From: Pyrinomonadaceae bacterium
GTDB taxonomy: Bacteria; Acidobacteriota; Blastocatellia; Pyrinomonadales; Pyrinomonadaceae
Assembly (NCBI GenBank): GCA_035601415.1
Contig: DATNOG010000113.1
Span: forward strand, 1,890 to 65,889
DNA length: 64,000 nt
Reading direction: 5' to 3'
Shown here: positions 1 to 64,000 of the stretch, in pieces
How the letters are laid out: every line of letters begins with the position of its first letter
How positions within the stretch are numbered: the stretch's first letter is position 1
The notes under the pieces: model-generated
Seen by the model: the letters and a program-made list of their open reading frames with translations, nothing else
What the model was told of the DNA's origin: nothing
The model's database searches: none
Translations under genes and position numbers: made by a program

Positions 1-1616
1 AATGGATCGACGCCGTTCATTTTCGTTTTCGACATGCGCTGCCCGTGGGCGTCGAGGATTGTGCCGGTAACAAAGACGTCCGCAAACGGCACAGCGTCCA
101 TAAACTTCAAACCCATCATTACCATGCGTGAAACCCAAAGAAAAATGATGTCGCGCGCCGTCACCAGTACCGAGGTCGGATAAAACGTCGCCAGATCTTT
201 TGTCTCTTCCGGCCAGCCTAATGTCGAAAACGGCCAAAGCTGCGAGGAAAACCACGTGTCGAGCACATCCGGATCCTGGGTCAGTTCCTCCGTGCCCGCT
301 TTCTGACGCGCTTCTTCTTCCGAACGGGCGACTACGACCGTGCCGTCGGCCGTGTACCACGCCGGAATTTGATGACCCCACCACAACTGGCGCGAGATGG
401 TCCAGTCGCGCAGGTTTTCAAGCCAGTTGGAATAAACTTTTTCGTAAGGAACTTCCGGCACGAATTGTGGCGACTTGTCCTGCTGCAACGATTCCAGTGC
501 GTGGTCGCGCAGCTTGTCCATAGCCATAAACCACTGCGTCGAGATTAATGGCTCAATGACAGTCTTGCATCGTTCGCATTTCGAGATCGCGAATTCATAG
601 TCAACCACTTTCTCGAGCAAGCCGAGCTCTTCAAACTTCTCTACAACTGCGGCGCGCGCTTTGTAACGATCTAGACCGATAAAACCCTCGCCGGCGGCAT
701 CTGTCATCATCGCCTGGCTATCAATCACCACGACCTGTGGCAATGAATGCCGCTGACCCATCTCATAGTCGTTGGCGTCATGCGCGGGTGTCACCTTCAC
801 TGCTCCGGTGCCAAACTCAGGCTCGACAAACTCATCCGCGATGACCGGAATTTCGCGCGTGGTGAGTGGCAACAAGAGAGTCTCGCCAACCAACGCCCGA
901 TAGCGTTCATCGTTTGGATTGACGGCCACCGCCGTGTCGCCGAGCATCGTCTCCGGTCGTGTAGTCGCTACTGTCACGTGCCCCTTGCCACTCTTCAGCG
1001 GGTAACGCAGGTAATAGAGCTTGCCGTTTTGGGAGACTTTTTCCACTTCCAGGTCTGACAGCACTGTCTGATCATTCGGACACCAGTTAACGATGCGATT
1101 CCCGCGATAGATCATTCCGTCGTCATAGAGACGAACGAAAACTTCGCGCACGGCCCGGTTTAGGTCCGCGTCCATAGTAAACCTTTCGCGCGACCAATCG
1201 ACTGACGCGCCCTCGCGTCGCATCTGTTTGGTGATTTGTCCACCCGATTCCTGTTTCCACTGCCACACACGCTCGACAAACTTCTCGCGGCCTATGTCCT
1301 GCCGTGACAATCCCTCTTTTTTCAATTCGCGCGTGACCACCATCTGAGTGGAGATGCCGGCATGGTCCATCCCCGGCAGCCATAACGTGCGATAGCCGCA
1401 CATGCGTTTGTACCGCGTGAGAACATCCATCATCGTGTGCTGCAACGCGTGGCCCATGTGCAGCGAGCCGGTCACGTTTGGCGGCGGAATCACGATTGAA
1501 AAGACGGGCGCGCGCGGGTCGCGGTTAATCTCAGGCGCAAAAAACCCTTCGCGCTCCCAACGCTCGTAGTGATTTTGTTCAGCCTGTTTGGGATCGTAAG
1601 TTTTCGGAATTTCCAT
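1..1616 (-). CDS. valS: valyl-tRNA synthetase, N-terminal ~538 codons; 3' end lies beyond the window edge
   Basis: Absent from the ORF track because it is open at base 1. Own translation from ATG 1616: [46 protein letters not shown] (HIGH-class motif). Last codons [19 protein letters not shown] (KMSKS-class motif) are in frame with 1616. Confidence 0.9.
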
Positions 1617-1620
1617 TGAT

Positions 1621-1656
1621 TAGTTAGTCTGTAGTCAGTTGCATGTAGTTAGTTGC
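1621..1656. repeat. heptad-tandem array, single arm (GTYAGTN family)
   Basis: tagttagtctgtagtcagttgcatgtagttagttgc lies 5 nt upstream of the valS ATG. Same 7-mer family as 12557 and 32855. Only a weak partner arm near 1725-1745. Confidence 0.5.
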
Positions 1657-1770
1657 AAAAGACGCATTGTAATCCACAGTGCAGACTTTTTCATGTGGCG
1701 CGTACGCTAATACCCGTTCATTTGACTACCTACTCTATAGCAAGATCGTATATCCCTTAATTGGAGCGAC

Positions 1771-1887
1771 ATGAAGTCAGTACTACCTCGCGGTAGCGGG
1801 TGGTTTTGTTCTCTATAGACTGGCAATTCACGGGCTGAAGCTGGCAATCGATCACCCACCGCTACCGCGAGGTGGTACTGACTTCAT
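1771..1887. repeat. MITE-like element: ~33-nt terminal inverted repeats around a 50-bp centre
   Basis: atgaagtcagtactacctcgcggtagcgggtgg (1771-1803) has a near-exact reverse complement at 1854-1887 (one mismatch and one indel by eye). The GCGGTAGCG core is shared with 61097-61218. Confidence 0.6.
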
Positions 1888-1913
1888 ACCCCCACGGGCA
1901 TTCGATAGATAAC

Positions 1914-1952
1914 CAAAGAAAAAGCAGGCGGCCTTTTCGGGCAGCGCCTGCT
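1914..1952 (-). terminator. rho-independent terminator after the 1976-3094 gene
   Basis: Minus strand reads AGCAGGCG-(14-nt loop)-CGCCTGCT followed by TTTTTCTTT, about 25 nt after the stop codon. Confidence 0.7.
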
Positions 1953-1975
1953 TCATTAATTAGCGAGGGACGCGG

Positions 1976-3094
1976 TTAAGAATTCTTCTCTTCAAGTTGC
2001 CGCTTGATCATCAGCTCCGCAAGCTGCGGCACAACTTCCCAGGCGATTTCCTGCACAACTTTTTCGGAAAGCTGTTCAACGGCACGCCGCGCGATTGCGT
2101 CAATCAGTTGCGGCGACAATTCGCCGGATGCATTAACTGATCGAGTACTGGTTTCGCTAGCTGCCGCTTGCGTGTTCTCCACCTTGAGCGCTTGCTCGGG
2201 TTCAACAGCCGCCGCCTGCTCGACCGGCGCTTCCATAATGCGCGGAAACTCCTGCGTGCGCGCCATCTGGTCCAGCGTAGGAGTTGAACGCATCGAGCCT
2301 ACGCTACCGCTATCGCGCTTGCGACGCATGAATGACGGCGCTGAATACGCGGCCACAGCGGGCGAAGGCTCAGCGGGTTCGTCGAGGTCTAAATCCAAAA
2401 CAAAGTCGTCTGCGATACTGGCCCCGGCAATTTTCACGTCACTGAGATCAAGCAATACGTCAGCCGCACTGTCGTCAGTTTGTGAAGCCCCGTGCAACTC
2501 GGGACGTTTGCTTTCTATTGTTGGATCAATATCAAGCGGTTTCGCCTTTTGCGCTTCCTGCTTTGCCGCGTAGTAGGCAACGACTTCAGCCTGCTCATCC
2601 GGAAGCGGGAGCGTATCGGCAGTCGTGATTTGCAGTTCTTCTTCCGTCAGTTTTTCCGGTTCAGGCGGCTCGCGGTGGTGCGGCAGTTCCGCTGTCGGAA
2701 TCCGTTCCTCTGCCGCGCGGCCGGAAACGAGCACGCCAACTTTATCGATAAGCTTGCGGATTGATTGAAAAGGCTTCGTCAAGGTATCGTCCGCGCCCAC
2801 CCGGCGCGCCTCCGCTTCGTCGAACGGCTCAAACGAGCCTACCAAAAGGATAACAGGAATATGCTTCAGCCGGTCATTTTGTTTTATGTGCTCGCAAACT
2901 TCGTAACCGCCCATCTGCGGCATGAAGACATCGGCGAGCACAATATCCGGCGCAAACTCGTTTAACTTTTCAATCGCCTCGCGGCCATTGTTGACAGTTA
3001 ATACGGTGACGCCCTCGTCGGCAAAGGTGAGGTCCACAACCTTTTGAATCGTGATTGAATCGTCGGCAAGTAGAAGTTTTTTGCCAGCTAACAA
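1976..3094 (-). CDS. response regulator: N-terminal receiver, long Pro/Glu/Asp-rich linker, conserved helical C-terminus (RomR-like architecture)
   Basis: 372 aa with TTG start. Receiver motifs: KKLLLADDSITIQK..DIVLADVFMPQMGGYEV..TKPF. About 200 aa of low-complexity acidic/Pro-rich sequence, then ELSPQLIDAIARRAVEQLSEKVVQEIAWEVVPQLAELMIKRQLEE. Confidence 0.8.
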   Translation of the reverse strand: MLAGKKLLLADDSITIQKVVDLTFADEGVTVLTVNNGREAIEKLNEFAPDIVLADVFMPQMGGYEVCEHIKQNDRLKHIPVILLVGSFEPFDEAEARRVGADDTLTKPFQSIRKLIDKVGVLVSGRAAEERIPTAELPHHREPPEPEKLTEEELQITTADTLPLPDEQAEVVAYYAAKQEAQKAKPLDIDPTIESKRPELHGASQTDDSAADVLLDLSDVKIAGASIADDFVLDLDLDEPAEPSPAVAAYSAPSFMRRKRDSGSVGSMRSTPTLDQMARTQEFPRIMEAPVEQAAAVEPEQALKVENTQAAASETSTRSVNASGELSPQLIDAIARRAVEQLSEKVVQEIAWEVVPQLAELMIKRQLEEKNS

Positions 3095-3256
3095 AGCTTG
3101 GTAACCTTAGCTGAATTGCGCCACTGGCGGGCTCAAGATTTGAATACAGTTGGCGTCTTGCTGTTTTCGATCTGGCGGCTTAAAAATAGCTGAGCCGCAT
3201 TTCGAAACTAACACCCGCGCCAATTGCCAGTCAAGAACTTTAGGCTGTTGAATTTG

Positions 3257-4180
3257 CTATCGGGCAATGGAACCGGTCAACTGGATATCATCGCCGGTCT
3301 GGTCTTTACCGTCGGGTCCCAATGAATGAAGCGCGAAGCGATCGCGCTGGCCGTCGTATTTGTAAGGGTGATTCCAGGGATCGACGCGAATGATTTTGGA
3401 AAGATACCGCGGATTTAGGTGATCGATTAGGACCGCCTGGCTATCGGAAACTACATAGAAGCCTCGTTCCCGGCGATAACGCTCGAGCGCCTGGGCCATC
3501 GTTTCCATCTCGCTGCGCGCTTGCGATCGCTTCTTTTCGTTCAGCGCGTCCATTAGTGGTTGCAGCTTTACCCACTCGCGATTTCCAGTGCGCAACTCAG
3601 ACACGTGCCAACCCTTGCCCTCATTCACTAAACGCGCGGTCACTCTAATCCAGGCAACCACCACCGCGGATGCCCGCGAAGCAAGCGGCACAGGCATTGG
3701 ATCGACTTCCTGGATGCGCACTGCGTCCGACGGCACATCGATGCCGGTCAAAACTCCAACCAGGCAGCGCGCGCGTTTTGCGCTCGGGTTGAGCGCAGCA
3801 GAGCCCTTGAGCGGAGGATCCGGCGCATTGCATTCGTCCGTCGCGAGATCTGCCCGGGCCGCATCAGCAATGACGTCGATTGCCTCCCAGCGATCCTGCG
3901 CGGTCTGTATTTCGGCGATGCGCCAACGACCACGCTCATCCTGCTCAAACTTGAAAACATTGCGAATGTCGGCCGTGACTTCCGCGGGCGGGCCGGGGGT
4001 AATTGCCTTCACGCGCACCGCGCCGTTGGTCAACTCGAATCCAGGCATGCGAGTGATGGCTTTGCGCGCCTGTTTGGAACTCAACTCAGCGCGCGCGTCA
4101 GCTGCTGCGAGCGTTACAACGCAGCACGCGAGCAGCGGAAGCAAACTGAATGTCCGACTTTTCGATAAGCGAATTGTCAT
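3257..4180 (-). CDS. secreted protein with a C-terminal type II secretion GspG-like (pseudopilin C-terminal) domain
   Basis: 307 aa. Signal-like N-terminus SLLPLLACCVVTLAAADA. C-terminus MAQALERYRRERGFY..RVDPWNHPYKYDGQRDRFALHSLGPDGKDQTGDDI matches the T2SS-G pattern. No prepilin N-terminal motif. Confidence 0.7.
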   Translation of the reverse strand: MTIRLSKSRTFSLLPLLACCVVTLAAADARAELSSKQARKAITRMPGFELTNGAVRVKAITPGPPAEVTADIRNVFKFEQDERGRWRIAEIQTAQDRWEAIDVIADAARADLATDECNAPDPPLKGSAALNPSAKRARCLVGVLTGIDVPSDAVRIQEVDPMPVPLASRASAVVVAWIRVTARLVNEGKGWHVSELRTGNREWVKLQPLMDALNEKKRSQARSEMETMAQALERYRRERGFYVVSDSQAVLIDHLNPRYLSKIIRVDPWNHPYKYDGQRDRFALHSLGPDGKDQTGDDIQLTGSIAR

Positions 4181-4189
4181 TTGAAAGGT

Positions 4190-4609
4190 TTAGCTTTCGG
4201 CTTTGCTGATCAGCATCTGCAGCATGATGTGCAATTGCGCAGTTGTAAAAGGCTTGGGCAAAAAGACCACTGCTCCCGCAGCGAAACTATCAGACGACAA
4301 CTTGGGATCCTGTTCCGCAGTCATCATCATCACCGGAATGCGCATCAGACGCTTCTCAGTTTTCATGAAACGAACCAGCTCGGGTCCGGAAATGTGAGGC
4401 ATGACAACGTCGAGGATTGCCGCCGTAAAATCCTGATCGGTTTGCAGTATCTTATAGGCCTCGCGCCCGTCGCGTGCGCTAACGACGCCGAAATTTTCCT
4501 TCTCCAGAATCGCCGTCACCAGACGCAGGATCGCCGGATCGTCATCAGCCACGAGGATGCGTCGTCGGTTTTCACTCATGCTTGAGTTGTTTGAGTCTTT
4601 GTTTGTCAT
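4190..4609 (-). CDS. single-domain CheY-like response regulator
   Basis: 139 aa: RILVADDDPAILRLV..AAILDVVMPHISGPEL..LPKPF. Confidence 0.85.
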   Translation of the reverse strand: MTNKDSNNSSMSENRRRILVADDDPAILRLVTAILEKENFGVVSARDGREAYKILQTDQDFTAAILDVVMPHISGPELVRFMKTEKRLMRIPVMMMTAEQDPKLSSDSFAAGAVVFLPKPFTTAQLHIMLQMLISKAES

Positions 4610-4616
4610 TTCTTAT

Positions 4617-5681
4617 TTAAACTTCCACCGCGCGGCTGCTTTCTCCAGCTTGCAGGGAAAGTTCCGCCGCCAGCTTGATCGCCGCAACCATGCTTGAGTG
4701 TTCTGCAATTCCCTTGCCCGCAATGTCGAATGCCGTACCGTGATCGACTGAGGTGCGAATGAACGGCAACCCCAGAGTAACATTCACCGCCTCGCCAAAG
4801 GAAAGACATTTTACCGGGATCATCGCCTGGTCGTGATAACAAGCTATTACCGCATCAAACTCACCACGCGAAGCCCGCAAAAATACTGTGTCCGCCGAGA
4901 ACGGCCCGGCAACATTCATCTCGTCAACACCGTGACACTCTTCGATAGCCGGCATAATTTCTGAAGCCTCTTCGACGCCGAATAATCCGCCTTCCGCGCC
5001 ATGAGGGTTGAGCGCAGCAACAGCCAGCCGCGGCCGTTCGATACCCCAACGTCTCAGCTCGCGATGAGCCAGGCGAATAGTGCGCACCATGCGATCGCGC
5101 TGCACGAGTCTGATCGCTTCTGAAAGGGGCACGTGTGTCGAGATCAAAACCACGCGCAGATTTTCGGCCACAAAAGCCATCGCGTATTCCTCGCTGCCGG
5201 TCAGGTGCGCGAGAAATTCCGTGTGACCGGGGAAACTGTAACCAGCGAGAAAAAGCGCGCGCTTGTTTATCGGCGCTGTGGCTATCGCATCGACGCTGCC
5301 GGCGGCGCAGAGCTCAACGGCGGATTCTATATAACCTGCTGCCGCGCGGCCCGCGGCGCCGGATTCAATGCCGGGCTCAATAAAACCACTGATGTTGTCG
5401 AGATGATAGATTATCGGCTCGGACAGTCGTTCAGGAATTGGTTCACCTTTACGGATGATGTCATAGCCTGAGCGTAGGTCGAGTGTTCGCGCTGTGTGCG
5501 CCAGCAATTGCGCATCGCCGATAATTACGGGGACGCAGCAGCGCATAATCTCTTCCTCTGCAACTGCCTTCAAAACGACTTCCGGACCAATTCCCGACGG
5601 GTCACCCATGGTTATGGCGACGCGCGGCAATGACCCGGATGACCTAGGTTTCGGCGCTGGATTATTGGCGAACTGCCTCAT
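4617..5681 (-). CDS. pdxA: 4-hydroxythreonine-4-phosphate dehydrogenase
   Basis: ITMGDPSGIGPEV, GHTEFLA and VDHGTAFDIAGKGIA motifs. Start set at ATG 5681 (ORF track gives TTG at 5702). Confidence 0.9.
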   Translation of the reverse strand: MRQFANNPAPKPRSSGSLPRVAITMGDPSGIGPEVVLKAVAEEEIMRCCVPVIIGDAQLLAHTARTLDLRSGYDIIRKGEPIPERLSEPIIYHLDNISGFIEPGIESGAAGRAAAGYIESAVELCAAGSVDAIATAPINKRALFLAGYSFPGHTEFLAHLTGSEEYAMAFVAENLRVVLISTHVPLSEAIRLVQRDRMVRTIRLAHRELRRWGIERPRLAVAALNPHGAEGGLFGVEEASEIMPAIEECHGVDEMNVAGPFSADTVFLRASRGEFDAVIACYHDQAMIPVKCLSFGEAVNVTLGLPFIRTSVDHGTAFDIAGKGIAEHSSMVAAIKLAAELSLQAGESSRAVEV

Positions 5682-5737
5682 TGGTTTGAGACTGAAGCAC
5701 AATAAGGATGGGGCGGGCTGCCCAGGTGGGCCAATCT

Positions 5738-6148
5738 CTAACTGGCGACTTGTTCGACGCGCTCGTCCGCTTTGAACATATATTTGATGTTGCGCTTGAG
5801 CAATAAGAGGTTTGGCGCGTCTTTACGATTGACCTTTAAGGCGCCGCGATCGTACCACTCAATGGTGCCTTCAATCTCTTCACCGTCGAGCAACACGATA
5901 ACCATAGGCGTGTGCGCATCGATCTGCTTCTTGTAGTAGAAGAGTTCGGCATTAGTTTCCATCGGCGGTGGAATTCGTTTCCTTACAGCCACCGGCGCGC
6001 TGTGTTGAACCGGGCGATGCGACTCGCGGCTGCTTTCTCCGCCGCCTGAGCTCCGCTGAGAACCATTCGAACGCTCTCTGGGCTGAGGCATCTCGCGCGC
6101 TTTTCCTTTAACCTCGGCGAGCGTGGTTCTAATAAGTTTGCGATTCAC
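5738..6148 (-). CDS. Hfq/Sm-like RNA-binding protein with a ~70-aa basic Ser/Gly-rich N-terminal extension
   Basis: 136 aa. The C-terminal half PMVIVLLDGEEIEGTIEWYDRGALKV..LLLLKRNIKYMF aligns by eye to the Hfq Sm1/Sm2 pattern ([27 protein letters not shown]). Confidence 0.55.
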   Translation of the reverse strand: MNRKLIRTTLAEVKGKAREMPQPRERSNGSQRSSGGGESSRESHRPVQHSAPVAVRKRIPPPMETNAELFYYKKQIDAHTPMVIVLLDGEEIEGTIEWYDRGALKVNRKDAPNLLLLKRNIKYMFKADERVEQVAS

Positions 6149-6374
6149 TTGTTCCTACCTCCAAAGATTAAGACGGGTTAATAATTTGATCGCGCGACAC
6201 ATTTGGGCGGGCAACAGCGACGCTGATCCACACTTACTCTCGCAGGCTGCGCCCATTCTAAGGAGAGGGACTTAACTTTTTACCCGTAATGGAAAACCTG
6301 CAAGGGAATGACGCGTATGCTACACAAGCCGCACGTAAAAAGCAAAGCGCAAAACCACCGGCTTCTCTGCGAAG

Positions 6375-6405
6375 TAAAAAGGAAGGCTGGAAGAATCCGC
6401 CTTCC
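6375..6405 (-). terminator. rho-independent terminator after ftsZ
   Basis: Minus strand reads GGAAGGC-(11 nt)-GCCTTCC then TTTTTAC, about 24 nt after the ftsZ stop. Confidence 0.6.
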
Positions 6406-6429
6406 TAAGCGTATTGCCGGATAAACTTG

Positions 6430-7581
6430 TTAATCCGCTTTCTTGCGAATAAAGGTTGGCACGTCGAGGTCGTCAGAATGCCCTTGCATCATTGGCCGCG
6501 GCAGGTCGTCTGCAGGTCGTTGCACAAAGCGCGGCGCGGTACCCGGCATCGCTGTCACGCCCGCCGCCGAGGCCACTGCCCCAGCTTCCTGACCAAAACC
6601 GGTCGCAATCACCGTAATCTTCATTTCATCGCGCAGGTTCTCGTCGATGACAGCGCCAAAAATAATGTTGGCATCTTCATCAGCCGACTCGCGAATAATC
6701 GTGGAGGCGACGTTGACTTCATAAAGCGTCAAGTCAGGTCCACCGGTAATATTAATGAGTACGCCTTTCGCGCCCTGGATAGTGGCTTCCTCAAGCAGCG
6801 GCGAAGAGATTGCCTGTTGTGTCGCCTCGATGGCCCTGTTCTCACCGCGCGCGCGACCGGCACCCATCAGCGCCATCCCCATTCCCTGCATGATCGATTT
6901 GACGTCCGCGAAATCGAGATTGATCAAACCGGGCACGGTAATCAGATCGCTGATACCTTGCACAGCCTGACGCAGCACATCATCAGCCACACCAAACGAG
7001 TCGTGCAACGAAGAGTCTCTTTCGACTGTGTGCAGCAATCGTTCATTGGGAATAGTAATAACCGTGTCCACGCATTCACGCAGCTCACGCAGGCCATGTT
7101 CGGCCTGCTGCATGCGGCGACGGCCTTCAAAGTGAAATGGTTTGGTTACTACAGCAACGGTCAGGGCATCAAGCTCAGTCGCAAGTGAAGCAATAATCGG
7201 CGCGCCGCCAGTGCCCGTGCCGCCACCCAGCCCGGTCGTCACAAAAACCATGTCGGCGCCTTCGAGCACTTCAATGATCTTGTCCGTGTCTTCGAGAGCT
7301 GCTTCCCGGCCTACATGGGGATTCGCGCCCGCGCCGAGCCCCTTGGTCAGCCGGCTGCCAAGCTGGATCTTAATTGGGGCTTTTGATCGTTTCAACGCCT
7401 GAAGATCAGTATTGGCAACGAGAAACTCGATTCCCTCGATGCCCGCTTCGATCATGCGGTTGACGGCATTACCGCCGCCGCCGCCGATACCAATCACTTT
7501 TATGCGCGCACCAGTGATCGGCGGATCGTCATCAATGAAAATATTAATGCCTCTGTCGAGTTTACGAGCATCCGTTGGCAT
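6430..7581 (-). CDS. ftsZ: cell division GTPase FtsZ
   Basis: [17 protein letters not shown] and [12 protein letters not shown] tubulin signature. Start trimmed to ATG 7581 (MPTDARKL), preceded by GGAAGAGAGGA. The ORF-track extension overlaps ftsA. Confidence 0.95.
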
Positions 7582-7714
7582 AGTTATGTCCTCTCTTCCG
7601 AAGCGGGAAGGCTTCCATGGTCTTTTTCTGCTATGTTGGGTTGCTCGTGGCATCGGCCTCGATATATAGCGGACTATATCTTGTACGACCGGGGCGAAAG
7701 CATACAACAACTTG

Positions 7715-8977
7715 TCAAATAATACTACTGAAACGATTACGAAATTTCGAGACAAAGTGCGTGAGCTTGCCCGTCGAGCCACGCCGGCTTACGGCGCTCC
7801 GCCCCTCGCTTACCTGTGTACGACTTGCTACCAGCGCCAAACCGGTGGCCGCGGCCCACGCCGGACTTTGAACATCCTCAACCAAGCCACCAAATCGATC
7901 TCGCTCGGGGAAACCGACGCGAACGGGCGCATCGAAAACTTGTTCGGCGATCTCCGGCATGCCGCTCAAGAGTGCGCCGCCGCCCGTTAGCACCACGCCG
8001 CTCGATAGTTGTCTTTCCCAACCGGCGTCTTTGATCTCATCGGCGACATGCATCAAGACTTCTTCGGCGCGCGGCTGCAAGATGTCACACAGGATCTGTC
8101 GCGAAAGCTGCCGCGGCGCTCGCCCGCCGACCGAAGGAACATCAACCAACTCACCACGCTGCATCTCGGATAGCGAAGTGCTACAGGCACAGCCAACCGT
8201 GCGTTTGATCTTTTCGGCATCGGGAATCGGCGTGCGCAGGCCAAAAGCGATGTCATTAGTGAAATGCGAACCGCCAAGTGGAAATACTGCGGTGTGCTGC
8301 ACCGCCCCACGCTGGTAGATAATCAAACCAGTCGTTTCCGCGCCGATATCGACCAGGGCTGCGCCAAACTCTTTATCGTCTTCGGTCAACGACGCTTCGG
8401 CTGCAGCCAGTTGTTCCAGCACCATGTCTGCAACCATCAAACCGGCGCGGTTAACGGCATTGATAGCGTTCTGCCGGGCCGTCACGGGACTGGTGACGAT
8501 GTGGACTTTGACAGCGAGGCGCGCGCCGATCATCCCCACCGGATCGTTAATGCCATCCTGATCGTCAACGATGAACTCCTGCGGCAGGCGGTCTACAATT
8601 TCGCGCCCGGCGGGTAGTTGAATCGCGCAGGCAGAATCGATCGCCCGGCGCACATCTTCGGGTGTGATTTCGCGATCGCGCCCTGACACTGCCACGATCG
8701 CCTGGCCGTTGAAGCCGAGAATGTGCGAACCGGCCAGGTTGATGGTTACTTCTTCCGCTTGTATTCCGCTCATGCGCTCCGCTTCATCAACCGCTCGCTT
8801 AATCGCGTCGACCGCCGCTTCCGGATTCACAATCACGCCTTTACGCAGTCCCCGCGCTTCCGCTTCGCCAATACCAACTATCTCGAGCAGTCCGCTCTCG
8901 CCAGGTTCGCAAGCAATACACGTCACCCGGCTCGTGCCAATGTCGAGGCCGATAGTGTGTTGTGTTCGCTTGGCCAT
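7715..8977 (-). CDS. ftsA: cell division protein FtsA (actin-like ATPase)
   Basis: 420 aa: [14 protein letters not shown].., [13 protein letters not shown]. Lies between ftsQ and ftsZ. Confidence 0.92.
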
Positions 8978-9009
8978 TCAGCAGTGCTCCTTCACGACAA
9001 ACTTCGCGA

Positions 9010-10134
9010 TCATTGTTTGCGGCGCGCCGCGGTTTGCGACTTATCTGGTTTCTTATCAGCTTTCTTGGATCGATCACTGCGATCCTTTTTCAATTTGTCC
9101 GTCACAGTTCTTTGATTATCGGCATTAGCTTTCGCGCGCGGCGCGGTGACTGAAGCGGCAACCGTTTTCTTATCTTTCGCAGGTTCAACAACCGCCGCTG
9201 TAGTTGCAGCAGTTGGCGCTTCCGCGCCGTCCGCTGTTGTATGCGCGCCCGAAGTCAGGCCGACGATCGCTTTACCATTGCCCAGGCTCATGTCGATGTA
9301 ACTGATCAGCGCGGGGTTGGGAATGTCGTCGTGCGAGTCGAGCACCTTGAATGCGCCTCTCAATCGCTCGGCCTGGTCGCGCGAGCCCAGTCTTACTTCA
9401 ATCTGCGAGTTGTCACCCGCTAACTGTGCGCGTACGTCACGAATGTCCATCAGGTTAACCTCGCTCACTCGCTCCGATAGTCCGGCCGCGTCCCAATCCC
9501 GCTGCAGCTCGAGAAACTTTGCGACTCGCTCACGATTTTCGTTATGTGCGGATTCCGAATCTTCATCACTAAGTCCGCGCAGGAAGAACGCCGGTATTTG
9601 GTCCGTGGGCTGCATTTCGCCGAGCAAGGTTGCTTCTTCGTCAACCCAGCGAAAACGCCCAGCCGAGGTTCGCACCACTGCGCGCGGCGTGCGCTCAGTA
9701 ATTCGCACGCGAATGCGGTCCGGCAGGACGCGCGAAACGATTGCGGTTCTTACCCACGGCAATCGTTCAATGCGTTCGTTGATACCGGTGAGGTCAGCTT
9801 GCCAGACACCAGTCTTGTCTACTGACTGCCTGACCAGCGCCTGAATCTCAGCCGGCTGCAAACGGGATGTACCCTGCACTTCAACATTTCGTAATTGAAA
9901 AAAACTCGCCGAAGCGGCCGCCCGATAGCCGGCAAAAACGAGAACGCCAATAACAATCGCCAACGCCAGCTTCAGAAACGCAGGAAGGTAACCAAGCAAG
10001 ACACGCAAGCGCGCGCTGAATGGCTCGCCGCCGCTTTCACGCCGCACGGGCTTCTGTGTCACGGCCCCGGAACGTCGCTGACCGCCGATACCAGAACGGT
10101 TGCCAACCTTTTGTGCGATGAGCTGCTCTCTCAT
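9010..10134 (-). CDS. ftsQ: cell division protein FtsQ with a Lys-rich C-terminal tail
   Basis: One TM (LPAFLKLALAIVIGVLVFAGY), a POTRA-like segment FQLRNVEVQGTSRLQPAEIQALV, and dcw context. ATGA overlap with the murB stop. Confidence 0.8.
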   Translation of the reverse strand: MREQLIAQKVGNRSGIGGQRRSGAVTQKPVRRESGGEPFSARLRVLLGYLPAFLKLALAIVIGVLVFAGYRAAASASFFQLRNVEVQGTSRLQPAEIQALVRQSVDKTGVWQADLTGINERIERLPWVRTAIVSRVLPDRIRVRITERTPRAVVRTSAGRFRWVDEEATLLGEMQPTDQIPAFFLRGLSDEDSESAHNENRERVAKFLELQRDWDAAGLSERVSEVNLMDIRDVRAQLAGDNSQIEVRLGSRDQAERLRGAFKVLDSHDDIPNPALISYIDMSLGNGKAIVGLTSGAHTTADGAEAPTAATTAAVVEPAKDKKTVAASVTAPRAKANADNQRTVTDKLKKDRSDRSKKADKKPDKSQTAARRKQ

Positions 10135-11120
10135 GTCGGCTCCTTTTCTTCCGAGACGTCGGTCGTCCGGCTGTCTTTGTTTTCATTGGCGCGCCACAGT
10201 TCCACTTCATACTCCAACTCGATGCCATGCTCGCGCTTGACGCGTTCACGCACTTCCTCGGCGAGCGCCAGCGCATCTTCGGCCTTCGCGCCTTCTTCGG
10301 TGACGATGAAGTTCGCGTGAACGGGAGAAATGACTGCGCTGCCTTTTCGCACGCCTTTCATGCCCATTTCATCAATCATTTTGCCGGTGCCGACCGTCGC
10401 TGCCGGTGGATTTTTGAAGAAGCACCCGGCCGAACGCGAGCCATGTGGCTGCGTTGCCATGCGTCGCGACTTTGCATCTTCCATGCGCGCGCGAATTTTT
10501 TCCGGATCGTCGGGCGTCAAATGCAAGGTCGAGCCCAGCAACAACTCGCCTTCTTTGAACGACGTGTGCCGGTAGTTCCATTGCACTTCATTCCCCGGAA
10601 TCTCAACGACTTTTCCTTCGCGCGCCACGCGCACGGTCTCGGTAACCGTTCCAATCTCGTGTCCGTAGGCGCCGGCGTTCATCCAAAGCGCGCCGCCGAC
10701 TGTTCCCGGAATTCCCCCCAGACCCTCGATTCCCGAGAGCCCGCGGCGCGAGACATCAATGCACAAACGCGGCAGCGAATAGCCGGCCGGCACCGAAACG
10801 CGCTCGCCGTCAAACTCCAGCTCGCCTTTAAGTTCCTTAAGACTCAGGACTACGTAGCGATGATCGCCGTCGTCCGCGAGAATGTTGCTGCCCGAGCCCA
10901 GGGCCCGCCAACCAATGCCTGCCTGGTCCATCGCGTAGACCACCGCCGCCGCCTGCGCTTCAGTTTCCGGCGATACTAACCAATCGATTGCTCCGCCCAC
11001 GCGCAAGCTGGTTAACTCGGCAAAGCGACGGCCACGCTCGGCGCGCACGCCAAGCCGCGCGACAATCTCTTCCAGCGACTGGTCCCGTTGGCGGAATTTG
11101 TTTTCGTCGTCTTCAGGCAT
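10131..11120 (-). CDS. murB: UDP-N-acetylenolpyruvoylglucosamine reductase
   Basis: 329 aa: LRVGGAIDWLV, GSGSNIL, and a C-terminal SAGCFFKNP motif. dcw context. Confidence 0.9.
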   Translation of the reverse strand: MPEDDENKFRQRDQSLEEIVARLGVRAERGRRFAELTSLRVGGAIDWLVSPETEAQAAAVVYAMDQAGIGWRALGSGSNILADDGDHRYVVLSLKELKGELEFDGERVSVPAGYSLPRLCIDVSRRGLSGIEGLGGIPGTVGGALWMNAGAYGHEIGTVTETVRVAREGKVVEIPGNEVQWNYRHTSFKEGELLLGSTLHLTPDDPEKIRARMEDAKSRRMATQPHGSRSAGCFFKNPPAATVGTGKMIDEMGMKGVRKGSAVISPVHANFIVTEEGAKAEDALALAEEVRERVKREHGIELEYEVELWRANENKDSRTTDVSEEKEPT

Positions 11121-11148
11121 AACCCAAACCGCAAACTAACAGTTTGCT

Positions 11149-12549
11149 TTACACACTCTTCGCTTCAGCTCGCTCACGAAGCAGTTCCAGCAATTGATCG
11201 CTTACGCGGCTCACAGTTCCAGCGCCCAAGGTCAAAACCAAATCGCCAGGCTGCACATAATCGCGCAAAGTAGTGGCGGCATTCTCAAGCGCGCCGATGT
11301 AGCGCACATCTTTGTGGCCAAAGCGTTTGATGGCCGCGGTCAGCGTTTCGGCGGTCGTGCCTTCGATCGGATCTTCGCTCGCCGCATAGATATCCGTAAT
11401 AAAAAGCGTGTCGGCATTGTTGAAAGAGCGCGCGAACTCTTCCATCAGATCGTGCGTGCGACTGTAGCGATGCGGCTGAAACAGCACCACGATACGCCGG
11501 CCGCCGGAGCCTATCTTGGCCGCCGCCAACGTTGCTTTTACTTCAGTGGGATGATGGCCGTAATCGTCTACGATCATTACGCCGTTCATCTCGCCCTTGG
11601 ATTGAAAACGCCGGCCCGCACCGTTAAATTCCGCAAGCGCTTCAGCGATTTGGGTGAACGGCACATCCAGTTCAAAACCGACGGCGATGGCGGCCAGGGC
11701 GTTGTAAACGTTATGGAGACCAGGCACGCGCAAGGCGATATCGCCGACAACATCCGCTCCATGCCAAACCGTGAAGATTGAACCAAAGCTCTGGTCGTAA
11801 CGAATGTTATGCGCTGAGATATCAGCTTGCGCGCTTAAGCCATAAGTGATGCGCCGGCGCTCAATGTGCGGAATGATCGCCTGCACGTTTGGATCGTCGA
11901 GACAAAGAACCGAGGCGCCATAAAAGGGCACACTGTTCACGAATTTCGTAAAGCAGGCGCGCACATCGTCCATGTCGTGGTAGTAGTCCATGTGCTCGCG
12001 ATCGATATTCGTCACGACTGCTATCGTAGGAATCAGCATGAGGAACGAACGGTCGCTCTCGTCGGCCTCAACCACCATCAGATCGCTTGTGCCCAGATGC
12101 GCGTTCGATCCGAAGGCGCCAACCACGCCACCAACCACTATGGTCGGATCCATTCCTGCGTGACCTAAGACAGTTGCGACCATCGACGTTGTAGTTGTTT
12201 TTCCGTGCGAGCCGGCAACCGCAACCGTGTGCGGCTTGAGCCGCATTAGTTCCGCGAGCATTTCCGCGCGCGGTATCACCGGGATGGAACGATGCTGGGC
12301 TTCGAGAATTTCCGGGTTGTCGTCGCGCACTGCGGTCGAGCGAACGACTACATGCGCGTCGCCGACATTTTCGCCGTTATGACCTTCAGCGAAATCGATT
12401 CCCATTTGTTGCAGGCGATCCGTCACGCTCGAACGCTTTGCATCAGAACCCGAGACGCGAAAACCGAGATTGACGAGCACCTCGGCGATACCGGACATGC
12501 CGATGCCACCAATGCCGACGAAGTGAACGTGTTGAATGCGACGAAACAT
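11149..12549 (-). CDS. murC: UDP-N-acetylmuramate--L-alanine ligase
   Basis: 466 aa: [30 protein letters not shown]. Confidence 0.93.
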
Positions 12550-12556
12550 TTCTTTT

Positions 12557-12585
12557 GGTCAGTAGTCAGTTGTTAGTCGTTAATT
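12557..12585. repeat. heptad-tandem array, single arm (GTYAGTN family), filling the murC|murG gap
   Basis: ggtcagtagtcagttgttagtcgttaatt, read as GTCAGTA GTCAGTT GTTAGTC GTTAATT. Confidence 0.55.
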
Positions 12586-12587
12586 GC

Positions 12588-13673
12588 CTACTGCCGTCTT
12601 TCCACCATTCCCTCAACCAGATCAACCACCTTGGCAGCCGCGTCGCCAGGCGATAGCTTGCGCGTGGCGTGCTCCATGGCTGTTACCTTTTCCGGCTCGC
12701 CGACCAGGGTTGCAATCTCGCTCGCCAATCTTTGCGGCGACAAGTCCTGCTGCAAGATCATCTTCCCTGCTCCCGCCGCTGCCATTGCTTCCGCGTTCTT
12801 CCGTTGATGATCGTCGGCGGCGAATGGAAACGGAATCATCAGCGAGGCCTTGCCGGCCGCGATCAACTCTGCGGTCGTAGTCGCGCCCGCGCGACAAATC
12901 ACTAAATCAATCTCGGCAAAAGCAGCGACCATATTGTCTATGTACTTCCTAACGTCTGCTTGCGCGCTCCAGCTCTCGTTCGCGTACCCTGATAATACCT
13001 GCTCATAATCTGCCTCGCCGGTTTGATGGGTAACCCGCAACTTGTTTTTAACTTCACCGAGCAGCGGCAATGCGCCAACCATCGCCTGGTTAATTGCATG
13101 CGCGCCCTGCGAGCCCCCAAAAATCAATACTGACAACCGTGAAGGGTCGCGCCGCTTTTCCGGTATCTCAAAGAACTCGCGCCGCACCGGATTGCCGGTA
13201 ACAAGGCCCTTGCCGCCAAAGAACGGCAGAGCCGCTTCAAAAGAAACTGCTGCCTTATCAATAAAACGTGCCAGCACGCGATTGGTCCAACCCGGCAGCG
13301 CATTGGATTCCATTATCAGCGTCGGCAACTTTGTGAACGATGCGGTCAAAAGAACCGGTCCTGAAACATATCCGCCGGCGCCAATAACTACATCGGGACG
13401 AAACTCTTTAATCAGCGCCCGTGCCTGCCGCAGACTTTTTGGCAATATCAACAGTCCGCTGGCGCGTGCCGCGACACCAACGTTTTTCAGCCCCGCACTT
13501 TCAATCAGCGAAAGTTCCAGTCCCGCTTGTGGAACTAACTTGTTTTCAAGCCCGCGCGCCGTACCAACAAACTTAACTTCCGAGTCGGGATGCCGGCGCA
13601 TAATTTCCTTCGCGACCGCAATGCCCGGATAAATGTGGCCGCCTGTGCCACCGGCGGCGATCAGTACGCGCAT
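12588..13673 (-). CDS. murG: undecaprenyldiphospho-muramoylpentapeptide beta-N-acetylglucosaminyltransferase
   Basis: MRVLIAAGGTGGHIYPG. Start trimmed to ATG 13673; the ORF-track extension to 13751 overlaps ftsW. Confidence 0.92.
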   Translation of the reverse strand: MRVLIAAGGTGGHIYPGIAVAKEIMRRHPDSEVKFVGTARGLENKLVPQAGLELSLIESAGLKNVGVAARASGLLILPKSLRQARALIKEFRPDVVIGAGGYVSGPVLLTASFTKLPTLIMESNALPGWTNRVLARFIDKAAVSFEAALPFFGGKGLVTGNPVRREFFEIPEKRRDPSRLSVLIFGGSQGAHAINQAMVGALPLLGEVKNKLRVTHQTGEADYEQVLSGYANESWSAQADVRKYIDNMVAAFAEIDLVICRAGATTTAELIAAGKASLMIPFPFAADDHQRKNAEAMAAAGAGKMILQQDLSPQRLASEIATLVGEPEKVTAMEHATRKLSPGDAAAKVVDLVEGMVERRQ

Positions 13674-13677
13674 CGCT

Positions 13678-14877
13678 TTATCCAAAGCGCGATGAAGCCA
13701 CGCGTCTCGCCGGCGCCACGCGCAGTCTTCGTGGTTCTCTCGCTGCCTCACCGCGCGCGGACTTGATTTGCGACAAACTTACTGAGCCCGTGGCGTGCTG
13801 CGAGATGTTTAGCAGAATGCCAACTGCCGCCAGCGTCGGCACCAGCGAAGAGCCACCGTAGGAAATGAACGGCAGCGGAATCCCTTTCGTCGGCACCAGC
13901 GACAGCACGACGCTGATGTTGAAAAGTGCCTGGGCCACGATTCCCGTCACCAACCCCAACGACAGCAGCATGCCGAAACGATCTGGCGCCAACAGCGAAG
14001 TACGAATGCCACGCCACAAAAACAGCCCGAAGATGAGCAGCACTGTCAGCGTTCCGATAAGTCCAAGTTCTTCGCCGATGACTGCGAAAATAAAGTCAGA
14101 ATGCGCAAAAGGCAGAAACATCATCTTTTGCTTGCCTTGCGCAAAGCCCAATCCATTTGGTCCACCCGAACCGATCGCGATCAGCGACTGTACTACCTGA
14201 AAACCGCTACCCTGCGGGTCGGCCCAGGGATCGAGAAACATGATCATGCGCCGCATGCGAAACGGGACGAAGATTAATAAACCCGCGACACCAAATAATG
14301 CCGGGGCCGCGACCATTCCCAAATGCAACAAGCGCGCGCCCGACGTGTAGATTAGAACGCCAAAGATGACTGCCAACATCATCGCTGTTCCCAGATCCGG
14401 CTCGGCAACCACCAGCACTGCCAGCAATCCAGTAATGAAAGCGCACGGGACAAAAGTGCGCCAGAACGATTGTTCGTCGCCGGCATGTTTCTCGAGGAAG
14501 TACGCCAGAAAGAGTGCCAGAACGAGTTTTGATAATTCCGATGGCTGAATTGAAAACCCTTTGAACTTGATCCAGCGGTGCGCGCCGTTAACTCTTCCAA
14601 ACGCAAAGACAGCCAGCAGCATCAGCACCGTCAATAAAAGCAGGCCGTAAACAATGCGCCGATCGCGCAGCCGGTTGTAATCAAACTGCATGGCGGCGAG
14701 CATCACCACGAACCCGATGGACGTCCAGATGGCTTGCTTGATCACGTAATAATATTGATTGCCGTTTTCGCGTTGGGCAATCACCGCCGAGGCGCTGTAA
14801 ACCATGACCACGCCAAACAGCGCCAATCCTATGGTCGCCGCAAAAAGCCATTTGTCTGGATAAAGCTTCTTTGCCAT
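13678..14877 (-). CDS. ftsW: SEDS-family peptidoglycan glycosyltransferase FtsW
   Basis: 399 aa, polytopic FtsW/RodA family (GLALFGVVMVYSAS..). Sits at the dcw position between murD and murG. Confidence 0.88.
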   Translation of the reverse strand: MAKKLYPDKWLFAATIGLALFGVVMVYSASAVIAQRENGNQYYYVIKQAIWTSIGFVVMLAAMQFDYNRLRDRRIVYGLLLLTVLMLLAVFAFGRVNGAHRWIKFKGFSIQPSELSKLVLALFLAYFLEKHAGDEQSFWRTFVPCAFITGLLAVLVVAEPDLGTAMMLAVIFGVLIYTSGARLLHLGMVAAPALFGVAGLLIFVPFRMRRMIMFLDPWADPQGSGFQVVQSLIAIGSGGPNGLGFAQGKQKMMFLPFAHSDFIFAVIGEELGLIGTLTVLLIFGLFLWRGIRTSLLAPDRFGMLLSLGLVTGIVAQALFNISVVLSLVPTKGIPLPFISYGGSSLVPTLAAVGILLNISQHATGSVSLSQIKSARGEAAREPRRLRVAPARRVASSRFG

Positions 14878-14880
14878 GAA

Positions 14881-16275
14881 CTAATTTTCGATTGCCGATT
14901 GCCGATTGCCGATTGCCGCGGCTAGCCGACCTACTTCTTCTTTAAAGACGCGGCCGCGATGTTCAAAACTATCGAACATGTCGAAACTCGCGCACGCCGG
15001 CGCCAGCAAAACGATGTCGCCCGGCTGCGCTGCCTCGAACGAAAGCGTGACTGCATCTTTCATGTCGCCGGCAAACTCAGTCGTTGCAAATTCTCCCAGC
15101 TCGCCGGCGATTGTTTGCGCATCCTCGCCAATCAGTACCAGCTTGCGCACCTTTTCCTGAATCAGCGGAGCTAGCGGAAGATAGGGCGCCTTCTTTCCAC
15201 GTCCGCCCAGGATCAAAATTATCTTTCCCGACTGGTCGGCGAAAGCCTCCAGCGCCTTCAGCGTCGCGTCGACGCTCGTCGCTTTTGAGTCGTTATAAAA
15301 CTGAACCGCATTCAATTCAGTAACAAACTCAAGGCGATGTTCGACTGGCTCAAAATTCTTCAACGTTTCGCGCATCGAATCAGGCGGCGCGCCGCAGGCC
15401 AGGCCCGCTGCTAACGCAGCCAGCACATTCTCAACATTGTGCAGGCCACGCAGTTTCATTTCATCGCGTTGCAGCAAAACCCTTTCGCCATCTTTCATGC
15501 GCGAAACGATCTCGCTGCCGCGCAGGAACAAACCTTCAGCGAGTTCCTGTTTGACGCTGAACCTGGCCACATGTGCACGCAGACTGTTTGCCCAACCCGA
15601 AACGATCTCGTCGTCTGCATTTAGAATTGCCAGATCGCCCGCATCCTGGTTCATAAAAATCCGGTGCTTGGCGCCGGCGTAGTCAGTCAATGATTCGTAA
15701 CGATCCATGTGATTCGGCGTAACGTTTAAGACAGCGGCAACGGCCGGATGAAAATCCTTAATCGTCTCCAACTGAAAACTTGATAGCTCGGCGACTGTCC
15801 AGCCATCTTCGCGAGAACTCTCAACCAGCGAAATCAGGGGCGTGCCAATGTTGCCACCTACTTGCGTTGGCACACCGGCGTTTTTCAAAAATTCTCCAAC
15901 GAGCGTCGTGGTCGTTGTTTTGCCATTCGAGCCCGTTATCGCCACGATGCGCCCATGCAAAAATCGCGATGCCAGCTCAACCTCTCCAACCACTTCCGCG
16001 CCGGCCCGTTTGGCATAGCGAATGGGAATGGATTTCGTTGGCAGGCCCGGACTGACAACCACCAATTCGATCTGGTCCAACAACCAACTTGGCGCCTCGC
16101 CCGGCAACAAGCCCACTCCATCGTCCTTTAGTGCCAGCGCCTCGGCGTTCCACTTTTCCAGCGGCTTCGAATCGTTGAGCGCGACCGTTGCACCGCGCTT
16201 TGCCAAAAACTTCGCGCAAGCAATTCCACTGCGCGCCGCTCCCATCACCAAAACTTTCTTGCCGTTGACGTTCAT
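14881..16275 (-). CDS. murD: UDP-N-acetylmuramoylalanine--D-glutamate ligase
   Basis: 464 aa: VLVMGAARSGIA, ITGSNGKTTTTTL. The last 11 codons (AIGNRQSAIEN) are encoded by a heptad array. Confidence 0.92.
   Translation of the reverse strand: MNVNGKKVLVMGAARSGIACAKFLAKRGATVALNDSKPLEKWNAEALALKDDGVGLLPGEAPSWLLDQIELVVVSPGLPTKSIPIRYAKRAGAEVVGEVELASRFLHGRIVAITGSNGKTTTTTLVGEFLKNAGVPTQVGGNIGTPLISLVESSREDGWTVAELSSFQLETIKDFHPAVAAVLNVTPNHMDRYESLTDYAGAKHRIFMNQDAGDLAILNADDEIVSGWANSLRAHVARFSVKQELAEGLFLRGSEIVSRMKDGERVLLQRDEMKLRGLHNVENVLAALAAGLACGAPPDSMRETLKNFEPVEHRLEFVTELNAVQFYNDSKATSVDATLKALEAFADQSGKIILILGGRGKKAPYLPLAPLIQEKVRKLVLIGEDAQTIAGELGEFATTEFAGDMKDAVTLSFEAAQPGDIVLLAPACASFDMFDSFEHRGRVFKEEVGRLAAAIGNRQSAIEN
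14889..14916. repeat. 4 x CGATTGC heptad array forming the 3' end of murD
   Basis: cgattgc repeated four times exactly. Same 7-mer family as 63681-63766. Confidence 0.8.
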
Positions 16276-16278
16276 ACA

Positions 16279-16455
16279 GTGAGCGGTGAGCGGTGAGCGG
16301 TGAGCAGTAAGATCGGCGAAAGGTCTGCTCTATTCCCAAAGTCACTTGTTACCAAACTCATTCGGTCTGCGCCCCACTCATCCCTGCCTAAAAATTGCTC
16401 TGACCCTGCTTACCGCTCACCGCTTACTGCTTACCGCTTACCGCTCACTGCTCAC
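16279..16455. repeat. heptad inverted-repeat element (GTGAGCG/GTAAGCG family) with a ~97-bp ORF-less centre, filling the murD|mraY gap
   Basis: Left arm gtgagcg x3 + gtgagca + gtaag (16279-16311). Right arm cttaccgctcaccgcttactgcttaccgcttaccgctcactgctcac (16409-16455) is its reverse-complement type. Confidence 0.85.
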
Positions 16456-16456
16456 T

Positions 16457-17611
16457 TCACCGCAGCTTCAGCGTCGACAGACTCAACAGTGCAAACAGGA
16501 TCGCCAGAATCAAAAAGCGAAAGACGATCTTCGACTCCTTCCAATCCTGCATTTCAAAGTGGTGATGAAGCGGCGTCATCTTAAACATGCGCCGCCCGGT
16601 GCCCGTCGTGCGTTTAGTCATCTTGAAAACGCCGACTTGCAACACCACTGAAAGCGCTTCAATCACAAAGACACCGCCCACCATCAACAGCATGAACTCC
16701 TGTTTGGTCAGCACGGCAACAGTGCCAATGGCCCCGCCAATAGCCAGACTGCCGACGTCGCCCATGAAGACTTCGGCCGGCGGCGCGTTGTACCAAAGAA
16801 AGCCCAAACTCGCGCCCGCCATTGCGCCGCAAAATACTGTCAACTCGGCTGCCTCAGGCCGGTGCGTCAATTCCAGATAACGGGCCCAGCGCGCGTCGCT
16901 GGCGAGATAAGTAAAGCCCGTCAGCGCCGTCATCGCGATGAAGGTCACGCTGATGGCCAAACCATCGAGGCCGTCTGTCAGGTTCACTGCGTTTGATGAG
17001 CCCAACAGAACGACAATGATCAGCACCAGGTAAACATAAGGACCGATAAAGCTCTTCCCGTTTGGATCGGCCGTCGCTTTCAGAAACGGTATGCTGACGT
17101 TCCAAGAATAGTCGCTCGCAAAATATTTCGTCAGAATAAAAAGAACGATCCAAACGCCGACCGCCACCAGCAATTGACCGAGCAGCTTCTGCCTGCCGGT
17201 CAAACCGAGACTGCGCTGTTTCGACATCTTGTAGTAATCGTCGGCAAAACCGATGGCGCCAAACAACAACATCGCAATTACCACCGTCCACACGTAAACA
17301 CTTGAGAGTCGCGCCCAAAGCAAAGTCGAAACAATTACCGAACCGACAATCAGCACGCCGCCCATCGTGGGCGTGCCGCGCTTGGCCATATGACCCTGTG
17401 GCCCTTCTTCGCGAATCTGTTGTCCGATATTCCATTTTCGTAAACCTTCGATTAGCTTGCCGCCAAACAACAACGACAGCAGCAGCGCGGTGATCGAGGC
17501 GTAAGCTGTGCGAAAAGTAACGTACTGAAAAACATTGAGCGCCTTGACGAGATACCAATCCTTATCCTTGAAGTGGTTATAAAAGAGTTCGTATAGAACG
17601 TAATAGATCAT
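16457..17611 (-). CDS. mraY: phospho-N-acetylmuramoyl-pentapeptide transferase
   Basis: 384 aa: [25 protein letters not shown]. Confidence 0.93.
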
Positions 17612-17656
17612 CTGTTTTCGTCTCGGACCACCGAGTCATTCGTTTACCACTAGAGG

Positions 17657-19141
17657 CTACTGCCCACTTTCCTTGTCCGCCCCCGTAAGCGGAAATCGAT
17701 CTCGAATAGCGCTAACTATTTTCTCGGTTGCAACTCCGCGAGAGCCTTTGATCAAAACCAGGTCGCCTTCCCTGATCTCGGCAACGATGGCGCGCGCAGC
17801 TTCATTTGAATCTGAAAAGAAGCGCGTCTCGTTGAGTCCGGCTTCGTTTGCGCCGGCGATAATTTCAGCGGCGAGTCCGCGAACTCCCCAGAGAACGTTA
17901 ATGCCCGCTCGTGCAATTTCGGTGCCGGTTTCGCGATGCAGTGCCTTCTCGTTGGCTCCGAGTTCCAGCATTTCACCGGCAATTACAATGCGTCGCAACG
18001 ATTGAGTTCCGCCTTCAGTTATCGTACCCACCATGTTAACCAGAGAGCGCGGGTTCGAATTATACGAGTCGTCAACAACCCGGAACCCCGCCGCAAAATC
18101 GAGCACCTCGCCGCGCATGCGTGGCGGCTTCGCGCTGCTCAATGCCCCTGCAATCTGCTGAGGCGTAACCTCAAAAGAGGTTGCGACTGCCGCCGCTGCC
18201 AGTGCGTTCATCAGATTATGCCTGCCACTCATTCGCAGCATGGCGGGCGCCTCACCCAGCGGCGTTTGCAAGCGAAAACTAATCCTTCCCAGGTGATTAG
18301 CGTTGATCTCTTTCGCAGTGACGTCCGCGTTATTTTCGATACCAAACGTTATCGCGCGGCCCGGATGTTTTTCGCGCATGCGCATGACGAGTAAGTCATC
18401 CGCATTTAAGACCGAGACTCCTTCAGGCTTTAGGCCTTCAATCAGTTCCGCCTTTGCCGCAGCAATGTTTTCGATGGTCCCGAGGTATTCAAGATGAACC
18501 GGCGCGACCATCAACTCGACTGCTACGTCCGGCGGCGTAATCTCGCACAACCTTCGAATCTCATGCGTCGGTGACGACATTCCCATTTCGAGTACTGCCA
18601 CATCAAACTGTTCCGGCGCGCGGCCTTCGCTGACCATTTGCAAGACTGACAGCGGCAAGCCAAGACCGTTGTTGTAATTCTTCTCGCTCTTCAAAACGCG
18701 CCGCCCGCTGCTGCTCAAAAGATGAGCCGTCAACTCCTTGGCAGTAGTCTTCCCAGCGCTTCCGGTAATGGCAACGACCGGTTTCCCCCAGTGTTCGTAA
18801 ACGCGATGGGCCAGCGTCTGCAACGCCGCGATTGCGTCGTCAACCAATAACAGGCGATCTTTCAATCGTTGCAAGTTTTCGTCAGCGCGCACTCGGTCAG
18901 CGCGGGCGACGGCCGCAACCGCTCCCTTCGCCAGGGCGTCTTCGATGTATTGATGCGCATCGGCGAACGTGCCGTTAAAGCCGGCGCGGCCGTAGTCTTC
19001 CTGCGACAGCGCAAAGAAGAGTTCGCCCGCGCCAACTGATCGCGAGTCAATCGAAAAGTCTTTAATTTCTTTGTCAAATAACTCGGCGTCTGCGCCTGCG
19101 GCGTTTGCGCCCATCAAATGCAATGCTTCCCCAACCTTCAC
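17657..19141 (-). CDS. murF: UDP-N-acetylmuramoyl-tripeptide--D-alanyl-D-alanine ligase
   Basis: 494 aa: SIDSRSVGAGELFFAL, ITGSAGKTTAKE, DDSYNSNP, GEMLELG, KGSRG. GTG start. Confidence 0.9.
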   Translation of the reverse strand: MKVGEALHLMGANAAGADAELFDKEIKDFSIDSRSVGAGELFFALSQEDYGRAGFNGTFADAHQYIEDALAKGAVAAVARADRVRADENLQRLKDRLLLVDDAIAALQTLAHRVYEHWGKPVVAITGSAGKTTAKELTAHLLSSSGRRVLKSEKNYNNGLGLPLSVLQMVSEGRAPEQFDVAVLEMGMSSPTHEIRRLCEITPPDVAVELMVAPVHLEYLGTIENIAAAKAELIEGLKPEGVSVLNADDLLVMRMREKHPGRAITFGIENNADVTAKEINANHLGRISFRLQTPLGEAPAMLRMSGRHNLMNALAAAAVATSFEVTPQQIAGALSSAKPPRMRGEVLDFAAGFRVVDDSYNSNPRSLVNMVGTITEGGTQSLRRIVIAGEMLELGANEKALHRETGTEIARAGINVLWGVRGLAAEIIAGANEAGLNETRFFSDSNEAARAIVAEIREGDLVLIKGSRGVATEKIVSAIRDRFPLTGADKESGQ

Positions 19142-19422
19142 GTTATGCCAGCCTCTTGCGTGCGCATGGTCAGCAACATTTCGTGCGTATCGTTGCCTCC
19201 ATCCAGCGCTGCCGAACTCACACCAGTGCTCGACAACGATTCTCTCATTGGCGACTCATCATCGAGAAATGGCACTTTCGAAGCAAAAGAATCTTCGTCG
19301 AATTCGCGGCCAACCGCCGTCTTTGGGAAACGGTCGACGCGCAATCGTTTGCGGCAGGCTGTTACTCTTTCCCTGATTTCGTTCGCGGCAGAGTCGTTCC
19401 TCAATGTTCGTTGGGGGATCAT
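19138..19422 (-). CDS. hypothetical 94-aa ORF occupying the position where murE is normally found
   Basis: ATG 19422 lies 9 nt after GGGAG. Its TGA overlaps the murF GTG (GTGA). No recognisable motif and no Mur-ligase signature. Confidence 0.3.
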   Translation of the reverse strand: MIPQRTLRNDSAANEIRERVTACRKRLRVDRFPKTAVGREFDEDSFASKVPFLDDESPMRESLSSTGVSSAALDGGNDTHEMLLTMRTQEAGIT

Positions 19423-19476
19423 TGTCGTTGGCTCCCGTGAAGGTTTAGAAGTTAACTTTCCGGTTTCATAACTGCT

Positions 19477-21576
19477 TCAATTAGGTCGACCGAAATCGAC
19501 ATAGATCGTTTGCCCTGACTGCAGCTCAATTCCCGGCTCCGGCGTTTGCTTTATTACGCGTCCGTCGCCATGCGCTTCGAGTTGCAAACCAAGTTGCGCA
19601 CACGCGCGTGCAACATCGCGGACACTGCGACCGCGCAGGTTCGGCATTAACATCGCCTTGCTGGTTGAAACTGCATAAACAACTTCTCCGCTGTTGGCTC
19701 GGTTGACAACCTTGGGCAAGGTGGCCGCGCTTGCTTGTTTCTGTCGTTCAATTTCAGTTTGTAATTTCGCGTCTTGACTTGGCGCGACGCGCACACTCGC
19801 CACTAACTCGTTCGCGTTCTTAAACTCCGTGTCCGGCATCACGCCCATCTCAGGCAGGATCTGTTCGGCAATTTGTCGAAACACAGGTGCGGCCACATCG
19901 CCGCCGTGATGAGACCCGGCCGGCTCGTCAATCACCACGATGATGACTACTGCCGGATTGTTAACGGGCGCGAAGCCGACAAACGATGCAATGTATTTGG
20001 TGTTCGAATACCGCTTTGTTTGCGGATCGATCTTTTGGGCCGTTCCCGTTTTGCCGGCGGCTGTGTAGCCATCCAGTTGCGCCTTCGTTGCGGTGCCGTT
20101 CAAGGTCACGCCCTCCAACATTCCTCGTAGCGCGCGGGCTGTGTCTTTGCTGATCACTCGATGCTGTTCAGGGTTGGGCCGATAGATGCTAGTGCCCGTT
20201 GCAGAGCGAATCTCTCTAATGACATGCGGCGCAACACGCACGCCGTCATTTGCCAAGGCGGAATAAGCAGCCGCCAGCTGCAAAGGTGTCACGCCAACTT
20301 CCTGGCCGATGGCAATCGAGCCGATGGATGAAGGCAGCCAGCGACTGACCGGATGAATCATGCCGGCAGTCTCGCCCGGCAATTCAATTCCAGTGCGCGA
20401 ACCAAAACCAAAGCGAGTGATGTAGTCGTACATCGTCGGGTCGCCCACGCGCAGTCCAAGTTTGATCGCGGCAACATTGCTTGATTTCGCGAGCGCTTCG
20501 GTCAGCGTTAGATTTCCGAAGGGATGGTGATCGTGAATCACGCGCTTGGCGACGGTGATCGAACCCATTTGGCAATCGATGTGATCGTCCGGCTTGGCGA
20601 GTCCCTTCTCGATAGCGGCAGAGTAAGCGACAATTTTGAAGGTCGAGCCGGGTTCGTAAATATTTTGCAACGCCCAATTAGCACGAGCAGCAGGCGGCGC
20701 GGCGCCCACGTTGTTGGGATCAAAAGTAGGAGCGTTTGCCAGCGCCAGGACCTCTCCCGTATGCGGATCCATCACGATTGCGGTTCCTGACTTCGCATGC
20801 GACTCAGCAATTGCCGACGTGAGCGCTGCTTCCGCCTGGTACTGAATCGACTGGTCGATCGTCAGCACAATCGTCTGGCCAGGGCGCCCGGGAATTTCCG
20901 TGCTCTCGTAAGCGAAACCGCGTGAGTCTTTTTCGATAAACAGTTTGCCCGGCTCGCCAAGAATTTTTTCGTTGAAAGCCTGCTCAATGCCTGCCAGACC
21001 GTTGCCATCGAGGCCGACGAAGCCGAGTACATTCGCGGCCAGTGGTCCATTTGGGTAAAAGCGCTTCGGTTCTTTGCGCGTGTGCACGCCAGGCAGTTCC
21101 ATTGCTTCCAAGGCCTGCGCCCGGTCAGGATCTATGCGACGAGCAATCCAAAGAAAACCGCGACCATTTTTTCTCGCTTCAATGATTTGGCCGGCGAGTT
21201 CTTTCTGGTTCAGAGCTAACACCGCAGAAAGTTTGTCTGTGGTGCAATCAATCTCTCCCAGCGTTTGCTCCTCGGTTTCTTTCTTCTCGGTCTTGAACTC
21301 GTCGGGCGCGACAAACACTGAGGTCGTATCGATCGTGCGCGCCAGCTCGCGCTCGCGACGATCGAGCAGCGGCCCGCGCTGGGGCGCAGTTTCAATCGCA
21401 TCCTGCTGTTGCTTGTGTGCTCGCTCGACAAGCCGGTCATGACTTGAAACCTGCAAATAGACAAGTCGCGCACTGATGCCCAGCATCCAGAAAACGACGA
21501 ACGCCGCGACAAACAGCGTGCGGCGAATCGAAACGTCAGATTGTGCTTCTGATTGAGCCGAAGAGCGCGCCAACAT
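19477..21576 (-). CDS. ftsI: penicillin-binding protein FtsI (class B transpeptidase) with a C-terminal PASTA domain
   Basis: 699 aa. N-terminal TM, then STFK, SSN and KTGTA transpeptidase motifs. C-terminus MPNLRGRSVRDVARACAQLGLQLEAHGDGRVIKQTPEPGIELQSGQTIYVDF. Confidence 0.9.
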   Translation of the reverse strand: MLARSSAQSEAQSDVSIRRTLFVAAFVVFWMLGISARLVYLQVSSHDRLVERAHKQQQDAIETAPQRGPLLDRRERELARTIDTTSVFVAPDEFKTEKKETEEQTLGEIDCTTDKLSAVLALNQKELAGQIIEARKNGRGFLWIARRIDPDRAQALEAMELPGVHTRKEPKRFYPNGPLAANVLGFVGLDGNGLAGIEQAFNEKILGEPGKLFIEKDSRGFAYESTEIPGRPGQTIVLTIDQSIQYQAEAALTSAIAESHAKSGTAIVMDPHTGEVLALANAPTFDPNNVGAAPPAARANWALQNIYEPGSTFKIVAYSAAIEKGLAKPDDHIDCQMGSITVAKRVIHDHHPFGNLTLTEALAKSSNVAAIKLGLRVGDPTMYDYITRFGFGSRTGIELPGETAGMIHPVSRWLPSSIGSIAIGQEVGVTPLQLAAAYSALANDGVRVAPHVIREIRSATGTSIYRPNPEQHRVISKDTARALRGMLEGVTLNGTATKAQLDGYTAAGKTGTAQKIDPQTKRYSNTKYIASFVGFAPVNNPAVVIIVVIDEPAGSHHGGDVAAPVFRQIAEQILPEMGVMPDTEFKNANELVASVRVAPSQDAKLQTEIERQKQASAATLPKVVNRANSGEVVYAVSTSKAMLMPNLRGRSVRDVARACAQLGLQLEAHGDGRVIKQTPEPGIELQSGQTIYVDFGRPN

Positions 21577-21663
21577 TCCCTGGGTGTCCCCTTTTTACTA
21601 ACTGATGAGGGAGAACCAACTCGGCCACAATTTGCCCGGCGAGTGGCGAATCGCTAAAGATTA

Positions 21664-22053
21664 CTAGCGCTGAAACGAGGCGGAAGGATTTATCAAAGCC
21701 GGCGCGATTGGCAATTGGCTGCTTTTGCCGGCCTTCTGCGTTCGGACCTGGCTGGCCAACAAAGGCTTCATGCCGAGCTCGCGCGCTTCAGATTCAAGTC
21801 GGGCCGGAGCGAAGGCCTGCTCCTTCTTCAACATCAGGTGCTGCTGTTCCTCGAGCAGCTTGTCACGCTCGCGACGAAGAGCTTCACTTTTGTAGCCATA
21901 CTGAATGGCGGTGAAATACTGCTGCGCTGCAAAAACGAAACCACCGGCCAACACCAGTCCACAACAAAGCAATAGCGCCAGACGAGACAGGGCGCGTACA
22001 TCACGATCGCGGCGAATGTTAGCGTTGCGCTGCTTTGAGGGAACTCTGTTCAT
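21664..22053 (-). CDS. ftsL: cell division protein FtsL-like (single TM plus coiled coil)
   Basis: 129 aa: LSRLALLLCCGLVLAGGFVFAA followed by the heptad-like EALRRERDKLLEEQQHLMLKKEQ. Sits between rsmH and ftsI. Confidence 0.75.
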   Translation of the reverse strand: MNRVPSKQRNANIRRDRDVRALSRLALLLCCGLVLAGGFVFAAQQYFTAIQYGYKSEALRRERDKLLEEQQHLMLKKEQAFAPARLESEARELGMKPLLASQVRTQKAGKSSQLPIAPALINPSASFQR

Positions 22054-22095
22054 TGCGGGGAACTCCGGGTCAATTAGGTTTTTGTTTGCGACCTT

Positions 22096-22167
22096 CTGAG
22101 ATCTGGAATTTGAGATCTGAAATCAGAAGCTTGAGAGCCTGAACTTTACTCAGATTTTAAATCTAAA
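22096..22167. repeat. heptad-type inverted repeat (GAGATCT/GAAATYT) in the ftsL|rsmH gap
   Basis: ctgagatctggaatttgagatctgaaatcag .. actcagattttaaatctaaa. The arms are only imperfectly complementary by eye. Confidence 0.45.
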
Positions 22168-23131
22168 CTGCCAGCTTGCGACAAGCTCGCAGCTTGGCGC
22201 TGCGGGATCGGGGATTCGCTTCAATTTCAAACTCATCCGGCGTAACCGGACGCTTCGTCAACAACTCGACAGCGCGTCGCGCTCCACAGTTGCAAACACC
22301 AGTTCGGTGCTGACACTGGCACTGTCCCGAAAGCCGCCGCAACTCGCGCTTCATGATCCGGTCCTCAAGCGAGTGAAAACTGATGACAACGAATCGGCCG
22401 TCGGTTTCTAAAAGATCTACTACTTCTTCAACGAATGGAGCTAAACCTTCCAACTCGCGGTTGACTGCAATGCGTAATGCCTGGAAAGTGCGCGTTGCCG
22501 GATGAATGCGCTGGTGCTTTTGTTTGCCGGCCGCGCGGGCCACCAAGTCGGCCAGTTCTTTGGTGGTAGTTATCGGCGTCCCTTGCTCGCGATGCTCAAC
22601 GATCCACTTGGCGATGCGGCGCGAGTTCCGCTCTTCACCGTATTCAAAGATGATTCGCGCTATTTCTTCTTCCGAGAGTCGCAGCAAAAGTTCGGCGGCC
22701 GTGTCTTCTTCGCCGGCTGCGTCCATGCGCATGTCCAGTGGCGCGGCAAAGCGAAAACTGAACCCGCGCGTTTCCGAATCGAACTGCAGCGATGACACGC
22801 CAAGATCGGCGAGGACACCCGACGCCTGGTCTTCGCCGCGTTCGCGCATCACGCGACCAACGTCGCGAAAGTCGGCATGCACCGCGTGAAAGCGTTCGCC
22901 AAACCGTAGCAGCCGCTGCGTAGCCGCGGCGATTGCTGCGCCGTCACGATCGAATCCGATCACGCGAGTTGTTTCTGAAGTTTCAAGGATCGCTTCGCTG
23001 TGTCCACCAAGTCCCACCGTGCAGTCGAGAAAGAGACCTCCTCGTTCAGGCTTGAGGAATTCAATCGTTTCTCGAAGCAGCACGGGGCGATGGGGCGCGC
23101 CCATGCCCCCAAAAGGCGCAGCCATCACCAC
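22163..23131 (-). CDS. rsmH: 16S rRNA (cytosine1402-N4)-methyltransferase
   Basis: [32 protein letters not shown]. Confidence 0.92.
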
Positions 23132-23165
23132 CGCCCCGTGATCTCGTGCAAAGAACTTTCAACCG

Positions 23166-23245
23166 GTGAAGAGTGATAAGTGAAAGGTGAAGAGTCGAAC
23201 GTCCGTTGTTTTGTCCGATTACTTTTCACTCTTCACTTTTCACTG
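23166..23245. repeat. heptad inverted-repeat element (GTGAAGA/GTGAAAG family) in the rsmH|mraZ gap
   Basis: Left arm gtgaagagtgataagtgaaaggtgaaga. Right arm acttttcactcttcacttttcac. About 25-bp centre. Confidence 0.8.
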
Positions 23246-23248
23246 CCT

Positions 23249-23689
23249 TTAGACTCCCAGTTTCGCGATTGCCGCTTCGTCGTCTTCCGTATAAGGATCC
23301 GCAAGCAAACGCGCTTTGAAAACATCCAACTCCCAAACTTCGAGATAGGTCAGATAACCCAGCACCGCAACGTCGCCCATTACGCCGGCAGCTTTTCGCA
23401 GCAGCGGATGAATCAACAGACGTCCCTGGGCATCGAGCGTCGCCTGCTGTCCGTAGTAGTTCGTCCTATCAAGGAACTTGCGCCGGGCCGGGTCCATCGT
23501 CGGCAAGAGCGAAAGTCGTTGCTCTATCGATTCCCACTCCGGCAAGGGGTAAATCCGAACGTTGTCACCCGTAAGACTAGTTATGTAGAATTGGCCGCCG
23601 TGCTTCTCGTCGATTAACCGACGAAATGGAGTCGGCACCTTTAGCCGACCCTTGGCATCTACCCGGGCCGTGTAGTTTCCCCGCAGCAT
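23249..23689 (-). CDS. mraZ: transcriptional regulator MraZ
   Basis: 146 aa: [26 protein letters not shown]. First gene of the dcw cluster. Confidence 0.93.
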
Positions 23690-23767
23690 AGAGTTGACCG
23701 ATCAATAGTTTTAGCGGGTGGCCGTTTTAGGAAAAGTTACTAATGATCGGTTCGCTACGAGGTTGGA

Positions 23768-23792
23768 CCCACTTCCGACCACTTTTGACCAC
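23768..23792 (-). promoter_or_regulatory. candidate MraZ operator: three direct GTGG(T/G) boxes at exact 10-bp spacing
   Basis: Minus strand reads GTGGTcaaaaGTGGTcggaaGTGGG, starting about 10 nt after the -10 hexamer and 80-100 nt upstream of mraZ. Confidence 0.6.
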
Positions 23793-23802
23793 CCGACGCT
23801 GG

Positions 23803-23831
23803 ATACTACGCTCCATCATTTTGGCTGTCAA
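23803..23831 (-). promoter_or_regulatory. candidate dcw (Pmra-like) sigma-70 promoter
   Basis: Minus strand reads TTGACA-17 nt-TAGTAT, immediately upstream of the triple box. Confidence 0.55.
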
Positions 23832-24035
23832 TACCAATATCCGCGAAAACCTTAAGTTTTCAGGCGCTTGGATCCCGCAAACAAACTTACTGTTCGCCTA
23901 TCGTTCGTCGGGAGTGGTAAAAGAGCTGAGGTTCCTTCAAGAAAGAATTTACCAACGAGGGATCCCGCCTGTAACTTTTGATCAAGTATCGGTGTCTAAT
24001 TAAGTGGAAACAAGGTAAGAACTGTGTAAGTTTCC

Positions 24036-24065
24036 TTGAACTTTCATGTGGATTGAGCGTATATT
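24036..24065 (+). promoter_or_regulatory. candidate promoter of the RHH/2-TM module
   Basis: TTGAAC-18 nt-TATATT. A weaker second candidate, TTGACG-18 nt-TATCAG, lies at 24080-24109. Confidence 0.35.
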
Positions 24066-24205
24066 CTGGGTGAAAATGCTTGACGCGGGAGTGAAAGCCA
24101 TGTTATCAGAGTTGTGCGCCCTTTCCCGGGTGCCTTTGGTCATCGCCTCTCTCGACTCCCAAACCTCTCTTCCCGTTTCAAATTTCAACAAAGAGGAGTA
24201 TTGCT

Positions 24206-24427
24206 ATGAGTAGTGCAGCAGCAAGAGGCTTTACGTTTACCATTGACGAAACAACCGAGAGAGTTTTAGATAGTCTGAAATCTCGATTGGGCAAGACTTC
24301 AAGAGCTGAGGTTTTGAGAAAAGCTATAGCTCTTTTGGAAGTCGCAACTTCGGCTAAAGATGATGGTAACGATATCGCAATCGTGGACAAAAACGGTGAT
24401 ATCGTTACGAGGATCATGCTCGTGTGA
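24206..24427 (+). CDS. ribbon-helix-helix (CopG/Arc-like) DNA-binding protein, antitoxin-like
   Basis: 73 aa. AAGAGGAG RBS 7 nt upstream. FTFTIDETTERVLDSLKSRLGKTSRAEVLRKAIALLE fits the strand-helix-helix pattern. About 43% G+C by hand count. Confidence 0.7.
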   Translation: MSSAAARGFTFTIDETTERVLDSLKSRLGKTSRAEVLRKAIALLEVATSAKDDGNDIAIVDKNGDIVTRIMLV

Positions 24428-24771
24428 CCGATACTTCTAATCAGATAAGTCTAACTGAACGAGAAGGCAAGCTCCGCCTAGATAGTGAACTCAATCTTAC
24501 GGCTATTGAGGCCAGGCTTCGAATCGAAGAGGGCCGGGTTCGCCTAGAGAGCGGGAGAACAGACATTGCGCTACGCCGACGTATGGCCTATTGGCTGCTT
24601 GGTTTGTTCTCAGTAAACACCGCGGGCGCACTTGCTATGATTTTTTTGGTTGGCTTTGGCAAAATGTCCTTATCGGAGAAAGTTATAATTTCGGTTCTAG
24701 GAGCAACCGTGGTCGAAGCCGCCGCGATGCTTGTAACAGTGACAAAGTATTTATTCCCCGCCAAGAGCTGA
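24424..24771 (+). CDS. small membrane protein: charged helical N-terminal half plus a C-terminal 2-TM hairpin; no family recognised
   Basis: 115 aa. GTG start overlaps the upstream stop (GTGTGA). Hydrophobic stretches YWLLGLFSVNTAGALAMIFLVGF and VIISVLGATVVEAAAMLVTV. Confidence 0.6.
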   Translation: MTDTSNQISLTEREGKLRLDSELNLTAIEARLRIEEGRVRLESGRTDIALRRRMAYWLLGLFSVNTAGALAMIFLVGFGKMSLSEKVIISVLGATVVEAAAMLVTVTKYLFPAKS

Positions 24772-24799
24772 GCAACGACAATTCGTTGAATATACAGAT

Positions 24800-24816
24800 A
24801 GGCCCGCGCTGGGCCT
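24800..24816 (+). terminator. weak terminator-like hairpin after the 2-TM gene
   Basis: AGGCCC-gcgct-GGGCCT followed by tgatgtatatt. The T-tract is poor. Confidence 0.3.
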
Positions 24817-24871
24817 TGATGTATATTGGCGCGCCCGTTTTGGGGGAAACGAGCGCGATCCCAAATGAACA

Positions 24872-25675
24872 ATGAATCTTGATTCCGGCGGATTTGTCGG
24901 ACTTCTCTTCTTTGGCTTGTTGGCGGCAGCCGCAAACCTTGTCGGCGGATTTGTCCTTATCAAGTCGGGGGCGCACCGCTTCGGCGAGCGCTTTCTGAAG
25001 TATCTGGTAGCCCTCGGCGCCGGCTTTATGCTGGCTGCTATTTTCCTTGAGATACTGCCTGAGACCATTAGCATTTGGACTTCGAATCTTGGTGGCAAGA
25101 CAGCAGCGGAAGCCATCATTGGAGCGATGACGCTTCTCCTGGCCGGCTACCTGCTCATTCAACTGTTCGAACACACGATCGCTCCGCACTTTCACTTCGG
25201 CGCGGAAACTCATCCGGAATCTTTCATGCGACCTTCGGCAGCATACGCCGCGGTTGGAGGACTTTGGATTCACACATTTTTTGACGGCGTTTCAATCGCC
25301 GCAGCATTCCTGGTGAACTTTCGCGTTGGCTTACTGGTGTTCATTGCAATTCTGCTGCACAAGATGCCTGAGGGGTTTACAGTTGCCTCGATCATGCTGG
25401 CGTCGGGACGTTCGTCGCGAAAAGCTCTGTGGGCGACAGCTGCGATTGGCGCGGCAACTCTAGCAGGAGTTATCGCGGTGGCATTATTGAATACCAGAGT
25501 AGGGGGTGCGGTGGGCTACGCACTTCCCTTCTCGGCTGGCGTCACGTTGTATGTCGCCGCGAGCGATCTGATTCCAGAGGTGAATCGCAAAGAAGAAAGA
25601 AACCCAATGGTCTCGATTGTCGTTTTTGTAGGTGTGGCGCTCTTCTACTTGTTGCACCGGGTTATCGAAGGATAG
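24872..25675 (+). CDS. ZIP-family divalent metal transporter (ZupT-like)
   Basis: 267 aa, polytopic: HTFFDGVSIAAAF, LLHKMPEGFTVASIM. Confidence 0.85.
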   Translation: MNLDSGGFVGLLFFGLLAAAANLVGGFVLIKSGAHRFGERFLKYLVALGAGFMLAAIFLEILPETISIWTSNLGGKTAAEAIIGAMTLLLAGYLLIQLFEHTIAPHFHFGAETHPESFMRPSAAYAAVGGLWIHTFFDGVSIAAAFLVNFRVGLLVFIAILLHKMPEGFTVASIMLASGRSSRKALWATAAIGAATLAGVIAVALLNTRVGGAVGYALPFSAGVTLYVAASDLIPEVNRKEERNPMVSIVVFVGVALFYLLHRVIEG

Positions 25676-25743
25676 TTTTGGATTTCAATGGTGAAACCGT
25701 TGAAGCGCGTACTCGTTATTATTGAACAGGTAGTTTTTATTCA

Positions 25744-26634
25744 TTGAAAAGACTCGACAAAATTTTTGTTAGCGGTCGGAGCGGTTTCAGCCGCGCAATG
25801 GGCTGCGTGATCCTTTTGCTGGTATTTCAGCTTGCAGCGCAGGCTCAGCATGGGGAATCCCCTATCCCACTTCCCACGCCTTTTACTCCGATCGTCGACT
25901 ACGCCAACGTCATCGATGCCGACACCAGGCAAAAGCTGGAATCGATTTACATAAATCTCAAGCAGCGCGCTGATATTGAGTTTGCAGTTGTTACGGTAGA
26001 CACCACCGGCGATCAGGATATTTTCGATTACTCGTTGGCAGTTGCGCGCGGTTGGGGAATCGGCCCGAAAGGAGGAGAGAAAAACGGCTTTCTACTGCTG
26101 GTCGCGATTAAGGATCGGAAATACTTTACGCAGGTCAGCGATCATCTCGAAGGTGATTTGAACGACGGACTAGTAGGTGAGATTCAGCGCACGCGGCTGG
26201 TGCCACAATTCAAAAAGGGAAACTACAGCCAGGGCATCTACGATACGGTTCAGACTTACGTGGCTACGTTGGCAGAGAAGCGTGGCTTTAACATCGACGG
26301 TATTGATCAGCGCTACGCTTATCGCGAAGCGCCCACCCAGCCTGCAACCAGTTCGGGACCTGGCGGACTCTCAAGTTCATGCTGCACGCTAATCATTATT
26401 CTGTTCATTGTGGCACTGGTGTTGTCGTCTTTTCGAAAAGGCGGCAAAGGAGGCGGGGGTTGTCTCAATATGTTTCTGCTGGGCTCGCTGCTCAATAGCG
26501 GCAGTCGCGGTGGGTGGGGCGGCTCAAGCAGCGGTTGGGGTGGCGGCGGATTCGGCGGCGGCGGTGGTGGTTTCGGCGGTGGCTTTGGCGGCGGTGGTAG
26601 TTTCGGTGGCGGCGGCGCTGGTGGTGGTTGGTAG
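25744..26634 (+). CDS. TPM-domain protein (YgcG-like) with a TM segment and Gly-rich tail
   Basis: 296 aa: IVDYANVIDADTRQKLE..EFAVVTVDTTGDQDIFDYSLAVARGWGIG..GFLLLVAIKDRKY. One TM, then GGGGFGGGGGGFGGG. The start (TTG 25744 or ATG 25798) is uncertain. Confidence 0.85.
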   Translation: MKRLDKIFVSGRSGFSRAMGCVILLLVFQLAAQAQHGESPIPLPTPFTPIVDYANVIDADTRQKLESIYINLKQRADIEFAVVTVDTTGDQDIFDYSLAVARGWGIGPKGGEKNGFLLLVAIKDRKYFTQVSDHLEGDLNDGLVGEIQRTRLVPQFKKGNYSQGIYDTVQTYVATLAEKRGFNIDGIDQRYAYREAPTQPATSSGPGGLSSSCCTLIIILFIVALVLSSFRKGGKGGGGCLNMFLLGSLLNSGSRGGWGGSSSGWGGGGFGGGGGGFGGGFGGGGSFGGGGAGGGW

Positions 26635-26713
26635 TAGGACAGACATTCCTGCCTGTCTGTTTTGGAAAACTGCGTTACCACGGATAGACAGTTCAGGAAT
26701 TCCTGCCTGTCTG
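26634..26713. repeat. REPIN-like doublet of the GGACAGRCAGGAATGYCTGTCC hairpin family
   Basis: gtaggacagacattcctgcctgtctg (26634-26659) and agacagttcaggaattcctgcctgtctg (26686-26713). Confidence 0.75.
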
Positions 26714-26752
26714 TTCTGAACATGATTTTCTGTTAGTATTCGAGACAAAGCG

Positions 26753-27484
26753 ATGACAAAGACAGTGGTCCAGGAAGCGCTAAATGGTCTCATCGGAGAT
26801 CTGCGCGCCACGCACGGCGATAACCTCGCTTCTGTTGTGCTGTACGGATCGGCGGCCGCCGGCGATCACGTTGAACTGCGTTCGGATTACAACCTGCTGA
26901 TAACTCTAAATCGCATTACTCCGGAGGATTTGCGTTTGGCCCAGGCGCCGATGAGGGAATGGCAACGGCTCGGTCATCCGCTTCCGGTTTATTTCACTAC
27001 CGAGGAACTCTCAGACGCCGCTGACGTATTTCCAATAGAGTTTCATCAAATGGCTAAAGCGCGCGTTGTGCTTTACGGGAAAGATCCGTTTGAGTTTGTG
27101 AAGTTATCGGATGCGAATCTGCGACATCAAACGGAATATGAACTGCGTAGTAAACTGATTCAGCTTCGCCGCCTGTACATTCCGGCGTCAGTTTCAATTG
27201 AGAAGCTATGCGATTTGATGAGCGACAGCCTGGCGAGCTTTGCGGCGTTGTTTCGCGCCGTACTAATGTTGCACGGTGAAGACGCGCCGGTCGCGAAACC
27301 TGAATGCGTTCGCGCTACTGCCCGGCGTTTTCGGCTTGACCCGGAACCTTTTGAAAAGATTTTCGCATTTCGCGCCAGCGGTTATTTGCCCCCAACTGAG
27401 AAAGAAGCAAACGACATTTTCGGCGCTTACCTGGAACAGATCGATCGCGTCATCCAGGTAGTAGACGAATTCGATCAGGCATGA
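26753..27484 (+). CDS. minimal nucleotidyltransferase-fold protein with an all-helical C-terminal half (possible HEPN-like)
   Basis: 243 aa: VVLYGSAAAGDHVELRSDYNLLITL (GS..D-x-N in place of GS..D-x-D). The C-terminal half contains RAVLMLH (an R-x5-H string). Confidence 0.7.
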   Translation: MTKTVVQEALNGLIGDLRATHGDNLASVVLYGSAAAGDHVELRSDYNLLITLNRITPEDLRLAQAPMREWQRLGHPLPVYFTTEELSDAADVFPIEFHQMAKARVVLYGKDPFEFVKLSDANLRHQTEYELRSKLIQLRRLYIPASVSIEKLCDLMSDSLASFAALFRAVLMLHGEDAPVAKPECVRATARRFRLDPEPFEKIFAFRASGYLPPTEKEANDIFGAYLEQIDRVIQVVDEFDQA

Positions 27485-27497
27485 TCAGGAGATTGAA

Positions 27498-28136
27498 ATG
27501 ACTCAAAGAAGACTTTGGTTACTCGCTCTGGTTATTTTTGTCGCCGCCATCGCTAGCGGTTGCAGCTACAACACGCTCACGACGAAACATGAAAATGTGA
27601 AGGGCAAATGGGCGAACGTAGAGACGCAGCTACAGCGTCGCAGCGACTTGCTCAACAACTTGATCGAAACTGCAAAACTCGCGGGCGTGCAGGAGCAGGA
27701 AGTATTCGGCAAGATTGCCGAGGCGAGATCAAAATTGCTGAATGCTGCACAGCAGGCGCCTCAGGGCGAAGGCGGCGACAAAAGTCCCGAACAAAAGCAG
27801 GCCGTCATCGATGCCGCGAACAGTTTCGGCGGGACCATTGGCCGGCTGCTCGCGTTGCAGGAAAACTATCCGCAGTTAAAGTCGAACGAGAATTTCTTGA
27901 AAGCGCAGGACGAGGTCGTGGGAACTGAGAACCGCATCGCCACCGCGCGCAAGGACTACAACGAAGCGGTGCAGGATTACAACACCACGCGCGCGCGCTT
28001 TCCCACCGTTATCTCCGCAAAGCTCTTTGGTTTTAAGGAAGAGCCTTATTTCAAAGCTGAGGAAGGCGCGACCACGGTTCCGAAGATTGATTCAAACAGC
28101 CTGCGCCCAAATCAAAGTCCGGCACCGACAAAGTAA
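27498..28136 (+). CDS. lemA: LemA family protein
   Basis: 212 aa. N-terminal TM/lipobox-like AIASGC. YNTLTTKHENVKGKWANVETQLQRRSDLLNNLIE .. ENRIATARKDYNEAVQDYNT..FPT. Confidence 0.9.
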   Translation: MTQRRLWLLALVIFVAAIASGCSYNTLTTKHENVKGKWANVETQLQRRSDLLNNLIETAKLAGVQEQEVFGKIAEARSKLLNAAQQAPQGEGGDKSPEQKQAVIDAANSFGGTIGRLLALQENYPQLKSNENFLKAQDEVVGTENRIATARKDYNEAVQDYNTTRARFPTVISAKLFGFKEEPYFKAEEGATTVPKIDSNSLRPNQSPAPTK

Positions 28137-28371
28137 CTCAGCGTTTGCCTAATACACTTGCAAAAAAAGGGCCGCGCGTTAAAAGGCGACCTCTTATCAT
28201 TGCTTGCAATTACCACAACTCTCCAGGTTGCCAACAACCTTGCCAACAGTCGTCATTGTGTCGCTAAAGCGTCGGCCACATGTTGAGCAAAGAGTCTACT
28301 CAACACGGTGTCCTTATAGTCCCAGGGGCCAACGACACTCACAAAAGCGAGGAAGTTCTTTTTCCTAAAAG

Positions 28372-28776
28372 CTACAGCATCAGAGCCTCTAACATCCCAT
28401 AAGAATCCGCCATCGCCCAGATCCGGTAAGTCGTCCTTGATGAGGCGAAAGTTTGGTTTTCCCCTGAGGCGGTGGCGTCTTGCTCGCTTTTAAGTCGCTT
28501 CCTAAAATCTTTCAAAGCTGCAGCGGCGCTCTCTTCGGTGTCATATTCGTTGACGGCCACTCTGACAATGACATTGCCTGCTTCCCACTGATCGACAATA
28601 ACGTTCTTGCTCCCCTCGATTGGGGTCACAGAATGGTGGGTCCAACCAGGCATGTTATCGCCGATCTTATCCGTCAAGCTCTGTTTCAACTTATCGAGCT
28701 TTTCAGAATTTCTTTGCGCTTGCACTGCTCCGGTGAGCAGTAACATAACCAACAAGCCAATGGAAAGTTTTTTCAT
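28372..28776 (-). CDS. secreted hypothetical protein
   Basis: 134 aa. Signal peptide MKKLSIGLLVMLLLTGAVQAQ. Lower-GC region. Confidence 0.55.
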   Translation of the reverse strand: MKKLSIGLLVMLLLTGAVQAQRNSEKLDKLKQSLTDKIGDNMPGWTHHSVTPIEGSKNVIVDQWEAGNVIVRVAVNEYDTEESAAAALKDFRKRLKSEQDATASGENQTFASSRTTYRIWAMADSYGMLEALML

Positions 28777-28829
28777 GGATCCACCTCAGTCGTCGTCATT
28801 CGTAATAACTCTGAAGCCTGGCTCTCGGT

Positions 28830-29378
28830 CTAGCAGTCTTGCTCAAGAACTTCAAATAGCAATTCCTCGGAATCAACACTCCAGGCGCCTCTTATTGCGA
28901 ACCGGTGTCGATTGATCAACTTATATGATCCCGGCAGCAGTGGCTCATACCAATCAGTTAGCCTCAGCGCATCTAACTCTTCTGTCGCAGCAGGTTCGAG
29001 TATGAATCCCCGTATACTGATGATAGTACCCGGATCTCTTTCCCGCGAGTCAACAAGCTTCGCGGTGTCTCTACGATAAGGAATCAGCTTGCCTTCCTTA
29101 TATAATTGCGGGCGATTCTGATAATAAGTGTCGAACATCAGCACCCTTATCTCGGAATTTGAATTGTTGGTTACCAGAATTTTGAACAGTGGCTTATTAC
29201 AGACGCGGTACGGCTCGTGTTTTGGTCCGGGTTGAACGTTAATAGGCACCATCCGCAACCTTACCTCTGAGACATCTTGCGATGATGCTAGCTCGGCTAC
29301 GTTTTTTTCCTGCAAATTCGGTAACATAAAACTAAGCCCGATCAGACTTAAACTAAGAAAAGAAGTGATTGTCGACAT
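28830..29378 (-). CDS. secreted hypothetical protein
   Basis: 182 aa. Hydrophobic N-terminus ITSFLSLSLIGLSFMLP. Lower-GC region. Confidence 0.55.
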   Translation of the reverse strand: MSTITSFLSLSLIGLSFMLPNLQEKNVAELASSQDVSEVRLRMVPINVQPGPKHEPYRVCNKPLFKILVTNNSNSEIRVLMFDTYYQNRPQLYKEGKLIPYRRDTAKLVDSRERDPGTIISIRGFILEPAATEELDALRLTDWYEPLLPGSYKLINRHRFAIRGAWSVDSEELLFEVLEQDC

Positions 29379-29482
29379 CGTAGTTCTCCAAACTGTGACC
29401 TATTAAGGAAGATTAGCTAATTATTTCTGATGCCCTGAATCTCTAAAGGCGTGTTCCTTTCATGTTTCTTAGGACCAATCCG

Positions 29483-31802
29483 TCAAAAACGATCTCGGTA
29501 TTCAGTTGAAAGCAGGAACGCGTTTATAATGTTATTGTATTTACCGTCACCTGCGTCCGGGTTTGTGCTATCAAGCACACCGACCCAATAGTTGAACCCG
29601 TCCCAGTTATTGTCGGGTGGAGCATTCGGCTCTCTCCGCAAAAATCCATTATAGCAGGCATATACGAATGCCTCGTTATAAGCGTGAGTACCGCGCTGGC
29701 CACCAAGCGCGGGGTGCAGTTGTATAAAGTCACCGGAGTAAAAGAAAGCTCTGGCAACATCGACGCGCTTAGTGCCCACGCAGTTCATATCGAAGGCACA
29801 CTGCGTGATGTTATACCTCCAATAGTTGAGACCACCCTGGTCGGGATCTCGGCGGAGAAAATCCGAGTATAGTTTCGTAACAAAATAGCGGGAGCCATCA
29901 ATCGAATTGTTAGTAACCGTCGTACCTTCGCAAGTCTGGTAGTTTATGTCATGAACGTTAGTCGAGGTTGACTGTATAGAATTAGTTCCGGTGGCGTTAA
30001 TGGGCAGTCCGGGCGTACTAGTGAAGTCGCGGCGATAAAGCGATGGGCTAATGTAATAATTGAAGCTAACCTGGCCACCCCAATTCCATGCCAGCCGAGC
30101 GTAGGGGTTGCCCGATCCTGAAAGAGCCATAGCTCTTTGAAAAGTCGGGTGTAGTGGATCCCCAATAAAGTAGAACACATAGGTTTCGAAATACTCCGAA
30201 ACGAAGAAAGCATCGTAGAAATTAGAGCCGAACTCGATGGACTCCCCAGGGGGATCAAAGTTGCCCATAGTAAGGGTAGTGCCCTCGGAGAAGTACCGAA
30301 CCGGATGACCGGGTTGGTTGACGAGATTGCTATCCAATTGCCAACCTGAATCAAAATTTGATTGGGGACTTCGGTGCGTGAAACATTGCGTATTTCCGCC
30401 TGTAATTGGAACGCCATTAATAACGATACTATCGCCGAGCAGGCGCTTGCGAAAAGTATTTATTACTTGCACAAACTTGATCCCGCTTTGTGCCAGGTCC
30501 GAAAGATACGGTCCCGAAGGTATTTGTGTTGTGGAGTTCCAGATAATACCGTCGTCTGCGGTGCCGGCCCAACATCCGAGCGTATAAGTCGACCCATTTA
30601 AAAATGAACAGCCGGAGTTCCTGTTTGCTTGGTCGGAAGCAACGCTTACAGCAGAGAAACTAGTGAGTAAGGGCAAGACAACAGTTACATCCACAAAGCC
30701 GGATGTGCTAGCACCATTTTTTGTATAGGTCACTGTTGCGCGATAAGTTCCTGTTTGATTCCAGCGAACGGCGACCGACGACTGGTTGATTCCGGTCGTG
30801 ATTGTAGGCGAACCTGTAAACGTCCATGCGTAAGTACCGCCCGCAAAGCCCGACGGAACAGGAGTAGCGTTTAGAGCTACGTCTGCAGCAAGCAGTGCAT
30901 TTTGCGTCGTCCCATTCAAGTATCCACCGACGCGCGCGCTTGTGATTTTGATATCTGAAGGAATCGTGAAGGTAAAATCGTCGAATCCTATTCCCAAAGG
31001 ATCATTAATTCCACGAATTACGACTTTGCTAATATCGGTCAATGATCCCAGATTAACACCGACTGTACGAGTGCCATTTCCGTAAACCGGATAGGTGGCG
31101 TACAGGGCGCTATTCCTGTAGACATCGAGAATTGAAAATTGGTTAAAAAACGCATCCACTCCAATCATGTAGAACGTCAGGTTGCTGACGGGTTGCGTGA
31201 ATTCAACAGTAGTTTGTCCGGCATCGTCTGGCTTGGTAACTATGTAATTTGGAGGCGAAGTAGTAGAACACGGACCGCAGTTCTGGTAGGTATGCACAGG
31301 ATAGAAAGAATTGCCGGAGTAAAACCTTACACCGTACTGACTGAGATATTGATCGGCAACGACGGTGTTGTTCGGTAGCTCATCGAAATTAATTCTCGCA
31401 GGCAGAGATACTGAGTCAACTGTGACAAAGCTCTGCGATGAGCCCCAGTTTCCATTGCTTTCAGAAACATACAACGTAACCGTATAGGCACCGTTAGCGT
31501 TGTATTGGTGACTCGGGTTTGGACCGCTGCCCCAAGTGTCGTCACCGAAGTCCCAGTAGTATCCGTCGATCCATCCGTCGTCACCAGTCCAGGATCCGCC
31601 GCCGTCAAGCGAGATGCTCTGCCCGGTCATGCCCAACGTAAGGTCCACCGGAAACGGCCGTCGGTGATTGGTACGTACCTCCACAATTATCGCAGACACT
31701 CTGACCAGCGACGGACGACGTTCCCAAAATAAAATATAAGCCGCAACCAACGATAAGAACTATGATTAAGCGCAAGAGTGAACAACAGTCTGCAAGGCGC
31801 AT
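29483..31802 (-). pseudogene. secreted PKD-domain / DUF4214-repeat protein, apparently frameshifted near 31625-31640 (or an assembly error)
   Basis: The main 755-aa frame (29483-31750) has no signal peptide. It carries a PKD core (DGYYWDFGDDTWGSGPNPSHQYNANGAYTVTLYV) and two DUF4214-like repeats (LYSDFLRRDPDQGGLNYW; CYNGFLRREPNAPPDNNWDGFNYW). The signal peptide and the start of the PKD domain (MRLADCCSLLRLIIVLIVGCG..SPTAVSGGPYVG) lie in a different frame, 31605-31802. Confidence 0.6.
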
Positions 31803-32036
31803 GAGAAACCTTTCGCAGAAGAAAGATTGAGTTTTAGCTAACAGGAGTGAGGCTCTGAGGAGCGGGACTCTTGTTAACGCAATGCAAGGACAACAAAAAC
31901 CTAATCGATGAGAACGCCCGCACTCTACTCCCAGCAGTAGTAGCTGTCAATGAAAGATTTCTTGTATTTATTCTAGAAAATGCTGAAAGCCTTTGTGTGT
32001 GCTTGCCGAGCAGAAGCCGACTGAGTTCGGCAGTAA

Positions 32037-32495
32037 TTAAAAGCCGCGCGAGCTGCACATCGCGCAATGATCGCAGGGTTTGCCGCCCGGCTCGACGCTG
32101 CATATTTTTTCTTTTTCGAAAAAGTCTACCAGTTCTGTAACCGTCGCTTCTTCGACGCCGAATTTTTCCTGACTCGGATGTGAATAGGAACTATTGATGC
32201 CTGCCAACCAGGGTGAATGGGTTGTGGGTGTCGTTCGCGCGGGGTTCGACAAACTTGCGGTGTTCGACAAACTTAAGTTTGTCGGACTGGTAACCGGACT
32301 GTTACCTGGGGGTGAAATCTTCGCTTCTAACTGAGAAATCTTTCTTTGCAGTTCACTGAGCCCGGCGCGCACGGCAGCGAGTTCTGAACTCATTTCGCCG
32401 GTTTGTTGTGTACGGATTGACGGCGAACTTTCGGCAGAAACGCGCCGAGCGATTCTTTCCGCTATCTCACGAGCTTGATCTTGTTCCGTGGACAT
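32037..32495 (-). CDS. BMC-locus-associated hypothetical protein: N-terminal amphipathic helix, coiled coil, S/T/P-rich linker, C-terminal C-x8-C-x2-C-x2-C motif
   Basis: Start trimmed to ATG 32495 (MSTEQDQAREIAERIARRV); the ORF-track extension reads through a REPIN doublet. The C-terminus is ICSVEPGGKPCDHCAMCSSRGF. Confidence 0.6.
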   Translation of the reverse strand: MSTEQDQAREIAERIARRVSAESSPSIRTQQTGEMSSELAAVRAGLSELQRKISQLEAKISPPGNSPVTSPTNLSLSNTASLSNPARTTPTTHSPWLAGINSSYSHPSQEKFGVEEATVTELVDFFEKEKICSVEPGGKPCDHCAMCSSRGF

Positions 32496-32501
32496 TTCTT
32501 T

Positions 32502-32572
32502 GTAGGACAGGCATTCCTGCCTGTCCAAATCTTCGCTATCAACAACTGGACAGACAGGAATGTCTGTCCTAC
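32502..32572. repeat. REPIN-like doublet (GGACAG hairpin family) filling the intergenic gap
   Basis: gtaggacaggcattcctgcctgtcc (32502-26), 21 bp, ggacagacaggaatgtctgtcctac (32548-72). Confidence 0.85.
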
Positions 32573-32844
32573 TACGCCAAGTCGATACGATCGACGACGC
32601 CAACGATCGCTGAATCAATAGCAGCCTGTGGCTTGCCGGTCGCGACAGTTGAAGCGCTCCAACCTTCCTGCACTATCAAAACTATATCGCCAACGCCCGA
32701 ATCAACCGCGTCGAGTGCCAACACAGTATAGGCCGTCTCTTCGCCTTCAGGTGTTATCTGTTGGCAAAGCATTATCCGCGCATTTTCGTAGCGCTGGTTT
32801 TTTTGCGAAGCGACAACGTTGCCTAACACTTTGGCTAGAATCAT
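32572..32844 (-). CDS. BMC-P pentameric vertex shell protein (EutN/CcmL family), paralog 3
   Basis: 90 aa: MILAKVLGNVVASQK..LALDAVDSGVGDIVLIVQEG..AIVGVVDRIDL. Confidence 0.88.
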   Translation of the reverse strand: MILAKVLGNVVASQKNQRYENARIMLCQQITPEGEETAYTVLALDAVDSGVGDIVLIVQEGWSASTVATGKPQAAIDSAIVGVVDRIDLA

Positions 32845-32854
32845 TTCTCTTGGT

Positions 32855-32951
32855 CCGTTGTCAGTTGTTAGTTGTTAGTTGTTCGGATCGTCTTTAACTG
32901 TGCAAAAACAACTAGCAACTGACTACTGACCACTGATTACTGACGACTGAC
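32855..32951. repeat. heptad inverted-repeat element (GTYAGTN family) between BMC-P paralogs 2 and 3
   Basis: Left arm ccgttgtcagttgttagttgttagttgttcgg. Right arm caactagcaactgactactgaccactgattactgacgactgac, which runs into the last codons (..VSRQ*) of the upstream BMC-P gene. Confidence 0.8.
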
Positions 32952-33212
32952 ATGCGCATCCGAATCGACGATGCCGATGATTGTGCAGTCTGTGGGCGTA
33001 TCTTCCCGTTTGAAAGGAAAGCTGGCCTCTTTTCCGCGGCACCAAAAAACCAACTCGCCAACTCCGGCGCCAACGGCATCAATCGCCACCATCGGTTTTC
33101 CGTTCGGCTGAAGGTCTTTATTTAAAGTTTGCACGACCAGCAGCTTGCGACCTTCAAGCGATTCATTCTTGATCGTTGCTACTACAGTGCCGATGACGCG
33201 TGCCAGTTGCAT
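32937..33212 (-). CDS. BMC-P shell protein (EutN/CcmL family), paralog 2
   Basis: Start trimmed to ATG 33212: MQLARVIGTVVATIKNESLEGRKLLVVQ..AIDAVGAGVGELVFW..IIGIVDS. Confidence 0.88.
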   Translation of the reverse strand: MQLARVIGTVVATIKNESLEGRKLLVVQTLNKDLQPNGKPMVAIDAVGAGVGELVFWCRGKEASFPFKREDTPTDCTIIGIVDSDAHVSRQ

Positions 33213-33213
33213 T

Positions 33214-33343
33214 GTTCGTGAACTGTGAACCGTGAACAGTAAACTGATAGGTATCCCAGGCACTGCGCAGTCGCTAAAAGCTTGATATGAATCCTGGTTT
33301 CCAGTTCCCGTTTTCAGTTCACTGTTCACTGTTCCCGGTTTAC
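33214..33343. repeat. heptad inverted-repeat element (GTGAACN family) between BMC-P paralogs 1 and 2
   Basis: Left arm gttcgtgaactgtgaaccgtgaacagtaaactg. Right arm ccagttcccgttttcagttcactgttcactgttcccggtttac. Confidence 0.8.
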
Positions 33344-33615
33344 TCCGGTTTCGCTATATCCACCGTATCGATCACGCCAACGATGGCCGCGTCGACGGGA
33401 GTATCTTTCATGCCTTGCGCCAGGCGTGCGCTCGAGCCCGCGACCACCAGCACGCGTTCATGAAAGCCGGCGCCGACAGTATCGACAGCAACCACATAAC
33501 CGGTCGTGTCGCTACCATCCACGTTAATCGGACGCACGATCAGCAGTTTCTTGCCCAGCAATCGTTCGTCCTTCTGTGATGAAACTACAGTTCCGAGAAT
33601 ACGCGCGATGATCAT
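33340..33615 (-). CDS. BMC-P shell protein (EutN/CcmL family), paralog 1
   Basis: 91 aa: MIIARILGTVVSSQKDERLLGKKLLIVRP..AVDTVGAGFHERVLVVAGS..AIVGVIDTVDI. Starts 2 nt after the BMC-H stop. Confidence 0.9.
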   Translation of the reverse strand: MIIARILGTVVSSQKDERLLGKKLLIVRPINVDGSDTTGYVVAVDTVGAGFHERVLVVAGSSARLAQGMKDTPVDAAIVGVIDTVDIAKPE

Positions 33616-33617
33616 GC

Positions 33618-33899
33618 TTAGCCGCGATTGCCGATTGGAAGCGCATCGTCAACACTGCCGTGTGGACGCGGAATCACATGCACGCTGACCAACTCGCCTA
33701 CGCGCCGGGCAGCGGCCGCACCGGCATCGGTGGCAGCTTTAACCGCAGCGACGTCACCGCGCACGATTGCGGTAACAAAGCCCGCGCCAATTTTTTCATA
33801 GCCGATAAGCGTTACGTTCGCGGCCTTGACCATCGCGTCAGCTGCTTCGATCATGGCGACCAGACCTTTAGTTTCAACCATACCGAGTGCTTCTTGCAT
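33618..33899 (-). CDS. BMC-H hexameric shell protein (PduA/EutM/CcmK family)
   Basis: 93 aa: [89 protein letters not shown]. Confidence 0.95.
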
Positions 33900-33917
33900 T
33901 CAGTTGCTCCTTTAACT

Positions 33918-34104
33918 CGTGAATCGTAAATCGTGAATAGTAGTTGACTGTTAGATTACTCTGTTTCGTCAATTTGAACTAGTTGTACTTCTTAACTACC
34001 CCGGTATTCTTTGGATCTAACATCCAAGACATCGTAATCCTTTTCCGTTAGGTTCTAATCTTCCTTTGAACTATTTACGATTTACGATTTACGATTCACG
34101 AATG
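33918..34104. repeat. heptad inverted-repeat element (GTGAATC/GTAAATC family) with a ~115-bp centre, between the aldolase and BMC-H genes
   Basis: Left arm cgtgaatcgtaaatcgtgaatagtagttgactgttag. Right arm ctatttacgatttacgatttacgattcacgaatg. Confidence 0.8.
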
Positions 34105-34114
34105 TATTCACCAT

Positions 34115-34951
34115 CTACCAGACATTCCCGCCGCGCGTCTGAGTAAGAGCCAACGCGAGCAATTCCATCAACTCTTCTCTCGTCAACGTAATTTTTCCGG
34201 CACCGTTTGCCGGCGTTGAGTTTGGGTAAACAGTGGGGGCCGGACGGTCACCGGTGGGGCATGCCAACTGCGTTTCATGCAGATAACCACAAGCCTGGCA
34301 GCGCGCGCCCTCGCCCAGATAACCGGCGGCTTCACGCACGTTGATTAATTTTTCAATAGCGTCGGCCGGCAAATTCTTCGAGCCCCCGAGCATCCTCGCG
34401 AGAATCGCAATGCGCGCCGTGTGTTCCAGTGTCTCCAGCCGATCGAACGCTTGCCAAAGATCTGAACCGTAAGCCACCGCGCCGTGGTTCGCCATCAGCA
34501 ATGCGTTGTGATGTTTCACCAACGGCCGCATTGCTTCGGTTAGTTCGTCGGTTGAAGGCGTACCGTAGGCTGCAAGTGGAACGCAGCCTAGTGTCAGAAT
34601 AACTTCCGATAGAATCGGCTGATCGATTGGCAAACCTGCGACTGCGAAAGCAGTCCCGTGCGGCGGATGCGCATGACACACAGCTTTAACATCAGGACGT
34701 TCCTGATAAATCAACAGGTGCATGGCCAACTCACTCGACGGTTTTCGCTGGGTCAACGCTTTCCCGGACGCATCCGTGATCGCCAGCGAGTCTTCGCTCA
34801 TGCGGCCCTTGCAGATCATGGTCGGCGTCGCCACGATGCGGCCATCATCGAGGAGCACACTGACGTTGCCGTCTGACGAAACGACGTAACTGCGTTCGTA
34901 CAGCAACTGGCCAATGCGGCAAATGTCGCGCCTTGCGGTTTGCTCGTCCAT
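34115..34951 (-). CDS. class II aldolase/adducin-family protein (fuculose/rhamnulose-phosphate aldolase-like) with a ~65-aa C-terminal extension
   Basis: Start trimmed to ATG 34951 (MDEQTARRDICRIG). Metal-site region VCHAHPPHGTAFA. C-terminal tail ..KITLTREELMELLALALTQTRGGNVW. Confidence 0.85.
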   Translation of the reverse strand: MDEQTARRDICRIGQLLYERSYVVSSDGNVSVLLDDGRIVATPTMICKGRMSEDSLAITDASGKALTQRKPSSELAMHLLIYQERPDVKAVCHAHPPHGTAFAVAGLPIDQPILSEVILTLGCVPLAAYGTPSTDELTEAMRPLVKHHNALLMANHGAVAYGSDLWQAFDRLETLEHTARIAILARMLGGSKNLPADAIEKLINVREAAGYLGEGARCQACGYLHETQLACPTGDRPAPTVYPNSTPANGAGKITLTREELMELLALALTQTRGGNVW

Positions 34952-34980
34952 AACTAATCTTGTTTCGCTTGAGGCCCGAA

Positions 34981-35044
34981 GCTCAGAGTCCAAGCTTTAG
35001 CTTGCCGTGTCGAGTCCACGCAACCTACAGGTTGTACTCTCAAC
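34981..35044. repeat. 65-bp palindromic element, copy A (GAGTACAACC..AAGCTAAAGCTTG..)
   Basis: Reverse complement gagtacaacctgtaggttgcgtggactcgacacggcaagctaaagcttggactctgagc aligns with 36611-36676. Confidence 0.7.
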
Positions 35045-35046
35045 TA

Positions 35047-35754
35047 CTACAACTCCTGCTCGTTGACTTCGTTCAATTCTTCAAACTGCTGCTTGCGCTG
35101 GCGCGTTGTAGTGACTTTAGACTGCGGTCGCGCCAGGAAATAAGACAGAGACTCGAGTGAAGTTGTCAGATCCACCGTCTTCACTTTCACATCAAGGCGC
35201 GCGCTGAGCGGCGCCGGCGCGAAATTCAAAATCGCCTTAATGCCCGCTGACATGATTTGGTTGAGAACTTTTTGCGCCACGCGCGCGGGGACCGCGATGA
35301 CCATTACGTCGATCGATTCCTGCTTGACCACGAGCGGCATCTCTCTTACGTCGTGGATTGCTATCTCGTCTTCACCAACGCGGCGTCCGATTTTCGTTTC
35401 GTCGTTATCGAAAATTGCGACTACAGTGAAGTTTGATTTTGAGAACCCCCGATAGTTCGCCAGCGCTGTGCCCAAGCGTCCCGCGCCGACAATGCCAACC
35501 CGATGCGGCTTGTCCAATCCGAGAATGTTTGTGATGTATTCGCGCAAATCGGCGACGTAATAGCCAACACCGCGTACACCAAACTCGCCAAAGTAGCCCA
35601 AATCCTTCCTGATTTGCGCAGAGTTCAGGTTGAACTGTTCTGCCAGCGCCTGTGACGAGATGGTTTTGATGCCGGCCGCAGCGAGCGTGTTCAGGCAGCG
35701 CAGATAAACGCTCAATCGATTCGTAGTCAACTCTGAAATTTTCTCTGATTTCAT
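35047..35754 (-). CDS. rex: redox-sensing transcriptional repressor Rex
   Basis: 235 aa: RLSVYLRCL..ISSQALAEQFNLNSAQIRKDLGYFGEFGVRGVGY..VGIVGAGRLG. Confidence 0.9.
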   Translation of the reverse strand: MKSEKISELTTNRLSVYLRCLNTLAAAGIKTISSQALAEQFNLNSAQIRKDLGYFGEFGVRGVGYYVADLREYITNILGLDKPHRVGIVGAGRLGTALANYRGFSKSNFTVVAIFDNDETKIGRRVGEDEIAIHDVREMPLVVKQESIDVMVIAVPARVAQKVLNQIMSAGIKAILNFAPAPLSARLDVKVKTVDLTTSLESLSYFLARPQSKVTTTRQRKQQFEELNEVNEQEL

Positions 35755-35793
35755 TTCGAGGGCCTGGCAGTAAGTATAGACCCAATGTGAAAT

Positions 35794-35897
35794 AGTTTCG
35801 AGTTTCGAGTTTAGAGTGTCGGGTATCAGGTGTCAGGTGCCAGGTGTCTGTTTGATTCCTGCCTGAACCCGATACCTGACACCTGATACCCGACACC
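35794..35897. repeat. heptad inverted-repeat element (AGTTTCG + GGTRYCA family) in the rex|ruvA divergent gap
   Basis: Left arm agtttcgagtttcgagtttagagtgtcgggtatcaggtgtcaggtgccaggtgtc. Right arm cccgatacctgacacctgatacccgacacc. Confidence 0.8.
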
Positions 35898-35912
35898 CTG
35901 CCTGGAAGCAGC

Positions 35913-35941
35913 TTGGAACTGTCGCCTCCATCAACTACAAT
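35913..35941 (+). promoter_or_regulatory. candidate ruvA promoter
   Basis: TTGGAA-17 nt-TACAAT, 40 nt upstream of the ruvA ATG. Confidence 0.45.
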
Positions 35942-35981
35942 CGCCTTCGTTAACGTCATTGCTCAGTCAGACCTTTCTTCA

Positions 35982-36608
35982 ATGATCGCACATTTGTCGG
36001 GCACGCTTCTTTCCAAACAGCCAAACTCGGTGATTCTGGACGTCGCTGGAGTTGGCTATGAAGTAAACATTCCTATCTCCACATTCTATGATCTCGAAGA
36101 CGCGGGTTCGAATGTGCAGCTTCGCATCTACACCCACGTGCGCGAGGATGCACTGCAACTTTATGGCTTCAAAACCGCGCGTGAACGTGAACTGTTCCTG
36201 CGCTTGATCTCAGTCAGCGGCATTGGACCACGGCTGGGTATCACGCTGTTGTCGGGAATGAGCGCAGACGAAATGATTGCCTCGATCAGGACAAACAACC
36301 TGGCGCGTTTGACGTTGATTCCCGGCGTGGGACGTAAAACTGCCGAGCGTCTTGTGATGGAGTTGCGCGATAAAGTCGCTTCGCTCTCCTCGGCAGAACT
36401 TGAAGAGGAATTGGGCGCGAGAACGGAAACAGGCGCGCCAGTTTTGACTGAAGATTCCATGCACGCCGATGTGCTATCCGCGCTTGTGAACCTGGGCTAC
36501 CAGCGTAACGCTGCGGAAAAAGCGGTGACTGCTGCAATTGATGAAGGCGGCGATATCTCTGTGGAGTTGATCTTGCGGCGCAGCTTGCGCAAGCTGGCTA
36601 AGGTCTAG
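35982..36608 (+). CDS. ruvA: Holliday junction DNA helicase subunit RuvA
   Basis: MIAHLSGTLLSKQPNSVILDVAGVGYEVNIP..ISVSGIGPRLG. Start trimmed to ATG 35982. Confidence 0.92.
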   Translation: MIAHLSGTLLSKQPNSVILDVAGVGYEVNIPISTFYDLEDAGSNVQLRIYTHVREDALQLYGFKTARERELFLRLISVSGIGPRLGITLLSGMSADEMIASIRTNNLARLTLIPGVGRKTAERLVMELRDKVASLSSAELEEELGARTETGAPVLTEDSMHADVLSALVNLGYQRNAAEKAVTAAIDEGGDISVELILRRSLRKLAKV

Positions 36609-36610
36609 AA

Positions 36611-36676
36611 GTTTGGAGTACAACCTTCAGGTTCCTAACTGGTGGGCGTACTCAAGCTAAAGCTTGTACTCTGAGC
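36611..36676. repeat. 65-bp palindromic element, copy B (inverted relative to copy A)
   Basis: gtttggagtacaaccttcaggttcctaactggtgggcgtactcaagctaaagcttgtactctgagc in the ruvA|ruvB gap. Confidence 0.7.
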
Positions 36677-36687
36677 TGCTGAATACT

Positions 36688-37728
36688 ATGTCAATTGAAC
36701 AACCAGCACGCGTTCGTGACACGCCACTCAGCGACGATGAACGTCAGTTTGAGCTGACCGTTCGTCCGGCCAAACTTGCTGAATACATCGGGCAGCGACA
36801 AGTCAAAGACAATCTGCGCATTTACATGAAGGCGGCGCTCATCAGAAAAGAAGCGCTGGACCACGTGCTGTTAACGGGCCCGCCGGGCCTGGGCAAAACA
36901 ACTCTCGCCAACATCATCGCCAACGAAATGGGTGCGGAACTGCGCTCGACTGCCGGTCCGGCAATTGAAAAAGCCGGAGACATCGCTGCCCTGCTGACAA
37001 ATCTCCAGGAAGGCGACGTACTCTTCATCGACGAGATCCATCGCTTGCTGCCGGCGCTCGAGGAAAAACTTTATCCGGCAATGGAAGACTATCAACTCGA
37101 TTTGTTGATTGGTCAGGGCGCGGGCGCGCGTTCGATAAAACTCGAGTTGCCAAAATTCACATTAGTAGGCGCTACCACGCGCGCCGGTTTACTTACGGCG
37201 CCGCTGCGCGGCCGTTTTGGCATTGTCTTTCATCTGGATTTCTATCCCCATGAAGATCTGGAAATCATTTGCAGACGATCAGCGCAGATTTTGGGAGTGG
37301 AAATCGACGAAGACGGCGCGCGCGAGATTGCACGGCGCTCGCGCGGCACGCCGCGCATCGTTAATCGCTTGCTGCGTCGCGTTCGAGATTATGCGCAGGT
37401 TGATTATGACGGCAGGATTACGCAGGCAGTCGCCAACGACGCGCTTAATCGCATGGAAGTTGACACGTTCGGTCTTGATGAAATGGACCGCAAGCTGCTA
37501 TTCACCATTATTGAGAAATTTAACGGCGGGCCGGTAGGCCTGGGGACAATCTCCGCCTCCATCCATGAAGAAAAAGATTCAATTGAAGAAATTATTGAGC
37601 CTTATCTCATCCAAATAGGCTTTCTTGATCGCACGCCGCGCGGCCGCATGGCGACGCGTCTTGCTTACGATCATTTTGGTATCTCACCTACCTCTTCGCT
37701 CAAGCCCAGCCTGTTCGATTCCCAGTGA
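36688..37728 (+). CDS. ruvB: Holliday junction branch-migration ATPase RuvB
   Basis: [20 protein letters not shown]. Start set at ATG 36688; the ORF-track TTG at 36664 lies inside the repeat. Confidence 0.93.
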
Positions 37729-37774
37729 AGAATTTGTTAGGGTAGATTAATCGTTCGTACAAAGCTCTGCTTGA

Positions 37775-38671
37775 GTGCAAATGCGAAAGCTATCTTCTTT
37801 TTCACGTCATTCTTTTGGTGTCCGCAATGCCGGTCCCTGGCGCTCAATAGTTAGTCATGCGCTGCACCAGTTTCACGAAAACGATCTGTTTACAACGGCG
37901 GCGGCGATGAGTTATTTCGGCCTGATGACCTTATTTCCCGCGTTGTTGTTGATGCTGGCAATAAGTAATCAAATACCGGCTGGTGCGGAAATGCTGCGAC
38001 ACGCGGCCGATGTGTATCCCGGATCCAGCAACTTTTTGCGTGACACGGTCCGCTCTCTATCGTCGGTCGGTACCGGAATAATTATCACTTGCGTGATCGT
38101 GGTGCTGTGGGCCGGTTCCTGGGTTTTTTCCGTGCTCGAGCGCGCGTTGAATCGAATCTGGGGAACGATCTCGAGGACGTTCTGGCACGGACGTGCAATA
38201 ACAATCGGAATGATTGGCATTGTAGGCGTGCTGTTGTCAGTTTCAGTGCTGATTACTTCGTGGTTGGTTGCGTTGCGGGATATGGCCGGCAGATTTTCTC
38301 CACGCCAGATTGCCAGGTATCCGATCCTGCTGGCAGTTGGCAGTGTTTTCTGGCAGGGCATTTTTGCAATTTTGAGTTTTCTTATAACCGTCATTCTGTT
38401 TGTCGCAGTTTATCGTTTCCTGCCGCGGGCTGAAGTGACCTTGCGCGACACGTTGCCCGGAGCAATAGTCGGCGGGCTGTTGTGGGAACTGGCGAAGTAT
38501 GTCTTTGCCTGGAGCCTGGGCTACTTTCATTACGATCAAATTTATGGATCAGTCGGCGCTGTTGTCGCGGTGCTGACGTGGAGTTACGTCTCAAGTTTGA
38601 TTCTATTGTTTGGCGCTCAGCTTACCGCTGTCTTTCATCGAGAGCATCCGCATTTCCCTTCTCTCGTGTGA
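37775..38671 (+). CDS. YihY/BrkB-family inner-membrane protein
   Basis: 298 aa, polytopic: TAAAMSYFGLMTLFPALLLML. Confidence 0.8.
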   Translation: MQMRKLSSFSRHSFGVRNAGPWRSIVSHALHQFHENDLFTTAAAMSYFGLMTLFPALLLMLAISNQIPAGAEMLRHAADVYPGSSNFLRDTVRSLSSVGTGIIITCVIVVLWAGSWVFSVLERALNRIWGTISRTFWHGRAITIGMIGIVGVLLSVSVLITSWLVALRDMAGRFSPRQIARYPILLAVGSVFWQGIFAILSFLITVILFVAVYRFLPRAEVTLRDTLPGAIVGGLLWELAKYVFAWSLGYFHYDQIYGSVGAVVAVLTWSYVSSLILLFGAQLTAVFHREHPHFPSLV

Positions 38672-38690
38672 TCCCGTCCGGCGCGCAGAA

Positions 38691-39728
38691 ATGCATATTT
38701 CAGAATTCGATTATGAGCTTCCAGCAGAACTGATCGCGCAACAACCGCTCGAACGCCGCGATGCATCGCGGATGATGGTCGTCAATCGCGACACCCAAAC
38801 CTGGGCCGAATCCAACTTTGCATTGTTTCCGGAGCTGGTGCGTGCCGGAGATGTAGTCGTCATCAACAATACGCGCGTTTTTCCAGCGCGCCTGGTCGGG
38901 CAACGCGAGCCTTCCGGCGGGCGCGTGGAAATGTTGCTGCTTCGCGAAATTGAAACGTCAGTTTGGGAAGCACTGGTGCGGCCCGCGCACAGGTTGAATG
39001 AAGGCGCGCAAGTCCGTTTTGGTGAGTCGAGTTTGCGTGCCGAAGTGATCACTTCTTCGCCGGGCGGCGTCAGACAGCTTAAGTTTGCAGGCTCAAGGCC
39101 ATTGGATACGTTGCTAGATGAAGTCGGCCAGACGCCACTGCCGCCTTACATCAAGCGCGACGGCGGTAGTTCCGAAACGGACAAGGAGCGGTACCAGACC
39201 GTCTTCGCGCGAGAAAAAGGCGCGATTGCCGCGCCGACGGCCGGACTACATTTCACACCCGCCATTATGCAGACTCTGCGTGATCGCGGAGCAGGGGTCG
39301 CAGAGATAACTCTTCATGTCGGTTACGGCACGTTTGAGCCGGTACGAGTAGACGAAATTGAAGCGCACCAGGTGACTGCGGAATTTTTTAAGATTGGCGG
39401 AGCGGCAGCAAATACGATCAATGAAGCGCGCACTGCTGGCGGTCGAGTCATTGCCGTTGGCACGACAACCACGCGCGCTCTGGAAACGGCTGCGGGTGCG
39501 GACGGAATCATTAAGCCGGGAAACGGCGCGACCGAACTCACTATCAAGCCGGGCTACAAATTTCGCGCGGTGGATTCGCTGCTGACAAACTTTCATCTGC
39601 CGCGCTCCTCGCTGTTGATTTTAGTTTCGGCTTTTGCCGGCCGCGAGTTAGCGCTAAACGCTTACCGTGACGCAGTGAAAGCGCGATTTCGTTTCTACAG
39701 TTACGGCGATTGTATGCTTGTGATCTAG
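38691..39728 (+). CDS. queA: S-adenosylmethionine:tRNA ribosyltransferase-isomerase
   Basis: MHISEFDYELPAELIAQQPLERRDASRMMVV..TAGLHFT..VGTTTTRALE. Start trimmed to ATG 38691. Confidence 0.92.
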   Translation: MHISEFDYELPAELIAQQPLERRDASRMMVVNRDTQTWAESNFALFPELVRAGDVVVINNTRVFPARLVGQREPSGGRVEMLLLREIETSVWEALVRPAHRLNEGAQVRFGESSLRAEVITSSPGGVRQLKFAGSRPLDTLLDEVGQTPLPPYIKRDGGSSETDKERYQTVFAREKGAIAAPTAGLHFTPAIMQTLRDRGAGVAEITLHVGYGTFEPVRVDEIEAHQVTAEFFKIGGAAANTINEARTAGGRVIAVGTTTTRALETAAGADGIIKPGNGATELTIKPGYKFRAVDSLLTNFHLPRSSLLILVSAFAGRELALNAYRDAVKARFRFYSYGDCMLVI

Positions 39729-39789
39729 TGCTTATGAAAACGATGATGTTAGACTAGATTCGAACCAGAAATCGCTTATTAGTTTTCGC

Positions 39790-40338
39790 ATGGCAGTACT
39801 AAAGAAAATTCGTTCTCGCTTGTGGGCTCCGCCTCCTGACGAATACGCTCCCGAGCCACACTTAACGACCCCCGTGACGGTCAGCTCGCGCTACGATATT
39901 CGCCCACTGACGATTTCAAATCTCGATGATTGCTGGCGTCTTGATCAGCGTTGTTTTGTGGATGGCGAAGCTTATAGCCGCGAGACTTTCGAATATCTTC
40001 TGACGGCGCCTGAGTCTGTTTCCTATCGAGTGGCAGCCGCCAACGGCGCCATGGTTGGCTTCGTCATCGGCCTAATCGAGCCGGATCACACGGGACACAT
40101 TACGACCGTTGGCGTTGCGCCTGAACACCGGCGCCGTCATCTCGGCCAACGTTTAATGGCTGAAGTTGAAAAGGGATTTAAGCAAAGGAATGTCCGAATA
40201 GTGCGCCTGGAAGTGAGATCGCTAAACATTCCCGCGCAAAAACTTTACCAGCATCTCGGATACGCTATTACTCAAAGGCTACCGAAGTATTACTCAAACG
40301 GCGGCGATGGCCTGTTGATGCTTAAATCACTCGAATGA
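39790..40338 (+). CDS. GNAT-family N-acetyltransferase (RimI-like)
   Basis: 182 aa: GHITTVGVAPEHRRRHLGQRLMAEV..VRLEVRSLNIPAQKLYQHLGY. Confidence 0.75.
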   Translation: MAVLKKIRSRLWAPPPDEYAPEPHLTTPVTVSSRYDIRPLTISNLDDCWRLDQRCFVDGEAYSRETFEYLLTAPESVSYRVAAANGAMVGFVIGLIEPDHTGHITTVGVAPEHRRRHLGQRLMAEVEKGFKQRNVRIVRLEVRSLNIPAQKLYQHLGYAITQRLPKYYSNGGDGLLMLKSLE

Positions 40339-40348
40339 TTGCCCGCGG

Positions 40349-40933
40349 TTAGCCTTTACGCAGTTCGGTCAGAACCTGCTTAGCCACAGCTTTCAAAGTA
40401 TCAAAGACGCCCGCTCCGGTTGAAGCGACCGCTTCTACCACTGGCTCTTCTTTCCGTCTTAATTCGGCCGCAATATCGATTGCCGGGATGATATTCGGCA
40501 GGTCGCGCTTGTTGAGTTGCAGCACATAAGGCAGCTTCATCAAATCATAACCCTGGGCTTTAAGGTTCTCTTCAAGGTTGTGCAGTGATTCGATGTTTGC
40601 ATCCATGCGCTCTTCCTGCGAGTCCGCTACGAAAACCACGCCGTCCACGCCTTTCAGAATAAGCTTGCGCGAGGCGTCATAAAACACCTGACCCGGAACG
40701 GTGTAGAGATGGAAGCGCGTCTTGAAGCCACGCACGGTTCCCAGCTCAAGCGGCATGAAATCGAAGAACAGCGTGCGATCTGTTTCGGTCGCCAGACTGA
40801 TCAGTTTGCCGCGCGCTTGTGGCGCGGTAGCCTCGAAAATGTGTTGCAGGTTAGTCGTTTTGCCGCAGAGACCCGGGCCGTAGTAAACGATCTTGCAGTT
40901 AATTTCTCGCGATGCGTAGTTGATAAAGGTCAT
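40349..40933 (-). CDS. mglA: Ras-like polarity/motility GTPase MglA
   Basis: 194 aa: [37 protein letters not shown]. Confidence 0.9.
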
Positions 40934-40955
40934 AAGGCACTTACCCTGGGAGGGG

Positions 40956-41429
40956 TTATTGGAAAAGGCTGTCGATGTCTTCGTCAGTGATTTCGGCGAA
41001 GGGTGAGTCTGATATGTCGTTGGGCGCGTTCACGATTTCGTCCATCATGGCGGACAACTGTTGTGATACCTGTTTCGAGCGCAGCTTGACCAAGCCGAGG
41101 CTCGATCGTTCATCAAAAACCACGATCAACAGCATCCGGCCAACGACGGAAATGTGTATGCTTTCGTGAGCGCCTTCATGTGAGAGAGTAGGAAATTCTT
41201 TCTCGCCAATTAATTGAGCCATGCCTCCTGTCGCGGCGACGTTGCCTGCCGCCAGCGAGGCGAGACTGGTTGTGTCAAGATTTCCTATCTCGCCCTGGAC
41301 AGCTATCTCCTGACCATCCTTGTCCACCAGGAACACCACCCGGGCGGAGGCATCCATTCGCAGCCGAGCGAGCACGGCTTTGAGCTGGTGATATTGACGC
41401 TCGTGTAACAGGATAGGCGTGTCTGCCAT
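40956..41429 (-). CDS. mglB: Roadblock/LC7-domain protein MglB (MglA GAP)
   Basis: 157 aa. Roadblock-like [34 protein letters not shown]. Immediately upstream of mglA. Confidence 0.8.
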
Positions 41430-41774
41430 CGATACAACTCTCTTTGAAGTTTTGGTGAGGGACAGTCGGTCGGCGGGCTAAGCCATGACTTTATCGGGCA
41501 AGCCGTTGAAAATAAAGCAATTTTGCTGGTTCAATGTACTTCCTGGTGGAATGGCGGCTGGTCCCCAATAGCCGTAAGGCAATGTAACATAGCCAACAAT
41601 GTGCTACAAGCGTTTTCCATTGTTTGCACATTGAGCCTCTCTGGGGCCTTGCAAAGCGTTCAAACGGGTGTGAATCCTCGTTTTGCGTTGAATTAGAAGT
41701 AAGAGCTATGTTACTCTGCCACCGCAACTTCGCAGCAATTGCGGCCACAATCCACCTGTCATTTTGATTCTTCC

Positions 41775-42650
41775 ATGAGTGCAGTTACAAAAGGTATTAG
41801 GCGTTCAACGTCGCGTGCCGCCGTTCGTCGTGCTGGCTCCAAGCCGGCAGCCAAGCGGCGAGCAACAAATGCCAAGTCTGTGCGCCCAAAAGCTAAGCGA
41901 GCACTCGCTAATAAATCAGTAGCGAGAAAGAGCGCCAAGCCGAAGCCGTCGAAGAGTAAGAAAACTGCCTCAAAAAAACTCGTCGCGAAGAAACTTCGAA
42001 CACCAAAAAGGCCGATCCCACGCAAGGTAGCTCCGCGTAAGCCGGCCATAGCCAAACACGGCAAGCCATCGCTGTCGGGAGTCAAAAAGACTCAGAAGCT
42101 GGCAGCCCTTCGCGCGCAACGTCCCATTCCAGTCGCGCCACCGCTGCCACGCCAGCCAACGGTTGATGAGTCGGCTGCGTTGAAAGCATTTGAGCGCGCG
42201 CATAAAGAATTTACGCGCGGTCACTTCGGTGAGGCCCGCAACCTGTTTCGCGCGCTGCTTGAGAAATACTCGAAGGTTTCTGAAGTAGCGGCACGTTCTC
42301 GTACTTATCTCGCTGTTGCTGATGCGCGAATGCGGACTGAAAGCATCCTGCCGCGCGATGCCGATTCTCTTTATGACCGCGGCGTGATCGAACTCAACCG
42401 CGGCGAATATGTTGCGGCGCAGGAAATGTTTGAGCGTGCATTGAAACGCGAACCCGAGGCTGCCCACATCCATTATGGTTTGGCGGCGACACGGGCGCGC
42501 CTGGGCTCGCTCGATCTGGCGCTTCAATCACTACAGCGCGCGCTCGATCTGCAACCAACGTTACGCGTTCGCGCGCAACACGACCACGACCTGACATCGC
42601 TTCGTAATGATCCTGATTTCGACCGTCTGGTCTTTCAGCCACGCCTGTAG
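41775..42650 (+). CDS. TPR-repeat protein with a Lys/Ala/Pro-rich (histone-H1-like) N-terminal tail
   Basis: Start at ATG 41775. The N-terminal ~110 aa are KAKRALANKSVARKSAKPKPSKSKKTASKK... The C-terminus has TPR-like repeats (GEYVAAQEMFERALKREPEAAHIHYGLA). Confidence 0.7.
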   Translation: MSAVTKGIRRSTSRAAVRRAGSKPAAKRRATNAKSVRPKAKRALANKSVARKSAKPKPSKSKKTASKKLVAKKLRTPKRPIPRKVAPRKPAIAKHGKPSLSGVKKTQKLAALRAQRPIPVAPPLPRQPTVDESAALKAFERAHKEFTRGHFGEARNLFRALLEKYSKVSEVAARSRTYLAVADARMRTESILPRDADSLYDRGVIELNRGEYVAAQEMFERALKREPEAAHIHYGLAATRARLGSLDLALQSLQRALDLQPTLRVRAQHDHDLTSLRNDPDFDRLVFQPRL

Positions 42651-42761
42651 CATCCTGCCTTCCTAGTTATTCCACGAGTATGTAGTTTGAAAGCCTTCGC
42701 CTTTTAGGTATCATTCTGATGAAAGCGCGCGTGTCGCGCACTTTAAGCTGGAGAAGCTCGT

Positions 42762-43793
42762 TTGCCTTATCTATCCTGGGAAAAATCCGGTATCAACCTG
42801 GTCGCGCTTGGCGGTGGAACAGGTCTTTCAACGCTGCTCGCGGGCTTGAAACGTCTGGTGGGCGAGCGTGAATCCGATGAGCATTGGATCCAGAACTTGT
42901 CGGCGATTGTTACTGTCTCTGACGACGGCGGTAGCTCTGGTCGTTTGCGCGAGGAGTTGCAAATGTTACCGCCGGGCGACATTCGCAACTGCATGATTGC
43001 GCTTTCCGAAGACTCAACCCTGCTTTCGCGACTCTTCAGGTACCGATTTCGCGGCACCGGTGAACTAGGCGGCCACAGCTTTGGCAATTTGTTTCTGGCG
43101 GCACTTACCGAAGTCACTGGAGATTTCACTGAAGCAGTGCGCCTTTCGTCGGAGGTGTTGGCCAGCAAGGGCCACATTTTCCCGGCAACAATAAGCGACG
43201 TGCGTCTGGTTGCCGAACTGGAAGATGGCAAAGTCGTTCGTGGCGAAACTCAGATTTCTGCTTCGCGAGTGCCAATTCGCCGCCTTCGGCTGGAACCGGA
43301 GCAGTGCCTGCCATTGCCACTAGCCCTAAAAGCGATTCGCGCGGCTGACGTTATTACCTTAGGTCCGGGTTCGCTTTACACCAGCATCCTGCCGAACCTG
43401 CTCGTCGCGCGCGTATCTCAGGCCATCGGAGAGAGTGCCGCCACTAAAATTTTCATTTGCAACTTGATGACTCAACCTGGCGAAACTGACAACTACTCCG
43501 CGCGTGAACATCTCGAAACGATTAAGCGTTACGCTCCCGAAATTCAATTTGATTATGTGGTAGTCAATAATCGGCGCATTACTGCTGAACAGGCTGCGCG
43601 CTACGCACAGGAAGGCGCGCAGCAAATCGGGATTGATGATGATTCGCTTGAAGATGCCCTGGACCAGTCAACACAAACTATCCGCGCGAATCTGCTGGCA
43701 GAGGGTGAAAAGGTGAGACACGATTCCGCGCTGCTGGCCAGCGTAGTGAAGTCCTGCCGGCAACAAGCATGTTCGCGCCCCGTGCCCGCATAA
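42762..43793 (+). CDS. yvcK: YvcK/GlmR (CofD-like, UPF0052) family protein
   Basis: 343 aa: NLVALGGGTGLSTLLAGLK..VTVSDDGGSSGRLR..GPGSLYTSILPNLLV. Confidence 0.88.
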   Translation: MPYLSWEKSGINLVALGGGTGLSTLLAGLKRLVGERESDEHWIQNLSAIVTVSDDGGSSGRLREELQMLPPGDIRNCMIALSEDSTLLSRLFRYRFRGTGELGGHSFGNLFLAALTEVTGDFTEAVRLSSEVLASKGHIFPATISDVRLVAELEDGKVVRGETQISASRVPIRRLRLEPEQCLPLPLALKAIRAADVITLGPGSLYTSILPNLLVARVSQAIGESAATKIFICNLMTQPGETDNYSAREHLETIKRYAPEIQFDYVVVNNRRITAEQAARYAQEGAQQIGIDDDSLEDALDQSTQTIRANLLAEGEKVRHDSALLASVVKSCRQQACSRPVPA

Positions 43794-43796
43794 CCG

Positions 43797-45212
43797 ATGC
43801 AAAAACAGTCCCTCCCGCAGTCGCGTCAAACGCCTCAATCGCTCGACGTACTCATTCTCGCTGCCGGTCTCGGTACGCGCATGAAATCGAAGCGAGCGAA
43901 AGTATTGCACGAGCTTGGCGGCTCTCCCTTGATTGCGTACGTCTGCCGCGCAGCGAAGGCGCTCAACCCTGAGAAGATCTACGTCGTGGTGGGTCATCAG
44001 GCGGCCGAAGTCGAAAAGTCCGTCAAGGCAGAGGTCGGCAGCCTGGCTGAATTTGTGACGCAAGCGCAGCAACGCGGAACCGCGGACGCAGTATTGTCCG
44101 CGCGCCCACAACTCAACAATCGCAACTCCCTGCTTGTGATCCTTTCAGGCGACGTGCCTTTGTTGAAAGCAGAGACACTCGAACACTTCATCGACGAACA
44201 TCGCTCAAGCGGAGCCGCCTGCTCGGTTCTCAGTGTGCGACTTGAAAACCCGACTGGCTATGGCCGCATCGTCAGAGATGCGAACGATCACTTTGCTCGC
44301 ATAGTTGAACAACGCGATGCTACCGATGAAGAGCGCAGAATCAAGGAGATTAACTCGGGAATTTATTGTTTCGACAGCGGCAAACTTTTGCTCGCACTCG
44401 ATCGCGTCAAGCCGGCGAACGATCAGGGCGAGTTTTACTTAACTGATGTCGCTGAGATCCTTATAAAGCAAGGCGAGAAAGTGAACGTCTATCTGCGCAG
44501 CGACGCGCGCGAAGTTTCCGGCATCAACACACGTGCGGAATTGGCAGAGTTTGAAAATCTCCTGCGGCGCAACACCATCCGCAAATTGATGTTGGAAGGC
44601 GGCGTGACCTTTCTCGATCCCTCCCGCGCATACATCAGCGCTAGCGCCACGCTGGGTCAGGATTGCGTTATTTACCCAGACGTTGCGATTGAAGGCGATT
44701 CAGTGGTTGGCACGGGTTGCGAGATTCATTCAGGCGCAAGGATAACCAACTCGCGCTTGGGAAGTAACGTGGTGATAAAGGACCATTGTGTAATCATCGA
44801 TTCCACCATCGAGTCAAACTGTGCAATCGGCCCCTTCGCACACCTGCGCATGGGCACCACGATTGAAGAAGGCGCGGCAATTGGTAACTTTGTCGAAGTA
44901 AAAAAATCGCGCCTCGGCCGCGGTTCAAAGTCGATGCATCTAACCTATCTCGGCGACGCGACCATTGGCGAGAAAACTAATATTGGTGCGGGAACGGTCA
45001 CTTGTAATTACGATGGCAAGAACAAGCATCCAACAATTATTGAAAACAATGTGCGCATCGGGTCAGACACTATGCTGGTCGCGCCGGTAAGAGTCGGCAG
45101 CGGTTCGGTGACGGCTGCCGGTTCAGTTGTTACTGAAGACGTGCCGCCGGACACGCTTGTCGCCGGCGTTCCGGCAGTGGTGAAGAAACGTTTGAAAGGC
45201 CGTGAAGAGTAA
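43797..45212 (+). CDS. glmU: bifunctional UDP-GlcNAc diphosphorylase / GlcN-1-P N-acetyltransferase
   Basis: 471 aa: LILAAGLGTRMKS, plus C-terminal hexapeptide repeats. Confidence 0.93.
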   Translation: MQKQSLPQSRQTPQSLDVLILAAGLGTRMKSKRAKVLHELGGSPLIAYVCRAAKALNPEKIYVVVGHQAAEVEKSVKAEVGSLAEFVTQAQQRGTADAVLSARPQLNNRNSLLVILSGDVPLLKAETLEHFIDEHRSSGAACSVLSVRLENPTGYGRIVRDANDHFARIVEQRDATDEERRIKEINSGIYCFDSGKLLLALDRVKPANDQGEFYLTDVAEILIKQGEKVNVYLRSDAREVSGINTRAELAEFENLLRRNTIRKLMLEGGVTFLDPSRAYISASATLGQDCVIYPDVAIEGDSVVGTGCEIHSGARITNSRLGSNVVIKDHCVIIDSTIESNCAIGPFAHLRMGTTIEEGAAIGNFVEVKKSRLGRGSKSMHLTYLGDATIGEKTNIGAGTVTCNYDGKNKHPTIIENNVRIGSDTMLVAPVRVGSGSVTAAGSVVTEDVPPDTLVAGVPAVVKKRLKGREE

Positions 45213-45300
45213 AAAGTGAAAAGTGAAGAGTCAAGAAAGAACGCTATCAACGGGAGCTTCTTGCCTTCTGACTTTTCACTTTTTACTTTTCACTCTTTAC
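45202..45300. repeat. heptad inverted-repeat element (GTGAAGA/GTGAAAA family) filling the glmU|glmS gap
   Basis: Left arm gtgaagagtaaaaagtgaaaagtgaagagtca (it contains the glmU stop). Right arm tgacttttcactttttacttttcactctttac. Confidence 0.85.
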
Positions 45301-45313
45301 TAAAGGGAAACAT

Positions 45314-47176
45314 ATGTGCGGAATTGTTGGATACGTTGGGAACAAGCAGGTTGTGCCGTTAATCATTGAGGGCCTGCGCAAGCTGGAATATCGCGGCTAC
45401 GATTCGGCGGGCATCGCGGTTGTCAATGAGGGCCACGATCTCGAAATACGTCGGGCCGAAGGGAAACTGCGCAATCTCGAGGAAGCGATCCGCCTAAGTC
45501 CGCTCGATGGCACATACGGAATCGGTCACACGCGCTGGGCCACTCACGGCCGGCCCACCGAAGAGAACGCCCACCCCCACCGAGATTGCACCGGCCGCGT
45601 CGTCGTGGTCCACAACGGCATTATTGAAAACTATTTGCAATTGAAGGAGCGCCTGCGCAAAACCGACCATCAGTTCGTCACTGAAACCGACACCGAGATC
45701 ATCGCCCACTTGATCGAAGAGTATCTGAAAGAAGATCACAACTTCGAAAACGCGGTGCGCCGCGCCATGTTGGATCTAAAGGGCATCTTCGCGCTGTCAA
45801 TCATTAACGCGGACGAGCCGGACACGATCATCGCCGTGCGGCAAGGGCCGCCGGTTGTCATTGGTTTGGGTGATGGCGAATTCTTTGTTGCCTCTGATAT
45901 CCCACCAATTCTGCAACACACGCGCGACGTCTTTTTTCTCGGCGACGGCGAGATGGCTATCCTCGGCAGGGACGCAGTTCGCGTTACCGACTTTGAGGGA
46001 AATTCTGTCCAACCTGCGATCCAACGCATCACCTGGGATCCGATCATGGCGGAAAAAGGCGGCTTCAAACATTTCATGCTCAAAGAAATTTACGAGCAGC
46101 CGCGATCGGTTCGGGACACCGTGCAGGGCCGCATCTCTTTGGACAGTGGTCGCGTGTTTCTTGACGAGATGAAAAACATTACCGAGGCCGACTTCAAAAA
46201 GTTTACCTCGATCAAGATTGCTGCGTGCGGCACGTCATGGCATGCCGGCCTGGCGGGCAAGTACATGATCGAACAGCTCGCACGCATCCCGGTCGAGGTT
46301 GATTATGCGTCGGAGTTTCGTTACCGCGATCCGGTGATGGACGAGAACACGCTGATGCTGGTCATTTCTCAGTCGGGCGAAACGGCAGACACCATCGCCG
46401 CGCTAAGGGAAGCGAAAGAGATGGGCAGCAAAGTGCTGGCCATCTGCAACGTCTTTGGCTCGATGATCACGCGCGAAGCCGACGGCACCGTGCTCACGCA
46501 CGCCGGCCCGGAAATCGGAGTCGCCTCCACCAAAGCTTTCACCTGCCAGATGGTCGCCCTCTATTTGCTCGGGCTCTATCTTGGCAATCTTCGGGGAACG
46601 CTATCGGCTGATGAAGCAAAGCATCATGCACAGCAACTGGCTGAGTTGCCGGTCAAACTTGAACATCTGCTGAATGAATCAGACGACATCGAGGAACTCT
46701 CGAAAGAATTCTTTCGCGTTACGGATTTTCTCTATCTTGGTCGGGGTATAAATTTCCCCGTGGCTTTGGAAGGCGCGCTGAAACTGAAGGAGATCTCCTA
46801 CATTCATGCGGAAGGCTATCCGGCCGGCGAGATGAAACATGGTCCAAACGCGTTAATCGACGAGCGTTTGCCGGTGATGTTCATCAATACGCGCGAAGAC
46901 GGTAATCGCTCGTCGGAACTGCGTTATGAAAAAACGCATTCAAATATTGTTGAGGTTAAAGCGAGGGAAGGCATTGTGATTTCCGTGCTCACCGAAGGCG
47001 ACACGATGTCGTCGGTCGTCTCGGATCACGTCATCAGCATTCCGCCCTCCAGCGATCTGCTATCGCCGATTCTTTCAATCATTCCGCTGCAACTGCTCGC
47101 CTATCACATCGCGGTGCGCCGCGGCTGCGATGTGGACCAGCCAAGGAACCTGGCGAAGTCGGTTACAGTTGAGTAG
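45314..47176 (+). CDS. glmS: glutamine--fructose-6-phosphate aminotransferase
   Basis: 620 aa: MCGIVGYVG.., two SIS domains, C-terminal KSVTVE. Confidence 0.95.
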
Positions 47177-47188
47177 AAGCTGCAAGTC

Positions 47189-48307
47189 CTATTTTGCGCG
47201 GGCTTCCCTTTCGAGCAGTTTTTTCTTGCGGTCCAAGCCCCAACGATAACCGCCCAAACTCTTGTCTTCACGAATCACGCGATGGCAAGGAATCACAAGC
47301 GCCACTGGATTGGTGGCACAAGCACGCGCAACTGCGCGTACAGCTTTTTCCTGGCCGATGCTTTTTGCAACCTTCGTGTACGAATGAGTTTCGCCAGCGG
47401 GAATTTTTCGTAGTTGTTCCCAAACCTGCCGCTGAAACGCGGTGGCGCGAATATCGAGAGCTAAATCGATGCGCGGAGTCTTGTCGTGGAGATGGTCCAC
47501 AACTGCCGCGAGCGCCGGACGCAGCCGGCCTTCATCAAGCAGGATTTCGGCGGCGAAGAATTCATGCAACAGTTCTGTTTTGAGTGCTTCGTCTGAATCG
47601 CCCAGCTTAACCGAACACACGCCCTTGTCAGTCGCGGCAACCAGCAAACGCCCCAACGGACTATCGCCAATCGCATAACGAATCACGGCGCCACGTCCGC
47701 CTTTGCCATAGGTTGCGGGTGTCATGCCCAACTGTGAAGACGCAAGTTCATATAAGCGGCTGCTGGAGCTAAAGCCCGCTTCGTAGATCGCGTTGGTAAT
47801 TTTCTCGCCCGCCTGGACGCTGTGCCTGAATTTGTTCATGCGCCGCGTCTCGGCATACTCGCTCGGCGACATTCCCATGATGCTTTTGAAAGTCCGCTGT
47901 AGATGAAACGAGCTGACGCCGACTTTTTCACTTAACCGGTCAAGCGTAACGGCCTCACCATCGCTGTTTTCAATCAGATGACAAACCTGTTGCACCATCT
48001 CGACTTGCGGATCAGGTAAGCGCGCGGCATTTGGATGACAACGACGGCAGGCATGAAATCCTGCGCTCTCGGCTGCCGCTGGCAATGCGAAAAATGAAAC
48101 ATTCTCGCGCCTGGGCCGGCGTGACGGACAGGAAGGCCGGCAATAAATGCCAGTGGAACTCACGGCGAATACAAACTGACCGTCAAACCTGCGGTCTTTC
48201 GACAGCACCGCATTCCAGAACTCATCCTGGCTGTCTGGCAACATCGTCATTTGCTCATGCAACACGGCACTCATCTTAACACCTCCCAAACTTCGCTTCA
48301 TTTCCAA
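47189..48307 (-). CDS. ada: Ada-type bifunctional regulator / O6-methylguanine-DNA methyltransferase
   Basis: 372 aa. Ada Zn region FVFAVSSTGIYCRPSCPSRRPRRENVSFF, an AraC-type HTH, and the C-terminal PCHRV active site. The exact start is uncertain. Confidence 0.88.
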   Translation of the reverse strand: MEMKRSLGGVKMSAVLHEQMTMLPDSQDEFWNAVLSKDRRFDGQFVFAVSSTGIYCRPSCPSRRPRRENVSFFALPAAAESAGFHACRRCHPNAARLPDPQVEMVQQVCHLIENSDGEAVTLDRLSEKVGVSSFHLQRTFKSIMGMSPSEYAETRRMNKFRHSVQAGEKITNAIYEAGFSSSSRLYELASSQLGMTPATYGKGGRGAVIRYAIGDSPLGRLLVAATDKGVCSVKLGDSDEALKTELLHEFFAAEILLDEGRLRPALAAVVDHLHDKTPRIDLALDIRATAFQRQVWEQLRKIPAGETHSYTKVAKSIGQEKAVRAVARACATNPVALVIPCHRVIREDKSLGGYRWGLDRKKKLLEREARAK

Positions 48308-48366
48308 CCGCGTGTGATATTAACGACTGAGCGCCAGCGAATCTATCCGATTCTTGCGGTCAAACT

Positions 48367-48404
48367 AAGTAAGTGTGAGCCGTGAGCAGTGAGCAGTAAG
48401 CCGC
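48367..48404. repeat. left heptad arm (GTGAGCC/GTAAGCC family) of the cassette around the four-helix-bundle gene
   Basis: taagtaagtGTGAGCCGTGAGCAGTGAGCAGTAAGCCg. It pairs 24/28 by eye with the reverse complement of 48901-48932. Confidence 0.8.
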
Positions 48405-48524
48405 AAAAGAGGTTAGAAGCTTTTCGCGACCCTGAACGGTGTGCTTAAATAAACCACACCCTGCCTTTGGATCTTTAAATCGCCGCATCAAGGATCCCTT
48501 TACCAATCTGCGAAAGGGTGCATC

Positions 48525-48884
48525 ATGGACAAACCACATAAGCGGCTGCTCGCGTGGCAGAAGAGCATGAATTTGGTGGTCGACATATATGAATTAACCA
48601 AGAGCTTTCCACGAGATGAGATTTATGGGCTCACCTCTCAAGTTCGCCGTGCCTCAGTGTCGGTGCCCTCGAACATAAGTGAGGGCGCCACTGGTCGCTC
48701 AGTGTCGCAGTTCCGAAATTTCTTGAGCGTGGCGATCGGTTCGCTAAATGAAATTAGCACTCAACTTGAAATCGCATATCGCGTTGGCTACCTTGATAAG
48801 CGGAAGCTCGATGCAATAGAAAAGCAAGTAGACGATTGTCTAGCGCTGACGTATGGCCTGCGAAAGAGCCTGAGAGAAAACTGA
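48525..48884 (+). CDS. four-helix-bundle protein (23S rRNA intervening-sequence protein / Avd-like family)
   Basis: 119 aa: LLAWQKSMNLVVDIYELTKSFPRDEIYGLTSQVRRASVSVPSNISEGATGRS..FRNFLSVAIGSLNEISTQLEIA..GYL. Confidence 0.85.
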   Translation: MDKPHKRLLAWQKSMNLVVDIYELTKSFPRDEIYGLTSQVRRASVSVPSNISEGATGRSVSQFRNFLSVAIGSLNEISTQLEIAYRVGYLDKRKLDAIEKQVDDCLALTYGLRKSLREN

Positions 48885-48900
48885 AGTGCTTTTGGTTTTT

Positions 48901-48932
48901 CGGCTCACTGCTAACTGCTCACCGCTTACTGG
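48901..48932. repeat. right heptad arm of the cassette
   Basis: cGGCTCACTGCTAACTGCTCACCGCTTACtgg. It ends 2 nt before the uvrD ATG. Confidence 0.8.
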
Positions 48933-48934
48933 TT

Positions 48935-51370
48935 ATGGATTTTCTTTCTTCCTTAAATCCCGAACAACAGATCGCCGTCCAGCATACTGAAGGGCCGTTG
49001 CTGATCCTTGCGGGCGCGGGCTCGGGGAAGACGCGCGTCATTGCGCACCGCATTGCGTACCTCATTGCGGAAAAAGGGGTGGCGCCGTGGAACATTCTCG
49101 CGGTTACTTTTACTAACAAGGCTGCGGAAGAGATGCGTTTGCGCGTGCAGCGTCTGCTGCGTGATCAGGAGCTTTCCAGTGCGCCGCTCGTCTCCACGTT
49201 TCACAGTTTGTGCGTGCGCATATTGCGGCAGGACATCGAAAAACTAAACGATAAATACAACCGCACCTTCACCATCTACGACCAGGATGATTCGCAGCGA
49301 CTAATTAAGAATTGCATAAAGGATCTTGGTTACGACGAGAAGTACCTGGGCGTGCGCGCTACGCAGTCGACTATTAGTTCTGCGAAGAATCGCGGCGAAG
49401 ACGTAGACGCGTTTGCGGCCCGTGCTGATTACGTGGACGAACGCCGAGCTGCGATGGCCCGCGTTTACAAGCTGTATGAGGAACGCCTGCACGCCAACAA
49501 CGCACTCGATTTTGACGACCTGATGATCAAAGCCGTGCGCTTGCTGCGTGACGTTCCCGAAGTACGCGAGAAATACAACAACAAGTTCAAATACATTTTG
49601 GTGGATGAATACCAGGATACAAACTCGCTCCAGTTTGCTTTAATTAGCTTGCTAACTGAGAAGCAGCAAAACATCGCGGTGGTGGGTGATGAGGATCAGT
49701 CGATCTATAAATGGCGCGGCGCCGACATCACCAATATCCTCAACTTCGAAAAGCATTTCCCTAACACCAGGACGATTCGCCTCGAACAAAACTATCGTTC
49801 GACACAGACGATCCTTGACGTTGCCGGCGCAGTGGTGAAACACAATTTCGAGCGCAAGGGGAAGAGCCTCTGGACGTCGAACCCGAAAGGCGAACTCGTT
49901 CGTTATTACCAGGCTTTCGATGCCGAAGCGGAAGCACGCTGGGTAGCATCGAAGATCGTTGAGCATCGACGCGAGGAATACGACCTGCGCGCGGCTGTTT
50001 TGTACCGCACGAATTCCCAATCCCGAGTTTTCGAAGAAGCGATGCGCCGCGTGGGTTTGGCTTACAACATCGTGGGTGGCTTTTCGTTTTACGAGCGCAT
50101 GGAAGTGCGCGACATCATCGCGTATCTAAAATTGGCCCTGAACCCGAACGATTCCATCGCGCTGCAACGAGTGATTAACAGTCCACCGCGCGGTATTGGC
50201 AAACAAACCCTCGACGAGCTTACTCGGCGCGCAAATGACTTTGATCTAACACTGTGGGAAACGATCAAGCTGGTCACTGAAAAGCCCGACGGCCTGAGCA
50301 TGCGCGCGGTTTCGGCGTTGCGAAGCTTTCGCAGGATCATCTTGCGTCTTGGTGAAATGGCCGGAGTAGACAACAATCCGACAACTGCCGAAGGCTCTAC
50401 ACCCAACACCCAACAGCCAACAACCTCGGACGCCGTCGTCTCCGATATCGTTAAAGCCGCCATCCTCGACACTGGTTACGAGAATGCGCTCAAAGGCGAA
50501 AAGACCGACGAAGCGGAAGCGCGGTTGGAAAATTTGCAGGAACTGGTCAACGCCGCGGTCGACTATGACGACGAGGGCATTGAAGGCTTGCGAGAGTTTA
50601 TCGATCACTCCGCTTTGGTTTCCGATCAGGATCAATACAAACGCGACGCGCCCGTAACACTGATGACGGCGCACTCGGCCAAGGGTCTTGAGTTCCCTGT
50701 CGTCTTTATCGCCGGTCTCGAAGATGGTCTATTTCCGCACTCGCGATCGGCAACAGACCCGGCAGAGATGGAAGAAGAGCGTCGTCTTTGTTATGTAGCG
50801 ATGACGCGCGCGGAAAAGTTTTTATATGTTACGCACGCGATGAAACGTCGCGTGTATGGCGAGGAGCTGCCCTCCGAACCTTCGCAGTTCTTAAACGAAA
50901 TGCCGTTGGAGTTAATGGAAGACTTGTCACTGGGAAAATCCTGGTTGTCGTTCGCCCGGGGTTCAGCGGCGATTGATTACGAACAGGGTGAGTATCGCAA
51001 GGAGAAAAAGAAGTACGCCGGAAAAACTTACGACAGCGTGGATTCCATCGCCGATTTCTTCAAGCAGCGCGCAGCGCAACTTGGCAATACTGGAGGCGGC
51101 TTTCAGTCGAGTAAGGAACAGCGCGAGCGGGACAAGAGCTCGATAGTTAGAAAAAGCTCTGCGCGAGTCCAAAGTCCGACACTCGACACCGGACAGCCGA
51201 CACCTCCCTCCGAATTCTTGCCCGGCTCTTACGTAAAGCATGCGAAATACGGTCGCGGACTGGTGCTGCGCCGCGAAGGTGCCGGCGATTCTCTTAAACT
51301 CACAGTTACATTTCCCGGTTACGGTCAGAAGAAACTAGTGCAAAAGTATGCCGGACTCGAAAAGGCTTAA
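48935..51370 (+). CDS. uvrD: UvrD/PcrA-family ATP-dependent DNA helicase with a C-terminal Tudor-like tail
   Basis: MDFLSSLNPEQQIAVQHTEGPLLILAGAGSGKTRV..VDEYQDTN... Start trimmed to ATG 48935; the ORF-track extension reads through the repeat arm. Confidence 0.93.
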   Translation: MDFLSSLNPEQQIAVQHTEGPLLILAGAGSGKTRVIAHRIAYLIAEKGVAPWNILAVTFTNKAAEEMRLRVQRLLRDQELSSAPLVSTFHSLCVRILRQDIEKLNDKYNRTFTIYDQDDSQRLIKNCIKDLGYDEKYLGVRATQSTISSAKNRGEDVDAFAARADYVDERRAAMARVYKLYEERLHANNALDFDDLMIKAVRLLRDVPEVREKYNNKFKYILVDEYQDTNSLQFALISLLTEKQQNIAVVGDEDQSIYKWRGADITNILNFEKHFPNTRTIRLEQNYRSTQTILDVAGAVVKHNFERKGKSLWTSNPKGELVRYYQAFDAEAEARWVASKIVEHRREEYDLRAAVLYRTNSQSRVFEEAMRRVGLAYNIVGGFSFYERMEVRDIIAYLKLALNPNDSIALQRVINSPPRGIGKQTLDELTRRANDFDLTLWETIKLVTEKPDGLSMRAVSALRSFRRIILRLGEMAGVDNNPTTAEGSTPNTQQPTTSDAVVSDIVKAAILDTGYENALKGEKTDEAEARLENLQELVNAAVDYDDEGIEGLREFIDHSALVSDQDQYKRDAPVTLMTAHSAKGLEFPVVFIAGLEDGLFPHSRSATDPAEMEEERRLCYVAMTRAEKFLYVTHAMKRRVYGEELPSEPSQFLNEMPLELMEDLSLGKSWLSFARGSAAIDYEQGEYRKEKKKYAGKTYDSVDSIADFFKQRAAQLGNTGGGFQSSKEQRERDKSSIVRKSSARVQSPTLDTGQPTPPSEFLPGSYVKHAKYGRGLVLRREGAGDSLKLTVTFPGYGQKKLVQKYAGLEKA
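51174..51204. repeat. heptad array (NCCGACA x4) embedded in the uvrD C-terminal linker
   Basis: gtccgacactcgacaccggacagccgacacc encodes ..SPTLDTGQPTP... It is the reverse-complement type of the GTGTCGG/GGTGTCA arm at 35.8 kb. Confidence 0.5.
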
Positions 51371-51571
51371 AAGTTTCGCGGCTTAGTTAACCGGCCATTT
51401 CAGCTTGCCGTCCGATTAGCGTCGATAAGCCAAAAATCTTGCGCCCCGCGGTGCGCTCGCATAACATCAGTCGCGCCCGTCGCCGGCTGGCGCCTGATGC
51501 CGGCAGCGCGCGCTCCAACCATACTTCAGCGTCCAACGAAAAGTTACCTTCGTTTCAAAGGAGAGTCGATC

Positions 51572-52288
51572 ATGAAACGCAGAATGTTTTGGGCAACCAT
51601 CTTAACGATCGCTGCTCTTGCATACGTGCCAAATTTCAAAGCTGGTGGACATCGCACAGTAAAATGTCCGGGAGATAATGCAGTCTCACTGGAACTTAAA
51701 TTCATGAAAAAGAGAGCAAACCCGCTGCAGCGCTTTTTCTCTATGCTCGATGGACCAAATGGTTTTGCCACTGGTTTTCTGGTAGGCGATCAGTTGGTAA
51801 TGACGGCCTATCATGCGGTGTCTGGAGATCTCAGCGTTTCTAAAAAAGTGCAGCTGGGATTCGCGCCAGACGATGAATTGGAAGTTGAGGTCTACGTGCA
51901 GGGCTGCCAGGCAAGTGTGATCAAGTTTGATGAAGCAGCCGATTTGGCTTTATTGCAAATTTGTCAAAAACAAAAACATGCGGTAGCCCCGGCATTCCAA
52001 TCGAGTCTCAGCAAAGATGAAAAGCTGTTTGTGGTCGCCCGCCCGCATGGTAACAAGCTGATGAGAAGGGGCGTTTTTTACGGGCCGTACGAATTGCGCG
52101 GCCAGCAATTCAGTTTGGCGACGATCGAGGGCCGCGATGGTTATTCGGGCAGTCCGGTTTACAATCAACAAGCGGAAATTGTAGGTGTCTTCAGCGGTTA
52201 CGATCCGCGGCAAAAACTGGCGGTCATTAGTCCGGGGTTAAGTGCGCAAAAGCTGCTGGATGATTACATTGCTGCGCCGAAGCCATGA
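51572..52288 (+). CDS. secreted trypsin-like (S1/PA clan) serine peptidase
   Basis: Start at ATG 51572 after AAAGGAGAG. Signal MKRRMFWATILTIAALA. Triad context TAYHAV, ADLALLQI, DGYSGSPVY. Confidence 0.75.
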   Translation: MKRRMFWATILTIAALAYVPNFKAGGHRTVKCPGDNAVSLELKFMKKRANPLQRFFSMLDGPNGFATGFLVGDQLVMTAYHAVSGDLSVSKKVQLGFAPDDELEVEVYVQGCQASVIKFDEAADLALLQICQKQKHAVAPAFQSSLSKDEKLFVVARPHGNKLMRRGVFYGPYELRGQQFSLATIEGRDGYSGSPVYNQQAEIVGVFSGYDPRQKLAVISPGLSAQKLLDDYIAAPKP

Positions 52289-52398
52289 CTGCAAGTTTGG
52301 AACCAGCGGCGGTGCAGCAAAGGTAGAGTCAGCAAACGGGAATTGATTTGGAAGACTCGCAACCACACCGGAAAAGGCGCGGCTTTCTAAACCCGGAA

Positions 52399-52590
52399 AT
52401 GGTCAGAAGCATTTCTTTCTGGACCACGAGCGCCTGCATTTTAGTGGCAGTGCTCTCGGCGCTCCTGGCGATTTGGAAATTTGCGGGCACAGATATTCTC
52501 TGGCGCACGGTCGCAACCTGCGCCGTCATTGGTAGCGGCACTGTTGCCTTCTATTGGATCAATGTGTTGTTTGGCAAAACTTCAGACTAG
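52399..52590 (+). CDS. hypothetical small 2-TM membrane protein
   Basis: 63 aa from ATG 52399 (the ORF track gives TTG at 52348). FWTTSACILVAVLSALLAIW and VATCAVIGSGTVAFYWINVLF. No family recognised. Confidence 0.35.
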   Translation: MVRSISFWTTSACILVAVLSALLAIWKFAGTDILWRTVATCAVIGSGTVAFYWINVLFGKTSD

Positions 52591-52924
52591 TCTGTCCGAC
52601 AAACTGCTGAGTTCTGTCTGATGGACTAGCAACAGATGCCGCGCGTCTGTGCGCTACCATCGCAGAAGGCAGGCTTCACTATGATCCAGGTGACCACCGT
52701 TCCCACCGCGGCTGCTGCAATAACTATCCAACTCTTGGTTGATAGCCCGCTTCCCGGTTTTTTCACTTCAGCAACATCAGCATAACGACATTCCATGCAC
52801 TTATTTGAAGCCAGGAGAAGCAAAAGCCCGCTCTTATTGGATAACTTCGGAGGCCAGAGACTTGATAGGAGCGCAAAGATAGTCCGCGCTTAGGTAGGTT
52901 TATCTGACGGTGATAGGACCGGCA

Positions 52925-53011
52925 GTAGGACAGACATTCCTGTCTGTCCATTCGCTGGTTCGGCTTCGCTCATCAAACGAAAAGAGGGACAGGCAGGAAT
53001 GCCTGTCCTAC
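52925..53011. repeat. REPIN-like doublet (GGACAG hairpin family)
   Basis: gtaggacagacattcctgtctgtcc (52925-49), 37 bp, ggacaggcaggaatgcctgtcctac (52987-53011). Each unit is a perfect 9-bp stem with a 4-nt loop. Confidence 0.9.
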
Positions 53012-54192
53012 TAGGGTGTTGGTGGCGCCGCCGGCCTGTTGAATTTGGTTGCGTCAACCGGCACGTTCAGTTTGACTTCAGTAAACTTTCGCGTTGAGGT
53101 GATGTTCGGATCGACCGAGGAAATACGAATCGTAAACGGCATCATCAAGCCATCGACGCTCTTGTAGTCTTCGAAGTCAACCTGCTCAGGAATCATACCA
53201 ATCATTGTCGGCAGGCTACTGATGCGACGAATAAGCAACCCCGTACGCACGTCGAAGTAGAGTCGCTCGCGCCGATTGTCTGTGGTCATGCCGCGTAACA
53301 CATAAACCTCTCGGTCGCTGATCTTTTCTTTGCCGCCAAACATCAAGCGCGTGAATTGTTCTTTAAGCTTGATGTCTTTGAACAAATCCAGATAGCGGTG
53401 CAGGTTCGCAAGCTCTTCTCCTTCGATCGTGCGCACGCCCCGACCGCTCTTTTCCCAGCCTACCCGGCCGTCAAAGCCTCTTTCGAAGAGACCCTGCTTT
53501 GAGGTATTCAGTACGGCGTAAAACTTGTCTGGCCCCGATTGATAAACCTCATAACCCCATGTCATTCCATTGCTGGTAAGCCAATCGCCTTTGATAGCCC
53601 GCGTTTTCAGTTTCTCAATCGCTGCGTTACCGCCAAGGGCTTCCAGGTATTTTGCGAGAATCTGATCGGCGGTTGGTGCATCCTCTGCCGCTTTTGCTTC
53701 GCCGGGCTTCGTCTCGGTGGCAGACGGCTGGGACACTGCTGCCGCAATTGGAAGCGATGGGATGCTCACAGGAGAAGTGCGTCCGCGGTGGCAGGTGTAA
53801 CAACTCACTTCAGTGTTGCCGCGAAAAGTGTCCTTGTTTACAGCCAGGACCATCTTGATCATTTCACGCGCAGTGTTCTTCTCCGGTTTCTCGTCGGTGA
53901 CAAAGTCCCACTTGTCGTCTTTGTTCACATGACAGTACGTACAGCGAACACCGAGCGACGAGCTCATAAAATTCATCACCGGAATCAATTGCGACTTTGG
54001 CAAGCCGTTTAGCACCTTGATGTTTTTTTGTACCTGTTCAACCGTCTTTTCGGGAGGCGGGCCAGCGGCAACGGGCTGCTGGTTCGATGACTGTCCTACC
54101 GGCGCGAACGCAACGAGTCCGGCGCAAGCGACGAAGAGCGCCGTTACGCACATCACGAGGAAACGCGATTTATTAATGGCTTGATTTTTCAT
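53011..54192 (-). CDS. dihaem c-type cytochrome (reaction-centre cytochrome-c-subunit-like N-domain) fused to a ~200-aa domain of unknown function
   Basis: CTYCH and CYTCH motifs. Signal/TM FLVMCVTALFVACAG. Start set at ATG 54192, 6 nt after GGAAAG. Confidence 0.75.
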   Translation of the reverse strand: MKNQAINKSRFLVMCVTALFVACAGLVAFAPVGQSSNQQPVAAGPPPEKTVEQVQKNIKVLNGLPKSQLIPVMNFMSSSLGVRCTYCHVNKDDKWDFVTDEKPEKNTAREMIKMVLAVNKDTFRGNTEVSCYTCHRGRTSPVSIPSLPIAAAVSQPSATETKPGEAKAAEDAPTADQILAKYLEALGGNAAIEKLKTRAIKGDWLTSNGMTWGYEVYQSGPDKFYAVLNTSKQGLFERGFDGRVGWEKSGRGVRTIEGEELANLHRYLDLFKDIKLKEQFTRLMFGGKEKISDREVYVLRGMTTDNRRERLYFDVRTGLLIRRISSLPTMIGMIPEQVDFEDYKSVDGLMMPFTIRISSVDPNITSTRKFTEVKLNVPVDATKFNRPAAPPTP

Positions 54193-54315
54193 GGTCATCT
54201 TTCCAGACGTAGCCAAACTTCAGGCGTGAACCTGAGCATACAGATAACAAACCAGGCAGACCGTTCACTGTGATCGATTGCCCGGCGTTTAAGATTTCAC
54301 TCCGATTGGGAAAAA

Positions 54316-55668
54316 CTAGAAATCTTCAACCGCTTCGGCCCGCACTTTTTGTCCGCCATCCTGCGCGGTCAGGGTTGCGTGTGGTTTCTGCGGCACGATG
54401 ACTTCCAACGTCTTGTATATCTGCAAATAAATCTGCGTCTCGCGCGGAATCAGTGTGCGCCAGCCGGCGCCGCCACGTCGAATATAAAGCGGCAAGCGCG
54501 CGGCGTTTGAATTGTAGCCAGCCGCAAGTAATTCAGTTTGCGTCGCCAGCTTTGCGCTCAGCGCGTATTGCACATCTTCGTTGGCAGCCAGGTCATTCCA
54601 CGTGTCCTGCATGTAAAGCAGCATCGCCTGAAGCGCATTGACATGGTTACGCATGCCAACCACAAAGTCGGATGTCAAACCTACTGCCGGATGCCGCTGC
54701 CGTTCCAGGTTATAGGCCCACGGAATCATTTGCACCATGCCGCCGGCTCCTGCAAGACTTACCGAATAGCGGTAAGTATCCGGCTCGTTCAAAGCGTAGA
54801 GCGAATAAATCTCATCAAACAGCGCCAGCCGATTCTCAAGTCGAAAGCGATCGTGATCCACGTGCTCAACCAAACACAAGCGCTCAGCTACATCCACGAT
54901 TTGCGGCGAGATGAATGTTCCCTTGTCGCGCAGTCGCTGTACCGCGAGATTCATCATGCGATGAATGTAGGCGCGGCCGGCTCGCGATAGATCGGGCGAA
55001 AGCAAAGCTGGATGCGCAGAAGTGTAATAGGCCATCTCGCGAAAGACTCCGCCCTTTTCGATTGGATACTGGACTACCAGCGGGACCAATGAACGGCCCT
55101 GCACATCGAAAATAGCAACGGCGGTGTTAACTCCGTTCGCGCGTACAACTCGCACAGTCAAAAGAACACCAAGCGAACTCGTCATCGTTACTTCCGCGCC
55201 TTTAGTCAGGAAGGTGTCCTTCGACAGCGTGACCAAATGCATGCGGCCGCTTAGATGGTCCAGGGCTGCAAGCGTAACGAAATCGATCTGGGGCGTAGTC
55301 AGCGATGCAGGTTGCGGGCGCGACTTTAACAGTCGCTCAGCTTCAGAAATGCGTGTTCGTATGATGGGCGGCGACATCAGTAACGAAGCCGGCGGCACTG
55401 GCTCCGGACGTCGCGCGATGGCGGTTGGTCCGGCAACTCTCGGCACAACCTCGCTCTTGTTTCCCAGTTGCGTTCCCCGTGCCGGGCCAGAATCAGTTTG
55501 CTGCTCGGCCGGGACGTTGGGGCGTGGCTTCAGAATATTAACGGGTGTCGGCGTCGGAACAGGCGCCACAATGCGGGGACGAACATCAGGATTTTGCGGA
55601 GTTTGTGCCGGAGTTCGCGCGGCGAAAGCGATGATTAAAACTATCAGGGCGAAGCAACTTCTCTTCAT
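54316..55668 (-). CDS. secreted hypothetical protein (weak lytic-transglycosylase-like string)
   Basis: Start trimmed to ATG 55668. Signal MKRSCFALIVLIIAFAARTPAQ. LAGAGGMVQMIPWAY resembles an SLT motif only loosely. Confidence 0.55.
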   Translation of the reverse strand: MKRSCFALIVLIIAFAARTPAQTPQNPDVRPRIVAPVPTPTPVNILKPRPNVPAEQQTDSGPARGTQLGNKSEVVPRVAGPTAIARRPEPVPPASLLMSPPIIRTRISEAERLLKSRPQPASLTTPQIDFVTLAALDHLSGRMHLVTLSKDTFLTKGAEVTMTSSLGVLLTVRVVRANGVNTAVAIFDVQGRSLVPLVVQYPIEKGGVFREMAYYTSAHPALLSPDLSRAGRAYIHRMMNLAVQRLRDKGTFISPQIVDVAERLCLVEHVDHDRFRLENRLALFDEIYSLYALNEPDTYRYSVSLAGAGGMVQMIPWAYNLERQRHPAVGLTSDFVVGMRNHVNALQAMLLYMQDTWNDLAANEDVQYALSAKLATQTELLAAGYNSNAARLPLYIRRGGAGWRTLIPRETQIYLQIYKTLEVIVPQKPHATLTAQDGGQKVRAEAVEDF

Positions 55669-55849
55669 AAAAGCAAAACACCAACTCGATAACAAGTTCG
55701 CCCTGCGGCGATTGGGCCTTTAGATTCGCCGATGGCCGGTGAAATTGTCAATAACTTTTCCCGGCGCCACGCACTCGCCAGCCAGCCGAAGATGTCGTTG
55801 ATCTTGCGCGGCTTGGACGGTCAGACCTGATTTGGTTTTTTCGAACCTT

Positions 55850-55890
55850 GAGAAAAAGAATCGCTCCCGGCCGTAAAGCACCGGGAGCGA
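55850..55890 (-). terminator. rho-independent terminator after the 55949-56311 gene
   Basis: Minus strand reads TCGCTCCCGG-(10 nt)-CCGGGAGCGA then TTCTTTTTCT. Perfect 10-bp stem. Confidence 0.8.
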
Positions 55891-55948
55891 TTTCCGAAGG
55901 ATGCGGATTGTTAAGGAACCACTATTTCTTAGCGACCAACCTCAGGCT

Positions 55949-56311
55949 TTAGTTGCTGGCCGAGGAACCGTTCAGAACGATGTTTTGCTCCGAACCGGCG
56001 AATGCGATGCCTACCAACTGCTTCTCTTCACCAGCGCCGGTCAGCCGCAACTCAAACAGGCGCGCTTTACCGTCCCGCTTTTCAGTGGTTGTGCTTGCCT
56101 GTGCAACCACCTTACCGTTCTTCATGATCGACAACTGGCCCTTCTCGTCGTCGAACTTCAAATCATAGGTGCCACTCTTGACAAGCGTTCCACTGACGGT
56201 GGTGTTCGTCGCCAGAGTTATGGATTCCTTTCTTGTCTTTGCAAAGGCGCTGACAGCAGCGAGTGATGTAATTACTAACGCGATGCTGATTTGCTTAATC
56301 AACGATTTCAT
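55949..56311 (-). CDS. small secreted hypothetical protein
   Basis: Start at ATG 56311 after AAGGAG. Signal MKSLIKQISIALVITSLAAVSAFA. Confidence 0.65.
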   Translation of the reverse strand: MKSLIKQISIALVITSLAAVSAFAKTRKESITLATNTTVSGTLVKSGTYDLKFDDEKGQLSIMKNGKVVAQASTTTEKRDGKARLFELRLTGAGEEKQLVGIAFAGSEQNIVLNGSSASN

Positions 56312-56548
56312 GTCGAAACTCCTTGGCTGTTTTTGCGTCAATCTCCGTAGGGAGTGTTACTAACAACGAGGACGAAGGTTAATGTTCCACAAATCTAAGT
56401 TGACCTCTTCTGCGCTACAGAAGTTTTTGTTCGTCTGCACCATAAACACCATGCAGATGATTTCTGTGACAGACTTTTTTAGTGGAGTGCGAGGTGAGGA
56501 AATTTTCAATCGCTAATGATCCAAAACTTTAGAGTTGCATTTGAAAGT

Positions 56549-57427
56549 TTAGATAAGCCAGTCGCGCGTGACATCGCACCATAGGACCAGGCCGCGCCAT
56601 TCATTGAATCGTGAGTAGTAACGAGCGATCTTTTTGTCGCTCGCCTTACGGCCGTTGTTTCGCACCGTGAAAAATTTTGCGCGCGTCCAGGAATCAAGTG
56701 CGAGCCCGTCGTAGCGGCCGAGAAGTTTGAGAAGATTCTCAGCCGCATATGGACCAACACCCTTGACGCCTCGCATTTCCCTTATCAGTTCCGCTGTTGC
56801 CAGTGGACTGTGAAGCCACTGCTCCACATTCAGATTGCCAGACGCAACTCGATCCGCAAGTTCTTTAAAATAGGGAGCGCGGTAACCTGCGCGTACTTCA
56901 TTGGTATAAAACTTCAAAGGCATCAGGGCCATCGCCTCGGGGGTGGGAAAAGTACGGCGACCATCGTTTGATTCGCGTCCCAGATTTTGCACCAGCCCGT
57001 TCACCATTTTTTCGGTCAGGGCCCACGAACAATTCGTGGTGCAAATCATCTTTACCAGGTCTTCGAAAACCGTCGGCGAGCGCAGCATCCGGCCTGCGCC
57101 CTGGCTGGCCACCCATGCGAATTCGTTTTCCCGGGCCATCAACCCGTAGAACCCAGCCATGTCGTCATCCAGTCGCAGCATGTGACGAACGTCAGAGATT
57201 ACTTGTTTGGTGGCTTTTTGACTGATACGGCGCGACGTGCTGATACGCAACTGCCGGTTGCGGGCGCTGATCTCAAGCGTAACCGGTTTGTCCCTCTTCA
57301 GATCCAGCACCCGTCGCAGAATCCATTTGTCTCGGTCTATTTCAAACGGCAACAGTTCGCACCAGCCGTGGCTGATGGCCGTGCGCTTGAAACTGAAGTC
57401 GCGGGGTGTAGAAATCGCCAATTCCAT
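56549..57427 (-). CDS. HhH-GPD superfamily DNA glycosylase (AlkA / 3-methyladenine glycosylase II-like)
   Basis: 292 aa: LVKMICTTNCSW.., helix-hairpin-helix MRGVKGVGPYAAENLLKLLGRYDGLALDSW. Confidence 0.75.
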   Translation of the reverse strand: MELAISTPRDFSFKRTAISHGWCELLPFEIDRDKWILRRVLDLKRDKPVTLEISARNRQLRISTSRRISQKATKQVISDVRHMLRLDDDMAGFYGLMARENEFAWVASQGAGRMLRSPTVFEDLVKMICTTNCSWALTEKMVNGLVQNLGRESNDGRRTFPTPEAMALMPLKFYTNEVRAGYRAPYFKELADRVASGNLNVEQWLHSPLATAELIREMRGVKGVGPYAAENLLKLLGRYDGLALDSWTRAKFFTVRNNGRKASDKKIARYYSRFNEWRGLVLWCDVTRDWLI

Positions 57428-57575
57428 TGTTTAAGTGTTAGCTGCTCGGTAAATCTGTGGAAGGGAAAAGTTAAGAGAGATCGCTTCCAGAAACAGATTA
57501 TGTTCACGATTAGAATGTAATCGCAAAGAGCCACGTAGAACGGGCATTGTTGCCTATCCCCTCATTTTCAAAACT

Positions 57576-57597
57576 GGACAGACAGGAATGTCTCTCC
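57576..57597. repeat. solitary degenerate GGACAG-family hairpin unit
   Basis: ggacagacaggaatgtctctcc. Confidence 0.6.
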
Positions 57598-57638
57598 GAC
57601 CACGGTCTTGTATGCTTCGACTGCGGTCAAGCTGATTC

Positions 57639-57667
57639 TTGACAGCGATGCGAGCGAAGCCTAGACT
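57639..57667 (+). promoter_or_regulatory. orphan near-consensus promoter-like string
   Basis: TTGACA-17 nt-TAGACT. No plus-strand CDS downstream. Confidence 0.35.
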
Positions 57668-57673
57668 GGCCTT

Positions 57674-57828
57674 ACTTGAAAACAGAATAGGAAGGCTGTA
57701 CTCGCACCTCCCTAATACTCGGGAGTAAGGCGAGAGCGGAGTCAAATTACGTGACTCTCTACGGTACCCCCGGCGAACTTAAGCGCCGCTTCCGACGATA
57801 ATTAAGGCCGGAGCTTTCCGGTTTTCTC
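57674..57828 (+). ncRNA. candidate ~155-nt structured small RNA (unclassified)
   Basis: Downstream of the orphan promoter there are successive hairpins (CTCGC..CTCCC-taatact-GGGAG..GCGAG; GAGTCA-aattacg-TGACTC; CGGCG-aacttaag-CGCCG). It ends with CCGGA-gctt-TCCGG + TTTTCTC. Confidence 0.2.
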
Positions 57829-57870
57829 GCCCCACCGGGCCTACAATAACCCGCGTGGGGCGATGTCGTT

Positions 57871-57949
57871 GTAGGACAGGCATTCCTGGCTGTTCCTGCT
57901 TCATCTCAACTGCAAGCACAAACTGGACAGACAGGAATGCCTGTCCTAC
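57871..57949. repeat. REPIN-like doublet (GGACAG hairpin family)
   Basis: gtaggacaggcattcctggctgttcc (57871-96) and ggacagacaggaatgcctgtcctac (57925-49). The second unit overlaps the stop of the PHP gene. Confidence 0.85.
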
Positions 57950-59157
57950 CTAACATAAATTGGGTTTGAAATTATCCACGGCTGGTCGCTGATAGGTGTC
58001 GGCAGTTGCGGTAGGTAAACCTCAACTCGATAACTCCCCTTCTCCGTCACCGGGTAATGCTTCTCTTTGATCCCAGTTTCATCCCGCAATATCTTGCCAT
58101 CCTTAAACAAAACGACGCGGGCAGGGATGGGCAGCGCAACTGACAGGGTAACCCCGTTGCCGAGCGCGATTTCGTCGCCTTCAATCTTCCGATCACTGCC
58201 GTTTGTCGCTGCAAATCTGAACCCAGACGTGTCGCCGAAGAGATCGAGTCCGACGAAGCAATGGCCGGCGGCAACGGCCCGCAATAAACTCTCGGAATTA
58301 AATGTTTCACTATTCGCGAGCAAGACGTGCATTCGCACCAGGCGAAAGCTCCTCTCGTAAGGATCGGCTTTAAAGCCGACCAAAGTCTTGCCGGACGCGT
58401 CGTTCAAGCTTATTCCCACATTGGCATGCGCATCATTTCCGGCGGTCGCCACCAGCCGCCTGCCGGTCATGCTAATCGCATCGTCCCAGTGCTTGAGGCT
58501 GTTCGCCGGTCGCGCATAGAAAGTAGCAAACAGCAGATCAGCATAACTGCGGTAGGACCACAGACCATCGAAAAACATTACGACCGGATTTATGTGCTTC
58601 GCGTTTGAGTATAGGTTGTAAACCTCCACGCCGTCGTAGCCCGGTGCGCTCCAACTCTTGAATTCTTCCGGATAAGCAACGAGGGCCAAAGCATTTCTTG
58701 CCTTCGTCCGTGCGAGGATGTCAGCTATCGAAGAACTTTCACGAAGATTAGCCATCTCGTCGCCTGGCAAGATCAGCAACCGCTCTTTCGTGGGGGTGCT
58801 CACCTCGTTGCCGTTTATGAAAAGAACACCGCTATGAACGTCCTTCAAAGTCAGCGCCGCCGTGTTGAAGTTTGCGGAAGTGTGCTCGGTCATCACGACG
58901 AAGTTGAGTTGATTTTGTTTTGCGGCGGCAATGATCTCTTCGAAGTTGCCCGCGCTGTGTCCTCCCAAAAAGGAGTGAACGTGGACGACGCCTTTGTATT
59001 CGACAAACTTCTCGTCGGGCTTCGGTTGTCGTTGCGAGTTGAGCTTTTGAATGGCGTCGCGCAGGCGGCCCAATTTGTAGCGGCGATAGGCAAAAGGAAT
59101 CTGCGAGCAGATTATTAAGGCCAGCAGGACCAGAGAAAGTTTCTGCCAACGCTTCAT
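57946..59157 (-). CDS. membrane-anchored PHP/CehA-McbA-type metallo-hydrolase
   Basis: 403 aa. N-terminal TM, then YKGVVHVHSFLGGHSAGNFEEIIAAAKQNQLNFVVMTEH. Confidence 0.7.
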   Translation of the reverse strand: MKRWQKLSLVLLALIICSQIPFAYRRYKLGRLRDAIQKLNSQRQPKPDEKFVEYKGVVHVHSFLGGHSAGNFEEIIAAAKQNQLNFVVMTEHTSANFNTAALTLKDVHSGVLFINGNEVSTPTKERLLILPGDEMANLRESSSIADILARTKARNALALVAYPEEFKSWSAPGYDGVEVYNLYSNAKHINPVVMFFDGLWSYRSYADLLFATFYARPANSLKHWDDAISMTGRRLVATAGNDAHANVGISLNDASGKTLVGFKADPYERSFRLVRMHVLLANSETFNSESLLRAVAAGHCFVGLDLFGDTSGFRFAATNGSDRKIEGDEIALGNGVTLSVALPIPARVVLFKDGKILRDETGIKEKHYPVTEKGSYRVEVYLPQLPTPISDQPWIISNPIYVR

Positions 59158-59166
59158 AGGAAAGAA

Positions 59167-59475
59167 CTAACTCTCGAAATCCACCGAAGCGACGTGTTCG
59201 CTGATGGTGCTGCCAAGCTCGGCAACCTTTATGTGTTCGGGATGAATTGTGTAGGCATCGAGGCCGGCGCGATCGGCGAAAGTTACCACGAAACCCGTGT
59301 CGTACGATCGGGGCAAGAGTAATGTGTCGAAACCGACGGCCAGACTCTGCACGTCCGGGACGACCGAAGCGAGGCGACGAAGCAACGCCACGTGTTCAGC
59401 GCGCACATCCGGGCCAATATCTGCGCGATATTTCCAAACTACAATATGAGTCAGCATTTGCACTATGTCCGACAA
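59167..59475 (-). CDS. Dabb (stress-responsive alpha/beta-barrel) domain protein
   Basis: 102 aa: LTHIVVWKYRADI..FVVTFADRAGLDAYTIHPEHIKV. Confidence 0.8.
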   Translation of the reverse strand: MSDIVQMLTHIVVWKYRADIGPDVRAEHVALLRRLASVVPDVQSLAVGFDTLLLPRSYDTGFVVTFADRAGLDAYTIHPEHIKVAELGSTISEHVASVDFES

Positions 59476-59476
59476 A

Positions 59477-60976
59477 CTAAAGTTTGCCGGACCAAACCAG
59501 CAGCAACCTTAACTGTTCGTTCAGTAATTCCCAAACTTGGCGCACGTGCTTTTCGCTGGTGCGAATATTGCCGATCGAAAGTCGCAACGTGATTTTGTCA
59601 TTCAGCTTTGTGTGCGAAAGCAATGCTTTTCCGGTCGCATTTGCGCCGTGCATGATGGCTTCATTCAAAACGTCGAGACGCGATTCGCGCGCCGACGGCG
59701 CAACGTTCTCGAACTTTGGACAGGCACGAAAACAAACCAAAGCAAAAGGCAATGGCGCCATTAATTCCCAGTCGTCCGCATGTTCAACCCAGGAAGCAAA
59801 CAGCTTTGCAAGCCGGCAATGTTCGCGTATGCGCGCCGCGAGTCCCTCGTGACCAAAGTAGCGAATGATCATCCACAACTTCAGCGCGCGAAAGCGGCGG
59901 CCAAGCTGCACGCCATAATCCGATCCGCTGCGCACCTGTTCCTGCTCAGGCGTACGCAAATATTCCGGCACTAATGAAAACGCGCGACGCAAAAGATCCA
60001 GATGACGACAGTAAAGCACCGAAAGATCGAATGGCGTGAACAACCACTTGTGCGGATTGACCGCAACCGAATCCGCGCGCTCGCAACCTGACAACACATG
60101 CCGAAGCTCCGGCACAACCGCCGCCGAGCCGGCGTAGGCGGCGTCAACGTGCAGCCACAGCGCGTGCTGTTCGGAGATGGAAACTATAGCTGGAATGGGA
60201 TCAATGCTCGAGGTTGACGTAGTGCCAACCGTTGCCACGACACAGAAGGGAAGAAATCCGGCGCGCTTATCTTCGTCGATGGCTGCGGCCAAAGCCTGCG
60301 GGTCCATGCGAAATTCGCTGTCAGTTGGAATTTTTCGTAACGCCCGCTGGCCCAGGCCCAACGTTATGATTCCTTTGTCGATCGAAGAGTGTGCTTGTTC
60401 CGAAGCATAAACTCGCAATAGCGGCAGATCAGTGCGCCCGCTCATTCCCTCTTCGCGAATGCGCAGCTCCACACCTTCGCGCGCGGCTGCGATCGCGTGC
60501 ATGCTCGAGACTGAAGCGGTGTCGTAAATAATTCCGGTCAACCCTGCGTCGAGTCCCATCATTTGTCGTAGCCAATCAAGCGTTACTTCTTCCAGTTCAG
60601 TAGAAGCGGGAGAAGTTCGCCACAACATCCCTTTGTTATCAAAAGCGGCGCTGAGTAGTTCACCAAAGATTCCCGGCGCAGAGGTGGAGGTCGCGAAGTA
60701 AGCAAAGAACGAAGGATGACTCCAATGCGTCAGGGCGGGCACGATCAGGCGGTCAACGTCCGCGAGGATTTGTTGCATTGGTTCGCCCGTTTGCGGCGGA
60801 GACGTGGGAAGTTGTGCTTTGAGATCGCCCGGCTCGATCTGCGCGAGCACCGGCAAGTCTTCGATGTGTTCGAAGTAGTTGACAATCCAGTCGATCACTT
60901 CGTGACCGTGTCGGCGAAATTCTTCCGCGTTCATGTCGCCCAGCGGCGGCGAAAGTTTTGTTTGCGATTCACTCAT
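59477..60976 (-). CDS. group II PLP-dependent decarboxylase (aromatic-L-amino-acid/tyrosine decarboxylase-like)
   Basis: Start trimmed to ATG 60976. MNAEEFRRHGHEVIDWIVNYF..HWSHPSFFAYF..VAVNPHKWLFTPFD. Confidence 0.88.
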   Translation of the reverse strand: MSESQTKLSPPLGDMNAEEFRRHGHEVIDWIVNYFEHIEDLPVLAQIEPGDLKAQLPTSPPQTGEPMQQILADVDRLIVPALTHWSHPSFFAYFATSTSAPGIFGELLSAAFDNKGMLWRTSPASTELEEVTLDWLRQMMGLDAGLTGIIYDTASVSSMHAIAAAREGVELRIREEGMSGRTDLPLLRVYASEQAHSSIDKGIITLGLGQRALRKIPTDSEFRMDPQALAAAIDEDKRAGFLPFCVVATVGTTSTSSIDPIPAIVSISEQHALWLHVDAAYAGSAAVVPELRHVLSGCERADSVAVNPHKWLFTPFDLSVLYCRHLDLLRRAFSLVPEYLRTPEQEQVRSGSDYGVQLGRRFRALKLWMIIRYFGHEGLAARIREHCRLAKLFASWVEHADDWELMAPLPFALVCFRACPKFENVAPSARESRLDVLNEAIMHGANATGKALLSHTKLNDKITLRLSIGNIRTSEKHVRQVWELLNEQLRLLLVWSGKL

Positions 60977-61096
60977 CGGTGCGCAGTCTAGATTAGACGT
61001 AAAGTATTTTCCAAGTTTTCTGGAAAAGATGCCAATTGGCACTTGTGCCTCAACCCGTGACCAATGGCAAGGGTCGTATACTGTGGGTCGACGAAT

Positions 61097-61218
61097 ACAG
61101 AACCGGGAGCGGTAGCGACCGGGTCGGATCTCCGAATACTGAAGAGCTGTCGAGTGAAAATTTTCCGGAGCTCCCGGTTATGCCCACGCCACCCGGTCGC
61201 TACCGCTCCCGGTTCTGT
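61097..61218. repeat. MITE-like element: perfect 28-nt terminal inverted repeats around a 66-bp centre
   Basis: acagaaccgggagcggtagcgaccgggt (61097-61124) has its exact reverse complement at 61191-61218. The centre holds a ccggagctcccgg near-palindrome. Confidence 0.75.
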
Positions 61219-61283
61219 CTTTGTTTTGCTCCAGCTGCAACTTCTAACTCGACGCCGTCTTCAATTAGCAAAGCTCCCAAAGT

Positions 61284-61313
61284 TTGCGTCAATAACGCAC
61301 TCGAAGCTATTAT
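61284..61313 (+). promoter_or_regulatory. candidate liv-operon promoter
   Basis: TTGCGT-18 nt-TATTAT, about 115 nt upstream of the binding-protein ATG. Confidence 0.3.
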
Positions 61314-61429
61314 GCAGGCTCGATTTAAGCTGACATTAAAGCTTTGCCCGATTGGCCGCGAAAGCTCGCGGCCCTGGCTCCCTCTAACAGATGTCGTCGC
61401 CAAAAACATTTCGCCTTTGTGAGGAAAAT

Positions 61430-62743
61430 ATGAAAAGAATTCTGCTTTCGCTTGGACTAATTGCATCTCTCATTTTTGTCTTTGCTTGTGAACGCAAAGG
61501 TGGGCCAGGAGCCGGCGGCAACTCCGGGCCTATCGTGATCGGTTATTACGGTGATCTTTCGGGACGCACCTCAAACTTTGGGCAGTCAACCAAGAATGGT
61601 GTCGAGATGGCTGCTGACGAGATTAACAAAGCGGGAGGAATCAATGGCCGGCAGATTACGATTCTTTCTGAAGACGACGAGGGCCGCCCGGAAAAAGCAG
61701 CGACAGTCGTAACCAAGCTTATCGATCAGGATCGCGTTGTTGCGCTCCTCGGCGAAGTCGCATCTGGAAATACACTGGCGGCAGCGCCCAAAGCACAGGC
61801 CGCAAAGGTTCCGATGATTTCCCCATCGTCGACGAATCCCGCCGTTACTCAGGTCGGCGATTATATCTCGCGTGTTTGCTTTATCGATCCATTTCAAGGC
61901 GCCGTCATGGCCAAGTTTGCAGCCAACACATTAAAAGCGAAGAAGGCGGCGATCATGCTCGACTTCAATTCGCCTTACAGTCGCGGGCTTACCGAATTTT
62001 TTGAGTCCAGCTTCACCAAGCTCGGTGGACAGATCGTAAACAAACAGTCGTACACTCAGGGCGATCGCGATTACAAAGGTCAGTTGACGGCAATTCGCTC
62101 GACGAATCCCGACGTGATTTATGTTCCCGGCTACTATGGCGAGGTTGGCGTGATCGCCAAGCAGGCAAAGCAGCTTGATATCAAAGCCCCGATGCTCGGC
62201 GGCGATGGTTGGGATTCAACGCAACTCTGGGATTTGGGCGGCGACGCGTTGAATGGAGACTATATTTCCAATCACTATTCGGTCGACGATCCCTCACCGG
62301 CGATCCAAAAGTTTGTAGCTGCTTACAAAGCCCGCTATGGCAACGTGCCCGACGCGCTCGCGGCGCTGGGTTACGACGCGATGATGGTACTTGCCGATTC
62401 CATCAAACGCGCCGGCACCACAGAAGGACCAAAACTTAAGGATGCCATCGCTGCAACCAAGGATTTTATCGGTGTGACTGGGACCATCTCGTTGGATAAA
62501 GACCGGAATGCTGTCAAGCCGGCGGTTGTGCTCAAACTACAGGACAAAAAATATGTCTACGTGGAGACGATTTATCCCGAGGGGATGACTGCGCCTGCTG
62601 CAGCTCCAGCTGCCCCGGCAACGTCAGGGACTTCGCCAGCGGCTGCGCCCGTCTTGTCTCCAGCCAAGGCAGGAGCGGCGGCTCCTGCTAAAGCGGCTTC
62701 GCCCGCTGTTGCAACTAAAAAGCCCGCAGCGTCTCCCCAATAA
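61430..62743 (+). CDS. branched-chain amino-acid ABC transporter substrate-binding lipoprotein (LivJ/K-like) with an Ala/Pro-rich C-terminal tail
   Basis: Start at ATG 61430. Lipobox LIFVFAC. GYYGDLSGRTSNFGQST..VALLGEVASG... Confidence 0.85.
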   Translation: MKRILLSLGLIASLIFVFACERKGGPGAGGNSGPIVIGYYGDLSGRTSNFGQSTKNGVEMAADEINKAGGINGRQITILSEDDEGRPEKAATVVTKLIDQDRVVALLGEVASGNTLAAAPKAQAAKVPMISPSSTNPAVTQVGDYISRVCFIDPFQGAVMAKFAANTLKAKKAAIMLDFNSPYSRGLTEFFESSFTKLGGQIVNKQSYTQGDRDYKGQLTAIRSTNPDVIYVPGYYGEVGVIAKQAKQLDIKAPMLGGDGWDSTQLWDLGGDALNGDYISNHYSVDDPSPAIQKFVAAYKARYGNVPDALAALGYDAMMVLADSIKRAGTTEGPKLKDAIAATKDFIGVTGTISLDKDRNAVKPAVVLKLQDKKYVYVETIYPEGMTAPAAAPAAPATSGTSPAAAPVLSPAKAGAAAPAKAASPAVATKKPAASPQ

Positions 62744-62761
62744 CACCAAGCTACGCGTTGA

Positions 62762-63679
62762 ATGGATACTTTTGTTCAGCAACTCATTAATGGCCTGACG
62801 ATCGGCGCAATTTACGCGCTGATCGCTTTGGGCTACACCATGGTCTACGGCATTCTCCGCCTAATCAACTTTGCGCACGGCGACATCTACATGGTCGGAG
62901 CGTTTGTTGGTTATTTCCTCGCCTTCGAACTTGGCTTCGCCGCCGGGCCATCGCTGGTCGGACTTAGCGTGGTGCTGATCGGATCGATGATTGCCGCGGC
63001 GCTGGTGGGCATGGCCATTGAAAGATTCGCTTATCGTCCGATCCGCAAATACGCGCGCATGACCACGTTGATTACTGCCATCGGCGTGTCACTGCTGATA
63101 GAAAATCTTTTTGTCGCGCGCCTGGGCGCAGCACCGCGCGCCTTCCCGCAACTGCTTCGCGAACAAAGCTACACGCTATTTGGCAACGCTGCGATTTCCA
63201 AATCGCAGATATTGATCTTTGCGGTTTCGGTAGCGTTGATGGTGCTGCTTCAATGGGTAATCTTCAAGACGAAGGTAGGTACGGCGATGCGCGCCGTTTC
63301 TTTCAACCTTAACTCGGCTAAGTTAATGGGCATCAATACGGACTTTATTATTTCGTTTACCTTTGCGCTCGGTTCGGCGCTGGCGGCGGCAGGTGGCGTA
63401 CTTACCGCACAATACAATCCGCAGATCGATCCGTTGATGGGCATCATCACCGGCTTAAAAGCTTTCGTCGCTGCGGTGCTCGGCGGCATTGGTAATATTC
63501 CAGGCGCGGTGCTCGGCGGGCTGCTCATTGGCATTGCGGAAACTTTTGTCGTTGGTTACGGACAAAACGTCGGCGTCCCCACCACCTTTCGCGATGCAGT
63601 CGCTTTCGCAATTCTGATTCTCGTTCTGCTATTTCGACCGACGGGCCTGCTGGGCTCGACGGTCCAAGAGAAAGTCTAG
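62762..63679 (+). CDS. livH: branched-chain amino-acid ABC transporter permease
   Basis: 305 aa: MDTFVQQLINGLTIGAIYALIALGYTMVYGILRLINFAHGD. Confidence 0.9.
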   Translation: MDTFVQQLINGLTIGAIYALIALGYTMVYGILRLINFAHGDIYMVGAFVGYFLAFELGFAAGPSLVGLSVVLIGSMIAAALVGMAIERFAYRPIRKYARMTTLITAIGVSLLIENLFVARLGAAPRAFPQLLREQSYTLFGNAAISKSQILIFAVSVALMVLLQWVIFKTKVGTAMRAVSFNLNSAKLMGINTDFIISFTFALGSALAAAGGVLTAQYNPQIDPLMGIITGLKAFVAAVLGGIGNIPGAVLGGLLIGIAETFVVGYGQNVGVPTTFRDAVAFAILILVLLFRPTGLLGSTVQEKV

Positions 63680-63680
63680 T

Positions 63681-63766
63681 CATTGCCGATTGGCGATTGC
63701 CGATTTCCGATTGAGACTTACTAGTTCCTCTTTTCAATCGGCAATCGGAAATTGGCAATCGGAAAT
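63681..63766. repeat. heptad inverted-repeat element (CGATTGC/CGATTTC family) filling the livH|livM gap
   Basis: Left arm cattgccgattggcgattgccgatttccgattgag. Right arm tcaatcggcaatcggaaattggcaatcggaaat. Confidence 0.85.
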
Positions 63767-63772
63767 TTACAG

Positions 63773-64000
63773 ATGCCCGTTTTTGTCAAACGCCTGCTCG
63801 CCGCACTCGTCATCGTGTTGCTGCTGATCGCCATGAATGCGTACATGAGCGAGGCAGGACTTTTTGGTTTTGGCGTGCCACCTTACTACGCTCGCGTCAT
63901 CATGCTGGCGGGCATCAATATCGTTCTCGCCGTCTCACTAAACCTTATCACCGGTTTCACCGGACAGTTTTCTATCGGCCACGCAGGTTTCATGGCCGTG
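63773..64000 (+). CDS. livM: branched-chain amino-acid ABC transporter permease, 5' part (continues past the window end)
   Basis: Own translation from ATG 63773: MPVFVKRLLAALVIVLLLIAMN..NLITGFTGQFSIGHAGFMAV. Confidence 0.8.
   Translation, partial: MPVFVKRLLAALVIVLLLIAMNAYMSEAGLFGFGVPPYYARVIMLAGINIVLAVSLNLITGFTGQFSIGHAGFMAV

Follow-up and report, generated by a model that had tools for sequence, protein, structure and literature searches.

Paired arrays of tandem heptanucleotides in a Pyrinomonadaceae genome: possible cargo-less relatives of PF05635 cassettes

Short arrays of imperfect tandem 7-mers recur in a 64,000-nucleotide stretch of a Pyrinomonadaceae genome (hereafter the window), many of them as two reverse-complementary arms between neighboring genes, raising the question of what these elements are and how they relate to a PF05635 gene that lies between two such arrays. 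The arrays are real. A strict self-match scan, which calls an array where at least 18 of 21 positions match at lag p, found 10 arrays of period 7 in the window; periods 4-6 and 8-12 gave none there, and 20 dinucleotide shuffles of the window gave none at any period from 5 to 12. Tandem Repeats Finder returned period-7 arrays at essentially all the coordinates of the original prediction, whose short tandem 7-mer arrays were also borne out by direct reading of the sequence (Table 1); the gene contexts that it named are correct, and its statement that the elements are neither CRISPR nor classical REP sequences holds. True GTAG-type REP doublets are found in the window too, as a family separate from the heptamer arrays.

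Table 1. Heptamer arrays, hairpins and associated features in the window (z, folding against shuffled controls)
Feature	Coordinates	Strand	Remarks
Single imperfect array, GTYAGTT type	1621..1657		Between two minus-strand ORFs; 14-nt period x2 fits best; z -1.5, no structure
Unpaired array filling the murG|murC gap	12557..12585	-	Ends 7 nt before murC ATG
Perfect (CGATTGC)x4.3 array	14889..14918	-	Within MurD ORF, read through as its last 13 residues
mraY|murD hairpin, left arm, GTGAGCG/GTAAGCR	16279..16311		z -6.5; heptamer family of the PF05635 cassette arms
mraY|murD hairpin, right arm, GCTYACY	16406..16456		z -6.5 for the hairpin
rsmH|ftsL gap, 14-mer direct repeat x2	22096..22167		No hairpin; z -0.48
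mraZ|rsmH hairpin, GTGAAGA/GTGAAAA arms	23166..23245		z -4.65
Hairpin between two EutN (BMC-P) genes, GTTGTYA/ACTGACY arms	32851..32951		z -3.5
Hairpin between two EutN genes, GTGAACN arms	33214..33343		66-nt loop; z -3.5
Hairpin between class II aldolase and BMC-H genes, GTRAATC arms	33913..34104		Loop of ~130 nt; z -5.0
(AGTTTCG)x4 direct array, then GGTGTCA/GGTATCA hairpin	35794..35899		Between divergent rex-like and ruvA genes; z -8.8
glmU|glmS hairpin, GTGAAGA/GTAAAAA arms	45202..45301		z -8.25
PF05635 cassette, 5' arm, GTGAGCN/GTAAGCN	48367..48404	+	
TGnTTAAAT motif, promoter-like by conservation	48440..48450	+	Between 5' arm and PF05635 start codon
PF05635/TIGR02436 four-helix-bundle protein gene	48525..48884	+	119 aa; ORF between the arms
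PF05635 cassette, 3' arm, GCTCACY/GCTTACY	48901..48932	+	Ends 3 nt before uvrD ATG at 48935
(ACACCCA)x3.4 array within uvrD	50399..50422	+	Hypervariable linker near residue 488
(CCGACAC)-type array within uvrD	51176..51204	+	Hypervariable linker before tudor domain, near residue 747
livH|livM hairpin, ATTGCCG/CGGCAAT arms	63681..63767		Begins 2 nt past livH stop codon; z -6.4

Inverted pairing of the arms, as originally proposed, was recovered for the two cassette arms around the PF05635 ORF and for eight ORF-less pairs (16279-16456, 23166-23245, 32851-32951, 33214-33343, 33913-34104, 35813-35899, 45202-45301 and 63681-63767), and had to be abandoned at 22096-22167. Eight of the nine ORF-less pairs folded far better than their shuffled controls, with z from -3.5 to -8.8. 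The repeat at 1621 is present, with a period better described as 14 than as 7 nt, and the predicted uvrD array (51176..51204) is accompanied by a second one, at 50399-50422, that had been overlooked. Several arrays intrude into or adjoin coding sequence: the TAA stop codon of glmU (45210-45212) falls within the glmU|glmS array, and homology of MurD to its relatives ends at residue 451 of 464, the 13-residue array-encoded tail having none. The murG|murC array reads TAACGAC TAACAAC TGACTAC TGACC on the sense strand, and the same gap holds (CAACTGA)n or (AAGACCA)n in relatives. Between strains, the mraY|murD array differs by a 7-nt indel (one unit gained in two strains) and by G>A changes. The 94-nt loop of this hairpin (16312-16405) is unique, as are the loops of the other ORF-less elements, and these are thus not copies of one mobile sequence.

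The placement of the arrays is conserved across Pyrinomonadaceae, a family of soil Acidobacteria (Acidobacteriota). In 74 related species, the predicted intergenic enrichment was confirmed: the 81 kb of dcw gaps had 246 period-7 arrays and the 978 kb of coding DNA had 17, a density about 175-fold higher in the gaps; any other period gave at most 5 arrays per category. Comparison of orthologous gaps revealed four that are often occupied, mraZ|rsmH (43/58), murG|murC (34/62), murD|ftsW (34/68) and mraY|murD (28/80), whereas gaps of similar length were nearly or entirely free (ftsL|pbp 3/64, murC|murB 0/51). In some species the mraY|murD gap is occupied by other hairpin-forming repeat families. 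Length and sequence of the arrays turn over fast among species; both arms belong to one heptamer family throughout, and the family switches on both arms together. The idea that the sequence is not conserved between loci is right only in part, because the heptamers are drawn from a small recurring vocabulary (84 of 1172 possible classes), 10 families covering 81% of 300 arrays in 1.33 Mb. The G-rich arm comes first, on the 5' side, in 53 of 62 pairs. The commonest copy number is 4, then 5, but arrays of fewer than about 4 units escape detection, which biases this statistic. No PF05635 gene was found in 80 dcw loci (1.3 Mb) despite their many hairpins, and any factor involved must therefore act in trans.

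The suggested link to PF05635 genes and cassette-type elements proved the most productive lead. Inverted heptamer arrays bracket such genes in at least four phyla. The two arms of the window's cassette are inverted copies of the heptamer GTRAGCN, in which five positions are fixed and two are free. Among 67 PF05635 homologues (55-98% identity), found in at least seven gene contexts, an upstream array was present in 55, a downstream array in 56 and a complementary pair in 42, and all these arrays were GTRAGCN. In Xanthomonadaceae, the PF05635 gene lies between accB and accC with GGGAATC/GATTCCC arrays on either side, and cyanobacteria and Gemmatirosa (Gemmatimonadota) likewise have PF05635 genes between inverted heptamer arrays; in one cyanobacterial cassette (L179) the arrays are direct, not inverted. 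The heptamer goes with the paralogue of PF05635 and not with the genomic site, as illustrated by a single site (L183 versus L181 and L184). Two adjacent PF05635 genes of N. punctiforme also have paralogue-specific heptamers, and five of the six arrays in 40 kb flank them. Neither of the two empty sites examined (L182 and L180) carries arrays. The TGnTTAAAT motif is found upstream of uvrD at both empty sites as well; a consensus scan gave no match. Judging from this conserved promoter-like motif in the loop, the 5' arm at uvrD is probably not on the mRNA.

We tentatively propose that the ORF-less pairs are cargo-less counterparts of PF05635 cassettes and that the heptamers act as sequence-specific recognition units. 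Each element pairs two short arrays of a single degenerate 7-mer, typically with 4-6 copies each and with the G-rich arm preceding its complement, and fills particular gaps of co-transcribed genes, reaching from the stop codon of the first gene to the vicinity of the next start. ORF-less pairs would relate to the PF05635 cassette as orphan REP/REPIN sequences do to REP-flanked RAYT genes. The function that we infer for the heptamers is recognition by a trans factor, for which the flanked PF05635 protein, an Avd-like four-helix bundle, is the obvious candidate; Avd is pentameric, and both PF05635 homologues in the PDB have 5 chains. To our knowledge, no catalytic, enzymatic or sequence-specific activity has been assigned to the PF05635 protein. 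Even PF05635 homologues with as little as 55% identity keep the heptamer sequence, an argument for sequence recognition rather than for pairing alone, and the two free positions are not mirrored between the arms. Gain and turnover of arrays would take place at the DNA level. Where both arms are on one transcript, they could form an imperfect stem of 25-45 bp, a likely RNase III substrate, and its cutting would allow insertions into operons or rRNA to be tolerated; on this view the stem follows from the architecture and is not the property under selection. Several observations speak against this proposal. The hairpin-rich dcw loci have no PF05635 gene, the loops of the ORF-less elements are unique, and one cyanobacterial cassette has direct arrays. 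The window has at least seven heptamer families and one PF05635 gene, so that cognate paralogues must be assumed elsewhere in the genome. The arrays in the UvrD coding linkers fit a plain DNA-level repeat process. If the proposal is true, intergenic heptamer pairs and unexplained PF05635 genes would share one testable explanation.

Alternatively, the pairs could be purely structural RNA elements, that is, long intercistronic stems acting as RNase III sites, 3'-end stabilizers or insulators with no heptamer-specific protein, and PF05635 genes would just persist best inside such stems, as they do in the intervening sequences of 23S rRNA. The folding of the eight ORF-less pairs, the conserved placement, the joint switching of both arms and the other hairpin families in the mraY|murD gap agree with this reading, as do stems that run from the stop codon to the next start codon, 27 of 41 beginning within 3 nt of the stop. 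RNase III also cuts the Coxiella intervening-sequence stem (PMC4990558) and the Haemophilus hmw heptamer hairpin (PMC12721329), and by analogy a role for this enzyme at the stems is plausible. However, the selection for structure originally suggested finds no support at the base-pair level: G-U pairs are not in excess on the sense strand of the dcw hairpins (58 sense versus 90 antisense) and show no strand bias in the cassettes (about 116 versus 119), the MFE difference between strands is not significant, and the variant units of one arm are not mirrored in the other (0.597, versus 0.599 for arms of different cassettes; 0.814 observed versus 0.824 after unit permutation). Furthermore, a stem would not require a heptamer sequence kept over deep divergence and gives no structural reason for the G-first polarity, the 5' arm at uvrD is probably off the mRNA, and some arrays are single or lie in coding linkers. 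We consider this explanation unlikely.

Somewhat more doubtful still is the view that the arrays are neutral or selfish by-products at the DNA level, without function, in which slippage favors 7-nt units, quasi-palindromes renew themselves and PF05635 genes co-occur with arrays because both use the same permissive sites. It accords with copy number moving in 7-nt steps, with the fast turnover, with arrays in hypervariable UvrD linkers and as MurD read-through tails, with the lack of both strand bias and mirrored variation, and with Mrazek's idea of polymerase slippage as relayed by later articles. But the family-matched arms, the polarity, the unequal occupancy of similar-length gaps such as ftsL|pbp and mraZ|rsmH, the small vocabulary and the paralogue-specific heptamers around PF05635 are not predicted by independent slippage, and the two array-free empty sites also count against it. 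Finally, translation-level devices, in which stop-to-start stems enforce coupling and unpaired A/C-rich arrays are unstructured Shine-Dalgarno-independent leaders, are improbable: stems do start at or inside the stop codon, stop codons are abundant in 5' arms and scarce in 3' arms, 3' arms adjoin the start codons of uvrD, accC, cmr3 and yicC, and the murG|murC arrays are like the TAACTGA leader repeats of Beggiatoaceae, but about half of the stems stop 25-36 nt short of the start codon on their 3' side, one hairpin (35794-35899) sits between divergent genes, and the PF05635 link and conserved heptamer sequence are left unexplained.

The window elements fall within a class of heptanucleotide repeats already known from bacteria, and so far unexplained, that includes STRR sequences and the convergent GGGAATC pairs of Xanthomonas. 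STRR heptanucleotide repeats were reportedly described in cyanobacteria by Mazel in 1990. Long simple-sequence repeats of prokaryotes were proposed to arise by polymerase slippage (Mrazek 2007, as cited in PMC4679880 and PMC4692102). According to these accounts, both groups share with our arrays tandem 7-nt units, several families per genome, a strong intergenic bias and copy changes in 7-nt steps, but they are described as direct repeats, and inverted pairs, a polarity rule and a PF05635 link do not figure in those descriptions. Our literature search returned no report of STRR-type heptanucleotide repeats in Acidobacteria. According to Rehm et al. 2015 (PMC4692102), the Xanthomonas GGGAATC repeats are intergenic, most often of four units, and form 70-75 convergent array pairs on opposite strands per genome, with positions common to species and variable lengths, as in our elements; unlike the window with its many families, Xanthomonas has one G-quadruplex-prone heptamer per genome, and the repeats are read through G4 formation. 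The heptamer at the Xanthomonadaceae PF05635 gene is this same GGGAATC, and the passages of that article consulted here make no mention of the same arrays flanking the PF05635 gene between accB and accC.

In Coxiella and Leptospira, 23S rRNA intervening sequences carry an S23p/PF05635 ORF, and the Coxiella stem region contains the heptamer GACAGAT in 2-3 tandem copies, a number that differs by strain (PMC4990558). In the cassette too, a PF05635 ORF occupies the loop between long terminal inverted repeats that can form a stem, but the window elements lie between protein-coding genes, not in rRNA genes, and are mostly without an ORF. REP/REPIN sequences and RAYT genes (PMC3116915, PMC3733652) also combine many orphan intergenic palindromes with a gene that has this repeat on both sides in inverted orientation; REPs, however, are one conserved, non-tandem sequence of 20-40 nt, and RAYT belongs to the HUH transposases, while no enzymatic activity is known for PF05635. 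The TAACTGA direct repeats described from Beggiatoaceae, cyanobacteria and Bacteroidetes (MacGregor 2015, PMC4679880) precede start codons by no more than a few nt and show 7-nt-step indels between strains, and the window's murG|murC array (AACTGAC/TACTGAC) resembles them in sequence and position, but they are almost all unpaired, consist of one heptamer and come with no proposed PF05635 link. In Haemophilus influenzae, RNase III processing of the hmw (ATCTTTC)n 5'-UTR hairpin affects expression and repeat-number change (PMC12721329); there too a heptamer repeat makes up one of the two arms of the long hairpin, but the other arm is a G-rich region and not a complementary array, and the case concerns a single phase-variable virulence locus. 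New here are the inverted heptamer arrays that bracket PF05635 genes and their proposed link to ORF-less intergenic pairs.

Tandem Repeats Finder recovered nearly all of the period-7 arrays that had been predicted from the sequence alone, with units matching their description. A strict scan, requiring at least 85% of bases to be identical to the base one period ahead across three periods, returned 10 head-to-tail arrays of at least three copies at period 7 and none at periods 4-6 and 8-12 in the window, and 20 dinucleotide shuffles of the window contained no arrays at periods 5-12. The repeat finder also confirmed the inverted pairing of arms for eight pairs that enclose no ORF, all of which folded much better than shuffled controls (z -3.5 to -8.8). 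A further claimed pair did not fold above chance and is in fact a 14-mer direct repeat, while single arms formed no structure on folding, as expected. The gene contexts originally assigned to the elements all agreed with the gene calls around them. At least seven heptamer families are present in the window, each at two or three loci.

Coordinates of the repeat elements and associated features in the window.
Feature	Coordinates	RNA fold z
ORF-less hairpin	16276-16458	-6.5
ORF-less hairpin	23166-23245	-4.65
ORF-less hairpin	32851-32951	-3.5
ORF-less hairpin	33214-33343	-3.5
ORF-less hairpin	33913-34104	-5.0
ORF-less hairpin	35794-35899	-8.8
ORF-less hairpin	45202-45301	-8.25
ORF-less hairpin	63681-63767	-6.4
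14-mer direct repeat	22096-22167	-0.48
PF05635 cassette	48367-48932	
Cassette 5' array	48367-48404	
Cassette 3' array	48901-48932	
First units of glmU-glmS array, with GlmU stop codon	45202-45212	
(GGCAATC)4 encoding MurD C-terminus	14881-14920	
First uvrD array	50399-50422	
Second uvrD array	51176-51204	
GTAG-tagged palindrome	26634-26658	
GTAG-tagged palindrome	32502-32572	
GTAG-tagged palindrome	52925-53011	
GTAG-tagged palindrome	57535-57600	
GTAG-tagged palindrome	57871-57949	
Second hairpin-forming family	1771-1887	
Second hairpin-forming family	61091-61224	
Third inverted-repeat family	34986-35039	
Third inverted-repeat family	36616-36671	
Strain-variable segment	23861-24810	
30-nt-period repeat	26542-26629	
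ORF ending in the 30-nt-period repeat	25744-26634	

The ORF enclosed by the two inverted arrays upstream of uvrD, an arrangement that we call a cassette, encodes a PF05635 / TIGR02436 four-helix-bundle protein. The link with this family suggested by the original prediction was borne out in 80 metagenomic loci carrying homologues at 55-98% identity: among the 67 with enough flank on both sides, an array lies upstream in 55, downstream in 56 and on both sides in 45, the two being complementary in 42. Throughout this set the upstream unit is GTRAGCN and the downstream unit its complement. The ada-uvrD context of the window is shared by only 22 of the 80 loci. At least six other contexts occur (after a carbamoyltransferase gene, between a methyltransferase gene and rmlC, before degT, between msbA and yicC, between scpB and rluB, and before a DUF1009-like gene), and in most contexts the ORFs on either side point the same way as PF05635. 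At the ada-uvrD site itself, two loci (L181, L184) carry a GTRAGCN-type PF05635 gene with GTRAGCN arms, L183 carries a different paralogue with GCAATCA / CTGATTA arms, and L182 and L180 have neither PF05635 nor heptamer arrays. Since the L183 paralogue, whose heptamer is close to the GCAATCG family of the window, has other arms at the same site, the heptamer tracks the PF05635 protein rather than the genomic site. In this small sample, with two empty sites, the arms appear and vanish together with the gene. In all uvrD-context cassettes a conserved promoter-like motif (-35-like hexamer, 16 nt, TGnTTAAATGAA) follows the 5' arm and precedes the PF05635 ATG, and its -10-like part also lies ahead of uvrD at the two empty sites; a scan for consensus promoters and terminators around the window cassette returned nothing. 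Judging from conservation only, the cassette loop may hold a promoter, and in that case the 5' arm would be absent from the PF05635 mRNA.

The same arrangement was found in other phyla. In Xanthomonas campestris, in Pseudoxanthomonas and for a Xanthomonas sacchari homologue, PF05635 lies between accB and accC, with GGGAATC-type and GATTCCC-type arrays on its two sides; for GGGAATC, Rehm et al. (PMC4692102) report about 185 sites per genome, with 70-75 convergent pairs. Eight PF05635 genes were examined on plasmids of cyanobacteria and Gemmatirosa: six have inverted heptamer arrays, one has direct arrays and one is a weak case. The heptamers of the six are GTRGGGA, GGGTGTR, GGCAGAA, GCAGGAG and GGAGATA, GGCAGAA arrays occurring on both sides of the gene in Stanieria and downstream only in Nostoc 7120. 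A 40-kb background control on Nostoc punctiforme pNPUN01 contained six arrays, five of which flank two adjacent PF05635 genes that have different heptamers (GTCGGAR and GGGTGTR). PF05635 and heptamer arrays are physically coupled in Acidobacteriota, Gammaproteobacteria, Cyanobacteriota and Gemmatimonadota, each paralogue with its own heptamer. At three metagenomic loci (L132, L136, L165) two PF05635 genes stand in tandem, both with G-rich and C-rich arrays of their own, and additional outer arrays there suggest cassettes that are nested or in series. Cassettes also lodge in cas-operon gaps, between cas10 and cmr3 in Picosynechococcus (L178) and between cas6 and cas4 in Pseudanabaena (L179), a possible reason for the CRISPR-associated score of PF05635 in large screens, one of which lists '23S rRNA IVP' among such genes (PMC10910872).

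The gene does not accompany every hairpin: tblastn and a custom HMM detected no PF05635 in the dcw cluster loci of 80 species-level relatives. The dcw arrays and ORF-less hairpins have the architecture of the PF05635-bracketing arrays of the four phyla, and at 16.3 kb also the heptamer. The good folding of the ORF-less pairs might point to a purely structural RNA element, and selection for structure had been part of the original prediction; we could not demonstrate it. A stem selected in mRNA should allow G-U, not A-C, on the sense strand, and no sense-strand signal was seen in dcw hairpins (58 sense-type vs 90 antisense-type mismatches), in cassettes (~116 vs ~119) or in the comparison of sense and antisense MFE (35 vs 27 loci, p = 0.38). 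Nor do the arms mirror each other: the variable positions of GTRAGCN agree at 0.597 within 62 cassettes vs 0.599 +/- 0.017 between cassettes, and in 45 ORF-less dcw hairpins complementarity was 0.814 with the real unit order vs 0.824 with permuted units. Because the strand-bias and both mirroring tests were null, the arms look like two independent arrays, in opposite orientation, of a single degenerate motif in which five positions are fixed and two are free. The cassette motif is kept across PF05635 divergence down to 55% identity, which would be more than a stem alone needs. We thus regard a purely structural role as rather unlikely.

That the arrays are a neutral by-product of slippage is, in our opinion, unlikely as well. 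Slippage would account for the 7-nt steps seen among relatives. MraY of the window shares 96-99% identity with proteins from MAGs that carry the label Pyrinomonadaceae or Blastocatellia (Acidobacteriota). In six near-identical strains (99.3-99.9% identity) the array positions are unchanged; in L004 and L006 the arm at 16.4 kb is longer by one 7-nt unit, and one strain has two G>A changes in a 33-nt arm, among 14 differences over 11.6 kb. Array length also varies among species. As to position, enrichment outside genes was confirmed in the 74 non-redundant dcw loci, which hold 246 arrays in 81 kb of gaps vs 17 in 978 kb of coding sequence (3.0 vs 0.017 per kb, ~175-fold), many of the coding arrays examined being array-encoded MurD tails; other periods from 5 to 11 gave at most six arrays in either category. 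Orthologous gaps are repeatedly occupied, though unevenly: arrays are present between mraZ and rsmH in 43/58 species, murG and murC in 34/62, murD and ftsW in 34/68, mraY and murD in 28/80, ftsL and pbp in 3/64 (a gap of 85-160 nt in most species), ftsQ and ftsA in 1/48, and murC and murB in 0/51. The heptamer at one gap changes between species (GTGAGCA, GTGGGCA, GTGGCCA, GGCAGAA, GTTTCGA, ATTGCCG, GTGTCAG), and whichever one a species carries, the second arm is the complement of the first. With conserved placement, strong gap enrichment and invariable complementarity, the elements neither fold like shuffles, nor lie at random positions, nor behave as unplaced, unpaired microsatellites, the three outcomes that would have spoken against the original prediction. 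Of 62 pairs, 53 have a G-rich 5' arm and 53 a C-rich 3' arm; an inverted repeat reads alike on both strands, so this polarity belongs to the element and not to the direction of transcription. The vocabulary is small, 300 arrays in 1.33 Mb using 84 of 1172 possible classes and 10 families making up 81%. Each loop is unique, matching nothing beyond the orthologous loci of the closest relatives. The paired heptamer arrays of Pyrinomonadaceae are a lineage-wide class with conserved placement, 7-nt length steps, strict polarity and limited vocabulary.

Other repeats were noted in the same regions. GTAG-tagged palindromes (GTAGGACAGGCATTCCTGCCTGTCC), mainly inverted doublets, look like REP/REPIN elements; they also occur in the mraY-murD gap of L010, L027 and L038, so that in some species they fill the dcw gap occupied by heptamer hairpins in others. 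A second hairpin-forming family (GTCAGTACCACC..CGCGGTAGCGGGTGG and its complement) recurs in L012, L015, L028, L063 and L182, in the last at the ada-uvrD site where other species have the cassette, and a third inverted-repeat family (GAGTACAAGCTTTAGCTT ... AACCTGAAGGTTGTACTC) in L026 and L045. Upstream of mraZ, ~950 bp with small ORFs lacking Pfam matches are replaced by ~100 nt in L004 (99.3% identical), a strain-level insertion or deletion. An ORF matching a TPM_phosphatase gene called in L001 has at its 3' end a GGC-rich repeat of 30-nt period, which is unrelated to the heptamers and would add a glycine-rich tail to the product.

Arrays can reshape gene ends, supplying a stop codon, as in glmU, or appending a protein tail, as in MurD, whose last 13 residues are array-encoded and whose homology to relatives ends at residue 451/464. 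Both uvrD arrays lie within hypervariable linkers, that is, in coding DNA that tolerates arrays; near residues 480-505 and 735-770 these vary strongly in length among the uvrD orthologues of L089-L184. In relatives, short peptides recur in these linkers, for example VQSPKSK, which is (GTCCAAA)3 translated through three frames, and from this match to heptamer arrays we infer that arrays generate disordered UvrD linkers. Stop codons are abundant in 5' arms and scarce in 3' arms; their seeding was rejected as the origin of the GTGA/GTAA core, its effect being only moderate: 22 of 62 5' arms carry stops in every reading frame. A translational-coupling or leader device, which might be read into stems whose start coincides with or falls within the stop codon of the upstream gene (27/41 cases) and 3' arms that end 0-3 nt before the downstream ATG (several contexts read), seems very improbable.

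Among known systems, the arrays agree with the heptanucleotide SSR class (STRR / LSSR) in their tandem 7-nt units, non-coding bias and unit-step copy-number polymorphism, and 53/62 pairs show the Xanthomonas-type convergent arrangement (same heptamer, opposite strands, close, G-rich arm first); both kinds of repeat have already been described. As originally proposed, they are neither classical REP / REPIN, having at least seven heptamer families in tandem units instead of a single palindrome common to all copies, nor CRISPR, with 7-nt units without spacers vs repeats of 23-50 nt with unique spacers of similar length. REPs are associated with RAYT (HUH transposase) genes; the gene flanked by arrays in the window is PF05635. 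A MITE or other dispersed copy was ruled out, as no internal sequence is conserved. The window PF05635 scores 20.9 bits against the equivalog cut-off of 80 for Avd, the accessory protein of diversity-generating retroelements, a family that also requires a reverse transcriptase. No Rfam covariance model matched the window at gathering score, and PADLOC anti-phage defence models gave no match. The elements lie between protein-coding genes, not in 23S rRNA as an IVS does, and the window has no rRNA genes; one window locus, the cassette, resembles an IVS in having a PF05635 ORF within terminal inverted repeats, the others being ORF-less. The Coxiella IVS, a PF05635 ORF in a 28-bp terminal stem with 2-3 tandem GACAGAT units that is cut by RNase III (PMC4990558), is the only earlier hint of a PF05635-heptamer link that we found. 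We found no report of such repeats for Acidobacteria and, in an incomplete literature search, no paper linking PF05635 generally to heptamer arrays; the general coupling appears undescribed so far.

We tentatively favor a reading in which the ORF-less elements are related to PF05635 cassettes, as orphans, and in which the heptamers serve as units recognized by a trans factor, the simplest candidate being the PF05635 protein. In a transcript that includes both arms, these would form a 25-45 bp stem, expected to be cleaved by RNase III as are both experimentally studied analogues, the Coxiella IVS (PMC4990558) and the Haemophilus hmw hairpin (PMC12721329). With such cleavage, operons and rRNA could tolerate an insertion; essential operons such as dcw, accBC and glmUS do tolerate long repeat hairpins between cistrons. 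Both solved PF05635 homologues have five chains per PDB entry, and Avd is a pentamer; the modal arm has 4 units and the next 5, with a detection floor of ~4 units. Bacterial heptanucleotide repeats were reportedly first described in 1990, the family of "23S rRNA intervening-sequence proteins" runs to thousands of members, and we know of no accepted function for either. These two vague puzzles merge into one concrete hypothesis, open to test with XCC0516, whose structure is solved (PDB 2GSC), and with (GGGAATC)n as a defined candidate ligand. It is conceivable, if still doubtful, that PF05635 / TIGR02436 proteins are sequence-specific binders of tandem heptamers, with about one repeat per pentamer subunit, and form with their cognate arrays a widespread, unrecognised repeat-protein system comparable to REP-RAYT. 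If true, one system would lie behind cyanobacterial STRRs, Xanthomonas GGGAATC pairs, Pyrinomonadaceae hairpins and ORF-bearing rRNA IVS stems.

Follow-up and report, generated by a model that had tools for sequence, protein, structure and literature searches.

What role is played by two short, overlapping genes of low G+C content is the question raised by this locus, in which the pair lies between mraZ (23249-23689, minus strand), on the dcw side, and a ZIP transporter gene (24872-25675, plus strand) that begins 100 bp past the second of them. In the ORF list of the window, by which we mean the whole 64-kb stretch of DNA analysed, both are on the plus strand; ORF1 (24206-24427) has an ATG start and encodes 73 aa in 222 nt, and ORF2 (24424-24771) has a GTG start and encodes 115 aa. 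They are joined in the hexamer GTGTGA at 24422-24427, where the GTG of ORF2 (24424-24426) lies over the TGA stop of ORF1 (24425-24427), giving a 4-bp overlap (GTGA), and homologues of ORF2 share this start position, opening there with ATG or GTG. A preliminary description of the sequence had recorded both the overlap and the setting between dcw and ZIP genes, which the coordinates confirm, and had proposed that the pair represents a small membrane-active effector controlled by a ribbon-helix-helix (RHH) protein, resembling a toxin-antitoxin (TA) or abortive-infection system. Every comparative test that was run, concerning gene pairing as well as superfamily, supports this proposal. On sequence comparison, we give a probability of about 0.7 to the module being a chromosomal type II TA or abortive-infection cassette, formed of an RHH antitoxin and a pore toxin. 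It represents a new combination of partners inside a known kind of system, and not a new kind.

Both ORFs are real genes under purifying selection. In comparison with a syntenic locus (L001), which has the same mraZ-module-ZIP order at 75% nucleotide identity and is saturated at synonymous sites, ORF1 has a pS of 0.78 and a pN of 0.049 and ORF2 has a dN/dS of ~0.11, such that selection on the two is comparable to that on flanking housekeeping genes. The G+C content of ORF1 is 43.2% (96/222, the very count given in the preliminary description) and its GC3 is 0.39; ORF2 has 49.4% and 0.48, against a GC3 of 0.60 +/- 0.04 and a GC of 0.551 +/- 0.023 among the long ORFs of the window (n=41). The composition of the module falls within the lowest 2.7% of equal-size windows and is unlike that of the ZIP gene. 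Horizontal acquisition, as originally suggested, is plausible from this composition and from the variable contexts of the pair, but the insertion between the dcw promoter region and the ZIP gene is old, because L001 shares the arrangement at such divergence; the module has been kept stably at one chromosomal site in two diverged lineages. Beyond the coding region, nucleotide similarity to the non-syntenic loci is not significant, and the ends of the cassette are therefore not mappable. Rfam and tRNA scans of the whole 64-kb window returned nothing.

ORF1 is an RHH protein, an assignment made at the family level. The protein itself matches Pfam RHH_1 at E = 0.0028 with 18.0 bits, under the 20.5-bit cut-off, and RHH_1 is matched by 21 of the 21 members of its family (best 1.5e-6). 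The AlphaFold model (pLDDT 84) places helices at residues 15-28 and 33-52 and strands at 57-60 and 66-70, so that an N-terminal strand (FTFTID) and two helices are followed by a beta-hairpin tail at the C-terminus (~residues 53-73). Its top Foldseek matches are the RHH domains of MazE, NikR, ParD, CopG and PrpA, with probabilities of up to 0.96, yet E-values of 0.28 or worse. Together, the family matches and the structural neighbours bear out the strand-helix-helix signature of the CopG/Arc/MetJ type that had been read from the letters. ORF1 has neither a Panacea match nor the C-terminal metal-binding domain of NikR, and searches of PDB sequences with profiles of the ORF1 and ORF2 families found nothing. 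By analogy, ORF1 is most likely an antitoxin and autorepressor.

ORF2 is best read as a putative membrane toxin. A charged, helical N-terminal half (residues 1-54, with 10 D/E and 11 K/R) carries E-x-x-L-R-[ILV]-E-like repeats and is followed by a juxtamembrane GRTDIALRRR, a first transmembrane (TM) helix (~55-78), a short loop (GKMSLSEK) and a second TM helix (~87-108). Hydropathy defines the two hydrophobic segments at 57-79 and 86-107 (Kyte-Doolittle > 1.6 over 19 residues), and an AlphaFold model of moderate confidence (pLDDT 69, pTM 0.36) contains one helix from 8 to 77 and another from 83 to 110; the charged and repetitive first half and the paired membrane segments of the preliminary description are thus both recovered, with two TM helices predicted. 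Polar residues N65, T66 and E/Q98 are conserved in the family alignment. ORF2 has no significant match in Pfam, NCBIfam or PADLOC, and a DUF5652 match (E = 0.0027, below cut-off) was judged to be a hydrophobic chance match and rejected. Foldseek comparison of the model with the PDB returned just generic helical hairpins (E >= 0.9). An exhaustive profile search against 1.84 billion proteins assigned the C-terminal 70 residues to a family that comprises at least 543 clusters at 50% identity (E <= 1e-3), with the signature (R/Q)(T/Q)DIxLR(K/R)xxA, two TM helices and then ...LSxxV...LGxTVxxAA...VT(K/R)YLFP.

Close homologues of ORF2, which belong to Acidobacteriota, have an RHH gene directly upstream in 10/10 distinct contexts, mostly with a 4-bp overlap (the contexts named are the window with L001, L002-7, L008, L009/10, L011, L012, L013-15, L018 and L019), so the unlinked arrangement that would have spoken against the proposal was not encountered. 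At an eleventh locus (L016) the RHH and ORF2 genes are linked within ~500 bp and rearranged. The surroundings of the pair differ from locus to locus and abound in mobile and defence genes: L013 and L018 have DDE/SWIM transposases adjoining it, L013 also has a P63C gene and a type IIG methyltransferase-like gene, a TIR-WD40 gene occurs in the context of L011 and an HTH_17 gene in that of L008. In two of ~11 loci ORF2 is frameshifted beside an intact RHH gene, which would fit decay of the toxin; alternatively, the frameshifts could be assembly errors. Some short family members (e.g. P0045 on L021) are without an upstream partner in the available sequence, so a toxin function paired with a protein antitoxin need not apply to the whole family. 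The close family has no match in phage, plasmid or IMG/VR collections, and PADLOC has none for the module. When ORF2 and several distant homologues were compared with the phage and plasmid collections by tblastn there was again no match, though HMMs find members, because tblastn is too insensitive for a short hydrophobic domain. A metagenome scan with a distant sub-family added two short contigs and no more.

Beyond the close family, a profile built from acidobacterial members only retrieved distant homologues from the 1.84 billion proteins at E-values of 3e-10 and 2.9e-7. As a control on specificity, the profiles used here matched no other ORF when 2739 from the window and every locus were compared, many membrane proteins included. 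These relatives lie directly behind partners of other types. On L024 the homologue directly follows a full-length SocA/Panacea gene, identified by a tblastn match to annotated SocA antitoxins, with a 14-bp overlap; on L023 it is behind a truncated Panacea-like gene, and on L028, the Salinibacter ruber plasmid pSR56, behind the annotated PanA WP_013060214.1. At one metagenomic locus (L020) it follows an M78 ImmA-type peptidase (PADLOC: CapP 4.7e-30, RmrA 4.6e-15) with an 8-bp overlap. The two-TM domain is therefore found with three mutually unrelated partner types, namely RHH, Panacea (three loci) and M78 peptidase, and such partner swapping is a hallmark of TA networks.

The M78 arrangement recurs in Gordonia phage Kita, where gp32 is an M78 peptidase (CapP 6.7e-26, RmrA 3.3e-15) and gp33 (119 aa) lies downstream of it with a 4-bp overlap. 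The superfamily profile A2 scores gp33 at 30.6 bits, against 5 bits for the runner-up ORF of that locus, and in hhalign it aligns to gp33 over 89 columns (probability 95.8%, E 7.4e-9). ORF2 by itself matches gp33 weakly, the narrow acidobacterial profile A1 likewise gives a weak match covering TM2 only (38%, E 3.3e-4), and the link to Kita is therefore a transitive, superfamily-level homology of a short hydrophobic domain. The motif LS(E/D)xVxIxxLxATVVE...T..LF is common to the ORF2 superfamily and gp33. From adjacency, domain content and consecutive numbering, we infer that gp33 is RmrT_D5 (YP_009301394.1). With YP_009301393.1 this protein forms the RmrA_D25/RmrT_D5 pair of M78 peptidase and transmembrane toxin, which is reported to bring about rapid depolarisation and permeabilisation and to protect against coliphages (PMC10440598); pore formation and depolarisation have been shown experimentally for RmrT_D5 (Ernits et al. 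2023, PMC10440598), and 'Panacea : D5' pairs are listed in NetFlax (PMC10440598). Whereas ORF2 had previously seemed to belong to no named family, its two-TM domain can now be placed in a superfamily with Panacea- and M78-partnered members and Kita gp33, and, judged by these profiles, its membership of the NetFlax D5/RmrT_D5 family holds at the superfamily level.

Adjacent, co-oriented and overlapping small genes, a DNA-binding RHH partner, a patchy and mobile distribution (10 contexts) and the exchange of partners (RHH, Panacea, M78) are all features of type II TA systems, and each is found here. The toxin layout is that of RmrT_D5 in the RosmerTA system of Kita: the N-terminal part is cytoplasmic, a basic motif lies next to the membrane and two TM helices make up the C-terminal end, in proteins of similar length (119 and 115 aa) and with each gene downstream of its partner at a 4-bp overlap. 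However, the N-terminal halves of the two toxins have no sequence relationship, Kita pairs its toxin with an M78 ImmA-type peptidase rather than an RHH protein, and the Kita system is phage-borne while the present module is chromosomal, in Acidobacteriota. RosmerTA systems are recognised by RmrA, with its M78 domain and usually an HTH; no M78 gene adjoins the module, and PADLOC made no such match. PanT proteins of E. coli [T3], Bartonella [T12/D11] and Helicobacter [T4] are likewise membrane toxins (Kurata et al. 2022, PMC8832971), which depolarise membranes in experiments using HokB as comparator (PMC8832971). PanA-PanT and ORF1-ORF2 are both overlapping pairs in which the antitoxin gene (here putative) comes first, and PanT, like ORF2, combines a charged or coiled-coil N-terminus with C-terminal TM helices; the likeness drawn here to T3, T4 and T12 (WP_000019185.1, WP_095295403.1, WP_077993242.1) is one of gene order and layout, and the PanAT antitoxin is Panacea (DUF4065, PF13274, SocA), for which ORF1 has no match. 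In the classical RHH systems (ParD-ParE, RHH-type MazE-MazF, CcdA-CcdB and FitA-FitB) a small RHH antitoxin with a short C-terminal tail, similar to ORF1, is encoded first and overlaps the toxin gene, the same order as ORF1-ORF2. Their toxins, however, are soluble enzymes or gyrase poisons, in contrast to a small integral membrane protein, and their antitoxins have a disordered or helical toxin-wrapping segment where ORF1 has a predicted beta-hairpin. The type I and type V toxins Hok, TisB and GhoT are small hydrophobic proteins of the inner membrane and dissipate the membrane potential, but they are controlled by antisense RNA or mRNA cleavage and not by a co-translated protein partner, they show no sequence relationship to ORF2 and they are without its 50-residue cytoplasmic domain.

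In the mechanism that we propose, ORF2 would be a small inner-membrane toxin of the superfamily that holds the NetFlax 'D5' RmrT of Kita. Its N-terminal helical half probably faces the cytoplasm, because an RRR cluster precedes TM1 and the positive-inside rule applies, and N65, T66 and E/Q98 within the TM helices may allow it to oligomerise into a pore which, by homology to Kita RmrT_D5, would dissipate the membrane potential. An RHH dimer of ORF1 would repress the operon from a site in the ~200-bp leader, while its C-terminal beta-hairpin tail would bind the cytoplasmic N-terminal or juxtamembrane helix of ORF2 and render it harmless; RHH antitoxins provide the analogy for this contact, as does the predicted contact of PanA with the helix preceding the TM region of PanT_D11. 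The 4-bp overlap would couple translation, so that no toxin is produced without antitoxin. Were the antitoxin lost, through proteolysis or through the shut-off of host expression in phage infection or stress, the toxin would be freed and would cause depolarisation and growth arrest. The cassette would have no functional tie to the dcw side or to the ZIP gene. No new principle is implied, since protein toxins that depolarise membranes and are paired with protein antitoxins have been described before. If the reading is right, an unannotated family of at least 543 clusters, without a Pfam, NCBIfam or PADLOC model, gains a functional anchor and a signature; RHH becomes a third antitoxin type for this toxin domain, beside Panacea and ImmA-type peptidases, the partners that we found described; and the partner-swapping network of type II TA and defence systems is extended into Acidobacteriota, a phylum with few characterised systems. 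The module would also be an easy test case for the neutralisation of an integral membrane toxin by a soluble DNA-binding antitoxin.

Several other explanations have to be weighed against an RHH antitoxin with a pore toxin. ORF1 might be a regulator paired with a benign membrane protein, such as a stress-responsive factor, or a membrane anchor that sequesters the RHH protein and thereby serves as a sensor of membrane state or an anti-repressor, with no part in addiction or defence. Stable inheritance at one site under selection like that on the housekeeping neighbours would suit a domesticated, non-toxic function, as would the failure of PADLOC to recognise the module, the apparently solitary state of some short family members, and a cytoplasmic helix in ORF2 that could serve as a docking site. 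We nevertheless consider this unlikely, given that the two-TM relatives follow three unrelated antitoxin-type partners, that the Kita member, which we take to be RmrT_D5, is a toxin whose pore formation was demonstrated by experiment, that contexts are variable and rich in mobile elements, and that two loci combine a frameshifted ORF2 with an intact RHH gene. A variant, that the pair is a membrane-tethered switch in which the two-TM protein senses membrane potential or envelope state and uses its cytoplasmic repeat helix to capture the RHH repressor reversibly, thereby controlling transcription, seems to us a long shot. Were it true, the CCTCTCCC motif of the leader, described below, would act as the operator of the RHH protein or control translation, and D5-type 'toxins' would represent a broader class of membrane-state sensors, their toxicity on over-expression being a side effect.

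An origin as the remnant of a prophage or other mobile element, comprising a holin/antiholin-like or superinfection-exclusion membrane protein and a small repressor, is improbable. It draws on matches of 17/46 family members to the C-terminal end of phrog_5346 (best 2.3e-13; ORF2 itself 1.9e-4), on a weak match of one member to a Pfam holin family, and on the position of Kita gp33 near the integrase in a prophage-expressed region. Yet neither in the window nor in most related loci is the module close to a lysin, integrase or other phage gene, and the close family is absent from IMG/VR and the phage collection. Typical holins carry their charged domain at the C-terminus, unlike ORF2, where it is N-terminal; a phage class II holin was rejected on these grounds, the holin matches among relatives being sporadic and weak. 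Moreover, an exclusion or abortive-infection role overlaps with the TA reading and does not replace it. Lastly, ORF1 could be a NikR- or CopG-like metal-responsive regulator of the ZIP gene, with ORF2 an accessory membrane protein of the transporter, a scenario with very little chance of being correct. The ZIP gene does start 100 bp past ORF2 in the same orientation, no convincing terminator separates the two, and NikR domains are among the Foldseek matches of ORF1. But a ZIP gene stands beside the pair only in the window and syntenic L001 and in none of the other nine contexts, which contradicts regulation of ZIP by ORF1, the counter-explanation considered in the preliminary description; with 73 aa and only a beta-hairpin tail where NikR has its metal-binding domain, ORF1 was rejected as a NikR-type regulator, and the module differs from ZIP in composition.

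The candidate signals around the ORFs that were noted at the outset have fared differently. The ribosome-binding site of ORF1, AAGAGGAG at 24191-24198 on the plus strand, was identified correctly, 7 nt before the ATG at 24206, and GGAG-type sites occupy the equivalent place in all related loci. A GC hairpin after ORF2 (AGGCCC-GCGCT-GGGCCT, 24800-24816, plus strand) is present with a 6-bp stem, read from the sequence, but it is not above chance, has no T-run and was not called by the terminator scan. Similarly, TTGAAC-N18-TATATT does occur at 24036-24065 (plus strand), but it matches the consensus at only 9/12 positions and is partly conserved in syntenic L001 only; the region contains 3 promoter-like sites against 1.3 +/- 1.3 in shuffles, and such sites are therefore not above chance. 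An alternative at 24080-24109 (plus strand), read from the sequence and alignment, comprises TTGACG, an 18-nt spacer ending in TGT, and TATCAG. The consensus promoter scan did not call it; the block TTGAC...TGTTA(T/G)C aligns among the window, L001 and the non-syntenic L013, and we infer a candidate promoter here. Minimum-free-energy folds paired CCUCUCC with the Shine-Dalgarno sequence in 4/6 leaders, and an anti-SD hairpin was rejected because duplex energies were no better than those of dinucleotide shuffles (p = 0.05-0.94). Inverted or direct repeats common to the loci, sought as an operator, yielded no consistent element. Between promoter candidate and ribosome-binding site there is a pyrimidine-rich motif, GCCTCTCTC ... 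CCTCTCTTCCCG (24145-24175, plus strand), containing a conserved 8-mer, CCTCTCCC, that occurs once in the whole 64-kb window, where ~1 occurrence is expected. The exact 8-mer is found 60-95 nt upstream of the RHH start in L001, L009, L012, L013 and L018, and the motif may represent a candidate operator or leader element.

The module consists of two overlapping plus-strand genes, ORF1 (24206-24427; ATG start, 73 aa) and ORF2 (24424-24771; GTG start, 115 aa), whose stop and start codons share the sequence GTGA, with the ribosome-binding site of ORF1, AAGAGGAG, at 24191-24198 (+). This is the arrangement given in the preliminary description, and its hand count of 96 G+C among the 222 nucleotides of ORF1 is exact. 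GC3 is 0.39 in ORF1 and 0.48 in ORF2, against 0.60 +/- 0.04 across the window's 41 long ORFs, and in composition the module falls among the lowest 2.7% of equal-sized windows. On one side it is flanked by the minus-strand genes mraZ-rsmH-ftsL-ftsI and on the other by plus-strand genes for a ZIP transporter, a TPM-domain protein, a nucleotidyltransferase-like protein and LemA. A syntenic locus (L001) is 75% identical in nucleotide sequence over 2457 nt, and comparison with it gives pN 0.049 and pS 0.78 for ORF1 and dN/dS 0.11 for ORF2. Both genes are under purifying selection, and it follows that the cassette is an old one that has been kept at its present position.

ORF1 is a ribbon-helix-helix (RHH) protein, as its strand-helix-helix signature had suggested. 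Alone it scores 18.0 bits against Pfam RHH_1 (E 0.0028), which is under the Pfam cut-off; its family, a tight one, comprises 22 clusters, and all 21 aligned members match RHH_1 (best 1.5e-6). The AlphaFold model (pLDDT 84) comprises an extended N-terminal segment, two helices (15-28 and 33-52) and, at the C-terminus, a beta-hairpin (57-70), and its best Foldseek matches are the RHH domains of MazE-mt1, MazE9, NikR, ParD, CopG and PrpA. Foldseek probabilities reach 0.96, but no E-value is better than 0.28, as a monomeric fold of 45 residues would lead one to expect; PDB sequences searched with a profile gave no match.

The charged N-terminal half and two hydrophobic segments claimed for ORF2 are confirmed by residue counts (11 basic and 10 acidic residues in positions 1-54) and by hydropathy, 19-residue segments exceeding Kyte-Doolittle 1.6 at residues 57-79 and 86-107. 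AlphaFold predicts, with moderate confidence (pLDDT 69), a long helix (8-77) that continues into TM1 and a second at 83-110; a Foldseek search with this model found nothing. A word-indexed search returned 17 relatives, all metagenomic, none of them named or carrying a Pfam domain, and a genome scan assigned this close family to Acidobacteriota, with one MAG from Pyrinomonadaceae and one from an uncultured member of the phylum. When a profile of 17 acidobacterial sequences was run against 1.84 billion representatives, it recovered 543 proteins with E <= 1e-3, of which 69 reach E <= 1e-10. Conservation lies in the C-terminal 70 residues, in the order (R/Q)(T/Q)DIxLR(K/R)xxA juxtamembrane motif, TM1, the short G.M.LS loop, and TM2 with VT(K/R)YLFP at its end; the N-termini range in length from 0 to about 120 residues, often with coiled-coil character. 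No Pfam family was found among the members, and 17 of 46 match the C-terminal end of the phage family phrog_5346 (best 2.3e-13; ORF2 itself 1.9e-4).

The possibility that ORF2 relatives are unlinked to RHH genes is not borne out: an RHH gene, orthologous to ORF1, lies directly upstream of the close homologue in every such locus, and nearly always the two overlap by 4 bp. The surroundings differ. The pair stands between mraZ and ZIP in the window and L001, before YkuD and Usp genes in L002-L007, near an HTH_17 gene in L008, behind an M28 peptidase gene in L012, between a type IIG methyltransferase-like gene, Y1 and DDE transposases and a P63C gene in L013-L015, beside a SWIM/DDE transposase gene in L018, near a 1086-aa TIR-WD40 gene in L011, and in separate contexts in L009/L010 and L019; linkage to ZIP is thus not general. 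A divergent module, L016 (GCA_011392945.1, WUUC01131232.1), has the reverse order, with the ORF2 homologue (602-1039) preceding the RHH gene (1534-1791) by about 500 bp, a 71-aa ORF between them and no ORF2 downstream of the RHH gene. ORF2 carries a frameshift in L001 (5880-5905; one nucleotide inserted within TM2) and in L019 (4995-5317; between TM1 and TM2). In each case the alternative frame still encodes the conserved remainder, and the RHH gene is intact; these are either recent toxin inactivations or assembly indels.

Two of these neighbourhoods merit separate mention. The TIR-WD40 protein of L011 (2198-5458), of NLR-like or defence-like architecture, is encoded about 1 kb downstream of the pair, with a 101-aa ORF of unknown function between. 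The mobile and defence-rich stretch at L013 1915-15237 holds a Y1 transposase, an HSDR_N-like gene, a methyltransferase gene of Eco57I/MmeI type, two DDE transposases and P63C. It also holds overlapping HTH_3 and SecB-like genes, a pair that may be a chaperone-assisted toxin-antitoxin system.

More distant homologues have other partners. Member P0113 (L024) follows, with a 14-bp overlap, a full-length SocA/Panacea gene whose product matches annotated SocA-domain antitoxins (tblastn); a 121-aa member (L023) follows a truncated gene that aligns with the final 33 positions of the Panacea model (E 0.012); on Salinibacter ruber plasmid pSR56 (L028), WP_148278295.1 (4e-14 with the diverse superfamily profile, A2) follows the annotated PanA WP_013060214.1; and P0184 (L020) follows, with an 8-bp overlap, a 182-aa M78 peptidase (PADLOC CapP 4.7e-30, RmrA 4.6e-15). 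Upstream of the short member P0045 (L021) there is no credible ORF in about 290 bp. An antitoxin-type partner is therefore present in four of four informative distant loci, from two families unrelated to RHH, and, as a control, the family profiles were run on 2739 ORFs from the window and every locus retrieved, and matched no other ORF.

Both partner types have validated counterparts. Panacea-neutralised membrane toxins, in which a charged or coiled-coil N-terminus is combined with TM helices at the C-terminus, depolarise E. coli (Kurata et al. 2022, PMC8832971). In the RosmerTA pair of Gordonia phage Kita, RmrA_D25 (YP_009301393.1, Peptidase_M78) and the transmembrane RmrT_D5 (YP_009301394.1), the toxin causes rapid depolarisation and permeabilisation, and anti-phage defence is narrow; 'Panacea : D5' pairs also occur in that dataset (Ernits et al. 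2023, PMC10440598). In the Kita genome (KU963257; accession from PMC5559632), gp32 is a 178-aa M78 peptidase (CapP 6.7e-26, RmrA 3.3e-15) and the overlapping gp33 (119 aa) scores 30.6 bits with A2, against 5 bits for the next ORF in the locus. Profile alignment (hhalign) of gp33 gave 95.8% probability with A2 (E 7.4e-9, 89 columns) and 38% with the narrow acidobacterial profile A1 (E 3.3e-4, TM2 region), the common core being LSEKVIISVLGATVVEAAAMLVTVTKYLF in ORF2 and VSDAVMIAWLSATVVEVLGLAYIITSDLF in gp33. From adjacency, domain content and consecutive numbering we infer that gp32 and gp33 are the published proteins, and by these alignments the NetFlax D5 toxin is a predicted member of the ORF2 superfamily. 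The superfamily has Panacea and ImmA-type peptidase partners, as D5 has, and a third, RHH. The module itself is neither Rosmer nor PanAT because their defining antitoxins are absent.

The metagenomic L020 pair of M78 peptidase and 2-TM protein (2780-3776) has the same architecture and PADLOC pattern, CapP above RmrA, as Kita gp32/gp33 (L032, 7741-8633), and sits inside a capsule/polysaccharide cluster (Polysacc_synt, LytR_cpsA_psr, Wzz, CpsB). Both M78 peptidases lack an HTH domain, which D25 (ImmA/RmrA) proteins often carry (PMC10440598).

Established here are module anatomy, gene linkage, partner swapping, homology to a pore-forming toxin and purifying selection on both genes. We consider it probable (about 0.7) that the module is a type II toxin-antitoxin or abortive-infection cassette with a toxin of the D5/RmrT-like membrane-toxin superfamily; RHH linkage, partner swapping and toxin homology support the original proposal of an RHH-controlled small membrane effector. 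That ORF1 is a regulator beside a benign membrane protein is unlikely, since three antitoxin-type partners and the Kita data would be left unexplained. Still less likely is a holin or exclusion remnant, a reading that overlaps with an abortive-infection role but for which the module in the window offers no phage context, and regulation of ZIP by ORF1 is very improbable, being contradicted by nine contexts without ZIP.

Under the toxin-antitoxin or abortive-infection reading, the RRR cluster before TM1 suggests an N-in topology, and ORF2 might oligomerise into a pore through the conserved polar TM residues N65, T66 and E/Q98. The RHH tail of ORF1 would neutralise it by binding its cytoplasmic helix, ORF1 may repress its own transcription, and loss of the antitoxin would release the toxin. 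We found no RHH partner described for this toxin in a search that stopped short of the NetFlax dataset edges; what is new is the combination with RHH, together with how large the unannotated toxin family is.

Of the regulatory signals first described, the string TTGAAC-N18-TATATT (24036-24065, +) is present, but it is a 9/12 match of a kind no commoner in this region than in shuffled sequence; likewise the hairpin AGGCCC-GCGCT-GGGCCT (24800-24816, +) exists, but it has no T-run and the terminator scan made no call there. A promoter-like TTGACG-N18-TATCAG (24080-24109, +) aligns with L001 and non-syntenic L013, and the consensus promoter scan did not call it. A search for an ORF1 operator identified none. 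The pyrimidine motif CCTCTCCC(G) at 24145-24175 (+) is strikingly conserved 60-95 nt 5' of the RHH start in five loci of different contexts (L001, with three tandem copies at 5306-5331, L009, L012, L013 and L018), and may be an operator or leader element; the exact 8-mer occurs once in the 64-kb window, with about one expected. It could pair with the Shine-Dalgarno sequence, but as a leader hairpin this was rejected, duplex energies being no better than those of shuffles.

Direct repeats GACCCAC/GACCAC/GACCAC, 11 and 10 bp apart (23766-23792; GTGG(G)TC on the minus strand), lie between the mraZ start and a 10/12 promoter-like site, TTGACA-17-TAGTAT (minus strand, 23831..23803). They resemble the boxes that serve MraZ as operator in the E. 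coli dcw promoter; on that reading, dcw control sequences would extend to near 23835, with about 370 bp remaining 5' of ORF1. Beyond ZIP, the cluster at 25744-28136 encodes a TPM-domain protein that ends in a long Gly-rich tail (about 26400-26634; GC 0.63-0.64, strong GC skew), a 243-aa nucleotidyltransferase-like protein (weak NTP_transf_2 match) and LemA, and is also kept in L001.

Follow-up and report, generated by a model that had tools for sequence, protein, structure and literature searches.

We analysed a 64,000-nucleotide stretch of DNA from a Pyrinomonadaceae bacterium (hereafter the window), which carries a compact bacterial-microcompartment (BMC) cluster. A sequence-only reading had listed Rex, a class II aldolase, one BMC-H, three BMC-P and a Cys-motif protein (here CysP). 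All seven genes were confirmed, on the minus strand and at or near the coordinates first given for them, and all except the Cys-motif protein had strong Pfam or NCBIfam matches. The features are collected in Table 1, together with an aldehyde dehydrogenase (AldDH) that the same genome carries on another contig, C239. The genome assembly is ~95% complete (3.66 Mb), and genome-wide absences given below apply to the assembled part.

Table 1. Features of the microcompartment cluster in the window and the aldehyde dehydrogenase on contig C239
Feature	Position	Strand	Basis
Promoter-like site TCGAAA-17-TATACT, upstream of rex	35773..35801	-	Consensus scan
rex, redox-sensing (NADH/NAD+) transcriptional repressor, first gene	35047..35754	-	PF06971 and PF02629; NCBIfam Rex equivalogs
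Class II (FucA/OtnC-like) aldolase-family signature enzyme, 278 aa	34115..34951	-	PF00596, E 1e-45
BMC-H hexamer shell protein (H1)	33618..33899	-	PF00936, E 8e-31
BMC-P pentamer paralog 1	33340..33615	-	PF03319, E 1.5e-29
BMC-P pentamer paralog 2	32937..33212	-	PF03319, E 2e-31
BMC-P pentamer paralog 3	32572..32844	-	PF03319, E 6e-21
CysP, 152 aa	32037..32495 (most likely extent)	-	C-terminal Cys motif alignment
Terminator-like hairpin and T-run, overlapping the CysP end	32034..32067	-	Consensus scan only
AldDH, 621 aa	C239 7627-9492		CoA-acylating type by TIGR02518, PDB 5j78 and motif

The Rex protein matched its family (NCBIfam PRK05472) over its full length, with an N-terminal winged-helix and a Rossmann NAD(H) domain, and scored above threshold with four NCBIfam Rex models (NF003993, 248 bits, threshold 217; NF003992, 233 bits, threshold 226). 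H1 scored 143 bits with the NCBIfam EutM model (cut-off 133 bits) and carries the usual motifs D-x3-K (KAANV) and PRPH (IPRPH). The BMC-P paralogs, counting a fourth (P4) on C239, share a mutual identity of only 31-42%. The start of paralog 2 was placed at the ATG at 33212; in the longer, GTG-started ORF, which reaches to 33329, the Pfam domain begins at residue 40, and neither this boundary nor the orthologues support the longer reading. The hairpin and T-run at the end of CysP likely mark the end of the operon. No further conserved ORFs were found in the main locus.

The aldolase ORF spans 34115-34993, and its orthologues begin with MDEQTAR, corresponding to the ATG at 34951. An 80-sequence alignment revealed a tail of ~80 aa, in which a family-conserved CQACGYLHETQLxCP motif is followed by a variable linker and a conserved KIxLTREELxELL helix; this helix is a candidate encapsulation peptide (EP). 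CysP, which had no Pfam or NCBIfam match, begins with a conserved amphipathic helix, AREIAERIARRV, also a candidate EP. A second, long helix and a low-complexity linker come next, and the C-terminal domain, which is conserved, closes with CxxEPGGKPCDHCxMCSSRGF. Alignment of its homologues showed that C132, C141, C144, C147, H106 and H143 are invariant. AlphaFold2 modelling with 36 homologues gave confident helices at residues 3-22 and 31-60, and the Cys domain had a pLDDT of ~55-65. Pfam searches with the C-terminal domain of CysP, the terminal domain of AldDH and the aldolase tail returned nothing significant.

The sequence-only reading had stated that the locus holds no aldehyde dehydrogenase or PduL. 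The window indeed lacks both, and PduL (PF06130) was not found anywhere in the assembled genome, but a genome search for further shell genes, AldDH and PduL recovered an AldDH on C239, between a second BMC-H (H2) and P4. This protein scored 589 bits with TIGR02518, matched PDB 5j78 (E 4e-145) and carries the motif FDNGTICASEQ; by these matches it is CoA-acylating. Its tail consists of an EP-like helix, INREEIAAIVDHFLAG, a P/Q-rich linker and a terminal domain of ~45 aa. The C239 locus also encodes an ACT-domain protein whose N-terminus is extended by an EP-like segment. In relatives, this satellite is ordered H2-AldDH-P4-ACT-ZnRib-DUF711-H3; the placement of AldDH between a BMC-H and a BMC-P is kept in the four fully examined relatives and across 22 genera of Pyrinomonadaceae. 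The ZnRib-DUF711-H3 stretch falls in an assembly gap in this genome, and we infer a third BMC-H here from the relatives. Among the genomes searched, the module of EP-like ACT, Zn-ribbon and DUF711 occurred only in Pyrinomonadaceae.

The other enzymes of a metabolosome core were sought across the genome. Acetate kinase was not found in it, and an iron-dependent alcohol dehydrogenase (Fe-ADH) was represented by one borderline match only. The single-copy Pta on contig C9 was rejected as an organelle enzyme, since it has no extension and lies among cell-envelope genes. The proposed absence of BMC-T was borne out: none lies in the window, and the two PF00936 matches of the genome are both single-domain. 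No hydroxyacid dehydrogenase (pfam00389/02826) was found between rex and lemA, here or in ~76 related loci, and the sole strong 2-Hacid_dh match in the genome is SerA, adjoining SerC. This enzyme is present in distant loci of the type discussed below (L114, L115, L116 and L123). In some relatives (L065), the aldolase and BMC-H are separated by additional genes; considered as hydroxyacid dehydrogenases, these proved to be unrelated secreted proteins.

We compared these findings with the ACI microcompartment catalogued by Sutter, Melnicki, Schulz, Woyke & Kerfeld (2021, Nat Commun 12:3809, Supplementary Data 2; PMC8217296). In the catalogue's text, its hosts are Acidobacteria, mainly of subdivisions 4 and 6. 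The ACI main locus comprises a pfam00596 aldolase with a C-terminal EP, a contiguous BMC-P triplet from the catalogue's green, grey and orange clades, and at least one BMC-H with standard motifs, along with a small protein of ~80 aa with an N-terminal EP and conserved Cys (PMC8217296). AldDH is consistently encoded on a satellite locus, its EP, near the C-terminus, preceding a domain of ~50 aa; it is sometimes joined there by a fourth BMC-P and a BMC-H, and the components include no phosphotransacylase (PTAC) (PMC8217296). The catalogue's HMM table also includes an ACT-domain HMM for ACI/MIC3 (PMC8217296).

As far as the catalogue's text describes the type, the present genome agrees with it in its acidobacterial host, the aldolase with a candidate C-terminal EP, the BMC-P triplet, the BMC-H with standard motifs, and CysP with its EP-like N-terminal helix and conserved C-terminal cysteines. 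It also agrees in the satellite AldDH, which has an EP-like helix and a terminal domain and is joined by P4 and an extra BMC-H, and in the lack of a PTAC in the assembled genome. The C-terminal motif C..EP...C..C..C.S.G[FHY]* of CysP recurs in mini-proteins of distant ACI loci, and by this motif CysP corresponds, in a longer form, to the small ACI Cys protein. Several differences were also evident. ACI main loci list a hydroxyacid dehydrogenase and two homologue-less proteins, one with three conserved histidines (PMC8217296), and all three are absent from the main locus here. Moreover, CysP, at 152 aa, is about twice the ~80 aa given there, rex is the first gene, and the family's satellite runs on with Zn-ribbon, DUF711 and the third BMC-H.

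The window locus is the main locus under the catalogue's definition, because BMC-H and BMC-P are both present, and we read it as a reduced form because the hydroxyacid dehydrogenase, a common ACI component in the catalogue's text, is missing. Judged from gene content, the cluster is highly likely to be the main locus of an ACI-type BMC in the reduced form typical of Pyrinomonadaceae. The gene order Rex-Ald-H-P-P-P-CysP was kept in ~76 of the 80 related species defined by the best 80 aldolase relatives (78-95% identity; Pyrinomonadaceae, Blastocatellia or Acidobacteriota MAGs), and the core Ald-H-P-P-P in 14 of 16 sampled loci of other acidobacterial families. BMC-P genes were present in all 28 sampled Pyrinomonadaceae genomes; ACI BMCs occurred in every sampled genome of this family and in roughly half (205/401) of the Acidobacteriota genomes covered. 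Pyrinomonadaceae correspond to Acidobacteria subdivision 4. The locus is ordinary for its lineage, the ACI organelle type having been catalogued in 2021 from soil Acidobacteria (PMC8217296); the window yields no new kind of organelle and is minor as a discovery.

The sequence-only reading had taken the BMC-P triplet with a class II aldolase as the hallmark of the Planctomycetes-Verrucomicrobia fucose/rhamnose compartment (PVM or PVM-like) and the cluster as possibly its satellite. PVM does share the aldolase signature enzyme, the triplet and an acylating AldDH that acts after the aldolase, but the combination is not specific to it and defines ACI in Acidobacteria (PMC8217296). In PVM, the PTAC (PvmB), further core enzymes and the AldDH (PvmJ) stand in the main locus, and none of this holds here. 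The host belongs to a different phylum, PduL/PTAC and acetate kinase were not found in a ~95% complete genome, Fe-ADH has only its borderline match and BMC-T is absent, whereas the ACI-specific Cys protein is present and the satellite AldDH bears an EP-like helix and a tail of ~50 aa as the catalogue's text gives for ACI (PMC8217296). We therefore regard a PVM-type metabolosome as extremely improbable. The expectation that partner enzymes lie elsewhere was right with respect to the AldDH on C239, but the roles were reversed: the window holds the main locus and the AldDH locus is the satellite. Nor is C239 a second main locus with the full enzyme set, as it carries the AldDH alone of those enzymes. 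A minimal compartment of shell and aldolase without an aldehyde-oxidising step could be imagined from the window, where the aldolase is the sole recognisable enzyme; this idea is refuted by the acylating AldDH with its EP-like helix between BMC-H and BMC-P, an arrangement conserved in relatives, and retains a barely perceptible likelihood. The two further types named with ACI in the catalogue's text also differ, MIC3 being planctomycetal with BMC-T proteins and HO myxobacterial. According to that text, the AldDH of ACI is related only to that of MIC3, and HO type I likewise keeps an aldolase and two BMC-P on a separate locus (PMC8217296).

A separate alternative accepts the ACI organelle but reads the "aldolase" as a decarboxylase of the OtnC kind, or as some other enzyme with the class II aldolase fold, so that the substrates would be of another class, for example oxo-tetronate or other acid-sugar phosphates. 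The best NCBIfam match was indeed OtnC (3-oxo-tetronate 4-phosphate decarboxylase) at 148 bits, above FucA at 104 bits; the nearest PDB entries were 6voq/6vop, ahead of FucA; and other ACI loci carry a hydroxyacid dehydrogenase. The OtnC score is nevertheless far under that model's 250-bit cut-off, and a decarboxylase giving DHAP would leave the conserved acylating AldDH without an aldehyde. The catalogue's text also places the ACI enzyme closest to the HO and MIC3 aldolases (PMC8217296). We consider this alternative improbable and retain the ACI aldolase reading.

We then considered the leading rex gene. It is single copy in the genome, with ruvA on one side and the BMC operon on the other. 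It heads the operon in 76 of 80 related loci, directly upstream of the aldolase on the same strand, with a median gap of ~18 nt (at most 31 nt in 48 of the 76 loci), and the window has no terminator-like site between the two genes. A TATACT -10 box ~20-25 nt upstream of the rex ATG was conserved in nearly all of the ~75 aligned orthologous upstream regions. We conclude that the operon is very probably transcribed with rex as its leading gene. The "Rex" and Rex Pfam names are absent from the catalogue's supplementary text, its locus diagrams being images outside a text search (PMC8217296), and no description of a rex-BMC operon linkage was found in the literature searched. Within the catalogue's text, there is no description of the leading rex, the missing hydroxyacid dehydrogenase or the ACT-Zn-ribbon-DUF711 module (PMC8217296).

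The tight, conserved linkage suggests Rex redox control of the organelle, as the sequence-only reading had proposed, but the operators it expected upstream of rex did not appear in canonical form at the locus. Published Rex regulons give the operator consensus TTGTGAA-N4-TTCACAA. No such site was found at the locus and none with up to one mismatch in the whole assembled genome, a difference from known Rex systems. The shorter TGTGA-N6-TCACA, with up to one mismatch, gave one chance-level match in the window, at 57181, far from the locus. Across 75 orthologous rex upstream regions the best operator matches had 4-7 mismatches, and the ~75 aligned regions contained no conserved palindrome, only the promoter elements TTACCA / TATACT. 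Consistent with these results, rex could be a syntenic passenger, serving as the cell's general redox regulator with the organelle outside its control; rex is missing from ACI loci of other families, and in some of those genomes it is missing altogether. Against this stand the same-strand position directly upstream of the aldolase, the short gaps and the uninterrupted junction, and a shared transcript would at least couple the amount of Rex to expression of the organelle. We give the passenger explanation about an even chance.

Under the ACI reading, the shell would be built from BMC-H and three divergent BMC-P, with the aldolase and CysP as candidate cargo through their EP-like helices, and the satellite would supply the acylating AldDH, H2, P4 and the ACT-domain protein. 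Inside the shell, the substrate of the aldolase may be a ketose 1-phosphate or deoxyketose 1-phosphate, cleaved to DHAP plus a short aldehyde, which AldDH would trap as acyl-CoA, yielding NADH. The usual recycling enzymes, PduL or an EP-bearing alcohol dehydrogenase, do not appear to be encoded, which would make this a metabolosome with an incomplete core, as the catalogue's text gives for ACI (PMC8217296).

ACI microcompartments are widespread in Acidobacteriota and may bear on soil carbon turnover. A complete parts list, main locus and satellite, is now given for one genome, and it offers three leads for ACI biochemistry: the leading rex, the ACT/DUF711 module in the satellite and the loss of the hydroxyacid dehydrogenase. 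It is conceivable, though on present evidence rather unlikely, that the Pyrinomonadaceae organelle has been rewired, with the operon driven from the rex promoter and gated by Rex through a non-canonical operator, and with the ACT/DUF711 pair as cargo. If so, organelle synthesis would follow the NADH/NAD+ ratio, which fits an NADH-producing compartment without an internal NAD+ recycler, and the uncharacterised UPF0237 (ACT) / UPF0210 (DUF711) pair, recruited via the EP-like ACT extension, would gain its first functional context.

Positions 35754 to 32037 of the window hold seven minus-strand genes. The analysis bore out the sequence-only reading of these as Rex, a class II aldolase, one BMC-H (H1), three BMC-P (P1-P3) and a final Cys-motif gene (CysP), with small changes of start codon; the aldolase opens with MDEQTAR in 79 of 79 orthologues, placing the start codon at ATG 34951. 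The best 80 aldolase relatives, drawn from species-representative genomes, share 78-95% identity and are all MAGs labelled Pyrinomonadaceae, Blastocatellia, Chloracidobacterium, Acidobacteriota or "bacterium", indicating, on this aldolase evidence, that the host is an acidobacterium of subdivision 4. A 2021 catalogue of bacterial microcompartments (Sutter et al. 2021, PMC8217296) describes an Acidobacteria type, ACI, with 125 loci found in Acidobacteria only, mainly in subdivisions 4 and 6. Its components include a pfam00596 aldolase bearing an encapsulation peptide (EP) at its C-terminus, a hydroxyacid dehydrogenase, a side-by-side BMC-P triplet with one or more BMC-H, three homologue-less proteins, and an aldehyde dehydrogenase (AldDH) occasionally accompanied by a fourth BMC-P and another BMC-H. 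All of these items were matched in the window's genome, G000, except the hydroxyacid dehydrogenase and two of the homologue-less proteins. The finding is real and already accounted for: the locus is a member of this published type in a family-specific reduced arrangement.

The G000 assembly comprises 3.66 Mb in 242 contigs and is 95% complete. The proposed genome-wide check for PF00936, PF03319, AldDH and PduL revealed one further shell locus: outside the window, PF00936 and PF03319 each matched at one further place, in both cases on contig C239 (10.6 kb), which also carries an AldDH. The claim that neither AldDH nor PduL is present holds within the window; in the 95% complete assembly as a whole, no PduL-type phosphotransacylase was found, and an AldDH lies on C239. 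The PF00936 profile search of the assembly found no BMC-T, extending the same claim made for the window. Acetate kinase and an EP-tagged alcohol dehydrogenase were likewise not found in the assembly, where the sole Fe-ADH match was borderline and SerA, adjoining SerC, was the only strong 2-Hacid_dh match. The C239 AldDH is of the CoA-acylating kind, as indicated by 589 bits to TIGR02518, a match to PDB 5j78 (E 4e-145) and the active-site motif FDNGTICASEQ. In its tail, an amphipathic INREEIAAIVDHFLAG segment and a P/Q-rich linker precede a ~45-aa terminal domain.

Genes of the microcompartment locus in the window and of the satellite locus on contig C239
Feature	Position	Strand	Evidence or remark
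rex	window 35047-35754	-	PF06971 + PF02629; score exceeds the cut-offs of four NCBIfam Rex models
Class II aldolase	window, ATG 34951	-	PF00596, E 1e-45; ORF extendable to TTG 34993
BMC-H (H1)	window 33618-33899	-	PF00936, E 8e-31
BMC-P x3 (P1-P3)	window 33340-33615, 32937-33212, 32572-32844	-	PF03319, E 1e-29 to 6e-21
CysP	window, start at 32495	-	product most likely the 152-aa protein from MSTEQDQ; without family match
IMPDH + HTH_25 protein	C239	one strand, opposite to BMC genes	
BMC-H (H2)	C239 7150-7548	opposite to IMPDH	C-terminal extension
AldDH	C239 7627-9492	same as H2	621 aa
Fourth BMC-P (P4)	C239 9594-9923	same as H2	
ACT-domain protein	C239 10006-10485	same as H2	159 aa; contig end 114 nt beyond

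Four relatives whose contigs are long show the satellite order H2-AldDH-P4-ACT-Zn-ribbon-DUF711-(small protein)-H3, where H3 is a third BMC-H, with genes for a response regulator, histidine kinase and desaturase 3' of it. Contig C28 of G000 starts with exactly the same three genes, its first base falling inside the response regulator, and synteny with the four relatives indicates that the end of C239 and the start of C28 are neighbours. Because C28 opens in this way and DUF711 has no match anywhere in the G000 assembly, ~3.3 kb with the Zn-ribbon, DUF711, small-protein (a predicted lipoprotein) and H3 genes most likely lies in the C239/C28 assembly gap.

The ACT protein of the satellite (UPF0237-type) has a 70-aa N-terminal extension relative to the 90-aa PRK00194 model. 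The extension is made up of a variable linker together with two helices, EELIYRITRAVYGRLG and EQLVTDIYRAIEP, that are conserved, and looks like an encapsulation-peptide layout. Of 30 genera in the window's family, 22 have this extended protein (loci L128-L149); it was not detected in 24 genomes belonging to other acidobacterial families. It lies directly 3' of P4, with (Zn-ribbon)-DUF711 following, in 21 of the 22 loci; the upstream sequence of the 22nd was not recovered. In the available parts of the ACI catalogue (PMC8217296), the HMM table holds one ACT model named for ACI/MIC3, and the text does not mention DUF711.

The aldolase and CysP are candidate cargo. Alignment showed that the aldolase ends in a conserved KIxLTREELxELL beyond a variable linker. 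Its nearest matches are OtnC-like proteins (6voq, E 1e-33), with FucA next, and it scores 148 bits with the NCBIfam OtnC model, against a cut-off of 250. Compared by eye with E. coli FucA, it keeps SSE, HAHPPHG and ANHG, the FucA-type Zn/phosphate motifs. At residues ~217-231 (34240-34300) its tail also carries CQACGYLHETQLxCP, which is conserved in the family, absent from more distant ACI aldolases and only weakly similar to a rubredoxin knuckle. The N-terminal part of CysP contains a conserved AREIAERIARRV helix (AF2 helix 3-22, pLDDT >80), followed by a second, confidently predicted helix (31-60), a low-complexity linker and a C-terminal domain in which C132, C141, C144, C147, H106 and H143 are invariant in the alignment. 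Among 16 loci from other families, L119, L123 and L124 encode a mini-protein ending in C.IEPxxxCxxCGYCxSxG[HY], a C-terminal motif that is the window's CSVEPGGKPCDHCAMCSSRGF. The aldolase tail motif and CysP together suggest that the cargo may bind metal.

The gene order QueA-YihY-RuvB-RuvA, divergent Rex-Ald-H-P-P-P-CysP, then LemA was observed in ~76 of 80 species loci. PF03319 was detected in 205 of 401 sampled genomes of the phylum and in all 28 sampled from the window's family, mostly in three copies, and the Ald-H-P-P-P core was kept in 14 of the 16 other-family loci. Four of these 16 (L114, L115, L116 and L123) have a 2-hydroxyacid dehydrogenase directly 3' of the BMC-P triplet but the window does not, so by gene content the window is the ACI core without the dehydrogenase. 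Between CysP and lemA (28372-31750), the window holds three secreted-protein genes (134 aa, 182 aa and a 755-aa PKD/DUF4214 protein) with a lower G+C of 47-49%; lemA directly follows CysP in most relatives, and the same insert was seen only in L013, L045 and L057.

The rex gene is single-copy in G000 and lies directly upstream of the aldolase on the same strand in 76 of 80 loci, with a median gap of ~18 nt (<=31 nt in 48 of the 76). The gap in the window is 95 nt and contains no terminator-like site. Nearly all aligned orthologous upstream regions have a TATACT -10 box ~20-25 nt ahead of the rex start codon, often with a TTACCA -35. Given the short same-strand gap, the lack of a terminator-like site and the conserved -10 box, rex and the organelle genes are very likely co-transcribed. 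Among the sampled ACI loci, rex is confined to the window's family and a single sister family (L120), and ruvA adjoins the aldolase directly in three other families (L112, L122 and L126), with ruvB also present in L112 and L126; this comparison indicates that rex is a lineage-specific insertion. Three of five examined genomes with rex-less ACI loci lack rex altogether. A divergent ruvA stands next to the ACI aldolase in L112, L122, L126, L120 and the window (35913-37728), accompanied by ruvB in all of these except L122, where only ruvA was seen; in L120 and the window's family, rex separates ruvA from the aldolase.

The Rex operators expected upstream of rex and the aldolase did not materialise: canonical boxes were found neither at the locus nor in orthologous promoters, nor genome-wide in G000 with <=1 mismatch. 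Rex might, hypothetically, control the organelle. Inverted repeats, composed of tandem heptamers or hairpin units, fill most of the operon's spacers at 33218-33343 (P1|P2), 33913-34101 (Ald|H), 35813-35899 (upstream of rex) and 32491-32583 (P3|CysP), and GAAACTC-type heptamer runs likewise precede rex in many related species. These repeats may be transcript-processing or attenuation elements, or a genome-wide repeat family.

G000 encodes the shell gene set plus four proteins bearing EP-like helices, two of them enzymes. By general metabolosome knowledge, the aldolase would cleave a ketose 1-phosphate to DHAP and an aldehyde, the shell would keep the aldehyde inside, and the acylating AldDH would convert it to acyl-CoA, with NADH made. 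The hydroxyacid dehydrogenase, judged from gene content, is lost in this lineage. To the published ACI type, our analysis adds the placement of the AldDH satellite in the same genome, the probable assembly gap and a phylum-wide comparison.
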